Shown here piece by piece: positions 1 through 34,420 of a DNA stretch of 34,420 nt. Each line of letters opens with the position of its first letter. Within the stretch, counting starts at the first letter, position 1. The stretch comes from Pyrinomonadaceae bacterium (GTDB lineage Bacteria; Acidobacteriota; Blastocatellia; Pyrinomonadales; Pyrinomonadaceae), in contig DATENN010000308.1 of the NCBI GenBank assembly GCA_035275045.1, forward strand, positions 1-34,420. Reading direction: 5' to 3'. The translations under genes and the position numbers were made by a program. The notes beneath the pieces are model-generated. The model searched no databases and had not been told where the DNA came from. It saw nothing but the letters and a program-made list of their open reading frames with translations.

Positions 1-155
1 ATCCATAAGCTGAGGTCGTAGATTTTCTCTTTAGGCAAACCATCGCGCGAGGCGAGTTTGACGGCAATTAGTATTGCGCAAAGAAAAGCCAGCGCGAGAA
101 AAACGCCGTAGGTGTTGATAGGAAAACCTCGAATGCGAAAGAGTTCAGGGTACAT
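1..155 (-). CDS. lgt: prolipoprotein diacylglyceryl transferase, N-terminal fragment (continues past the window edge)
   Basis: Manual translation of the reverse strand from the ATG (complement of 153..155) gives MYPELFRIRGFPINTYGVFLALAFLCAILIAVKLASRDGLPKEKIYDLSLW. This is the typical Lgt N-terminus (F.I..F.I..YG....LAFL). It lies directly downstream of lspA. It is absent from the ORF track because it is truncated. Confidence 0.75.
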   Translation of the reverse strand, partial: MYPELFRIRGFPINTYGVFLALAFLCAILIAVKLASRDGLPKEKIYDLSLW

Positions 156-345
156 GGAAAAGAGGTCAGAAGTCGGAGGTCAGAGGTCAGAGATCGGAGG
201 TCGGGGTCGAGATCACGGATCAAAGATCGAAAGTCTGAAGCCTGACCTGTGACTTCTGACCTCTGACCTCTGATTTCTGACCTGTGATCTCTGACCTCCG
301 ATCTTTGACTTCCGCCTTCTGTCTTTCTGTCTTCTGTCTTTCAAA
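156..345. repeat. inverted array of tandem heptanucleotide repeats (locus A)
   Basis: The left arm (~160..240) is a run of aggtcag/aagtcgg/agatcgg units. The right arm (~241..345) is a run of tctgacc/tgtgact/tctgatt/tccgatc units, about 25 heptads in total. The arms are reverse complements of each other, for example gacctccgatct shared in complement. The array fills the whole lspA-lgt spacer and overlaps the lspA 3' end. Confidence 0.85.
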
Positions 346-846
346 AAGTAAATCGAACGCCAACAACAGCGCACCAATCGTGATGCTCGCGTCGGCAATG
401 TTGAAATTGGGCCAGTGATACGACCGAGCGTGCAGCACGATGAAGTCAATGACGTAGCCTAGCCGAAGCCGATCAGTTAAGTTCCCCGCAATTCCCGCCA
501 GCAACAGCGCGCAGGCGCCGAGCACCCGATCGTCATTACGAGGCGTGCGCGCAAAGTAATAGAGCACTGCAAGCGCTGCGATGATTGCAAGCACAATAAA
601 AAACCAGCGCCCAAATGCGCCGCCTTCCTGAAGCTGTCCGAAGGCGATGCCTGGATTTTCGGTGTACACGAGATCAAGAAAGCCCTGAACAATGGTGCGG
701 CCCGGCTGAAATCTCAAGGTCTTCACGGCCCACGCCTTGGTTACCTGGTCCATCAGGTAAACGCCGGCGCCCGCCAGCAGATAACCGGCACGCCACCCAA
801 GCCGGGTTCGGGCGGTCGCTTGTAAGTTCTGGTCATTAATGCTCAT
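220..846 (-). CDS. lspA: lipoprotein signal peptidase II
   Basis: 208-aa ORF with the LspA pattern: DQVTKAW, NPGIAFG, GNLTDRL, VIDF, FNIADASI. It sits downstream of ileS, the classic ileS-lspA pairing. The last ~40 aa (ERQKTERQKAEVKDRRSEITGQKSEVRGQKSQVRLQTFDL) are encoded by the heptad repeat. Confidence 0.9.
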   Translation of the reverse strand: MSINDQNLQATARTRLGWRAGYLLAGAGVYLMDQVTKAWAVKTLRFQPGRTIVQGFLDLVYTENPGIAFGQLQEGGAFGRWFFIVLAIIAALAVLYYFARTPRNDDRVLGACALLLAGIAGNLTDRLRLGYVIDFIVLHARSYHWPNFNIADASITIGALLLAFDLLFERQKTERQKAEVKDRRSEITGQKSEVRGQKSQVRLQTFDL

Positions 847-881
847 GTATTCTCACCGCCCTGCACCGCACCAACGGGTGC

Positions 882-912
882 GTAATGTTTATGGAAATTC
901 TATAAACATTAC
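882..912. other. perfect 11-bp AT-rich hairpin in the ileS-lspA spacer
   Basis: gtaatgtttat (882..892) and ataaacattac (902..912) are exact reverse complements separated by a 9-nt loop. No T-run follows on the transcribed (minus) strand. Confidence 0.5.
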
Positions 913-916
913 GCTC

Positions 917-3871
917 CTAACGAGCTTCCGTCTCAATCTCTTCCAGCGCCGTTACGCAACGTTCGCAAACCGTTGGATAGCGCGCTGACTCGCCAACTAA
1001 CGTCGAGTAGTTCCAACAGCGTTCACACTTCGCGCCTTCAGCAGGTAAAACTTTAACCAGAACGCCATCGACCGCTTCACCCGACCGGACCAAATCAACC
1101 TGGGACACGATAAAGAGATAACGCAGTTCTTCCCGATACTTCGCCAGCAGATCGTAACTTCGGCCGGAGGCTGCAACTTCCACGCGCGCTTCCAACGAGC
1201 TGCCAATGATCTTCGCCACGCGCGCTTCTTCGAGGGATTGCAAGACGTCTTCGCGAATTTCGAACAAGCGGCGCCAGTTGCCAAGTATCTCTTCATCCGG
1301 CATACCAGTCGCTTCGGGAAAGACGCTCATGTGAACCGACAGCGGGCGTTCGCTGTCCGGCGGCAAGTTCTCCCAAATCTCATCCGCTGTGAAAGCGAGC
1401 AGTGGCGCAAGCAAGCGCGCCAGCGTGTCTGCGATCTTAAGCAACACTGTTTGCGCAGCCCGCCGTGAAGGATGGCGCGGCGCAAAGGTGTAGAGACGGT
1501 CCTTCAAAATATCAAAGTACCGCGCCGATAACGTTACCGTGCAGAAGCGATAAAGCGCGTGGTACGCAGTGTGGAATTCATAAATCTCATAAGCAGCGCG
1601 CACGGTGCGCAGTATGTTGTCTAATTCTGCAAGTGCCCAACGATCGATATCGGGCAGTTGAGATTCATCGATCGCGTCGCGTCGCTGGTCGAACCCTGAC
1701 AGATTGCCCAACGCAAAACGCGCAGTGTTGCGCAGCTTGCGATACCCGTCCGTGACACGTTGCAGAATCTCTTTTGATGAACGCATGTCATCAAAATAAT
1801 TCGACGAGGCACACCACAGGCGCAGAATGTCCGCGCCTGATTCTTTGATGACTTCGTCAGGGGGCACCGCGTTCCCGCCCGACTTGTGCATCTCCTTGCC
1901 CTGCGCATCGACAGTCCAACCGTGAGTGATGACAGCTTTATAAGGAGCGCGGTCGTGCGCCGCCAGGCCAACCATCAACGACGAGTTGAACCAGCCGCGA
2001 AATTGATCGCCGCCTTCAAGGTAGACATCGGCCGGCCAACGTAACTCTTCTCGATTTTCCAAAACCGCGATGGATGACGAGCCGCTGTCAAACCAAACAT
2101 CGAGAATGTCGGTTTCCTTGGTCCATTCCGCAGCGCCGCACCCGCCGCAGGTAAAACCTTCGGGCAACAATTCGCGGGCTTCTTTGGTGTACCAGGCATC
2201 GGCGGACTCTCGTTCAAAGATATCGGCGACATGATTGATCACCGCTGGTTCGGCAACGGCTTCGCTGCACTGTGCGCAGTAGAACACGGGAATCGACACA
2301 CCCCACACGCGTTGCCGCGAAACGCACCAGTCCGGGCGCCCTTTCAACATGTTGCGCATACGTACTTCGCCCCATGACGGATACCACTTCACACGCTCGA
2401 TCTCGCGCAGTGCGGCGGCACGCAGCGTCGTCTCGCCCTCGGAAAAATTTTCAGTAAAATTGCTGCGGTCGCGTCCATCCTCATCTGTTTCGGTCTCCAC
2501 CACAGCGGCGACGGCCTGGTCCATGGAAATGAACCACTGCGGAGTCGCACGAAAGATGACAGGATTCTTGCAACGCCAGCAGTGTGGATAGCGATGGCTG
2601 TATGGCTCAGTAAAGAGCAAAACGCTACGCTCTCGCATGAATTCAACAATCTTCGGGTTCGCTTCAAACACGCTTTGGCCGGCAAAATATTCCACCTCGG
2701 GTGTGAAGTGACCCGCGTTATCGACCGGACAATAAATATCCAGACCATAGCGCTTGCCGATCACAAAATCGTCGTGACCGTGACCAGGGGCCGTATGTAC
2801 ACAGCCGGTGCCGGCTTTGCTTGAGTTCGATTTTTCGCGCGCGTCTTTTACATCCAGTTCCGTTTCCGCATCAGCCTCGCCACCCAGCGTTACGTGTTCA
2901 CCAACCATCAGCAGCGAGGGCCGGTCCAGCCACGCGTGTCGGCATTCAAGGCGATCCAGTTTTGCCCCGGGAAAGCGAGCGAGAACCTTCGTATCTCTCG
3001 ACGACAGCTCGCACTTGTCGATCACCGCGTCGAGTAATTCAGCGGCAACGATGTACACCTCCTCGCCGTTTTCGAACGCGACGTACTGGTAATCGGGATG
3101 AACACTGATGCCAAGATTTGCCGGCAGCGTCCACGGTGTAGTGGTCCATATGAGAACGAAAACCTGACGGCCGGCAAGCGCCGGATCGATAAGGACTGGA
3201 TCGCTCGCGAGGGGAAACTTGACGTAGACAGACGGACTCGTGTGTTGATGATATTCAACTTCCGCTTCGGCGAGCGCCGTTTGATCGTGAATACACCAGT
3301 AAACCGGACGCGCGCCCTTGTAAACATAGCCGCGCTCAACGAAGCGACCAAACAAACGTGCGGTTTCTGCTTCGTAGTGATTCGACATTGTTAGATAGGG
3401 ATTGTCCCACTGGCCCAAAATCCCGAGCCGCTGAAAGTCGCGCGTTTGCCTCTTCAACGCTTGCGCGGCGTGCTCGCGACAGGCGCGGCGGATCGCCACG
3501 GCAGGCATGTTTGCTTTTTTTGCTCCAAGCTTGCGGTCGACGTACAACTCGATCGGCAAGCCATGGCAGTCGTAACCGGGCACGTAAGGCGCGTCGTAAC
3601 CCATCATGCTGCGCGATTTCACCACGAAGTCTTTCAGAATCTTATTCATCGCCGTGCCAAGATGAATGTCCGCATTCGCGTAGGGTGGTCCATCGTGCAG
3701 GATGAACTTCTCTTTTCCGGCGCGCGTCTTGCGAATCTCCTCATAAAGATTCGCCTCTGACCATTTTTTCAGACGCGCGGGTTCGCTCTGCGCCAGATTC
3801 GCTTTTTGCGAAAATCCGGTTTTTGGCAGGTTGATGGTCTTCTTAAGATCGAGCGGTGTTTCGGTGGACAT
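917..3871 (-). CDS. ileS: isoleucine--tRNA ligase
   Basis: 984-aa ORF with a HIGH-type motif ([12 protein letters not shown]), a KMSKS-type motif (KEMHKSGGN) and C-terminal CxxC zinc-knuckle pairs (CERCWNY..CERC). ATG at 3869..3871. Confidence 0.95.
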
Positions 3872-3952
3872 ATTTCGTGTTTGTCAGAATTGCCAATACT
3901 AACAGCAGAGTTGTTGAGTCATCAAAACAGGCGCCGAGCGCACTTCATAAAG

Positions 3953-3996
3953 TAAAACCCGAACCAACTTCCGCGTGGATGATGGTCCGGGTTTGA
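3953..3996 (-). terminator. candidate intrinsic terminator after the DUF948 gene
   Basis: On the minus strand the sequence reads aaacccggacc-(18 nt)-ggttcgggtttt followed by actttat. This is a GC-rich stem plus a U-run about 20 nt after the stop at 4016. Confidence 0.6.
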
Positions 3997-4015
3997 ATTA
4001 GCAATTTCGCTGCAA

Positions 4016-4582
4016 TCAACCGATGAACAACTCATCCTCTCCGTAGGTTTGGTTGATGGGCTTAGGCAGCGGCGCTACGAGCACTTCGAGGCCGCGGCGA
4101 AAGCCCGCCATAATTGCGGCTATTTCCCGCGCCGGTTCGACGACGCGCCGTTGAATAAACTCAGTCGTAGTAGCAATTTGATCGTGGGTACGATCGATGG
4201 TGCGGCTGACAAGTTCAACTTTATCGCGCGCTTCGACCGCGGTTTCGCTGACCAGTTCTTTCAACTCGCCCACTTCACCTTTGATGATAGCCAGCGATTC
4301 CGACAGGTTCATGGTCGCAGTTGAAAGATGGCCGGACACCGCGTTGAACTGTTCGGCAATCTGCTTACCCTGGACCGCGATCTGCTTACCTTGTTCGCTG
4401 ATCACAGTAACTCGATCGATCAGCGGTTCCAACCTTTGCTCTAACCGCGTTACCGAACGCACGGCGCGGTTGACGAAGACGGCAATTGCAATCATGGCAA
4501 CCGCGATGATGATAAAAGACAAAGCAATTACCACCATCACCCAGAACATGGGATCGTTAATGTTCATTTGCAAGGCAAGCAT
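4016..4582 (-). CDS. DUF948-like membrane-anchored coiled-coil protein
   Basis: It has an N-terminal TM helix (FWVMVVIALSFIIIAVAMIAIAVFV) followed by a long helical region. It pairs with a YtxH-like gene, as is common. The family assignment is from memory of DUF948 architecture. Confidence 0.6.
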   Translation of the reverse strand: MLALQMNINDPMFWVMVVIALSFIIIAVAMIAIAVFVNRAVRSVTRLEQRLEPLIDRVTVISEQGKQIAVQGKQIAEQFNAVSGHLSTATMNLSESLAIIKGEVGELKELVSETAVEARDKVELVSRTIDRTHDQIATTTEFIQRRVVEPAREIAAIMAGFRRGLEVLVAPLPKPINQTYGEDELFIG

Positions 4583-4593
4583 CTCTTATGATT

Positions 4594-4657
4594 TCCGACT
4601 GCCGATTGCCGAATTTCCCGTCCCATCGAACGCCAATTGGCAATCCGAATCGACAAT
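4594..4657. repeat. imperfect hairpin with heptad-periodic arms (locus H, GCCGATT type)
   Basis: tccgact gccgatt gccgaat faces attggca atccgaa tcgacaa. About 13 of 14 positions pair between gattgccgaatt and aattggcaatc. It lies in the spacer between the ytxH-like gene and the DUF948 gene. Confidence 0.45.
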
Positions 4658-4661
4658 GTTC

Positions 4662-5129
4662 CTAGTTCGCTTTTTCAGTGTACTTCGGCGCGGCGTCCAA
4701 TCTTCCTGACATTTCCGTTTTGCGTTTTTCTTCCTGATACGCCTTCTTGCCTGCGTCGATCGCGGCGGCGACGGTGCTCGTTTGGCGCGAAGCACTATCG
4801 CGGGCAGTTTGCGCTACCTCGCTGACCTTGCTTGAGGCCTGGGTGTACAAATCAGACGCGCGCTCACTGGCCTGCGAGTAAAGCTCCGAAGCTCGTTCAC
4901 GCCCGGCGTCATAATACTCGCCGGCTCGTTCACCTAATTGCTGAGCAGCTTCGCGCGACTTGTCAATTCCTTTGCGTGTAGCGTCCGCGATGTCGCCGCG
5001 AAGTTCCTGACCCGACTTAGGCGCGAACAGCAGCGCGATAACTGCGCCGATTCCGCCACCGATCAAAAGGTACGTCAGTCGCGTCGAGACGCTGTCGCCA
5101 GAGTCACGTCGATAATCATCGTTTGCCAT
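4662..5129 (-). CDS. YtxH domain-containing protein
   Basis: It carries the hallmark LIGGGIGAVIALLFAPKSGQELRGDI followed by a helical A/E/R/S-rich region. The ATG at 5127..5129 is preferred because AAGGA lies 7 nt upstream. The track ORF extends to 5249. Confidence 0.8.
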   Translation of the reverse strand: MANDDYRRDSGDSVSTRLTYLLIGGGIGAVIALLFAPKSGQELRGDIADATRKGIDKSREAAQQLGERAGEYYDAGRERASELYSQASERASDLYTQASSKVSEVAQTARDSASRQTSTVAAAIDAGKKAYQEEKRKTEMSGRLDAAPKYTEKAN

Positions 5130-5205
5130 AATTAGATCCTTTCTGGGAAACCATGGCCTTCGAATCGGGCCATTTTGCGTTATTAATTGGAGTTTTCTGA
5201 ACCGG

Positions 5206-5235
5206 ACTATAGCAAACGTTTGCGAAACGGCGCAA
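5206..5235 (-). promoter_or_regulatory. candidate sigma-70 promoter with an embedded palindrome upstream of the ytxH-like gene
   Basis: The minus strand reads TTGCGC-(18 nt)-TATAGT. The spacer contains the perfect 12-bp palindrome GCAAACGTTTGC (5212..5223), which abuts the -10 element. Confidence 0.35.
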
Positions 5236-5279
5236 GAAATGTGGGCCATTCAGCGGCAGGGAGGCGGCTCCTCACTGAT

Positions 5280-7400
5280 CTACTCGCTGTTTCCGCCGCC
5301 GTTGTACTGATCCAGCTTTCGGTAAAGCGTCTTGCGCCCAATGCCCAACGCTTTGGCCGCGTGCGTTTTATCGCCCTGGGTGTAATCGAGGGTCGCCTCG
5401 ATCGCTTGCCGTTCAATCTCGTCCATCGAAGAAGGCACGGTTACTTCAAACGTAGTCGTTCTTCCTTCACTAGCGGCCCGGGCGCGCTCCACCTTGATTC
5501 GATCCTGTTCCTGCAACACGATCTTGCTTATTGCTTCCGGCAAGTCTTCGAGTTCGATCTGGCGTCCGGACGCGATGATCACTGCGCGCTCGATCGCGTT
5601 TTCCAATTCCCGCACATTGCCGGGCCAGTCGTAAGTGATCAGAGCCTGCAGTGCATCTTTGGAAATTCCTGAAATAAAACGACCCGTCTTTTGTTTGTAA
5701 TGCTCGAGGAAGTGTATGACGAGCGGATGAATGTCCTGCGCGCGTTCACGCAACGGTGGCAAAGCGATCGGGAACACAGACAAGCGATAAAAAAGATCGC
5801 GCCGGAAAGTTCCATCCTCGATGGCTCGCTCGAGATCGACATTTGAGGCCGCGATGATGCGCACATCGGCTTTGACGACTTCACTGCCGCCAACCCGAGT
5901 GAACTCGCCATCCTGCAACACGCGCAACAAACGCACCTGTGCCGACAAACTCATCTCGCCGACTTCATCGAGAAAGAGAGTGCCGCCGTTTGCTTCTTCA
6001 AAACGGCCCTGCCGCCGTGCCCGCGCGTCAGTGAATGCGCCCTTCTCGTGTCCAAAGAGTTCCGACTCAAGCAAAGTCTCGGGAATCGCGCCGCAGTTCA
6101 ATTTTACATAGGGTTGATCTTCGCGGCCCGAGTTGTAATGAATAAGATTCGCCAGCAATTCCTTCCCGGTACCCGACTCTCCCTGAATCAGAACGGTCGT
6201 CTGCGTATCAGCGACACTCAGCGCCAGCTCGATGGCTCGGCGAATCGCAGGCGTCTGGCCGATCAGACGATCTTCGCCATAGCGTTCATGCAGTGCATCG
6301 CGCAGGTGCATCACTTCGGCGGAAAGTTGATCGCGTTCGAGCGCGGTCCCGATTTGATCGGCGATGCCTTCGACGAGTGCCACTTCGTGATCCTGAAACC
6401 CCTGACGCGCATCGCTCCACACTAAGCCAAGCAAACCGAAGGTGTGACCGGCGACGCGTACCGGAGCCACCAGTGCCGCGCGTCCACCAAGGATCGAATT
6501 GAACATCAAACGAAACGGAAACGGGAGATCACTGTCGAGTAATCGCAGCGTTTTGCCTTCAGCCAAAACTTCAATAGCCGCCGGAAACTCGGTTAAATCG
6601 AGCGACTGCGCGTGTTCTTCAATTAGACCTTGGACTGAATCTGTGCTCGCATGCGGCGCCGCTTTGAAAGCCACCAGGCTAATCTTTCCACCCTTCCGAT
6701 CGAGCACGCCGAGTGCGGAATAGTCCGCGCCGACCAGGGTGATCGCGCGTTCCAGCACCAGGGACGATACCTCGCGAAAATCAGAACGCGCATTAATCGC
6801 ATTCGCGATCTCGAGCAACGCTCGCTTGGTTTCAGCTTCACGCTCCTTGTCGGAATACAGCCGCGTGTACTGATAGCCCACACCGATTTGTCGCGCGATC
6901 GATTCCAAAAACGCGACTTCATCATCAAGCCACACGCGTAACGATCGCGTGGTATGCATGCCCACCAGGCCAAGTACGTCATCGCCGAGTACAACCGGCA
7001 CCACCAACAGCGACCGTGTGCCCAAACCTTTTGCCAGCATGCGCACCTTCTGATCCAGGTCAGGCGCCGAGGTGTCGTCAAGGCGGATCGGCCGCGTCAG
7101 ATCGACGTTCTCAGCTAGTTGTCGCATGTCGATGGGGATGGCAGTTCCGAGGCTCGACGGAACGTCGTCCGAAGCGCGCCATTCGTGACTAATTCGCAGC
7201 TCGCTGGGCGAAGTTAACTGGATAACGTCGCAACGATCGACATTCATCATCCGTCCAAGTTCGGAGACGATCACGGTTAGAAAACGATCGAGATTAATGG
7301 CGGAAGGCAGCGTCAACGCGAGGCGATTAATAATGCCTTCGCGCGCCTCGTGCATTTTGATCTTACGCTCGAGCGAGAGAGATTGGGCGGTGTCTGACAT
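5280..7400 (-). CDS. sigma-54-dependent transcriptional activator (GAF-GAF-AAA+-Fis HTH)
   Basis: 706 aa. The N-terminal half is GAF-like. The AAA+ core carries Walker [30 protein letters not shown] and an RVGG-type segment. The C-terminus is a Fis-type HTH ([16 protein letters not shown]). Confidence 0.9.
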
Positions 7401-7510
7401 GGGGATAATTCGTCGCGATCATAACGAAGCGTGCGCGGGGAAGCAAACCATTCTCTGGTCAATGCAGGGCAATCGGTACTGACCGATGAGCTGCCTGCAA
7501 CCACGCAATT

Positions 7511-7539
7511 TTCGCAAACTAAACAGTTTGCGTTACACT
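7511..7539 (+). promoter_or_regulatory. candidate promoter/operator upstream of the fmdB-like gene
   Basis: TTCGCA (7511..7516), a 17-nt spacer, then TACACT (7534..7539). The spacer contains the inverted repeat CGCAAACT-aaac-AGTTTGCG (7513..7532). The ATG at 7546 lies 7 nt after the -10-like hexamer and has no SD, so the mRNA may be leaderless. Confidence 0.3.
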
Positions 7540-7545
7540 CTTTGT

Positions 7546-7875
7546 ATGCCGATCTACGAGTTTGAATGTAAAAAATGTAAGGCCCATAGCGAAGTCTTTC
7601 AGAAAATGAATGATAAGCCGCCCACCAGATGCTCTAAGTGTGGCGGGCGATTGGAAAGAGTTGTTTCGGCGCCGGCGATTCAGTTCAAAGGATCCGGTTG
7701 GTATGTGACTGACTATGCGCGCAGCGACAAGAAAGGCCAAGAAAAATCCGAGCGTGAAGCAACCGCGAGCGACGATAAAAAATCTGATAAGCCGGAAAAG
7801 AAAAGTAAAGAGAGCTCCCCGGGCAAGAAAACTTCCGAAAAAGCTTCCTCAACCAAGGTTTCCACTGGTGATTGA
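7546..7875 (+). CDS. FmdB-family (CxxC_CxxC_SSSS) zinc-ribbon protein with a K/S/E-rich tail
   Basis: MPIYEFECKKCKAHSEVFQKMNDKPPTRCSKCGGRLERVVS is the canonical FmdB/zinc-ribbon N-terminus. The internal ATG at 7546 is preferred over the track start at 7486. Confidence 0.85.
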   Translation: MPIYEFECKKCKAHSEVFQKMNDKPPTRCSKCGGRLERVVSAPAIQFKGSGWYVTDYARSDKKGQEKSEREATASDDKKSDKPEKKSKESSPGKKTSEKASSTKVSTGD

Positions 7876-8834
7876 AGCCCGCGCGTTTTAGATCGATGTT
7901 TCAGACATCCGCGACCTTCGCAAAAAGTTCGAGTAAGAAAACTCGAGGACATTCCCGCGTTTTACCGTTGGCCGCGTTGGTTGTCGTTCTTACGACTGCC
8001 GCGTTGCTGATGGCCCAGGCTGGAAGGAAACCGGCGCAGACGGGCGAAGGTGGCGTGCTCGTCAACGTCATCGCCAAACGCGAAGGCTCGCCGGCGCCGA
8101 TCACGGCTAAACAACTTGCGGTTTACGACAACGGTGTCGAACAGACGATTCGAAATCTGTCGCCCGATCCTTCACCAGCGCGCATAGTGCTGCTCGTCGA
8201 TAATTCGCTGACGATTCGTGCAGATGTCGATAAATTAGAACAGGCCGCGCGCGAATTCGCCTACGAAATCTACGAGGGCGACAAGCTGCTCATCGTCGGT
8301 TATGACGAGCAGGCGGAGATTGTCGCCGACTGGACCGATGATGCTAAGGCCATCGATGCATCGCTGAAACTATTCCGCAAAAAAGGTCAGCCGCATTTGT
8401 TCGATGCGGTGACGGCGGTGATCGACGAAGCACTCCGGGCAATGCCGGGACAGAAGCGAGTGATCGTTGTCATCAGCGATGGGCTGGACCGGGGTAGCAA
8501 AGCTTCGTTCGACAAGATCCTTGCAGATTTGCAGTCGCTGGACATCACCGTTTACGCGGTCCAGGCGCAGGATCGCACGCGCGGCGCGATCCGCCGCGAT
8601 GTGCCAAAGCCTAAACAAGTGATTGATAAGTTGGTTGAAGGGACCGGCGGCTCTATTTTTTCGATTGATGAACCGCAGTTGGCTGCTAAAACTATTTGCG
8701 ATGAGTTAAAAAAGAACCGCTACGTAATTTCCTATTTGCCATCTAACGCGCCGTTTGGCGAGCGCCGAAATCTATTGATCGTAGGTGACGAAGGCATCAC
8801 TGTTCGCTCTAAGACAGTGCAACCTCCAAATTAG
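7872..8834 (+). CDS. secreted VWA (von Willebrand factor type A) domain protein
   Basis: It has a signal-anchor (VLPLAALVVVLTTAALLMAQA), a MIDAS-like IVLLVDNSLT and VIVVISDGLDRGS. The layout resembles the acidobacterial VWFA-related family (TIGR03436-like, recalled from memory and needing an HMM check). The TTG start overlaps the fmdB stop as TTGA. An alternative ATG lies at 7896. Confidence 0.8.
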   Translation: MKPARFRSMFQTSATFAKSSSKKTRGHSRVLPLAALVVVLTTAALLMAQAGRKPAQTGEGGVLVNVIAKREGSPAPITAKQLAVYDNGVEQTIRNLSPDPSPARIVLLVDNSLTIRADVDKLEQAAREFAYEIYEGDKLLIVGYDEQAEIVADWTDDAKAIDASLKLFRKKGQPHLFDAVTAVIDEALRAMPGQKRVIVVISDGLDRGSKASFDKILADLQSLDITVYAVQAQDRTRGAIRRDVPKPKQVIDKLVEGTGGSIFSIDEPQLAAKTICDELKKNRYVISYLPSNAPFGERRNLLIVGDEGITVRSKTVQPPN

Positions 8835-8844
8835 GGTCGCCTAA

Positions 8845-8865
8845 GTGGCACAGACTTTAGTCTGT
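8845..8865. repeat. REP-like palindromic element (third copy of the 24.4-kb repeat core)
   Basis: gtggcacagactttagtctgt is the exact reverse complement of acagactaaagtctgtgccac, which occurs twice at 24449..24504. Its core is the palindrome ACAGACT-nn-AGTCTGT. It lies just after the VWA stop. Confidence 0.8.
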
Positions 8866-8901
8866 ATTCCTTAAAAGCATTGACCCGGCAGGTCCAAATC
8901 C

Positions 8902-9087
8902 TCAACTCTTCTTTCTCGAATAAATATAAAAAAGCAACGCAATTATCCCCAGCACCAAACTTTCCATAAAAACGAAGAAACGCGGCACGAAGGTGCCGTC
9001 TTCGTCATGAGCATCTGAAAAAGCGACAAAGGTGCCAAGGATCACGCCGGCGGCCAACCACACAATTTGACGCCTGCGGTCCCACAT
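8902..9087 (-). CDS. small hypothetical membrane protein (two predicted TM helices)
   Basis: 61-aa ORF starting at an ATG with two hydrophobic stretches (IVWLAAGVILGTFVAF and LVLGIIALLFYIY). No recognisable family. Confidence 0.4.
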   Translation of the reverse strand: MWDRRRQIVWLAAGVILGTFVAFSDAHDEDGTFVPRFFVFMESLVLGIIALLFYIYSRKKS

Positions 9088-9166
9088 TTCAAAACTTATT
9101 CGAGTTGACGATCATAGTGTCGTCAAGAGCAGCGTTGGCTAATCAGTCCCAAAAAATCTGCGCAGA

Positions 9167-10378
9167 TCAAATTCCGGAATGGAGTTTACGGAGGCGCTCA
9201 GCAGCCAGATTCAACGTCTCATCTTTTTTACAGAAGCAGAATCTAACTTGTTGCGATCCCAATTCCCGCCGGCTGTAAAAGCTTGAGCCCGGCACGCAGG
9301 CGACGCCAACGTCGCGAATCAGATGCCTGGTGAACTCAACGTCGTTCGCGAAACCAAAAGCCGAGATGTCGGTCATGATGTAGTAAGCGCCGTCCGGCTG
9401 AAACACTTTGAAGCCGGCACGCTCGAGCGATGGCAGCAGCAGATCGCGGCGCGCTCGATATTCAGCTTGCAATCGATCGTAATATTCGGGTCGCAACGAC
9501 AGCGCATAAGCCCCCGCGCTTTGTAGCGGCGCGGCGGCGCCTACCGTTAAGAAATCGTGCACCTTACGCGTCGCGCTGGTGATTTCGGGTGAAGCTATGC
9601 AATAACCCACGCGCCAACCGGTTACCGAATAAGTTTTCGACATCGAGTTGACGATCACAGTTCGTTCGCGCATGCCCGGCAATTGCGCCATTGAGATGTG
9701 CGCAATCTCGGCGCCTTCGCGTGGATAAATAATGTGTTCGTAGATTTCGTCGGTGAAGCACAGCACATCGAATTCCTGGCAAAGTCCGCCGATGAATTCC
9801 ATCTCATCGCGCGTGAAAACTTTTCCGGTCGGATTGTTGGGATTGCAGAGAATGATTGCGCGCGTCTTTGAATTGAAGACTGAACGCAACTCATCGCGAT
9901 CGAAATTCCAGTCTGGGCCGCGCAATGGGACATAACGAGGCGTCGCATCGGACAGAATTGCGTCCGGCGCATAGTTCTCATAGAACGGTTCAAAGATCAC
10001 AACTTCTTCGCCCGGGTCGACCGTTGCCATCATCGCCACAATCATTCCTTCGGTAGAGCCACACGTGACGGTGATTTCTGTTTCCGGATCGATGTCGAGT
10101 CCCAAATACCATTTTGTCTTCCGCGCGATCGCTTCGCGAAAATCACGCGCTCCCCACGTGATCGCATACTGGTTGATGTCGTCGGCGATCGCCTGCATGG
10201 CAACGCGCTTGATGTCTTCCGGCGCGGCGAAGTCGGGAAAGCCTTGCGAAAGATTGACCGCGCCATGCTTCAGCGCTTCGCGGGTCATCTCGCGAATTAC
10301 GGATTCAGTGAAGAGACTCGCCTTTTTTGAGACTCGGGTTGATTTTGATGATGCAGGAGTAGTCATAAACTGTTTCAT
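9167..10378 (-). CDS. PLP-dependent aminotransferase, class I/II (KAT / YbdL-like)
   Basis: It carries [18 protein letters not shown] and the PLP-lysine motif [15 protein letters not shown]. Its start overlaps the hutU stop (ATGA). Confidence 0.85.
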
Positions 10379-12048
10379 TCTCCGCCGCGATTAGCACGCG
10401 ACTCGAGCATTGGCACATTCACACTTTTTTTGATCGCCGTTCGCTCAGCCTCTTCATAACCGGCATCCACATGGCGCGCAACGCCGAGACCGGGATCGTT
10501 TGTCAACACACGGTTGAGACGCTTTGACGCTTCATCGGATCCGTCCGCAACGGAAACCTGGCCGGCGTGTAAGGAGTAACCGATTCCGACGCCGCCGCCG
10601 TGATGGAACGACACCCAACTGGCGCCACTCGCGGTGTTCAGCAACGCGTTGAGGATGGGCCAATCAGCGACTGCATCCGATCCGTCTTTCATTCCTTCAG
10701 TTTCGCGATAGGGTGAAGCAACCGATCCGGTATCGAGATGATCCCGGCCGATCGCGATGGGCGCTTTCAATTCGCCTCGCTTCACCAAATCATTGATTGC
10801 TTCGCCCATCTCGGCACGTTCGCCAAAGCCGAGCCAACAGATGCGCGCGGGCAATCCCTGAAACTGAACCCGATCGCGGGCCAACCTCAGCCAACGATTC
10901 AACGTGCGATCGTCAGGAAAGAGTTCCAGCGCCAGATCGTCGGTCTTTTGAATGTCGCTTTTGTCGCCAGACAATGCGACCCAGCGAAAAGGCCCCTTGC
11001 CTTCACAGAACAGCGGTCGAATGTATTCGGGAACAAAACCGGGAATCTCAAAAGCGTTGGCGCATCCCGCATCGAATGCCATCTTGCGGATGTTGTTCCC
11101 GTAATCAAACGCAATCGCACCCGCGCGTTTCAAAGCGAGCATTGCCTCAACGTGCTCGGCCATCGATAACATCGAACGATTGATGTAACCGCGCGGATCC
11201 GTGAGTCGTAACTCAGCCGCTTCTTCCAAAGATAATCCTGACGGCACATAGCCATTCAATGGATCGTGCGCGCTGGTCTGGTCCGTTACTGCATCGACTT
11301 TGACTCCTCGAGCAACGACCTCGGGAAGTATTTCAGCGCAGTTTCCTACCAGGCCAATCGAGAGTGCTTGTTTTTGTTCGCGCGCGTCTTCAACAATGTC
11401 GAGCGCTTCATTAAGGTTCGTCGCCATCCGATCGCAATAACCGTTGAGCACGCGTCGCTCGATGCGCGCCGCATCGACATCAACGCCCAGAAAGACCGCG
11501 CCATTCAAGGTCGCGGCCAGCGGTTGCGCGCCACCCATGCCACCCATCCCGCCTGACAATAAGAGCTTACCTGCGAGATCGCCGCCGAAATGCCGGTCGG
11601 CCATCGCCGCAAACGTCTCGAACGTGCCCTGTACGATGCCCTGCGTGCCGATGTAGATCCAACTACCTGCGGTCATCTGGCCATACATCATTAGGCCTTT
11701 GCGCTCGAGCTCGTGGAAATGCTCCCAGTTGGCCCATGCCCCCACCAAATTTGAATTTGCAATCAGAACCCGCGGCGCATAGTCATGGGTTCGAAACACC
11801 GCGACAGGTTTGCCCGACTGGATCAAAAGTGTTTCGTCATTTTCGAGTTGCTGTAACTCGCGCACAATCGCGTCAAACGATTGCCAGTTGCGCGCGGCTT
11901 TTCCTGCGCCGCCGTACACGATCAGATCGTCGGGTTTTTCTGCGACGTCCGGATCGAGATTATTCATTAAACAGCGCAACGCGGCTTCCTGATGCCAGCT
12001 CTTGCAATTCAGTTGATTGCCCCGCGGCGCGCGAATCGTTCTTGTCAT
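10375..12048 (-). CDS. hutU: urocanate hydratase
   Basis: 557 aa with the canonical HutU N-terminus ([33 protein letters not shown]), [13 protein letters not shown] and [17 protein letters not shown]. Confidence 0.95.
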
Positions 12049-13562
12049 AAATCCTGACTACCTGGCCTCGCGAATTCACCATCCCGAATTGAATCACAAA
12101 GCTGTCGTATCTCGGCTGACATAGAACGATCAGCATCAAGCGGATCGACATGACGACGCACGATTTCGTACGCCGCTTGGACCCCTTGCCCCGCTGCGAG
12201 TGGTTTGCGATGCTCCAAACCTTCGGCCGCACATATCAATTCAATGGCGATCGCTTGCTCGCACAAATCAACCACCGCGCGCAATTTTGTGGCTGCGGTC
12301 ATGCCCATCGAAACGTGATCTTCTTTTCCGCCGTCGGTGGGAACATTGTCGGCGCTGGCCGGATGGCACTGGATTTTTGCTTCCGCCAACAACGCAGCAG
12401 CAGTCACCTGAAGCATCATGAATCCGGATGCAATGCCAGCATGCTTTGTCAGAAAGGGCGGCAAATCCTCGTTTGAATCCGGATTGAGGAGACGATCGAT
12501 TCGCCGCTCCGCGATGCTGATCAGATCCGTCAGCGCAATAGCTGCGTAATCGAAGGCCATCCCAAGTGGCGCCCCATGAAAGTTTCCACCGGACAACACG
12601 TCTTCGTTATCGGCGAAAACTAACGGATTGTCCGTCGCGCTTCCCGTTTCAATTTCCAAAATCGAACGCGCGAAATTGAGAGTGCTGCGTACGGCGCCAT
12701 GAACCTGTGGCATGCAGCGCAGGCTGTACGCGTCTTGAACTCGCGGATCATTTTGCACATGCGATTCGCGAATTTCACTTCCCTCAAGTAAGTCGCGCAG
12801 ATGTTTTGCCACTTCGATTTGACCGGCATGCGGTCGCGCGTTGTGAATCCGCTCGTCGAAAGCGACGGGAGTTCCGCGTAACGCTTCCAGTGACATAGCG
12901 CCCGCCACGTCGGCAAGCTGGGCCAATTGGTTAGCCCGATACAATGCGAGCCCCCCGACGGCGCCCATCGCCTGCGTGCCGTTTAATAAGGCGAGGCCTT
13001 CCTTAACTTCCAATTGCAATGGATCGATTCCGGCGAGTTTTAAAGCGGCTGCGCTGTCGCGGCGTCCGCCGTCATAAAACGCTTCGCCTTCACCAATCGC
13101 GCACAACGCCAGATGGGCCAGCGGCGCCAAATCTCCACTCGCGCCGACAGATCCCCTTTCCGGAATCACGGGCGTGACGCCTCGTTCAAGCATCGCGATC
13201 AAGATGTCAGCCGCGACTGGTCGCGCGCCGCTAAGTCCGCATGCAAGTACATTTGCTCGCAACAAGAGCATTGCTCGCGCTTCCGGGATCGACAGCGGGT
13301 TACCCAGACCGCAAGAGTGACTACGCACCAAATTTAGCTGTAGCGCGCGCAACTCGTTGGGTTCAATGCGAACATCGGATAACTTGCCGAAACCGGTGTT
13401 GATGCCATAGACGGTGCGGTTCTCCTGAACGATCTTCTCAACGATCCGCCGCGACTGTGCCATGCGTTGGCGCGCCGCGGCTGCTAGCGAAACGTGTTCG
13501 CGACCGTGCGCTACGGCGGCAATTTGCTCAAGCGTCAGACTTTGTCCGTTGAGTTCAAGCAC
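12045..13562 (-). CDS. hutH: histidine ammonia-lyase
   Basis: 505 aa with the MIO-forming motif [14 protein letters not shown] plus YGINTGFG. It has a GTG start, and its stop overlaps the hutU start (ATGA). Confidence 0.95.
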
Positions 13563-13584
13563 AAGAAATTTAGGCGAGCGAGAG

Positions 13585-13750
13585 CATAGAATTCAGGAAA
13601 CGGAATACAGAAGTCAGGAGGCAGAATTCAGAAGTCAGAATTAGAATTCAGAATTATTCAGAATACGAAGACTGTAGCGCCTGATTGTAAAAACGGCTCC
13701 GAACGGATCGGATTTCTGACCGCGGATCGCTGACTTCTGACTTCTGCTTT
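13585..13750. repeat. asymmetric inverted array of heptad repeats (locus B)
   Basis: The long arm (13588..13672) is built of cagaagt/cagaatt/caggagg units and includes several GAATTC sites. The short opposing arm (13710..13748) reads ttctgac..cgctgac ttctgac ttctgc. It lies between the DUF2270 stop and the hutH start. Confidence 0.75.
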
Positions 13751-14650
13751 TCAAATCCGCTTGTATTCACCCGTCGAAGCGCCGCCGCGAACGCGTTGTC
13801 GCGCGCGTCGCGCTCGGACCGTGGTGCGAGCAGCGCCGGTAGTCCAACGTGTCATTGTGCGCAAAGGCCGCAACGAGAATTGATGCTGTGGCAGAACTTC
13901 GCCGGTCGCCTCGCGCAAACGCAAGGTGCCGATCGCAAAGATCGCAATAGCCGCGTTGAAAAAGACGCCTACTACAAACACCAGCCAACCCGGTACGACG
14001 CCGACAGTGGCCCGATCGATAAAAGTATTGAAGTCGTGCGCGGGCACCGGGTGCAAATAGACTTTGAGGTTCCAGCTCAGTGCCAACAGCACAAAAATCC
14101 AAAGATAATTTCGCCGCAGCCGGCGGCCGACCGCTTCCCACTCGGTGATGGTGAAATGCGGCGTCACCAGGTCCGAAGCAAGATGTTGCGCCCACGACTC
14201 ATCAAGATTAACGCCATCCGGCGACAGCAACTGCGCGAAATATCCAGTTTCGATAATGCGCACGCGGCTGGACCATATCTCGTAGTAGCGATAGCGCCGC
14301 GCTTCCATCAGCAGAAATATCGCCACTAAAACTGAGTTGATAGGAATTACAAAATGCGGGTTGGTAGATGAGCTGAATACAAACGACAGCGTGGCACCCG
14401 CTGTAAGCACCGCCCAATTCGTAGTCGTATCCAACCGATTGCGCCAGGTATTCGAACGCTGCACCTCGCCGCGATAAAAATGAATCATCGCGGTATTAAA
14501 TTCCGCCGCCGACATGCGGCGCATTTGGGCCGCCGGCGTATGGACCAGGCGTTCGGGCGCGGATGCTTCAGGTGACAGCGCAGGACGCAAGCGATGCATG
14601 CGCTCGTTAGAAAGCGAACCGCTTCCCTTTTGCTGGATGTCCGTGGTCAT
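13751..14650 (-). CDS. DUF2270-like integral membrane protein
   Basis: HFYRGEVQRSNTWRNRLDTTTNWAVLTAGATLSF and MEARRYRYYEIWSSRVRIIE match my recollection of the DUF2270 family. The protein is multi-TM. The internal ATG at 14648..14650 is preferred, and the track ORF runs to 14710. It has an Arg-rich C-terminal tail. Confidence 0.65.
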   Translation of the reverse strand: MTTDIQQKGSGSLSNERMHRLRPALSPEASAPERLVHTPAAQMRRMSAAEFNTAMIHFYRGEVQRSNTWRNRLDTTTNWAVLTAGATLSFVFSSSTNPHFVIPINSVLVAIFLLMEARRYRYYEIWSSRVRIIETGYFAQLLSPDGVNLDESWAQHLASDLVTPHFTITEWEAVGRRLRRNYLWIFVLLALSWNLKVYLHPVPAHDFNTFIDRATVGVVPGWLVFVVGVFFNAAIAIFAIGTLRLREATGEVLPQHQFSLRPLRTMTRWTTGAARTTVRARRARQRVRGGASTGEYKRI

Positions 14651-14803
14651 GAATGACGGGACCGGAGATGATAATGCGGAGAGTTTCCGAATCCAAAAGT
14701 AATATAACACGCAGGCTTTGACGCTCGAAGTTAATAGCGATGCGCCATTCTGATTAACGAGTGCGGCGCTTTTTGTAATTATTAATGCTGAATAATGAGT
14801 CCC

Positions 14804-14833
14804 TTGACAGTGTTTGACAGCGACACCTATAGT
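14804..14833 (+). promoter_or_regulatory. candidate sigma-70 promoter for tadA
   Basis: TTGACA (14804..14809), an 18-nt spacer, then TATAGT (14828..14833), about 35 nt upstream of the tadA ATG. Confidence 0.4.
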
Positions 14834-14868
14834 TCAATTTTCCGCTGTTTGACGTCAATTGTTCTGTT

Positions 14869-15381
14869 ATGACTGCGCTAGCGCAAAGCGAAACTGACAC
14901 GCACTGGATGCGCCAGGCCCTGAGCGCGGCGCGCGAAGCGCAACAGCGCGGCGAAGTGCCAATCGGCACTTGTATCGTGAGTCGAGACGCGCAGTTGATT
15001 GCTGTCGCCGGCAACCGCACGCGTACCGATAACGATCCAACCGGACACTCTGAAATTATTGCATTGCGCGCGGCGGCAAGAGCGATTGGCAACTATCGCC
15101 TGGTTAGCGCAACTGTTTATTCTACGATCGAGCCGTGTGCGATGTGCGCGGGTGCTCTGATTCAAGCGCGCGTGCAACGCCTGGTCTACGGAGCTCCCGA
15201 TGAACGCGCCGGCGCAGTCAAGTCCCGCTTTCGGGTTTGCGATACAGATTTTTTGAATCATCGCATCGATGTTTCAACAGGCGTTCTGGAAGAAGAGTGC
15301 CGCGCCCTCGTGCAGGACTTTTTTCGCAGCCGGCGGGATGAAACAACGGCTGAGCAAGCAAGGCTGAGCAATGAGGGCTGA
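14869..15381 (+). CDS. tadA: tRNA adenosine(34) deaminase
   Basis: It carries the CDA-fold zinc motifs HSEIIALR and PCAMCAGAL, and the size and order are typical of TadA. The last ~12 codons lie in a GCTGAG-type repeat. Confidence 0.9.
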   Translation: MTALAQSETDTHWMRQALSAAREAQQRGEVPIGTCIVSRDAQLIAVAGNRTRTDNDPTGHSEIIALRAAARAIGNYRLVSATVYSTIEPCAMCAGALIQARVQRLVYGAPDERAGAVKSRFRVCDTDFLNHRIDVSTGVLEEECRALVQDFFRSRRDETTAEQARLSNEG

Positions 15382-15426
15382 GTGGATTAGGGATTTAAGA
15401 ATAAACTTTTTCTCATTGCTCAGCAC
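15345..15426. repeat. GGCTGAG-repeat hairpin spanning the tadA stop (locus I)
   Basis: ggctgag occurs three times (15346..15385). gctgagcaatgag (15363..15375) and ctcattgctcagc (15412..15424) are exact reverse complements (13 bp). The loop contains the tadA stop codon, and the hairpin ends 10 nt before tRNA-Ser. Confidence 0.75.
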
Positions 15427-15434
15427 TAATTATC

Positions 15435-15524
<90 letters not shown>

Positions 15525-15530
15525 TTAAAT

Positions 15531-15606
15531 GCAGATGTCAGAGATCAGATATCAGAGGCCAGCAAAGACGGTTTCTGATCTCTGACATCTGACATCTGAC
15601 ATCTGT
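15531..15606. repeat. heptad-repeat hairpin between the two tRNA-Ser genes (locus C)
   Basis: cagatgtcagagatcaga (15532..15549) is the exact reverse complement of tctgatctctgacatctg (15574..15591), an 18-bp perfect stem. The right arm continues as a tctgaca run of 3 units. Confidence 0.9.
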
Positions 15607-15611
15607 TGTTC

Positions 15612-15701
15612 GGAGAGGTGCAGGAGTGGTTGAACTGGCAGCACTGGAAATGCTGTGAACGGGAAACCGTTCCGTGGGTTCGAATCCCACCCTCTCCGCC
15701 A
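15612..15701 (+). tRNA. tRNA-Ser (anticodon GGA)
   Basis: It has the same acceptor and T-arm as the first tRNA-Ser. The anticodon stem is cagca/tgctg with loop cuGGAaa. It has a long variable arm and an encoded CCA. Confidence 0.93.
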
Positions 15702-15713
15702 CTAACGACGGAG

Positions 15714-15778
15714 CTCAGAGGTCAGATGTCCAGAGGTCAGCAAGACGTTCCGGTCTCTGATATCTGACATGTTTTTTT
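15714..15778 (+). terminator. heptad-repeat hairpin followed by a T7 run (locus D); likely intrinsic terminator of the tadA-tRNA unit
   Basis: ctcagaggtcagatgtccagaggtcagc faces ggtctctgatatctgacatg (imperfect complement) and is followed directly by ttttttt (15772..15778). Confidence 0.6.
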
Positions 15779-15807
15779 CGGATTGCGGATGACACCAAAA
15801 ATAATTA

Positions 15808-16323
15808 ATGACGAACCAGATCACGAAAACTATTAGTCTGCTCTTCTTAATCGGATCATTAACTGGAGTTGTACTCGCCCAGTCGCACGCGAAGGTCAGT
15901 CGCGCCCGCGCTGCTGCCATCTGCGGCAACCCAAAAATTGCCTGCCGCACGAGTGTCACGTTTGAACCTCATGATTTGCCCTTTCGCGTTCCGGCAAACG
16001 CCGTGATTCTCGATACTGACCCGTTTTACGTGATTATTCTGAAGAGCGTCACCGCCACTGACGATCAATGCGACGTCTTCGTTCCAGAGGAGGAACGACT
16101 GAGCACTCAACTGCTTTTCCCAGCGCACAAAGTTTTCACGTCACGCTGCGCCGAACCGGGCGAATTGTTCTATACCAACATCAAAGATAATCAACGCATA
16201 ATGGCCGTGTACGCAGGCAGCACCATGGCGGACGCCAAAAGCATGCTCGCCGCAGTAAAGCTGACCGGCAAATTTCCCGGCGCAAACATTCGACGAATAC
16301 GTACTGGCTTCAACGGAACCTAA
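15808..16323 (+). CDS. hypothetical secreted protein
   Basis: 171-aa ORF with a signal peptide (ISLLFLIGSLTGVVLAQSHA). I recognise no family. Confidence 0.55.
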   Translation: MTNQITKTISLLFLIGSLTGVVLAQSHAKVSRARAAAICGNPKIACRTSVTFEPHDLPFRVPANAVILDTDPFYVIILKSVTATDDQCDVFVPEEERLSTQLLFPAHKVFTSRCAEPGELFYTNIKDNQRIMAVYAGSTMADAKSMLAAVKLTGKFPGANIRRIRTGFNGT

Positions 16324-16354
16324 CCACCAGAATCCGAGAGGACCAACTAAGTTT

Positions 16355-17959
16355 ATGAAACAGCGCGTTATCGTGTTATTCGTGATCTGCCTGCTGGCTT
16401 ATCCTCTTTCCGCTCAAACGCCAACAACAGCCGACGACTATTACAAGCTGGGCAACGATAGATCTAAAGCTCAGGACCTTGATGCAGCGATTAGCGCGTA
16501 TACAAAAGCAATAGAATTAAATCCGGTCTTCGCAGATGCGTTTATCAGTCGAGGCGTCGCCCGCAGCAGAAAAGGTGATCTTGCGGGCGCCATTTCTGAT
16601 TACGAAAGAGTCATGAGCTTTGCGCCCAGCGAGGTTTTTCCTTATATCAATCGCGGCGGCATAAGGCGTATTCAAGGAGATCTGGACGGAGCACTTGCCG
16701 ACTTTACGAAGTCGATAGAAATAAGCCCTCGACCCATAGCCTACAACGGCCGCGGCCTTATTATGCTGTCAAAGAAGAACGCGGACGCCGCGATCGTCGA
16801 GTTTACAAAGGCTATAGAGATCCTTCCGACATACAGTGAAGCTTACTCCAATCGTGGAGAAGCGAAAGCCATGAAACAGGATCTCGATGCAGCTATGGCC
16901 GACTATGTGAAAGCGATCGAACTCGATCCAAAGAATAAGCGCGCGCATTTTTATCGCGGTCGAATTAACGACGCGAAAGGTGATTTTGACAGCGCCATTC
17001 GTGACTACACCACATATATAGAGCTAGCACCCGCAGAATCCATCGGTTATTTCCGGCGCGGCTTCACGCGTGCTAGCAAAAAAGACACTGATGGCGCCAT
17101 CGCCGATTACAGCAAAGCTATTGCGATCGATCCTCGTGACGCCTTAGCCTATTACAACCGTGGCCTGAGTGAGGAACAGAAGGGAGATTTTGAGGGCGCC
17201 ATCAGCGATTACAGCAAACGCATCGAGCTGCAACCCGAGGAATCGAGCGGCTATTTTCGGCGCGGCTTTGTGCGCGCCAACAAAAAAGACGCCGATGGCG
17301 CCATCGCCGATTTCACCAAAGTAATTGCGATCGATCCGCGTTACGCTGAAGCCTATTACAACCGTGGTCTCAGAATGGAAGAGAAAGGTGATTTTGACAG
17401 CGCCATCAGCGATTACACCAAATATATCGAGCTTCAACCTGAGGACTTTAAAGGTTACGTCCGGCGCGCCTTGGCGCGCTCCAAGAAGAAGGTCGACCTT
17501 GATGCAGCGATTGCAGATTACACCAAAGCTATTGAGGTCAAGCCGAGTTACACACTGACGTACTTCTACCGCGCCCGAGCGCGAGAAGCCAAAGCGGATT
17601 TCGAGGGAGCCGTTGCGGACTATACAAAATACATTGAGATGGAGCCGGCCGATGGCGACGGGCTCAACGGTCTTGCCTGGTTGCTGGCAACTTCAGCCAG
17701 GGATTCAGTGCGCGATGGCGCAAAAGCCGTCGAGTATGCGCGCAAGGCGGCTGAACTGACGAAATGGCAAGATGGCAACACCATCGATACTTTGGCTGCG
17801 GCTTATGCGGAAAGCGGTAATTTCGAGGAAGCCGTTAAGTGGGAAACCAAAGCATTATCCTTTCCGGATTTTGTGAAGGACTCTGGTGATGAAGCACGAA
17901 AGCGGCTTGAGCTTTTCAAAATTCACAAGGCTTATCATGAGCCCCCTCCCGTAAAATGA
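16355..17959 (+). CDS. secreted tetratricopeptide-repeat protein
   Basis: It has a signal peptide followed by about 12 consecutive 34-aa units of the type A..DY.KAIE..P....AY..RG......D...AI. A GAGAGGA SD precedes the ATG. Confidence 0.85.
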   Translation: MKQRVIVLFVICLLAYPLSAQTPTTADDYYKLGNDRSKAQDLDAAISAYTKAIELNPVFADAFISRGVARSRKGDLAGAISDYERVMSFAPSEVFPYINRGGIRRIQGDLDGALADFTKSIEISPRPIAYNGRGLIMLSKKNADAAIVEFTKAIEILPTYSEAYSNRGEAKAMKQDLDAAMADYVKAIELDPKNKRAHFYRGRINDAKGDFDSAIRDYTTYIELAPAESIGYFRRGFTRASKKDTDGAIADYSKAIAIDPRDALAYYNRGLSEEQKGDFEGAISDYSKRIELQPEESSGYFRRGFVRANKKDADGAIADFTKVIAIDPRYAEAYYNRGLRMEEKGDFDSAISDYTKYIELQPEDFKGYVRRALARSKKKVDLDAAIADYTKAIEVKPSYTLTYFYRARAREAKADFEGAVADYTKYIEMEPADGDGLNGLAWLLATSARDSVRDGAKAVEYARKAAELTKWQDGNTIDTLAAAYAESGNFEEAVKWETKALSFPDFVKDSGDEARKRLELFKIHKAYHEPPPVK

Positions 17960-18014
17960 AGTCGGGTAATCCTTGACGCCGGGTAAAGTATGAGCGTTGA
18001 CAAGGACAATTAAT

Positions 18015-18530
18015 ATGGACGACAAACTAGCAGCAGATGAAGCGCGACGTTCGGTGCAGCATGAAGCCGTAAAGGCTCATGTTGAGGGTGAGGTGGAGTC
18101 CGAGATTGCGAGCCAGGCACAGGCGCCCGTTGCAGGTGAGCCGGAGAAAATTCGAGACGTTGCCGGAGAGTTTCGCGCGAAGGCAGTCGATGAAGTAGTT
18201 CAGACCGAGCGTGAAGTCGAGCGCGGGCGCGGCGCTGCTCGTGTCTCGCAAATCATCGATTACATTTTTTATTTGCTCTACGCGCTTTTGGGAATGCGTT
18301 TCCTGCTGGCTTTGCTTGCCGCCCGCAGCACTGCCGGATTTGTTCAATTCATCGTCGCCATTACAAATCCTTTCTATGCTCCGTTCAGAGGGATTGTCGC
18401 CAGTCCCAGCACCGATCAGGGACACACCTTACTGTTACCAATCATAGTTGCGATAATCGCGTACATAATTTTGCATTTGGCTATCAATGGTTTGCTCCGC
18501 ATGATCGCGCACCGCAAGACACAGATATAG
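18015..18530 (+). CDS. YggT-family membrane protein with an acidic N-terminal extension
   Basis: The C-terminal half (IIDYIFYLLYALLGMRFLLALL...FVQFIVAITNPFYAPFRGIV...LLPIIVAIIAYIIL) fits the YggT pattern. The ATG at 18015 is preceded by AAGGA. The track start at 17997 is a TTG. Confidence 0.6.
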   Translation: MDDKLAADEARRSVQHEAVKAHVEGEVESEIASQAQAPVAGEPEKIRDVAGEFRAKAVDEVVQTEREVERGRGAARVSQIIDYIFYLLYALLGMRFLLALLAARSTAGFVQFIVAITNPFYAPFRGIVASPSTDQGHTLLLPIIVAIIAYIILHLAINGLLRMIAHRKTQI

Positions 18531-18654
18531 ATCTATCGCTGAGAATCACCGGCAAAAAAGAACATCGATTTGCTGGCAAGACACTTCATTCGCTGCTAAA
18601 GTTTCCGCAACGCGATCTCTGTATCAAATCTTCTAACTGATCGAACACAACCTT

Positions 18655-19644
18655 ATGAAGCAAACCCGCTGGCTACTGCCACTCATTTTTCTTTGCGCCC
18701 TCGGCTCGGTGCAGGCACAGGGGCCCACAACCGCTCTTGAATACAACAATCGGGGTGTCGACCGCGAAAAAGCCGGCGATATCGCCGGGGCATTCGCAGA
18801 TTATTCCAAGGCAATCGAAATTGACGCGCGTTATTCTCTGGCCTACGAGAACCGCGGAAACATTTATTACAACAAGCGTGAGTGGGACGCCGCGCTGGCC
18901 GATTACAACAAAGCGGCGGAGCTTTCGAATCGCGCGTCGGCTCACTATGGTCGCGGGAACGCGCTGGACGAGAAGGGCCTAACCGATGAGGCACTCGCGG
19001 CTTACAGCAAAGCCCTTGAGATTGATCCAAATTATGTAATGGCGCTGAACAACCGGGCGTATATAAGGTTGAAAAGAAAAGAGTACGATGAAGCTATCGC
19101 TGATTCCACCCGCGCCCTGGCACTGGATGGACGGCATGCTAATTCTTATACAAACCGGGCACTCGCGCGCGAACACAAAAGAGATCTGGACGGCGCAATC
19201 AGCGACTATACCAAAGCACTTGAAATCAACCCGAATGCCACTCGTTTTCAGGATCGCGGCCGTATTCGATTTGCAAAGGGCGATATCGAAGCTGGTCTGG
19301 CCGACTACAACAAGGCCTTGGAACTTGCTCCAGATAACGTTCAACTGTTGAATTCTTTGGCCTGGTTATTGGCGACGTCGTATCGCGATAACGTGCGCAA
19401 CGGAGCGAGAGCGGTCGAATTAGCAAGCAAAGCTGCGGCACTTACGAAATGGCAGGACGGAAATGTTCTCGATACATTGGCGGCGGCGTACGCCGAGGCT
19501 GGTAATTTTGAAGAAGCAATCAAGTGGGAAAACAAAGCCCTGACGTTCCCCGATTTCAGCAAGGGTTCCGGCGATCAAGCGCGTCTTCAGCTGCAACTTT
19601 TTACAGATAAAAAGCCCTATCACGGGTCGGCCCCGCAACAGTGA
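18655..19644 (+). CDS. secreted tetratricopeptide-repeat protein (paralog of 16355..17959)
   Basis: It has a signal peptide and TPR units. The C-terminal ~95 aa are about 70% identical by eye to the C-terminus of the 534-aa TPR protein ([54 protein letters not shown]). Confidence 0.85.
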
Positions 19645-19750
19645 GATGGGTTTGACGATCACGCGCGTCTTTGTAGGCACTTGACTCGTTCTTCACTGTT
19701 TGACAATCGGCATTCAGCAATAAAGAATCGAAGCGTTTGACAACTTATCA

Positions 19751-19850
19751 GACTTCGGGCTCCGCACAACGTAGTGCCGGTGAACCCCGCCAGGCCGGGA
19801 ACGGAGCAACGGTAGCCAGGCGCGCGTGTGTTGCGGGTAAGTCCGGAGTC
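19751..19850 (+). ncRNA. ffs: signal recognition particle RNA (small bacterial SRP / 4.5S type)
   Basis: It contains the conserved domain IV sequence GUGAACCCCGCCAGGCCGGGAACGGAGCAACGGUAGCC with a GGAA tetraloop. The 5' end gacuucgggcuccgcacaacg pairs with the 3' end cguguguugcggguaaguccggaguc. It lies immediately upstream of dnaX, a known conserved synteny. The ends are approximate (+/- 10 nt). Confidence 0.85.
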
Positions 19851-19861
19851 TGGCCACATCG

Positions 19862-19950
19862 CAGTGCTGAGTGCTGAGTGCTGAGTACTGAGTCAAATAC
19901 TCAGACTCAAAGTTCTTACTCGGCACTCAGCACTCAGCACTCAGCACTTT
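19862..19950. repeat. heptad-repeat hairpin (TGCTGAG/CTCAGCA type) between ffs and dnaX (locus G)
   Basis: agtgctgagtgctgagtgctgagt (19863..19886) is the exact reverse complement of actcagcactcagcactcagcact (19925..19948), a 24-bp perfect stem. It is followed by tt and then by the dnaX ATG 7 nt later. Confidence 0.9.
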
Positions 19951-19955
19951 TCCGT

Positions 19956-21722
19956 ATGGCCTACCAGGTAATCGCGCGCAAATGGCGCCCGCAAAGTTTT
20001 GACGAAGTAACCGGCCAGGAACCGATCACGCGCACACTGCGCAATGCGATCGAGCACCAGCGGCTGCATCACGCTTATCTGTTTTCCGGCGCGCGCGGCG
20101 TCGGCAAAACGACGACTGCGCGTCTGCTTGCCAAGGCATTGAATTGCCACAAGTCGCCGGTACCGACTGCAACTCCCTGCCGCACTGACGATCCGACCGC
20201 CTGTCCGTCGTGCCGCGAAATAACTGAGAGCCGTTCCATCGACGTACAGGAAATCGACGCTGCCTCGAATACCGGCGTCGGCAACGTGCGCGACTCGATT
20301 ATTGAAACAGTGGGCTTTGCGCCGGCGCGCGACCGCTACAAAGTTTTCATCATCGACGAAGTGCACATGCTTTCGACACCCGCCTTCAACGCGTTGTTGA
20401 AGACCATTGAAGAGCCGCCCGACCGTGTGGTCTTTATCATGGCGACCACGGAAAAGCAGAAGGTCCCGGAAACCATTCTTTCACGCTGCCAGCAGTTTGA
20501 ATTTCGCACCATTGCCACTGCAAAGGTTTTTGAGCGCCTGAAACTAATCGCCAAAGCGGAAAACATTTCCGTAACTGACGAAGCGCTTCGCGAGATTGCG
20601 CGTTCGGGCGAAGGTTCGATGCGCGATGCGCAATCAAACTTTGATCAGGTGATCAGTTTTGCCGGCACCGATATCAAGAAAGAAGATATTGAACTCGCGC
20701 TAGGCATTGCCGGCGCCGACATTCTGATTCGGGTGGTCAATGGCATCGCGAACAATCAACCGGCCGAAGCACTCGCCGTCGTCGATGATGTCGTGATGCG
20801 CGGTCATGATCTGCGTAACTTCTGTCGCGACCTCCTCGCGCATTTTCGCGATCTGTTAGTAGCCAAAGTATCCGGCAGCGATGAATTGTTGGAAGCAGCG
20901 ATTTGCGATAGCGCGGAATTGAAGCGGCAGGCGGCATTGTTTTCCGAAAGTGACCTGGTGCGCTTTTTCAATTCGCTGGCTGAGACCGAAAATCTTCTGC
21001 GCACCGCTTCCCAGCCGCGATACCTGGTGGAGATCGCGCTCGTTAAATTGATGGAGATGCGGCGGCTGGAGCCGCTCAGCCAATTACTCGATCGCGTGAA
21101 CGCTCTAGAAAGTGTGTTGCGCGGTGGCGAACCGCTCGCGACCGGAACAAGGGCATCGAAGGTGGAAACAAATGTAGCTCCTGCCACGAAATCCCCGACA
21201 CTTGCTGCCGCAACCTATGCGAGCGGAGCCGCAGCGGGAGCAGCGCCCGCGATGGAGACAAGATCAGCAGCAGTAGTAGGCAGCAGCGGTCGGCAGGAGG
21301 ACACATTTGCCGTCGGCGGTCCGCAGACCGCGGTCGATCAGATCAAAGCCGCATTAGAGCAACGGCGAAAAATGTTTTTGGTTACTGCACTCGAGGGCGC
21401 GAGCAAAGCGGCAATTGAAGGCAACGAACTTTCAGTTGAGTTTGAACCTGCCAATCGGCACCTGCGCGACACGTTGTCGAAGAGCGACAACGTAAAAATC
21501 CTGCGAGAAGTTTGTCGAGAGATCACCGGGAGCGATCTTGGGGTGCGGTTTGTGATTGCTGATAGCCAGGCAGCAGCAGATGCGCCGCCTTCAAAGGAAG
21601 AGCTCGAACGCCGCGATCAACAAGCGTTGCGCTCGCGCGCGGAAAAAGATCCGGTCATCAGGCAGGCTTTGAAAACCTTTCGCGGCGAGATTATCGATGT
21701 GAAAAGAATCGAACGCGAATAA
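19956..21722 (+). CDS. dnaX: DNA polymerase III subunit gamma/tau
   Basis: MAYQVIARKWRPQSFDEVTGQE is the canonical DnaX N-terminus. Other motifs are Walker A GARGVGKTT, a zinc module (CxxC..CPSC), IIDEVHML and SRCQQFEF. The start is set at the ATG at 19956. The track start at 19878 lies inside the repeat. Confidence 0.93.
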   Translation: MAYQVIARKWRPQSFDEVTGQEPITRTLRNAIEHQRLHHAYLFSGARGVGKTTTARLLAKALNCHKSPVPTATPCRTDDPTACPSCREITESRSIDVQEIDAASNTGVGNVRDSIIETVGFAPARDRYKVFIIDEVHMLSTPAFNALLKTIEEPPDRVVFIMATTEKQKVPETILSRCQQFEFRTIATAKVFERLKLIAKAENISVTDEALREIARSGEGSMRDAQSNFDQVISFAGTDIKKEDIELALGIAGADILIRVVNGIANNQPAEALAVVDDVVMRGHDLRNFCRDLLAHFRDLLVAKVSGSDELLEAAICDSAELKRQAALFSESDLVRFFNSLAETENLLRTASQPRYLVEIALVKLMEMRRLEPLSQLLDRVNALESVLRGGEPLATGTRASKVETNVAPATKSPTLAAATYASGAAAGAAPAMETRSAAVVGSSGRQEDTFAVGGPQTAVDQIKAALEQRRKMFLVTALEGASKAAIEGNELSVEFEPANRHLRDTLSKSDNVKILREVCREITGSDLGVRFVIADSQAAADAPPSKEELERRDQQALRSRAEKDPVIRQALKTFRGEIIDVKRIERE

Positions 21723-21790
21723 TAGCTTCACGATGCGGCTTCTGCTTCACAAAAAGCCGTGCCTAATTTTTGATAATCTGATAAAAACAA

Positions 21791-21823
21791 AGACCGGCAC
21801 GCTATGGAAGCCGATGCCGGTCT
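21791..21823 (-). terminator. candidate intrinsic terminator (minus strand) in the convergent dnaX / regulator spacer
   Basis: agaccggca (21791..21799) and tgccggtct (21815..21823) form a 9-bp stem. On the minus strand it is followed by ttgttttta. Two more hairpins lie between it and the regulator stop: ccgccacg/cgtggcgg at 21828..21856 and ggaggtgcac/gtgcacctcc at 21896..21922. Confidence 0.55.
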
Positions 21824-21927
21824 TGTCCCGCCACGCTCACCCTTTTGACGTGGCGGATCGGGACACTTTGGTTGATCAGAGCCAAAGCGTCCACCGGAGG
21901 TGCACGCCGCTAGTGCACCTCCAGCTC

Positions 21928-23436
21928 CTAGTTATCGTGAATGTCTTGCTCGATCTCCGCTGGCCTGCCTTTAGTCGCGCGTTTATGGATGGGTGAACGG
22001 GCTTTTAATAAGTCCTGGTGGCGCGAACCGATCACATAAGCGAGTCCCTGATAAGTCATACCCAACAATGAAGCCGCATGCGTGACGCTGCCATTCGCCT
22101 GGGCCAACGCCTGGCGCAACAGGCCTGCTTCAAACTTCAAAACCTCAAGCGGAAAACTGCACGACGCATTGAAGACTGTTTCTGTTGCCGCTTCCGGTTT
22201 CAGTTCGCCGCGAATGCCGGCGAAGACTTTTCGCGCGGCATTATTGAGACGCAGCAGAATGTCCTGACTTTGCGACTTGGCCAGCCATTCGCTCGCTCGA
22301 TCGTACGCAGCGTACAGCGTGTCGGTCGGCAGGTCATCCAACTCCTCAATCAAGGTGAGCGCGGCGAGGCCGGCTTTGTTGAGAGCGCCAACCTGATGGC
22401 CCACCTCAATCGCTTTTTGGAAAGTGAATTGGGCGCGCTGGGTTTGCTTAAGACGAGCAATGGCGACGCCGTGGGTGATGAGTGCATCGGCCAGCAGACA
22501 CTGGTGCCCACTTTTTTCAAGCGCGCGCACCGCGCTGCGCGCCACCACCTCGGCTTCTGCGAATTTCTTTTCTGCGATTAGGACCTGCGCGCGCGTATCG
22601 TCGATCTGAGCAACGCCAACTTTGTCCTTCACGCGGATTCTCAACCGACGAGCCTGCTCAAGATATTTGTGGGCTTCGTCGAAACGCTTAAATTCACGAA
22701 GGAGATTGGCAATATTGTTCTTGATATCCGCGCGAAAAACGCTGTTCCGCGCCGTCTTAAAATGCTGATCAGCCTTTTCATAATTTTCAAAAATTTGCGC
22801 GAAATCTTCAGGACGTTTGTCGTTAAGAGTTAGCTCACGAATTACCATTGCCAATTGACTATGATAGGCACCCCGTATTGCATGATTGGTGACCTTCTTA
22901 AAGAGAAACGCGTTGTCTTTTAGGATTCTCAGGGCTTCCCCATAGCGGGCTGCGGACCATTCGACGACAGCTAAGCCTAATAGCCCGTATGCTCGCGTGT
23001 TTCCTTCGGTTGTAAGCTTAGTTAAAGCTTCCGAAAACAGAATGCGGGATTCATCTAGCTTGCCTTCGCGCCAGTAACAGTAAGCTAGTTCAACTTGGGC
23101 TGCTGCTACCTTTCTAACGTCTTTTATGGATTCGTGAAAAGCGATGCTTTCGCAAATGAGGTTTTTTGCTAGTTCATTAGAAGAGTCTCTCTTGTCTTTA
23201 CTTCCAATCCATCTTGTCAAGATTCCTGCGCAAAGTAACACTTCAGCAGCAACTGATGCGTGTAAGCCCTCTGTTATCGGCCGTTGTCCGGGATTCTTCC
23301 AAAATCGTCCCATGACGCTTCGTGCGCCCGCGTAATCACCTTGGTCCTTCATTTCCAATGCCCGTTGACAACGCAGCAATGCTTCTTCGTTGGCGCTTAG
23401 ATGTGTTGCGTTGAGTTTTCGTGAGGTTATCCTCAT
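21928..23436 (-). CDS. TPR-like helical-repeat protein with a C-terminal Fis-type helix-turn-helix (putative transcriptional regulator)
   Basis: 502 aa. Repeated amphipathic helix pairs have TPR-like spacing (AAQVELAYCYWREGKLDESRILFSEAL, ANLLREFKRFDEAHKYLEQARRL, TRAQVLIAEKKFAEAEVVARSAV). The C-terminal LLRQALAQANGSVTHAASLLGMTYQGLAYVI resembles the NtrC/Fis HTH_8. There is no AAA+ or receiver domain. Confidence 0.6.
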   Translation of the reverse strand: MRITSRKLNATHLSANEEALLRCQRALEMKDQGDYAGARSVMGRFWKNPGQRPITEGLHASVAAEVLLCAGILTRWIGSKDKRDSSNELAKNLICESIAFHESIKDVRKVAAAQVELAYCYWREGKLDESRILFSEALTKLTTEGNTRAYGLLGLAVVEWSAARYGEALRILKDNAFLFKKVTNHAIRGAYHSQLAMVIRELTLNDKRPEDFAQIFENYEKADQHFKTARNSVFRADIKNNIANLLREFKRFDEAHKYLEQARRLRIRVKDKVGVAQIDDTRAQVLIAEKKFAEAEVVARSAVRALEKSGHQCLLADALITHGVAIARLKQTQRAQFTFQKAIEVGHQVGALNKAGLAALTLIEELDDLPTDTLYAAYDRASEWLAKSQSQDILLRLNNAARKVFAGIRGELKPEAATETVFNASCSFPLEVLKFEAGLLRQALAQANGSVTHAASLLGMTYQGLAYVIGSRHQDLLKARSPIHKRATKGRPAEIEQDIHDN

Positions 23437-23590
23437 GAGAATCAGACCCTTCTACGTGAGTGTAAGAGAGCTTGCTACCTACGGAGGCGGATATTAGTGC
23501 GCCTCACCCTCACCTTGCAAGAACTTCCTGAAGTTGGTCTATTCTATTTTATGTAAGAAGTCTTGCATCCCACCTTGAAGGAGAAACAAG

Positions 23591-23797
23591 ATGAAACGAT
23601 TACTAATAAGTGCGGTCGCGGTGTGCGCTCTCTCGATGATGACCAAGGCGGGTGACATTCCGTCCGTCGGCGCGCCTCAACCACAGCCGACGGTCGCGTC
23701 AACAACGCCTGGAGAAATTCCATCCGTACCCCGAACCGACCAATTAACAGATAGCTTAATTCTCGCGCTTCTATCTGGTTTGGATCTGGTGCTCTAA
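23591..23797 (+). CDS. small secreted peptide (68 aa) with a duplicated G(D/E)IPSV motif
   Basis: A strong SD (AAGGAG) lies 8 nt upstream of the ATG. It has a Sec-type signal peptide MKRLLISAVAVCALSMMTKA. The mature part is GDIPSVGAPQPQPTVASTTPGEIPSVPRTDQLTDSLILALLSGLDLVL. It is divergent from the TPR-HTH gene. Confidence 0.6.
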   Translation: MKRLLISAVAVCALSMMTKAGDIPSVGAPQPQPTVASTTPGEIPSVPRTDQLTDSLILALLSGLDLVL

Positions 23798-24168
23798 ACG
23801 AGAACGCATCGGTGATGTTGCTGTATGCGAGTGGTGTGGGCTCCGCTGAGAAATTTAAGCTCGCAAAACTCACCCTAACATTTCCGATTCGCTCTTAACG
23901 GGGTCGCGCACAACTCAACCTCAATTAGCAGCCTCACGGCGGCAGGGATTTGTGTGCTTAACGGTAACCCAACGAGCGAAACTCAGGCGTGCTTGAGCAG
24001 CATTAGGATTGAAGTCGGTGGCCGTTCCTAATTCCAGCGAACCGAAGTGGCTGGAGCTTATATGGATACGTTTCAAAACCTGGTACGCGGCACCTGTATC
24101 TCGCCAAGTCTTTTTGGTGAACAAAATCGCGCCGCGCGTCGTAATGAACTGCGCTCGGAGGTTAAATC

Positions 24169-24378
24169 ATGCGCGATCCATTCACGGCAGGCCTGTTAAG
24201 TTTCATCATTCCCGGCGTGGGCCAACTGTACAACGGCCGCATCCTGGCCGGCATTTTCTGGCTCATTATCACGCCCGGCTTTTGGATCGGCTCTGGCGGC
24301 ACGCTCGGCTGGATTTGTCACGTCATCGCTGCTTACACGGCATACTCGTTCGCGAAATACCACCCGGTGCGGGCCTAG
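24169..24378 (+). CDS. small membrane protein (TM2-like PGxGQxYNG motif)
   Basis: 69 aa with GGAGG 8 nt upstream of the ATG, the motif LLSFIIPGVGQLYNGR and two TM helices. Confidence 0.6.
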   Translation: MRDPFTAGLLSFIIPGVGQLYNGRILAGIFWLIITPGFWIGSGGTLGWICHVIAAYTAYSFAKYHPVRA

Positions 24379-24438
24379 GATGTAGCGCAAACTGACGCTT
24401 GCGGATACGTCTGCGCGCTCTACGCGCGCCCATTAGCT

Positions 24439-24507
24439 GCGAAACTTACACAGACTAAAGTCTGTGCCACGCGGCGAAACTTACACAGACTAAAGTCTGT
24501 GCCACGC
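24439..24507. repeat. perfect tandem direct repeat (2 x 34 bp, 35-bp period), each unit carrying the ACAGACTAAAGTCTGT palindrome
   Basis: gcgaaacttacacagactaaagtctgtgccacgc occurs at 24439..24472 and again at 24474..24507, about 90 nt upstream of the zwf ATG. Confidence 0.9.
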
Positions 24508-24598
24508 TCGTGCTATCCTTGCTTTCATCGTCACCAACGACACACAAACAGCGGCCGAACAAACGGGCGAGCCGGCAACAAATCCCTTGCGCGCGGGC

Positions 24599-26095
24599 AT
24601 GCGTCTCGAGCGTGTAGCGCCGTCGTGTGTTGTCGTAATCTTTGGCGCCACCGGAGACCTGACGCGCCGCAAACTTCTGCCCGCGCTCTATCGTTTAACG
24701 CAACAACAATTGATACCAGCGGAGTTCGCGATCCTGGGCACCGCGCGGCAGCCGCTCAGCGACGACGAGTTTCGCGCGCAAATGCAACAGGCGATTCAGG
24801 AGTTTGCCAGCGAAGATCAGTTTGACGAAAAAGCCTGGCAAAGTTTTGCCAAGCGCCTTTTCTATTTGCCCGGAGAGTTCGCGGACGCCGGGCTCTATCA
24901 AAAGATAAAAACGAAACTGGGCGAGATCGACAAAGATTGCAGCACGCGCGGCAATCATTTGTTCTATCTCGCTACTGCGCCGGAATTTTTCGGCGTCGTG
25001 GCCACGAAATTAGGCGAAGCGAAGCTCGCAAAACCGCAAGACGATGCCTGGACGCGCATCATCGTTGAAAAACCGTTCGGGCACGATCTCGCGAGCGCGC
25101 AAAAACTGAATCAGGAGCTGGCTACGGTTTTTGAAGAGAAGCAGATCTATCGCATCGATCACTATCTCGGGAAAGAGACGGTGCAGAACCTGCTGGTATT
25201 TCGTTTTGCGAACAGCATTTTTGAGCCGCTTTGGAACCGGCAGTACATCGATCACATTCAGATCACGAATGCAGAAGCGATCGGCGTCGAGGGACGCGGC
25301 GCGTATTACGAAAAGGCCGGCGCGCTGCGCGATATGATCCAGAACCACGTGTTTCAGGTGACCTCCTTGATTGCGATGGAGCCGCCCGCTTCTTTATCTG
25401 CGAACGGTGTGCGCGATGAAAAGATCAAGGCAATGCAGTCGGTGCGGCCGTTGCCGGCAGAGAAAATCGATAAGTTTGCTGTGCGCGGCCAGTATGGACC
25501 AGGAACAGTTTTAGGCGACACGGTTCCGGGTTACCGTCAGGAACCCGGCGTCGATCCGAATTCTTCGACGGCAACGTTTGCCGCCCTCAAACTTCAGTTC
25601 GACAACTGGCGCTGGGCGGGCGTGCCTTTCTATCTGCGCTCAGGCAAGCGTTTGCAAAAGCACATCACTGAAATCGCGATCGAGTTCAAGGGCGTGCCGC
25701 ATCGGCTGTTCACTGATGCCGATGCGCCACTGCAGCGCAACGTGCTCGTAATTCGCATTCAGCCCAACGAGGGCATCACGCTGCGGTTCGGCGCGAAGCT
25801 GCCCGGACAGGCGATGCGCATTCGTTCGGTCAACATGGATTTTCGTTATGGCTCATCTTTTGGCGTGAAGCCGCCAGAGGCATATGAGCGTTTGTTGCTC
25901 GATTGCATGCTCGGGGATTCGACGCTGTACGCGCGCCGCGATATGGTCGAGCGCGGTTGGGAAATCGTGGCACCGATCATCGATGCATGGGAAAAACCCG
26001 CGACTGATTTTCCGAATTACGAGGCCGGCTCGTGGGGACCATCGGCGGCCGCCGAATTATTAAGTCGGGACGGCAGAAAGTGGCGAAGGCTTTGA
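24599..26095 (+). CDS. zwf: glucose-6-phosphate dehydrogenase
   Basis: It carries the NADP motif GATGDLTRRKLLPALY, the active-site motif RIDHYLGKE and the usual C-terminal WGP...A..LL. The ATG at 24599 is preferred over the TTG at 24587. Confidence 0.95.
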   Translation: MRLERVAPSCVVVIFGATGDLTRRKLLPALYRLTQQQLIPAEFAILGTARQPLSDDEFRAQMQQAIQEFASEDQFDEKAWQSFAKRLFYLPGEFADAGLYQKIKTKLGEIDKDCSTRGNHLFYLATAPEFFGVVATKLGEAKLAKPQDDAWTRIIVEKPFGHDLASAQKLNQELATVFEEKQIYRIDHYLGKETVQNLLVFRFANSIFEPLWNRQYIDHIQITNAEAIGVEGRGAYYEKAGALRDMIQNHVFQVTSLIAMEPPASLSANGVRDEKIKAMQSVRPLPAEKIDKFAVRGQYGPGTVLGDTVPGYRQEPGVDPNSSTATFAALKLQFDNWRWAGVPFYLRSGKRLQKHITEIAIEFKGVPHRLFTDADAPLQRNVLVIRIQPNEGITLRFGAKLPGQAMRIRSVNMDFRYGSSFGVKPPEAYERLLLDCMLGDSTLYARRDMVERGWEIVAPIIDAWEKPATDFPNYEAGSWGPSAAAELLSRDGRKWRRL

Positions 26096-26227
26096 AGTCA
26101 GAGGTCAGATGTCGGATGTCAGATTTCAGAGACAGAGAACAGAGATCCAGAGATCAGAAGTCAGACGTCAAGATCAGAGCATGTGTTATATCTGAATCTG
26201 GCCTCTGACCTCTGACATCTGACATCC
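26094..26227. repeat. heptad-repeat inverted array filling the zwf-opcA spacer (locus E)
   Basis: The long left arm is built of gtcagag/gtcagat/gtcggat/cagagac/cagagat units (26096..26180). The short right arm reads tctgaat ctggcc tctgacc tctgaca tctgaca (26191..26226). About 18-25 bp can pair, for example ggatgtcagat.tcagag. Confidence 0.85.
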
Positions 26228-26235
26228 GTTTGCTT

Positions 26236-27393
26236 ATGCAGCAAATTTCACTCGGAAAAACCTTGGACATCGAGGTCGTTGAACGCGAACTCGCTTCGCT
26301 TTGGCACGTAGTTGAACCTGCGCCCAACGAACGCGCAGCCGCCGCGGATGCCGACGAAGTTGAAAGCCCCGTGTTGCGCGCGCGCGCCGCGAACCTGCTG
26401 GTGTACGTTGCGAACCAAACCACACTCGCCGAAGTTCATCAGCTATTGCCAGAGTTAACTGCGACGCATCCCAGTCGCGTACTCGCTATTTTCGGCGACG
26501 ACCCTGCCCCGGACCAGGACATTGAAATGTATGTCGCTGCGTTCTCACAGCAGGAGAAAGGCCCGAAGCGTTTGTGTTGCGAAGAGGTGACACTAAAAGC
26601 CCAAGGTTCGTTCATAAGCGAACTGCCCAGCGCTGCACTGCCTCTGTTGGTTTCCGATTTGCCCACGTTTCTTTGGTGGCGTGCAAGCCTCGGCGCACAA
26701 CGGCGAGTCTTCGACAGTTTGTTCCACGCGGCCGATCGTTTGATCATTGACTCTGTAGAATTTGCGCAACCCATCGCTGAACTGAAAGCGGTGAACAACC
26801 TCTATGCGAAACAACCTGAAGTCGGAATCAGTGATCTTAATTGGGCGCGTTTGACCTCGTGGCGAGGACTGCTCGCAGATTTTTATGATGTCGCCGCCTA
26901 TCAAAGCGGACTGAACGCAATCGATCACGTCAGCATCCATTATGTTTCGCCAAAAGCAGATGCAGACGCCATTGCGCCGCAAGCATTGTTGATGGCCGGC
27001 TGGCTGGCGAGCCGGCTGAAATGGACCATAAGCGAAAGTTCTTCGGCTAAGCGAAAGCAGGAACAAATTTCCTTCGAATTCCACACCGCCGCACAACGTT
27101 CGATTACCGTTGAGCTGGTCCGCGTCAGCGAATCATCAATCAGACCGGGCAGATTGGCTCTGGTTGAACTGCGCGCGCCTGACGAGATTAGTTTCGGTGT
27201 AGAGCGCAGCAAAGATGGGCAACTTGTAATCGCAGAGGCAAAACTCGGCGGCGGCGTCCAACGTGGGCGCGTGTTACCAGTTCGCAATCGCAGTACCGCA
27301 CAACTGCTGACGCGCGAAATGGAAATTCTCTGCAACGATCGGATTTATCAGGAAGCTCTTGTTGTGGCAGCGACTATGATCGAAAAACTCTGA
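26236..27393 (+). CDS. opcA: glucose-6-phosphate dehydrogenase assembly protein OpcA
   Basis: It lies directly after zwf. The N-terminal LDIEVVERELASLWH and RARAANLLVYV fit the OpcA pattern as I recall it. The length (~385 aa) is typical. Confidence 0.75.
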   Translation: MQQISLGKTLDIEVVERELASLWHVVEPAPNERAAAADADEVESPVLRARAANLLVYVANQTTLAEVHQLLPELTATHPSRVLAIFGDDPAPDQDIEMYVAAFSQQEKGPKRLCCEEVTLKAQGSFISELPSAALPLLVSDLPTFLWWRASLGAQRRVFDSLFHAADRLIIDSVEFAQPIAELKAVNNLYAKQPEVGISDLNWARLTSWRGLLADFYDVAAYQSGLNAIDHVSIHYVSPKADADAIAPQALLMAGWLASRLKWTISESSSAKRKQEQISFEFHTAAQRSITVELVRVSESSIRPGRLALVELRAPDEISFGVERSKDGQLVIAEAKLGGGVQRGRVLPVRNRSTAQLLTREMEILCNDRIYQEALVVAATMIEKL

Positions 27394-27401
27394 CGACTCA
27401 C

Positions 27402-27426
27402 AGGTCACCGTTCTCTGTCCTCTGTT
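27402..27426. repeat. single-arm heptad run (tctctgt cctctgt tctctat) in the convergent opcA / propeller spacer (locus F)
   Basis: It is the near reverse complement of cagagacagagaacagaga inside locus E (26131..26149). No local partner arm was seen. Confidence 0.5.
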
Positions 27427-27433
27427 CTCTATT

Positions 27434-29416
27434 TCACCGGTTCGGCGGTTTCTTATCAGGCGGCAGGGCTCGAGGAATGTCGCCGTCATCGATTGTTTGG
27501 GCCTGTTGAAGTTTTGGTGGACCACCCAGCAAACCGGGCGGTAGTCTCGGCGTAGGGATTTTTACAGTCGCGACGGATTCAGTGCGCCGCAGGATCGCGC
27601 CGCCGCTGCCCGCTACCCAGATGTTACTGCCACCGCGATAAGCGACTGAGTAAAGCGGGATACTGGTAATGCTCGGTTGCACTTCCCAATTTTCGCCCGC
27701 GTCTTTGCTGTAAAGAATCCGGCCCTGATCTCCGGTTACGATAATTTCATTGCGACCGCCTAAGGCAAGCGCGAACAAGTTCCCGCTAAGACCACTCTCA
27801 AGATCTTTCCAAGTCGCGCCCCCGTCGTCTGTTCGCAAAATGATTCCGCGAGCACCTACCGCGTAACCCCGTTGCGCATCCGCGAAAGCCAGCGCATACA
27901 ACCATTCGCTTAAATTTTTGTCGACGCGGTTCCAATTATCGCCGCCGTCTTCCGTGCGCAAAATCGTGCCGCTTGAACCGACCGCTACGCCGTGCTGTGG
28001 ATCTGTAAATACAACGTCCTCGAGCCAGCTGAAGGTGTTTGCTCTTTGTATCTGCCAGGTCTCGCCCGCATCCGTCGTGTGCAGGATGATGCCGCGCGCG
28101 CCGACGATCCAGCCGAGTTCAGCGGTGACAAAGTTGACGCTGAAAAGATCTTCCTTCGACTCCAGCAGCACTGTATCCCAGGTAATCCCTCCGTTTACCG
28201 AGCGCAGAATGGTGCCGCGATCGCCCACTGCTATGCCCGTTTTTTGATTGATAAACTGGATTGAGTTTAAGCGGTTCGTAGTTCCTGAAGGACGAACGGT
28301 CCAGTTCTTTCCCCCTGAACTGGTGAAAAGAATTTTCCCGCGAGCGCCGACTGCCCAGCCATGGGAGTTATCGAGGAAGTAGAGTTGCGACACGTCGTCG
28401 CGGCCACCTTCGGTTAGCCGGCGCCAGGAAAACCCACCATCGTCGGTGCGCAAGACCAGACCATCGTTACCGGCGGCCCATCCCAGCGATTCGTCAGCAA
28501 AATAGAGCGTGCTTAGTTTCGGATTAGTACGGACATTGACTGGCAACCAAATCGTTCCGCCATCGGCAGTCGACAACACCACGCCACTGTCGCCGGCTGC
28601 CCAACCGTGCTTGTCGTCGGTGAAGAAGACGCTGAACAGATCTGTGGTAATCAGCGATTGCAGCGCTCGCCACGTGGCGCCGGCGTCGTCACTCTGCAAA
28701 ATAGTTCCCTGGTAGCCAACAGCAACTGCTCTTTTTGCCGAAATGAACGCGACGCCAGTCAGCGCCATGCCGCTTAATCCGCTGTGTGCGTTCCAATCTG
28801 CTCCGCCGTCCCTGGTGACTAACAACGTACCGCGTGATCCGACGGCGATGCCTGTCTTATCGTCGATGAATGCTACGGCGAACAAATGTGCATTGGTTTT
28901 CGATTTTTGTACTTTCCAGGTAATACCACCGTCGCTGGTTGTAATGATCGAACCAAATGTTCCGACTGCCCAACCGTGAAGCGAATCGCCCGGAGCAAAC
29001 GCAACCGCGAACAAATGATCTCGAATTCCGGTGGTGCGCCGCAGCCACTTATCGCCACCGTTCGCAGTGGTCAGAATTACGCCGTTGGCTCCGGAGATAA
29101 CTGCGCGCGCGCGACTATGAACATATAAACCGTAAAGAGTAGTCGCGGCAGGTGAAAGTTGCGCGTCCCATGAAAAGCCGCCGTTGCGGGTGTGAAGAAT
29201 TGAACCGTCACCGCCGACCGCCCAACCATGAGTTTTGTCTGAAGCGAACTTAATGCAGTTAAGTGTGTTTCCTTGCGGCAATGGATTTTGCCACTGCCAA
29301 GCCGGCGGTTTTTGTGCGCGGCCTACGCCTGAAAAGGCAGCACCCATCAGCAAGAGCGACGCAAAATATCGCCGCAATTGCCGTTTGGTTGCGATGGCTG
29401 AGTGCTTGACCGTCAT
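27434..29416 (-). CDS. secreted BNR/Asp-box beta-propeller protein (Ycf48/HCF136-like, tandem propellers)
   Basis: It has a signal peptide followed by 13-14 repeats carrying (D/N/S)(G/A)G..W (NGGFSWD, DGGITWK, DGGADWN, DAGATWR and others). The C-terminus has a Pro/Lys-rich tail. The ATG at 29414..29416 is preferred, and the track start at 29458 is a TTG. Confidence 0.8.
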   Translation of the reverse strand: MTVKHSAIATKRQLRRYFASLLLMGAAFSGVGRAQKPPAWQWQNPLPQGNTLNCIKFASDKTHGWAVGGDGSILHTRNGGFSWDAQLSPAATTLYGLYVHSRARAVISGANGVILTTANGGDKWLRRTTGIRDHLFAVAFAPGDSLHGWAVGTFGSIITTSDGGITWKVQKSKTNAHLFAVAFIDDKTGIAVGSRGTLLVTRDGGADWNAHSGLSGMALTGVAFISAKRAVAVGYQGTILQSDDAGATWRALQSLITTDLFSVFFTDDKHGWAAGDSGVVLSTADGGTIWLPVNVRTNPKLSTLYFADESLGWAAGNDGLVLRTDDGGFSWRRLTEGGRDDVSQLYFLDNSHGWAVGARGKILFTSSGGKNWTVRPSGTTNRLNSIQFINQKTGIAVGDRGTILRSVNGGITWDTVLLESKEDLFSVNFVTAELGWIVGARGIILHTTDAGETWQIQRANTFSWLEDVVFTDPQHGVAVGSSGTILRTEDGGDNWNRVDKNLSEWLYALAFADAQRGYAVGARGIILRTDDGGATWKDLESGLSGNLFALALGGRNEIIVTGDQGRILYSKDAGENWEVQPSITSIPLYSVAYRGGSNIWVAGSGGAILRRTESVATVKIPTPRLPPGLLGGPPKLQQAQTIDDGDIPRALPPDKKPPNR

Positions 29417-29575
29417 GCCTGCATTACTTTGCGCCGCGTACAATTCAACAGTCGCCAAAAGTGGAGTTTGGAAACGGCTTATCTTTGTAAGCGGGAGACG
29501 AGTGGACTACAAGCGGGAATTATATGGATCGATTCCTGTGAAACCTAATTGCCCGCCGGGCCGGCGGTGCTCTAA

Positions 29576-30082
29576 TCAAGCTTCGGCCTCAGCTTCGACA
29601 GCGAGAGGATCGATGTCGCCTACCTTATCAATTGCGGTCCGCAACACTTCATCATCAACATGGCCCAGTGAAGCGATTTTACGGGCGGCTTTGTCCACCG
29701 CTTCCTGGATTACATGACCGTCATGCCCGCGCGTCCATTCCCAAATGACTTGGTGTGTTTGTGCGGCGCGGTCCAGACGGTCCCACCATTCATGATTTGT
29801 CTTACGGCGAAATCGGCCACTCATCGTCTCGACGACGTAGCGCGAATCCGTAAATAGATGAACACGACACGGCTGTTTTAGCGATTCCAATCCTAAGGTA
29901 GCGGCGGCGACTTCGGCTTGCTGGTTAGTTGCCTGCCCAAGGTAAATTCCAACCGCGCGCCACAGTCCTCGGTAACCAAGCAAGGCAACAGCAGCTGCGC
30001 GCGTGGCTTTCTGCCCGTTGCCCAGACTGGAGCCATCACAAAAGATCGTTACCTTCTTCGTCGCAGTTTCAGATGCTGCCAT
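29576..30082 (-). CDS. rnhA: ribonuclease HI
   Basis: FCDGSSLGN, QQAEVAAATLGLESL, FTDSRYVV and WEWTRGHDGH..QEAVDKAA give the D-E-D-(H)-D catalytic pattern. The ATG at 30080..30082 is preferred over the track start at 30130. Confidence 0.85.
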   Translation of the reverse strand: MAASETATKKVTIFCDGSSLGNGQKATRAAAVALLGYRGLWRAVGIYLGQATNQQAEVAAATLGLESLKQPCRVHLFTDSRYVVETMSGRFRRKTNHEWWDRLDRAAQTHQVIWEWTRGHDGHVIQEAVDKAARKIASLGHVDDEVLRTAIDKVGDIDPLAVEAEAEA

Positions 30083-30148
30083 AATAATTTGTACGCGTGC
30101 CACAATAGCTGGGCACGCGTGCGCGATCAACGTTGCCGGACCAAAAGT

Positions 30149-30195
30149 AAAATGCGGTTGGATGATCTCAGGTGGAGAACATCCAACCGCATTTG
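30149..30195 (-). terminator. intrinsic terminator after the 989-aa gene
   Basis: aaatgcggttggatg (30150..30164) and catccaaccgcattt (30180..30194) form a 15-bp perfect stem. On the minus strand it is followed by tacttttgg. Confidence 0.7.
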
Positions 30196-30220
30196 GTTAA
30201 GGCAGCCTTACGAGTCAGAG

Positions 30221-33190
30221 TTACGGACTCGGCGGGCTGTCGCGATTAAGCGGCGTCGGCGCGCCGGCAGTCACCGGCACCTGGCAGTTCTGCGATGAAG
30301 TGCCAGTTGAACTGGTAAAGAGGAAATCATTTTCATTCGCGTTCGTGTCCTGCGGATTACCGGCAGTGCCTTTGCGAACAAAACTGACCTGTTCGGCCGG
30401 CGCTCCCGAACAAGTTGCCAGTCCATTGCCCTCGCGGAAGATCGAGCCCGCCGGAAGCGAAGTGAAACCAACTGCATCAATGACCGCAACCGCGATCAAG
30501 TTGTTTTGGTTGCTGGTGCGGAACAAGGCGAAGCCGCCGTTGTCGGCATTGTCAGGCGTCCACATCGCGTCGCCATCCGCCGTGCGTACCGGATTGCCCG
30601 TCGGATTGTTCGACAAGCTATAAGGGTTAATACCGGATGCGCGTACTTCATTGGTCATCAAGTAATGACCATGCGCCGGTATCACTATGCCGTTCGGAAT
30701 AATCGACAAAGGCGTGACAACTCCGGAAGGAGACGAATAGGCAAGCAGCCAGCCGTCAGAACCGTCAGTCGTAGTCACGGTGATTGCGTTGTTCGTATTG
30801 TTAACGAGCTCCACGAATTCATCGCGCGTACCCGCTGGGCCGCGCATGCGGAACTCGCTGATTATCAGTCCGCCGTTGACGGAGTATGGTGCGGTCGTAC
30901 TAGGCGTAACTAAGGTCCACCACGTCGACCAAAGACCAGCGAATTGTCCCGGGCCAAAGATTTCTCGTTGATCGAGGGCGTACTCCTGAATGGTCCAAAA
31001 GTCGTTATCGTTAAGCGGATCTACCATCACTGCGCTGTAGTCGCCCCAGCGAGTGGTGAATGGGGTACCACCGCCGATGTTGTAGTTGCCCATGCCTTCG
31101 CGGGAAACCATTGAGTCGCGCATGTAATTCGCGGGATCGCTGCCGGAGCGGAATGAGTACGCCGCTTTTGCCAACGTACCCGGCGATACGCGTGAGTAAC
31201 CGATAAGCACGTCGTTCGCTGCGTTCACGTTTATATTTGGAAACGCGTAGAAATCACCAACGGGCGTGCAGCCGGCACGGCTTCCCCCAGTGCCGTTATG
31301 ACAATTATCTGCACGCGGATCGGCAATGATATTACGTTGTAACGGAGAAGTTCCGGTACTGGTGTTCGTCACCAGTGGATCCAGTTGCCACCATTGAACG
31401 GCAGCTCTGATGTCCGGATTTCCCGAGCCAAAACCGTTGCCGGCCGGTGTTTGAAGCCGCGCGAGTTCAATCGTGTGAGTGGTCCATAAGGTTCCGTTTC
31501 TTAGCACCACATTCTGGATGCGGGCATCATTCGAGGTAATTCTCGTACCCGAAACCAACATGGCGTTTTGCTGGCGTTGAGGCATGTAACCGCCCGAGCC
31601 AGTAGGATTGATCGTAGCGGTGCCGCGCCAACCGTAAGGTGACTGCGGGAACTGGTAACCGACGGTCAGGATTGGAGCGACTTGCGTGCCGCTGATCCTT
31701 GACATGCGAAGCTGGCCAAACTGATCGTCCCAATCCTCAACCAGGTATTCGTCGTTGGTGGTGTTGTCCTGCTCAATCGCCGGAGCATAGGTAAAGCCGC
31801 AGCCCAGCGCTTGTGGCTGCGAGGCCGGCGGCAGATTCAAACAACCTGTCGAGAAGCTGTCCTCGAATGTCGATACCACGCCCAGCGTACCGGCGTAGGC
31901 AGTCGTTTTGTTGATGACATAGATCGATGGCCCTTGATAGCCGCCCTTGTTGCCATAACCAAAGCGGTTGATCGAGATCACGATCCAATTCTTGTTGAAG
32001 CCGATACTCGGATAATCAGCCCAATTACCCCCCGAGGTTGTCGCCGTGGCATCAACGTCAATCGCGTAACGGTTCCACGTACCCAAAGGATTGCCCGTTT
32101 GCGATGTGGCTATCAAGGTCGCGGATGTCGGAGCGAAAGAATTGGCCTGAGTGACCATGATGAAGCGGTCATTGAACCGATCGTAAAGAATCTTCGGATC
32201 GAACGTGGAAGGGTTCGCCAGACCATTCGGTAACGCGGCCCAAAATGCATTCAAGCTAACGGTGCTGAGCGTCACTCCATTACGATCCTGAATGAGCACC
32301 TTTTCATTGGTCGTCGTGACGACGTGGTTCAAACCGACCGCGCCCATGGTGTCGGGCGGAACGGAGCCGAGTGAAAGATTGTCCGATTTAAATGTGCGCA
32401 CCATGGATGGCGAGGGCACTCCCGCGATCGGCGAGTCAAGCGACGCCTTTCGTTTCTTTGCTTCTTTCAGCAGCGCGCCCTGACCGATTGCTTCGCGGCC
32501 TTCTGCCGGTGCGGGTTGCGGCGCGTCTATCTCAGCCAGTTCAGCTTCCGCACTGGTCTTCGAAGAACTCTTGCTTTTGCTCAACGCCGCCATATTGACG
32601 GTGCCGAGGTCGGTCACCTCGCGCTCCTTGGAAGGAATGTCCTTCACCGTCGGCGCTTGCAGCGCGCCGGCATTTCCGAGGGCGGACGGTGCGGTTGGCT
32701 GGTTCGCCCAGATGCCATAAGGCATCACGACAGATGGACGACTGGTGGCCCGATCTTCCGCTTCCTTGCGTTCGGCTTCCTTCTTCTCTTTTTCTTCAGC
32801 CTTTTTCTTCGCAAGCTTTTCGGCGGCTTCCTGCTTTGCTATTTCCGCGGCTTGTTTCTTGGCCAGGGCCTCGGCTTCTTTTTGTGCCTGCTCCTGGGCC
32901 TTCAAGGCGGCGGCTGCTTCGGCGTCCTCTGCAGATGGCTTCTTCTTGCGATTCTTTCGCGTCTTTTTCTTTTGCTTAGTCTGCGCAACCTTGCTTACTG
33001 CCGGGGCCTGCGCCGAGACGGGCTGTACAAGCGCGAGGCACTGAATGACTAACGCCAAACAAACTGCGTAGGTCAGCAAGTGCGCTGCGGCCTTTGTGGC
33101 CTTGTGTTTGAAACCAGTCGAAACTGAACTGGCGACTGATTGGCTGCTTGCAAGAAGCAGAGAAAAACGAAATGAGGGAATCTTCTTCAT
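30221..33190 (-). CDS. large secreted protein: signal-anchor, K/E/A-rich low-complexity linker, uncharacterised propeller-like core, C-terminal lamin-tail domain (LTD)
   Basis: AAGGAG SD. The hydrophobic segment is LTYAVCLALVIQCLALVQPVSA, and the K/E/A-rich linker spans about aa 70-160. The core carries PPDTMGAVGLNHVV...FDPKILYDRFNDRFIMV...WADYPSIGFNKNW...RWGDYSAVMVDP. The C-terminal LIISEFRMRGPAGTRDEFVELVNNTNNAITV is typical of LTD. Confidence 0.8.
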   Translation of the reverse strand: MKKIPSFRFSLLLASSQSVASSVSTGFKHKATKAAAHLLTYAVCLALVIQCLALVQPVSAQAPAVSKVAQTKQKKKTRKNRKKKPSAEDAEAAAALKAQEQAQKEAEALAKKQAAEIAKQEAAEKLAKKKAEEKEKKEAERKEAEDRATSRPSVVMPYGIWANQPTAPSALGNAGALQAPTVKDIPSKEREVTDLGTVNMAALSKSKSSSKTSAEAELAEIDAPQPAPAEGREAIGQGALLKEAKKRKASLDSPIAGVPSPSMVRTFKSDNLSLGSVPPDTMGAVGLNHVVTTTNEKVLIQDRNGVTLSTVSLNAFWAALPNGLANPSTFDPKILYDRFNDRFIMVTQANSFAPTSATLIATSQTGNPLGTWNRYAIDVDATATTSGGNWADYPSIGFNKNWIVISINRFGYGNKGGYQGPSIYVINKTTAYAGTLGVVSTFEDSFSTGCLNLPPASQPQALGCGFTYAPAIEQDNTTNDEYLVEDWDDQFGQLRMSRISGTQVAPILTVGYQFPQSPYGWRGTATINPTGSGGYMPQRQQNAMLVSGTRITSNDARIQNVVLRNGTLWTTHTIELARLQTPAGNGFGSGNPDIRAAVQWWQLDPLVTNTSTGTSPLQRNIIADPRADNCHNGTGGSRAGCTPVGDFYAFPNINVNAANDVLIGYSRVSPGTLAKAAYSFRSGSDPANYMRDSMVSREGMGNYNIGGGTPFTTRWGDYSAVMVDPLNDNDFWTIQEYALDQREIFGPGQFAGLWSTWWTLVTPSTTAPYSVNGGLIISEFRMRGPAGTRDEFVELVNNTNNAITVTTTDGSDGWLLAYSSPSGVVTPLSIIPNGIVIPAHGHYLMTNEVRASGINPYSLSNNPTGNPVRTADGDAMWTPDNADNGGFALFRTSNQNNLIAVAVIDAVGFTSLPAGSIFREGNGLATCSGAPAEQVSFVRKGTAGNPQDTNANENDFLFTSSTGTSSQNCQVPVTAGAPTPLNRDSPPSP

Positions 33191-33496
33191 GAAAGTCTCC
33201 TTGATCCTGGGCGCCGCGATTCTTTGACGACAAAGACTCTTAGCAACCTGAGTAAAACGATTTAGCGCTATTTCACAACCCGGAAAGTGGAGATAGTGCT
33301 GCTACTTCCGAAGAACGGTCGGGTGACCGTTCAAGAATTGCAAGACGAATCGACAACCATGTGCTGCGACGCGCCTATTCAACTGGACTTGGAAAATGAT
33401 TTATCCGAACAGAGATTGCTACCCGCTACTTCTAACGAAATGTGCGCGCATCTTACGCCAAACGCGCAACGCAGGGCAATAGTAGAAGTTAAATCC

Positions 33497-33514
33497 GCCG
33501 AAGAAATCTTCGGC
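33497..33514. terminator. short GC hairpin downstream of the 33549 gene (possible terminator)
   Basis: gccgaag-aaat-cttcggc forms a 7-bp perfect stem. The flanks are only modestly T-rich on either strand. Confidence 0.4.
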
Positions 33515-33548
33515 TTCCAACTTTTAGCGGCTCAACCAAAAAAATGGA

Positions 33549-34028
33549 TCAACGCCTGCATTTGAGCAAATGTCCCGGATTGTCTGGGAAAAGTCTGAAC
33601 CGGCCAATGACGGCGCCAGTGGTTGCATCGCGTACCGTCAACCTCATCGAGCGGCCGCGAATTCGTCCGATGTAGCGGACTTTTCGCCAGGCGATTCCCT
33701 CATCAGCATTGCGGATCGTGCCGTCTTCTTGCCTAACCGAGATTACTGGCGGTGGTCCTCCGCTTTCATTCGCGAACTTTCCCGGCAGGTCGAATCGTCT
33801 CAACTTCCCAATGCCGGTCTCGCTTTCGATCAAACCCTGCGCGCAGTCGAATTCCAAAGAGGCGCCCTTCGCACTAATCTGCAATCTCACACCGCGCCCG
33901 CCCCACACTTGTCCATCGTTTGGGAACGTGGAACTGTTAAGAAAGCTGAGGTCGTCTGCTGCAAGAACTGTTGGAAACATCGCGACTCCGAGTAGCAGGA
34001 GAAATACAAGCTTGTCTAGTATCGACAT
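33549..34028 (-). CDS. hypothetical secreted protein
   Basis: It has the signal peptide MSILDKLVFLLLLGVAMFPTVLAADD. I recognise no family. The ATG at 34026..34028 is preferred, and the track start at 34055 is a GTG. Confidence 0.5.
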   Translation of the reverse strand: MSILDKLVFLLLLGVAMFPTVLAADDLSFLNSSTFPNDGQVWGGRGVRLQISAKGASLEFDCAQGLIESETGIGKLRRFDLPGKFANESGGPPPVISVRQEDGTIRNADEGIAWRKVRYIGRIRGRSMRLTVRDATTGAVIGRFRLFPDNPGHLLKCRR

Positions 34029-34211
34029 TGAGAATTTCACCTGAATATCGCCCACGAAAATCGTTTATGAAGTCATTCGGACAACGATTGTTGCCATAAT
34101 CAACAAATCTATTTGCCTGGCGGCGCATAGACTAACAAAATAGTTTCCAAGCTGTCGCCGCCGGGGTGCTCGTAAAATTGCCGCCTGACGTAGAATCTTT
34201 CGTAGCTGGAT

Positions 34212-34420
34212 ATGGCCCATTCGCATTCTCATACACCGGTGAATTACGGACGCGCGTTCGCTTTAGGCGTCGCACTTAACCTGACGTTCGTGATCATCGA
34301 GGCAATCTACGGCCACGTTTCCCACTCGCTGGCCTTGGTCGCGGACGCGGGCCACAACTTCAGCGACGTGCTGGGGTTGGCGCTTGCCTGGGGCGCGATG
34401 AAGCTCGCGCGGCGCGAACC
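34212..34420 (+). CDS. cation diffusion facilitator (CzcD/ZitB-like) transporter, N-terminal fragment
   Basis: Manual translation gives MAHSHSHTPVNYGRAFALGVALNLTFVIIEAIYGHVSHSLALVADAGHNFSDVLGLALAW. It has a His-rich N-terminus and the CDF signature SLAL.ADAGHN.SD. The ORF runs off the window. Confidence 0.85.
   Translation, partial: MAHSHSHTPVNYGRAFALGVALNLTFVIIEAIYGHVSHSLALVADAGHNFSDVLGLALAWGAMKLARRE

Follow-up and report, generated by a model that had tools for sequence, protein, structure and literature searches.

Arrays of tandem heptanucleotides form the two facing arms of hairpins in the chromosome of a Pyrinomonadaceae bacterium, and in the stretch of 34,420 nucleotides analysed here (the window) this architecture is real at six strong loci: A, B, C, D, E and G. 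The hairpins are an STRR-type element, a kind already known from cyanobacteria. In related genomes the place of a hairpin is conserved while its repeat unit is replaced, and the changes are matched in both arms. On balance, we hold it to be somewhat probable that these elements are RNA stem-loops, built by slippage, that mark the boundaries of transcripts or cistrons; transcription through them, and every functional role discussed below, we infer from the sequence.

The host is a soil acidobacterium of the Pyrinomonadaceae (Acidobacteriota), and the closest matches to its Zwf protein (87% identity) are found in Pyrinomonadaceae MAGs. As had been supposed from the gene content, it is not cyanobacterial: the window contains a gene for a sigma-54 activator, sigma-54 being to our knowledge absent from cyanobacteria, and the host is thus not among the filamentous or heterocystous cyanobacteria in which an STRR host would be sought. 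Non-coding DNA makes up 12.4% of the window. Its apparent spacers harbour one SRP RNA gene and two tRNA-Ser genes, identified by Rfam and ARAGORN, all on the plus strand: tRNA-Ser(CGA) at 15435..15524 (Rfam 60.5 bits, ARAGORN), flanked by loci I and C; tRNA-Ser(GGA) at 15612..15701 (Rfam 55.4 bits, ARAGORN), flanked by loci C and D; and the SRP RNA gene ffs at 19753..19851 (Rfam RF00169, 63.9 bits, full length), for which a promoter scan gave the promoter-like site TTGACA-17-AAGAAT at 19700-19728. The RNA genes are absent from the original prediction, as are the fixed polarity of the hairpins and their extent from a stop codon to near the next start.

A lag-7 scan of the window detected seven strict runs with a period of 7 and no run with a period of 4-6 or 8-12; TRF reported period-7 arrays at loci A, H, B, C, G and E, and at locus I an array of period 14. 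The expected excess in intergenic over coding DNA was evident, since 12 of the 17 copies of GTCAGA (p=4e-8) and 13 of the 16 copies of TCTGAC (p=6e-10) in the window were non-coding; these core hexamers were enriched 6-7 times in the non-coding DNA, with eight loci in 34 kb. Arms of opposite orientation also co-occur locally, facing each other at A, B, C, G and E, and the inverted-pair form was present at all five TCTGAC-type loci (A-E). On both strands, the RNA folds of the loci were of much greater stability than those of dinucleotide shuffles. An assembly artefact is an unlikely source of the arrays because the same architecture recurs in Mb-size contigs, in isolate genomes and in the complete genome CP120722.1. 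As regards copy-number polymorphism, L004 and L005 did not differ over 14 kb (100% identity), and none of the heptad loci was spanned by a second contig of its strain.

The original prediction described nine hairpin loci whose units differ while the construction stays constant, and this constancy was seen among the loci of the window. The family as such held at the six strong loci; locus H is weak but conserved in a relative, locus I is built on a 14-nt repeat and locus F is not a hairpin. Loci A, H, B and F are given here without strand and the remainder on the plus strand.

Locus A (156..345) separates the minus-strand genes lspA and lgt and comprises a 5′ arm of (AGAGGTC)n at about 161-216, a degenerate centre, a 3′ arm of (CTGACCT)n at about 242-311 and a CTTCTGT tail reaching 342. 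TRF detected periods 7 and 21, the inverted arms of 71 nt were 72% complementary, and the fold had a dG of -82 to -93 with z = -5.5/-7.5 (both strands, against dinucleotide shuffles). The lspA ORF extends 40 codons into the array, and the minus-strand 3′ end of the locus, CUCUUUUCC, immediately precedes the lgt ATG (156-154). Locus B (13585..13750), flanked by two minus-strand genes, that of DUF2270 and hutH, begins at the DUF2270 stop codon (13751) and consists, according to TRF, of a 5′ arm of (AGAAKTC)n at 13588-13664 and a 3′ arm of (CTGACTT)n at 13714-13750, with an inverted repeat of 33 nt (76% complementary) and a fold at z = -3.4/-3.5. Both A and B contain 21-nt super-repeats (TRF).

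Three loci surround the tRNA genes. The hairpin predicted at locus I (15345..15426) was recovered with a stem of 15 bp, 15363-15377 pairing 15410-15424 (z = -4.7), and with the 14-nt repeat GGCTGAGCAAGCAA (TRF period 14); its 5′ arm is within the 3′ end of tadA, overlapping the tadA stop, and the locus ends 9 nt before tRNA-Ser(CGA). Locus C (15531..15606) occupies the spacer between the two tRNA-Ser genes with a (GTCAGAN)n/(NTCTGAC)n hairpin, with 3.6 copies at 100% in TRF, an inverted repeat of 34 nt (82%) and a fold at z = -5.8/-7.4 on the two strands. Locus D (15714..15778), 3′ of the tRNA pair, holds a GTCAGA/TCTGA hairpin at 15715-15767 followed by seven T (15772-15778); its fold reached z = -2.2/-3.3, and by sequence and fold it has the shape of an intrinsic terminator.

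Locus G (19862..19952) is a (GCTGAGT)4/(ACTCAGC)4 hairpin followed by TTTT, starting 11 nt past ffs and ending about 5 nt short of the dnaX ATG (19956), with 4.4 copies at 95% per arm in TRF, an inverted repeat of 31 nt (94%), a dG of -57 and z = -10. The exact stems predicted at C and G were confirmed, as an 18-nt core of the inverted repeat and as 24 consecutive pairs in the fold, respectively. Locus E (26094..26228) fills the zwf|opcA spacer, beginning at the zwf TGA (26093-26095) and stopping 8 nt short of the opcA ATG (26236), its 5′ arm (GTCAGAG)n spanning 26097-26179 and its 3′ arm (ATCTGAC)n 26190-26228, with 12 and 5.4 copies in TRF, an inverted repeat of 24 nt (88%) and a fold at z = -4.1. 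A C-terminal extension of Zwf by this array was rejected, as zwf of the relatives stops at the same position.

At locus H (4594..4657), a weak (GATTGCC)/(GGCAATC) hairpin between the YtxH gene and hyp188 (both on the minus strand), TRF counted 3.3 units only and the fold reached z = -2.9 on the gene strand; the unit was found again in the equivalent spacer of relative L005. Locus F (27402..27426), in the 40 nt that separate the convergent opcA and BNR genes, is made of three TYCTCTG units; it has a lag-7 score of 16/21 and no inverted partner, and its membership of the heptad family is doubtful.

The statement that nearly every longer spacer carries such an element was too strong, as 5 of the 17 spacers of at least 100 nt in the window have a strong heptad hairpin. 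The strong loci all lie between co-directional genes or adjoin the SRP RNA and tRNA-Ser genes. They occupy about 60-95% of the gap between the genes, E beginning, like B, at the upstream stop codon, and they terminate 0-22 nt ahead of the next start codon. Among the 74 heptad hairpins of all loci retrieved, arrays lay a median of 2 nt from the stop codon, 55% of them within -10 to +15 nt. None of the strong loci of the window was in a divergent promoter spacer, and hairpins were modestly depleted from divergent spacers overall (4 of 51 versus 18% expected, p=0.035, with crude ORF calls). In the window, no -10-like element precedes lgt, opcA or dnaX in the 3′ arms; a leaderless promoter inside the 3′ arm is possible in L341 and L342 only.

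Relatives selected solely via DnaX (178 kb) contained 32 period-7 runs versus at most 2 at any other period, and period-7 arrays are a hallmark of the lineage. The order ffs, 5-9 nt, hairpin, dnaX ATG was found in 10 lineages in which the SRP RNA is about 95-100% identical. The hairpin was present in 10 of 10 despite turnover of its units, which include TGAGTGC, TGAGTGA, TGAAGGA and CGTAAAT among others; the consensus units of the two arms were exact reverse complements in about half of these lineages and one base off in most of the others. At the site of locus B between the DUF2270 gene and hutH, hairpins of other units were found in L006, L335 and L344, and heptad hairpins with other units also occupied the orthologous zwf|opcA spacers of L005, L006 and L325. 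Next to the tRNA-Ser genes of the relatives, likewise, the place of the hairpin was kept and the unit sequence changed.

The hairpins have a fixed polarity. The purine-rich arm was 5′ in 65 of the 74 heptad hairpins in all fetched loci (p=1e-11), and the GTCAGA partner of a TCTGAC array was 5′ in 35 cases and 3′ in 3. This polarity is strand-symmetric, so that each transcript receives a C/U-rich 3′ arm, as terminator stems have. A collection-wide scan of viral sequences gave 4 versus 0 for the two arrangements, which agrees in direction at small numbers, and the AGTTTCA/TGAAACT unit family, including the zwf|opcA hairpin of L325, has the opposite polarity.

The likeness to intrinsic terminators is partial. 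Loci D and G, past the tRNA and SRP RNA genes, combine a stem-loop and a T-run with a G-rich 5′ arm and a C/U-rich 3′ arm, whereas A, B, C and E have at most 3-4 T and stand directly ahead of start codons; the T-tails were measured from the array ends, because the outermost pair of the MFE structure is unreliable where the fold extends into the flanks. TTTT stood at the 3′ end of 15 of the 74 hairpins versus a background of 4.7%, but a T-run in only about 20% of hairpins counts against the boundary reading. The stems are 2-5 times longer than those of intrinsic terminators and mostly lack a proper U-tract, and within apparent operons several are followed by a start codon after 0-8 nt. Strong termination at that distance from lgt, opcA and dnaX would strip these genes of their promoters, so most of the hairpins cannot be strong terminators. 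Canonical terminators were not enriched in a simple scan (33 versus 27.5±5.7 in shuffles; 24 versus 21.8±4.1), which misses the heptad hairpins since their loops exceed 8 nt. The host also uses ordinary terminators, for instance after hyp188, and this counts against the boundary-element reading.

The evolution and action of the elements may be depicted as follows. STRR-type heptanucleotide arrays in inverted pairs on the Pyrinomonadaceae chromosome would each fold into a stem-loop of about 20-60 bp in a transcribed gap, which separates co-directional genes or two tRNA genes, or adjoins the 3′ end of a stable RNA gene. Slippage by 7 nt would lengthen, shorten and homogenise the arms. Loci D, with its seven T, and G, with TTTT after ffs, could act as intrinsic terminators or attenuators, and the intercistronic loci A, B and E may terminate transcription partially, block 3′ exonucleases, serve as RNase III sites, or couple or insulate the translation of adjacent cistrons. 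The original prediction had left terminators, RNA processing signals, protein-binding sites and slippage-prone DNA side by side; the list can be narrowed in that a putative role as boundary elements at the RNA level is better supported than protein-binding arrays or phase-variable DNA. A boundary role leaves the period of 7 and the recurrence of NTCTGAC in different phyla unexplained.

It is unlikely, though by no means negligible, that the hairpins are neutral and functionless by-products, in which frequent 7-nt slippage expands arrays where added DNA does no damage, between genes, thereby making the very spacers that it fills, and inverted duplication with gene conversion matches the arms. 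Consistent with this, a search for strand bias in folding, made to identify the transcribed strand, showed folds of equal stability on both strands, and hence no G:U asymmetry indicating a constraint at the RNA level. Nor did the observed fold surpass permutations of the heptads of the 3′ arm; as such permutation leaves the fold equally strong, there is no position-by-position covariation between units, and the match of the arms could stem from gene conversion instead of selection. The result bears out the predicted pairing in multiple registers: where both arms are periodic any register pairs, and stem length can change without compensatory point mutations. Rfam returned no family at gathering score for the loci; generic models of miRNA-precursor hairpins matched A, C and G below threshold.

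Lengths and units are, moreover, highly variable, and the hairpin is missing from some orthologous spacers, that of zwf|opcA in L007 being 40 nt only with a 14-nt palindrome and no heptad hairpin. About 85% of NTCTGAC arrays outside the window have no exact inverted partner; the depletion from divergent spacers is absent for all period-7 array clusters and for simple one-armed arrays (crude ORF calls); arrays that enter ORFs do no evident harm, the LspA tail being an example; and a flush fit to stop codons is expected where the array itself made the spacer. Against neutrality stand the polarity, which lacks an obvious mutational cause because both arrangements are strand-symmetric, the enrichment of T-runs at the 3′ end and the depletion of hairpins in divergent spacers. 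The ffs|dnaX site, too, retained its hairpin in all ten lineages, even where it is not clearly heptad-built (L353 at ffs|dnaX; L327 at DUF2270|hutH).

A mobile or copied origin, with genome-specific hairpin repeats of the REP/REPIN or MITE kind placed behind genes by a trans-acting transposase or RAYT-like enzyme, appears quite improbable. In proteobacteria, REP, BIME and REPIN sequences have roles in mRNA 3′ stabilisation and attenuation; REP are imperfect palindromes of 20-40 nt that have a GTAG head and a sequence fixed for each species, and they are associated with RAYT transposases. The present hairpins resemble them in being scattered, intergenic and often within operons just past stop codons; one unit is reused at several loci of a genome (TCTGAC at A-E, AAGGATG at the ffs and tRNA sites of L335, GATGAGT twice in L325), and NTCTGAC arrays also occur in viral contigs. 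However, the arms are periodic 7-mers with many unrelated units per genome and no common element, so that they are not classical REP, as had been said, and unlike MITEs they have no fixed ends or target-site duplications. Orthologous sites differ by graded changes of size and unit (TGAGTGC versus TGAGTGA), as expected of evolution in situ, the "empty" site of L007 carries its short palindrome, and a search of ORFs of the window, on a contig of 39.5 kb, turned up neither a Y1 (RAYT-type) domain nor that of another transposase. The arrays were also correctly set apart from CRISPR, in which direct repeats of 24-48 nt alternate with unique spacers of like length, their own 7-nt units being arranged head to tail without spacers and in two inverted arms.

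An action at the DNA level, in which the arrays bind a regulator or a nucleoid or replication factor or give variable spacing for phase variation, is very improbable: (CAATCGG)n heptads, the unit of locus H, do lie between the -35 and -10 of the ffs promoter of relatives, CTGACA is one mismatch from the -35 hexamer TTGACA, and three heptads make 21 bp or two helical turns, matching the 21-nt super-repeats at A and B, but a sequence-specific protein would not tolerate completely different units at the same site, tandem binding sites need neither polarity nor a hairpin arrangement, no strong locus of the window is in a divergent promoter spacer, and, the LspA tail excepted, no array breaks an ORF in a way that would make it switchable.

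The closest known relatives of the boundary elements favoured here are, as proposed, the STRR repeats, known since 1990 and first from cyanobacteria. The window has no tandems on either strand of CCCCAGT, TTGGTCA or CAACAGT, which we take to be the classical STRR1-3 units. Shared features are the 7-bp tandem units, the many dispersed and mostly intergenic copies, the several unit types per genome and the hairpins between operon genes, here A, B and E between co-directional genes (z -3.4 to -7.5); the acidobacterial host and the inverted-pair form as the rule in the window are different. We know of no description, from a partial check of the literature, of the polarity rule, the flush placement between stop and start or the association with ffs and tRNA genes for STRRs. 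Heptanucleotide repeats reportedly occur in helix P12 of cyanobacterial RNase P RNA (Vioque 1997) and in P6b of the Nostoc tRNA-Leu(UAA) intron (Costa et al. 2002); there, too, repeats in both arms lengthen a helix whose size varies by repeat number, although inside functional RNAs and not in intergenic DNA. The view that STRRs are simple tandem runs was incorrect, since hairpin-forming 7-bp STRRs are "not unusual" in filamentous cyanobacteria, e.g. between hupS and hupL, with proposed roles in transcript stability, translational coupling and termination and no established function (PMC2670836).

NTCTGAC arrays occur in about a dozen phyla and in viral contigs, and in cyanobacteria such arrays and hairpins resembling those of the window were found in Nostoc flagelliforme L039, Prochloraceae L074, Okeania and Moorena. 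Hairpins of the GTCAGAN/NTCTGAC type were seen in Acidobacteriota, Verrucomicrobiota, Planctomycetota, Gemmatimonadota, Bacteroidota, Cyanobacteria, Kiritimatiellota and viral contigs. A speculative extension, which we consider rather doubtful, is that those with the purine-rich arm 5′ make up a sequence-specific, cross-phylum class of transcript boundaries read by conserved machinery and tuned by their units. The readers would be RNA polymerase with termination factors, RNase III or the ribosome, the strength would be adjusted through gain or loss of 7-nt units, and the hairpins might replace classical terminators or intercistronic signals in lineages with few Shine-Dalgarno sequences.

The arrays have practical consequences for genome annotation, as they cause spurious ORF extensions such as the LspA tail, conceal tRNA and SRP RNA genes in apparent "spacers" and are liable to copy-number errors in short-read assemblies. 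STRR-type elements are not confined to cyanobacteria; Acidobacteria have them in abundance, and they extend to about a dozen phyla. Their hairpin form follows a polarity rule, occupies precise sites at the boundaries of cistrons and RNA genes, and has its unit replaced while the site keeps its hairpin. This turns an old curiosity into a testable hypothesis, that of RNA boundary elements tunable by slippage, for which the ffs|dnaX and zwf|opcA sites offer natural allelic series. If the cross-phylum boundary class were true, the STRR repeats would at last have a function.

Period-7 arrays were found by Tandem Repeats Finder at A, H, B, C, G and E among the candidate heptanucleotide-repeat hairpin sites, and a period-14 array at I, while the strict runs detected by a lag scan of the window numbered seven at period 7 and zero at periods 4-6 and 8-12. 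The opposition of these arrays as inverted pairs, on which the original prediction was built, was confirmed, and the predicted folds were far more stable than those of dinucleotide shuffles (z -2.2 to -10.5) on both strands, with no G:U strand asymmetry between the two sets of RNA folds. The exact stems of C (18 bp), G (24 bp) and I (at least 13 bp) also held, and enrichment outside coding DNA was evident from the non-coding location of 12 of the 17 copies of GTCAGA and 13 of the 16 copies of TCTGAC in a window that is 12.4% non-coding. F was not a hairpin, as had been suggested, but a one-armed run of three units. Locus I kept its stem but not its period-7 arms, being a 14-nt repeat with part of the stem inside tadA, and a strong heptad hairpin was present in only 5 of the 17 spacers of at least 100 nt rather than in nearly every longer spacer. 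Permuting the units inside an arm left the fold no weaker; any register can therefore pair, and arm length is thus free to change without compensatory point mutations.

The glucose-6-phosphate dehydrogenase encoded in the window has its best homologues (87% identity) in Pyrinomonadaceae MAGs of the Acidobacteriota, class Blastocatellia, and the genes of the window are chromosomal housekeeping genes (ileS, lspA, lgt, hutHU, dnaX, zwf-opcA, a sigma-54 activator and TPR proteins). The stretches around I, C, D and G, initially read as plain intergenic spacers, house the SRP RNA gene ffs (19753-19851) and two tRNA-Ser genes, with anticodons CGA (15435-15524) and GGA (15612-15701), all located by Rfam and ARAGORN searches. 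The order of ffs and then dnaX, as well as the tRNA-Ser pair, is syntenic in relatives. Locus I ends 9 nt 5′ of the first tRNA-Ser, C occupies the gap between the two, and D lies 3′ of the second and ends in seven T. G begins 11 nt 3′ of the SRP RNA and finishes with TTTT, about 5 nt short of the dnaX ATG. The loci A, B and E sit between co-directional genes: A, between lspA and lgt, ends in CUCUUUUCC immediately before the lgt ATG; B, between the DUF2270 gene and hutH, starts at the DUF2270 stop codon; and E starts at the zwf stop codon and leaves 8 nt to the opcA ATG. No strong locus was found in a divergent spacer of the window.

Over the 74 heptad hairpins counted in all fetched comparison loci (the L-numbers below, from relatives, other phyla and IMG/VR), the array lay a median of 2 nt from the stop codon, TTTT was found at the hairpin 3′ end in 20% against a background of 4.7%, and divergent spacers were under-represented (4 of 51, with 18% expected). 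Many heptad hairpins stop 0-10 nt 5′ of an ATG and are separated from it by nothing but a pyrimidine-rich linker. A recognisable Shine-Dalgarno within 15 nt of the start codon was detected in only 3 of the 28 called genes of the window, namely hyp68, hyp69 and the gene of a 989-aa LTD protein.

The window also contains repeats and hairpins of other kinds. An ordinary GC-rich terminator, AAACCCGGACC...GGTTCGGGTTTT, is located 3′ of hyp188 (about 3945-3990, minus strand) and is conserved in L005, showing that the organism also employs canonical terminators. Two non-heptad 20-nt inverted repeats were detected, one between the RNase H and LTD-protein genes (30150-30194, 95% complementary, loop of 5 nt) and one between ileS and lspA (877-917, 90% complementary, loop of 1 nt). 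Inside the gene of a 534-aa TPR protein, a 204-nt tandem repeat (68 aa, two TPR units) is present in 2.7 copies of 76% identity at 16975-17534. The source of the window is a MEGAHIT contig of 39,523 nt from an ENA metagenome (ERZ27257050:k141_2162728), the window corresponding to its first 34,420 nt. A perfect tandem repeat of 35 nt, GCGAAACTTACACAGACTAAAGTCTGTGCCACGCG, which includes the palindrome ACAGACT-AA-AGTCTGT, occupies 24439-24507 upstream of zwf. Its unit occurs twice in the window versus three times in the contig's public record, so that the two are offset by 35 nt from there on, and the repeat may represent an operator array or an assembly copy-number ambiguity. Outside the window, the public record carries another heptad array, (ACCTGAG)n/(TCTTGAG)n, at 38653-38701 (L002).

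Heptad arrays are a hallmark of the lineage of the window: 178 kb from close relatives, a set chosen through DnaX alone, contained 32 period-7 runs, with no other period exceeding 2, whereas 478 kb from distant lineages contained 13 period-7 runs. The arrays of the relatives employ many different units. Ten lineages share the layout ffs, 5-9 nt, long hairpin, 0-8 nt, ATG of dnaX; their SRP RNA is about 95-100% conserved and the hairpin is unalignable, with units that include TGAGTGC (window), TGAGTGA, TGAAGGA, GAAAAGT, CGTAAAT and TGCGATT. The consensus units of the two arms are exact reverse complements in roughly half of these lineages and one base apart in most of the remaining ones. Between zwf and opcA, four lineages have heptad hairpins, of four unit types, and a fifth has no more than a 14-nt palindrome, and the hairpin site is likewise kept with changed units in the DUF2270-hutH spacer and the tRNA-Ser flanks. 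At these sites position and architecture are thus kept and sequence turns over. The unit of the weak locus H recurs at the same site in L005. This unit, CAATCGG, is also that of heptads, (CAATCGG)n, spanning the -35 to -10 stretch in the SRP RNA promoters of relatives (e.g. TCGACA-17-TAAAAT), as seen at L335 9742-9773, L341 432-463, L344 9768-9802 and upstream of ffs in L353; the corresponding promoter-like site of the window lies at about 19700-19728. Heptads form putative promoter spacers too, besides hairpins.

All TCTGAC-type loci read 5′-(GTCAGAN)n ... (NTCTGAC)n-3′. Since reverse-complementing an inverted repeat gives the same sequence, this polarity is identical on both strands and is therefore a genuine property of the locus, not a choice of strand. 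The purine-rich half was 5′ in 65 of the 74 heptad hairpins from all fetched loci (p=1e-11), and the exceptions belonged mostly to one family, AGTTTCA/TGAAACT. An exact GTCAGA partner was located 5′ of a TCTGAC array 20 times in genomes and 15 times in viral contigs, and 3′ of it once and twice, respectively; a scan of the whole viral collection gave four hairpins with this order of arms and none with the opposite one. All three frames are open through the GTCAGAN arm; the NTCTGAC arm closes each of them with a TGA within 21 nt. The lspA ORF, lacking a stop codon ahead of array A, reads 40 codons into it (220-345, minus strand), so that the purine-rich arm encodes a 40-residue tail, ERQKTERQKAEVKDRRSEITGQKSEVRGQKSQVRLQTFDL; the Peptidase_A8 domain of LspA ends at residue 168 of 208. 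Reversed polarity without a T-run was seen in the ffs-dnaX hairpins of L341 (about 1900-1957) and L342 (about 1080-1125), in which the 3′ arm is promoter-like (TTGAAA-17-TAAAAT), ends 5-6 nt before the dnaX ATG and would yield a leaderless dnaX mRNA.

An exact scan for three NTCTGAC units, with one genome per species, gave at least 119 stretches, the chance expectation estimated from collection size being about 17 in the whole collection. The matches listed include Acidobacteriota, Verrucomicrobiota, Planctomycetota, Gemmatimonadota, Bacteroidota, Nitrospirota, Kiritimatiellota (a complete genome) and cyanobacteria, the last with Nostoc, Okeania, Moorena and Crocosphaera among those listed. 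Folded examples from these phyla run from stop codon through hairpin to start codon, as in the window. In viral contigs the pattern gave at least 120 stretches versus 37 and 41 for two composition-matched control heptads. The putative viral IMG/VR contigs L175, L140 and L146 are rich in NTCTGAC arrays, L175 with 9 matches in 13 kb, and some arrays on contigs of this type are hairpins with the polarity of the window.

The exclusion of CRISPR and REP in the original prediction was upheld, and a MITE identity was rejected along with them. The nearest match it had named, the short tandemly repeated repetitive (STRR) heptanucleotides of cyanobacteria, is supported by the literature: hairpin-forming STRR of 7-bp repeats are not uncommon among filamentous cyanobacteria, being found for example between hupS and hupL in four species, so the heptad-hairpin architecture was already known; their function was stated to be unknown, with transcript stability, translational coupling or termination suggested (PMC2670836). 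Classical STRR units are, however, absent from the window and its host is acidobacterial, not cyanobacterial. The elements are accordingly filed as belonging to the heptanucleotide-repeat kind and not as STRR in the strict cyanobacterial sense.

We propose that the elements are inverted heptad arrays which would grow and shrink through 7-nt slippage. The main rival explanation is that the hairpins are tolerated products of such slippage, their complementarity being held by gene conversion between the arms. A role at the RNA level, not at the DNA level, is suggested by several features: the hairpins lie in presumably transcribed gaps, persist at fixed sites, have a C/U-rich 3′ arm, carry a T-run in a subset of cases and are depleted from promoter-only spacers. 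D and G resemble terminators of the tRNA and SRP RNA genes. A, B and E cannot be efficient terminators, since the next gene starts within 0-22 nt and leaves no room for a promoter; they are more likely attenuators, 3′ stabilisers, RNase III sites or elements of translation coupling or insulation. Beyond the known architecture, the host phylum, the units, the recurrence of NTCTGAC across phyla and the polarity rule appear to be new, as do the flush placement and the conserved sites beside ffs and tRNA genes.

Follow-up and report, generated by a model that had tools for sequence, protein, structure and literature searches.

TPR-receptor peptide signalling is currently regarded as a distinguishing trait of Bacillota and their phages. 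In the RRNPP(A) systems (Rap-Phr, NprR-NprX, PlcR-PapR, PrgX, AimR-AimP), a cytoplasmic TPR receptor is encoded beside a small gene for a Sec-exported pro-peptide, and the receptors show paralogous expansion, divergent peptides and varied outputs. Their HTH is of the XRE type and N-terminal (or is the Rap 3-helix bundle). Pro-peptides with multiple repeat copies are known (PMC9765709; PMC10075063), and the large RRNPP surveys took in viruses and, among bacteria, Gram-positives alone (PMC10075063, PMC9765709).

In the Rgg/SHP and PrgX/PrgQ systems of streptococci and enterococci, the small peptide gene is divergent from the receptor gene and a short conserved control region lies between them. 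The SHP precursor has a conserved hydrophobic C-terminal end with acidic residues before it. Precursors of SHP and PrgQ have a length of about 20-35 aa and follow the PptAB/Eep route, not that of a classical Sec signal with a long linker (PMC10075063). Two further kinds of regulator are relevant. NtrC-family bEBPs, composed of a sensor, a sigma-54 AAA+ domain and HTH_8, end in a Fis-type HTH and sense through REC, PAS, GAF or V4R domains. In IpgC/MxiE and SycD/LcrH, the availability of a TPR protein depends on a secreted partner and feeds into transcription; these type III TPR class II chaperones measure only ~150 aa, are distinct proteins from the transcription factor and handle type III, not Sec, substrates.

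Here we describe a divergent gene pair in a 34,420-nt stretch of DNA (the window) from a Pyrinomonadaceae bacterium (contig DATENN010000308.1). Both open reading frames of a preliminary description were found with the positions, strands and lengths that it gave (Table 1), and their coordinates confirm its divergent arrangement across a 154-bp spacer. The pair lies in a patch of mildly low GC (0.47-0.50 vs about 0.54), and similar dips occur elsewhere in the window. This patch had been taken as a hint of an accessory origin; the hint is contradicted by conserved synteny, as the orthologous copy adjoins dnaX in 33 loci and zwf/opcA in 13, the sole recurrent neighbours.

Table 1. Features of the regulator/peptide locus (positions in the window).
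Feature	Position	Strand	Basis
Regulator gene, 502-aa cytoplasmic protein (TPR module, linker, Fis-type HTH)	21928..23436	-	ORF list; Pfam; AF2
Fis-type helix-turn-helix, residues 428-479, C-terminal	22000..22155	-	Pfam HTH_8; AF2 helices
TPR-like solenoid, residues 15-410, 20 helices, proposed ligand- or partner-binding input	22207..23394	-	AF2 helices H15-32 to H391-410
Divergent control region, 154 bp, constrained length	23437..23590	.	Spacer lengths; consensus; per-base conservation
Site C, GCAAGCTCTCTTACACTCAC (regulator orientation), imperfect palindrome TGCAAG-N-TCTTACA, proposed operator	23456..23475	-	Conservation; unique
TAATAT, putative -10 of regulator promoter, 18 bp from TTGCAA	23491..23496	-	Conserved ACTAATAT block
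Site B, CCTTGCAAGAAC with perfect palindrome CTTGCAAG	23513..23524	.	>=90% conserved; one match in window
TATTCT, putative weak -10 of peptide promoter; conserved block GAATAGAGCAAC on opposite strand	23540..23545	+	Conservation
Site A, ATGTAAGAAGTCTTGCAT, 18-bp near-palindrome (ATGyAAGA-NN-TCTTrCAT), proposed main operator	23551..23568	.	Conservation; unique
Shine-Dalgarno AGGAG, 7 nt 5' of peptide ATG	23579..23583	+	Sequence
Pro-peptide gene, 68 aa, exported by prediction	23591..23797	+	ORF list; family HMM E 2.2e-24; dN/dS
Sec-type signal peptide (predicted), residues 1-20, MKRLLISAVAVCALSMMTKA followed by G	23591..23650	+	n-/h-/c-region pattern conserved in all aligned homologues
Motif copy 1, GDIPSVG, at predicted cleavage site	23651..23671	+	Alignment; recurrence within peptide
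Motif copy 2, GEIPSVP	23711..23731	+	Alignment; own-motif recurrence
Acidic patch and C-terminal amphipathic/hydrophobic tail DQLTDSLILALLSGLDLVL	23738..23794	+	Alignments

In the regulator, Pfam matches were confined to TPR families (TPR_12, E 7.9e-13) and HTH_8, the latter at residues 435-467 with E 5.8e-7 and 29.6 bits against a gathering score of 22. This agrees with the architecture first proposed, TPRs with a C-terminal Fis-type HTH and neither receiver, AAA+ nor kinase domain in the 502-aa protein. The AlphaFold2 model (pLDDT 84.4, pTM 0.74) bears out the predicted solenoid: residues 15-410 form a long all-alpha TPR superhelix, residues 412-428 are a disordered linker, and a small bundle of helices spans 428-479. 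More than 2000 regulator homologues with 63-81% identity were found in Pyrinomonadaceae/Blastocatellia. The recognition region of the HTH (..SYQGLAYVIG..) is almost unchanging across the family, and the columns Y462, Q463, L465, A466 and Y467 are invariant in the family alignment.

The leading Foldseek matches of the solenoid are TPRs solved with peptides bound. The best are the eukaryotic peptide-binding TPRs of LGN/Pins (E 3e-7), and Rap-pheromone complexes come behind them at ranks 49-50 (E 5e-5). A PDB profile search with the regulator gave kinesin light chain TPRs only and no RRNPP receptor, and neither RNPP_C nor HTH_3 of Pfam matched it. The likeness to RRNPP that had been suggested thus holds at the level of layout, an adjacent TPR receptor and exported pro-peptide, and does not extend to specific homology in Pfam, the PDB search or Foldseek. 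Rgg and PrgX receptors are homologous to RRNPP, whereas the regulator described here is not detectably so.

Relatives carry the ~410-aa TPR module in fusion with Sigma54 AAA+, REC, HisKA-HATPase, GNAT and TIR outputs, and at least six different output architectures were found behind it. Judged by these fusions, the TPR module works as an N-terminal input domain that is used modularly. The regulator of the window has in common with NtrC-family bEBPs the C-terminal Fis-type HTH_8, but its sensor is a TPR solenoid and the central sigma-54 AAA+ domain is missing. This domain is present in bEBP relatives that share the TPR module (TPR-Sigma54_activat-AAA_lid-HTH_8; P0261, P0306), and in some relatives (P0244) just an AAA_lid remnant is left. 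This series suggests that the 502-aa regulator could be a bEBP minus its ATPase, the direction of change not being established. Since the AAA+ domain is absent, the protein cannot activate sigma-54 by ATP hydrolysis.

The small ORF does have the strong Shine-Dalgarno sequence ascribed to it. Its product starts with MKR and a 14-residue hydrophobic core, and TKA precedes the predicted cut before GD, leaving a mature part of 48 aa. The signal peptide is deduced from the n/h/c pattern with A-x-A|G, which is kept in about 100 homologues. Peptides of the family are 50-90 aa long, and the signal peptide and the C-terminal tail are their best-conserved parts across clades. The motif at the cleavage site behaves differently: a peptide's own motif recurs within it (at least 5/6 identical) in 23% of peptides, vs 0.9% across peptides, with DGVISTG present five times and GQIETT three times in family examples. 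The gene is under purifying selection, as shown by a median dN/dS of 0.34 over eight orthologues, and every length difference of the ORF among related loci is in frame. At least 686 relatives of the peptide are in the protein database, none of them named, and no Pfam or NCBIfam family matched the peptide family. Matches to Phr_nterm/PhrK were insignificant (E 0.04) and arose from the signal peptide.

The tail has the consensus ..AEQxSDxALSALLxxLGL in the family and ..ALNLLQSVLSLF in distant clades. We considered whether it could be a C-terminal sorting or anchor signal of the PEP-CTERM, IPTL-CTERM or GlyGly-CTERM-like kind, the peptide then being a surface or membrane protein and its linkage to the regulator a matter of envelope biology. 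The combination of a signal peptide, a low-complexity Pro/Ser/Thr region and a hydrophobic C-terminus would be expected of such a protein, one or two basic residues close the sequence of some members (..LIGR, ..LIRR, ..IVAK), and IP[ST]-containing motifs resemble IPTL. However, most members are devoid of a basic cluster, the tail is just ~12-15 residues long, amphipathic and contains N/Q/S, and none of 40 members matched any NCBIfam sorting-domain model at E up to 10, nor did Pfam give such a match. Neither sortase, exosortase nor rhombosortase is a conserved neighbour in the gene neighbourhoods of related loci, and the same holds for processing enzymes and transporters. A sorting function is consequently regarded as very improbable.

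The spacer is 150-167 bp long in 51 of 54 cassettes. Its nhmmer profile gave 77 matches in 76 of 81 sources, and 75 of the matches lie at regulator 5' ends. Site A is located just past the putative -10 of the peptide gene, 22 nt ahead of the ATG, and nearly all its positions are at least 90% conserved in 52 distinct cassettes whose regulators are ~39% divergent. Site C sits between the putative -10 and the Shine-Dalgarno sequence of the regulator, and conservation at the positions of its core is at least 75-90% over the 52 cassettes. Both occur once in the window, where 0.01 occurrences are expected by chance for each. Within site B, TTGCAA (23515-23520) could be the shared -35 of both divergent promoters and/or an operator. 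We infer the operator role of site C, a function for site B and the assignment of the promoter -10 elements. A generic sigma-70/terminator scan of the spacer gave nothing useful and did not call the -10 of the regulator, and Rfam had no match over 21700-24600. A -24/-12 sigma-54 promoter was also considered for the spacer and rejected, none being apparent by eye.

Neither the spacer profile nor the CTTGCAAG palindrome is conserved in distant clades, where the spacer DNA is unrelated; the operator model is thus limited to the HTH-only Pyrinomonadaceae clade. No sites pointing to a regulon outside the cassette were found in the DNA sampled.

In the preliminary description the link between the two genes was positional only. 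This status is now superseded by a strong comparative association. A homologous divergent peptide ORF lies upstream in 66 of 70 related Acidobacteriota loci (HMM E 1e-12 to 1e-32), these being the GTDB regulator homologues from Pyrinomonadaceae/Blastocatellia with enough flank, and three of the remaining four hold frameshifted peptide remnants, judged by eye. Of 64 distant loci, 53 have the peptide gene, against 11 of 187 (6%) for other genes under the identical heuristic. The conserved small ORF on which the original proposal depended is therefore found beside regulator homologues, near and distant. As to architecture, it accompanies TPR-HTH-REC (27/29), TPR-HTH (19/27), TPR-Sigma54AAA-HTH (5/5), TPR-REC (3/3), TPR-HisKA-HATPase-REC (1/2) and TPR-HTH-GNAT (1/1) in distant relatives of 42-56% identity; no peptide gene is visible at a giant TPR-kinase, at a TPR-TIR protein or in 11 of the 64 distant loci. 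On these sequence comparisons, the pairing tracks the TPR module and not the DNA-binding output. A mirror-tree analysis gave weak Spearman correlations of peptide distances with TPR (0.19), HTH (-0.07) and spacer (0.16), and with the peptide distances too saturated the test is of no use.

These data bear on two alternatives. According to the first, only the conserved spacer would be functional, as DNA or RNA, and the small ORF would be an accidental frame. The spacer upstream is indeed strongly conserved as DNA, and the divergent loci L067, L069 and L070 keep it without a recognisable peptide. But the frame, start, Shine-Dalgarno sequence, signal peptide and tail are kept in more than 100 loci, the peptide persists beside unrelated spacer sequence, and the dN/dS, the in-frame indels and the absence of an Rfam match all speak against an accident. 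A chance ORF is already contradicted by the present data, and we give it practically no credence.

The second alternative is that the exported peptide is a mere output of the regulator, for example with a surface-active, antimicrobial or envelope function, that the TPR module senses something other than the peptide, such as a protein partner or a metabolite, and that the regulator does no more than control itself and its divergent neighbour. Divergent regulator-target pairs are common, and here the palindromes lie over both start regions with no further targets seen in the DNA sampled; the amphipathic C-terminal helix and the Pro-rich linker are what might be expected of a membrane-active peptide, and no importer is linked to the cassette outside a single locus. 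A mere target, however, should follow the DNA-binding part, and instead the peptide stays with the sensor: its gene is kept with the TPR module when the output is a sigma-54 activator, in one histidine-kinase case without a DNA-binding domain, and where the spacer DNA is completely different. The repeats within the peptides, which differ between paralogues, would also be left unexplained. We therefore consider a purely regulated product unlikely.

We think it somewhat probable that the pair is a peptide-signalling cassette complete in itself, an analogue of RRNPP or Rgg/SHP without detectable homology to them. The small gene would give a pro-peptide that is exported by Sec, cut after Ala20 and then probably processed further. 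What is released would be the two-copy short motif (GDIPSVG / GEIPSVP) or else the conserved amphipathic tail at the C-terminus. The cytoplasmic TPR solenoid of ~410 aa would sense this product, presumably following re-uptake, and ligand binding would alter the occupancy by the Fis-type HTH of related palindromes at three places in the spacer, namely over the start region of the peptide gene (site A), at the shared TTGCAA (site B) and in the regulator leader (site C). If occupancy of these sites responds to the ligand, expression of peptide and receptor would thereby be coupled in a feedback loop. Export, processing, re-import and binding of the peptide to the TPR module are all predicted steps; which way regulation runs, and whether it reaches targets outside the cassette, belong to the prediction too.

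As the host is a diderm, such a signal must cross the outer membrane twice. An Opp-type oligopeptide importer adjoins one sigma-54-type cassette, a single locus among 174 sources, and no linked importer was found at the other cassettes in these sources. The double crossing would not be required if the TPR module bound the precursor before export, most likely by its tail and in the way that type III TPR class II chaperones bind their substrates, and export freed or changed the regulator, so that the cassette reported export or production of the peptide and not a signal from outside. That the tail is the most conserved mature part in distant clades is in line with such a partner, TPRs often bind C-terminal or helical peptides and the Foldseek matches were solved with peptides, and regulation of the IpgC/MxiE type offers a precedent. 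Against this, classical Sec substrates leave fast and the information sensed is hard to name; the variable repeated motif at the cleavage site would have no role, and many paralogues with different peptides are hard to explain. We regard this secretion-coupled arrangement as decidedly unlikely.

Set beside RRNPP(A), the proposed signalling cassette shares the layout and the family-level traits listed above, and differs in its Fis-type, C-terminal HTH, in a larger TPR module (~400 aa), in a longer peptide (50-90 aa) with a conserved amphipathic C-terminal tail, and in its host, a diderm acidobacterium, where RRNPP(A) hosts are Bacillota and phages. By the five operational criteria of RRNPP_detector (PMC10075063) the pair is essentially an RRNPP candidate: the pro-peptide of 68 aa falls within 10-100 aa, the divergent distance of 154 bp within -50 to 191 bp, the TPR receptor of 502 aa is two residues over the default of 250-500 aa and was counted as within it, and the Sec signal is predicted from its pattern. 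The divergent peptide gene and short conserved control region are likewise those of Rgg/SHP and PrgX/PrgQ. Like the SHP precursor, the peptide has acidic residues ahead of a conserved hydrophobic C-terminus; unlike in SHP, specificity may be carried by the variable repeated motif rather than by the tail.

The cassette has multiplied within genomes. At least six loci were found in one MAG among the best 80 matches, each with a distinct peptide, so that paralogous cassettes could be parallel channels. Their operators are nearly identical, so that distinct channels would end at one set of DNA sites, and it is difficult to see how they could then be fully independent. The family comprises 550 clusters (50% identity, E<1e-30) and more than 4000 proteins (E<1e-10). 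We propose to define it by a ~410-aa N-terminal TPR module and a divergent signal-peptide ORF with an amphipathic tail, about 100-250 bp upstream of the regulator. The pair in the window fits this definition of an acidobacterial TPR-sensor / exported peptide cassette.

A broader proposal, which we hold to be possible rather than probable, is that Pyrinomonadaceae/Blastocatellia possess a large signalling system independent of RRNPP, in which a modular cytoplasmic TPR domain would read peptides released from cognate multi-copy exported pro-peptides through many channels per genome. On this proposal, diderm bacteria would have their first family of cytoplasmic receptors for peptide pheromones. 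Equally tentative is that its outputs, namely Fis-type HTH, sigma-54 activator, receiver, histidine kinase and acetyltransferase, would be interchangeable. In the searchable literature we found no description of such an acidobacterial TPR/peptide cassette, and a literature search for RRNPP or TPR/signal-peptide quorum sensing in Acidobacteria returned nothing.

The system is amenable to direct testing, as the predicted ligands are short synthetic peptides and the proposed operator is an 18-bp palindrome. Cultured relatives exist (Pyrinomonas, Blastocatella, Chloracidobacterium). The cassette could also be a source of orthogonal peptide-receptor-operator parts. If the pair does signal, thousands of proteins annotated as "TPR repeat protein" or "hypothetical protein" would gain a function. 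Signalling by peptides, between cells or autocrine, would then have at least two origins and be widespread in soil communities; the family is multiplied inside the genomes of a phylum that is among the most abundant in soil.

The 502-aa TPR regulator and the divergent gene for a predicted exported peptide form a conserved pair. More than 2000 regulator homologues exist in the databases; the best 120 are about 500 aa long, 63-81% identical to it and, where a taxon is named, always from Pyrinomonadaceae, Blastocatellia or Acidobacteriota. A GTDB scan with one genome per species confirmed 108 regulator loci, and all named sources of the best 80, which were kept, are Acidobacteriota MAGs. Tblastn and HMM iteration with the 68-aa product, run over all ORFs of these 80 loci, revealed a peptide homologue in 66 of the 70 that have 380 bp or more of flank upstream; it always lies on the strand opposite to the regulator and nearly always immediately upstream of it. 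The preliminary description of both ORFs, their domains and the spacer is correct by ORF coordinates, Pfam, AlphaFold2 and peptide sequence, and the small signal-peptide ORF is indeed kept beside regulator homologues. By eye, L080, without a peptide match, carries an apparent frameshifted remnant, as do L054 and L071, whose matches are weak or displaced; no recognisable peptide was seen in L067, L069 or L070. Start codons lie 150-167 bp apart in 51/54 cassettes, peptide length ranges from 50 to 81 aa with every difference in frame, and eight orthologues give a median dN/dS of 0.34. A profile built from 40 peptides matched at least 686 proteins in the database; every one is annotated "hypothetical" and lacks a Pfam domain, and NCBIfam has no model for the family.

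Features of the window and of the regulator
Feature	Position	Strand	Description
Regulator ORF	21928-23436	-	502 aa
Helical solenoid (AlphaFold2)	residues 15-410		20 helices, unbroken
Disordered linker (AlphaFold2)	residues 412-428		
C-terminal bundle (AlphaFold2)	residues 428-479		four helices
Spacer	23437-23590		154 bp between the two ORFs
Site C	23456-23475		GCAAGCTCTCTTACACTCAC, regulator orientation; half-sites same as site A
Site B	23513-23524		CCTTGCAAGAAC, perfect palindrome CTTGCAAG within
Site A	23551-23568		ATGTAAGAAGTCTTGCAT, 18-bp near-palindrome
Peptide ORF	23591-23797	+	68 aa; AGGAG 7 nt before ATG
TM2-like ORF	24169-24378	+	69 aa
Direct repeat	24439-24507		two perfect 35-bp copies (GCGAAACTTACACAGACTAAAGTCTGTGCCACGCG), each containing palindrome ACAGACT-AA-AGTCTGT
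Heptamer arrays	161-321		inverted, AGAGGTC against CTGACCT
	13588-13656		
	15581-15605		
	19863-19948		inverted, AGTGCTG against ACTCAGC; just 5' of likely true dnaX start
	26097-26179		
Two tRNA-Ser genes	15435-15701		anticodons CGA, GGA; 87 bp apart, TCTGACA heptamer array between
Long ORF	30221-33190	-	989 aa; AT skew strongly negative (-0.51) at 32501-33000

In the regulator, the only Pfam matches are TPR families (TPR_12 at E 7.9e-13) and, at residues 435-467, a Fis-type HTH_8 (E 5.8e-7); receiver, AAA+ and kinase domains are absent. The AlphaFold2 model, computed from 55 homologues, reaches pLDDT 84.4 and pTM 0.74. The cassette essentially shows the five-point operational signature of RRNPP systems (PMC10075063), the signal peptide being predicted from sequence pattern and the receptor lying 2 aa over the default limit. 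Relative to RRNPP receptors, however, the HTH and TPR domains stand in the opposite order, and the HTH belongs to a type with which sigma-54 activators end. Pfam RNPP_C and an XRE-type HTH are absent from the regulator; a PDB profile search yielded no more than TPRs of kinesin light chain and a marginal match to the FleQ HTH, and in the Foldseek ranking LGN/Pins leads (E 3e-7) and Rap-pheromone and RapF come in at 49-50 (E 5e-5). On these grounds we rejected membership of the RRNPP family. The proposed likeness to RRNPP cassettes stands as analogy, for a pair conserved in 66/70 loci and with a peptide that follows the TPR module, and falls as homology. No description of RRNPP or peptide quorum sensing in Acidobacteria was found in the searched literature.

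The spacer is conserved far above its surroundings. In 52 distinct cassettes, with regulators on average 39% different from each other, three of its blocks stay at least 75-90% invariant; sites A, B and C each occur once in the window, against 0.01-0.2 expected by chance. On the regulator side, 18 bp separate TTGCAA from a conserved ACTAATAT; on the other side, 19 bp separate it from a GAATAGAGCAAC block (TATTCT on the peptide strand), which is conserved too. The spacer would hold two back-to-back promoters sharing TTGCAA, with putative operators A and C just downstream of each -10. A spacer profile gave 77 matches in 76/81 sources, 75 of them at regulator 5' ends. Rfam has no match for the cassette region, and since the sites are nearly invariant they give no covariation signal for or against an RNA hairpin. 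Base conservation, together with the invariant recognition helix of the regulator family (Y462 Q463 L465 A466 Y467), favours protein binding. Operator-like sites are near-identical between paralogous cassettes, which would imply cross-talk at the DNA level.

The TPR module is itself portable. Searched with its profile, 1.84 billion cluster representatives gave 550 clusters at E<1e-30, and the architectures read in the best 149 include TPR-HTH (88), TPR-Sigma54 AAA+ with or without HTH_8 (29), TPR-HTH-REC (8), TPR-HisKA-HATPase-REC (2) and TPR-HTH-GNAT (1). A TPR-TIR fusion also exists, one relative has only an AAA_lid remnant, and the named relatives are again all Pyrinomonadaceae, Blastocatellia or Acidobacteriota. 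Judging by the sigma-54 relatives and this remnant, the 502-aa regulator may be an enhancer-binding protein whose ATPase was lost, although the change could have run the other way.

We examined contigs encoding these architectures plus 80 further loci from a metagenome scan that used sigma-54-type TPR modules as queries. Where 350 bp or more of upstream sequence was available, a divergent signal-peptide ORF (median distance 154 bp) accompanies TPR-HTH-REC in 27/29, TPR-REC in 3/3, TPR-HTH in 19/27, the sigma-54 type in 5/5, the kinase type in 1/2, GNAT in 1/1, TPR-only in 1/1 and TIR in 0/1. The same heuristic found such an ORF upstream of 11/187 other long genes, and 44/53 metagenome-set peptides match the peptide HMM at E<1e-3. 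No peptide gene is visible upstream of the 574-aa TPR-TIR protein of L172 (P0256), which adjoins an integrase, or of the 1549-aa hybrid histidine kinase of L165/L166 (P0245). The spacers of the variant clades show no relation to the window spacer and for the most part lack CTTGCAAG. With unrelated spacers and varied outputs, it is therefore the sensor domain that the peptide follows, rather than the DNA-binding domain or any one promoter; that the peptide would be a mere regulated product of the regulator seems unlikely. Nothing argues more strongly than this sensor-following association for a probable functional coupling of the peptide to the TPR module itself. Binding by the TPR domain before export, in the manner of secretion chaperones, we regard as quite improbable. 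On comparative sequence evidence we lean, with some reserve, towards a peptide-sensing mechanism.

The window peptide begins with MKR and a 14-residue hydrophobic core followed by TKA|GD; GDIPSVG and GEIPSVP come later, and DQLTDSLILALLSGLDLVL forms its end. All members share a predicted signal peptide ending A-x-A|G, a short motif from the predicted cleavage site (in the window clade, G-[DE]-[IVLM]-x-[ST]-x-[GDP]), Pro/Ser/Thr-rich linkers and an acidic patch, and a C-terminal amphipathic tail of 12-15 residues (ALSALLSVLGLV type; ALNLLQSVLSLF in distant clades). The first motif varies from peptide to peptide, yet often recurs within its own, as with GDIPSVG/GEIPSVP in the window, DGVISTG (five times, beside a kinase), GQIETT (three), GTVNSPPCA (two) and GDVLTPPC (two). 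Recurrence at 5/6 residues or better was seen in 23% of 94 peptides, versus 0.9% against peptides with a different first motif. Internal repeated units are known in RRNPP pro-peptides (PMC9765709; PMC10075063). Given this pattern and precedent, we favour the repeated motif as the putative specificity-bearing product and the conserved tail as an element shared for handling or recognition; the roles may also be the other way round.

Orthologues of the window copy are flanked, as it is itself, by dnaX (33 loci) and zwf/opcA (13 loci), which marks this copy as an old resident. An accessory origin had been suggested from low GC, but this synteny contradicts it, and the dip (0.47-0.50 vs ~0.54) is no sign of recent acquisition. 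Paralogous cassettes occupy unrelated contexts, and no general neighbour besides the peptide gene was found among the loci compared. Within the best 80 of 108 loci, MFD09212.bin.1.129 has six, BPF2-06-08_bin_1 five and MFD04212.bin.1.211 four (five genes). L049 carries tandem cassettes (2131-4483 and 4767-6491), each with its own divergent peptide gene; one regulator is a 644-aa TPR protein with extra C-terminal sequence (length as in TPR-HTH-REC relatives), the other a 505-aa TPR-HTH. Some paralogous cassettes have, behind the regulator gene and on its strand, another and shorter ORF of 228-271 aa that weakly resembles the regulator profile (scores 120-150; L039 6522-7337, L064 2823-3509, L065 6526-7212, L066 6526-7218). 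In the window, the ORF 3' of the peptide gene has weak TM2/DUF5683 similarity (E 1e-4, under the Pfam cutoff); with similar ORFs in about 6 orthologous loci, it is part of local synteny, not of cassettes generally. The direct repeat between it and zwf may be a regulatory site for zwf. The intergenic tandem heptanucleotide arrays, often two inverted arrays for which long hairpins are possible, resemble the short tandem heptamer repeats known from cyanobacteria.

The host is a diderm, and the repeated motif would in principle be small enough for porin passage. An oligopeptide importer was linked to the cassette in one case only among all sources examined: in a sigma-54-type cassette (L170 1-2171; L171 2-2052) the peptide gene directly adjoins an ABC importer of the Opp type, with OppC_N/BPD_transp_1 and two ATPases of ABC_tran + oligo_HPY composition, and the other 172 sources have none beside it. 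The finding reaches beyond one gene pair, to a large modular family in Acidobacteria.
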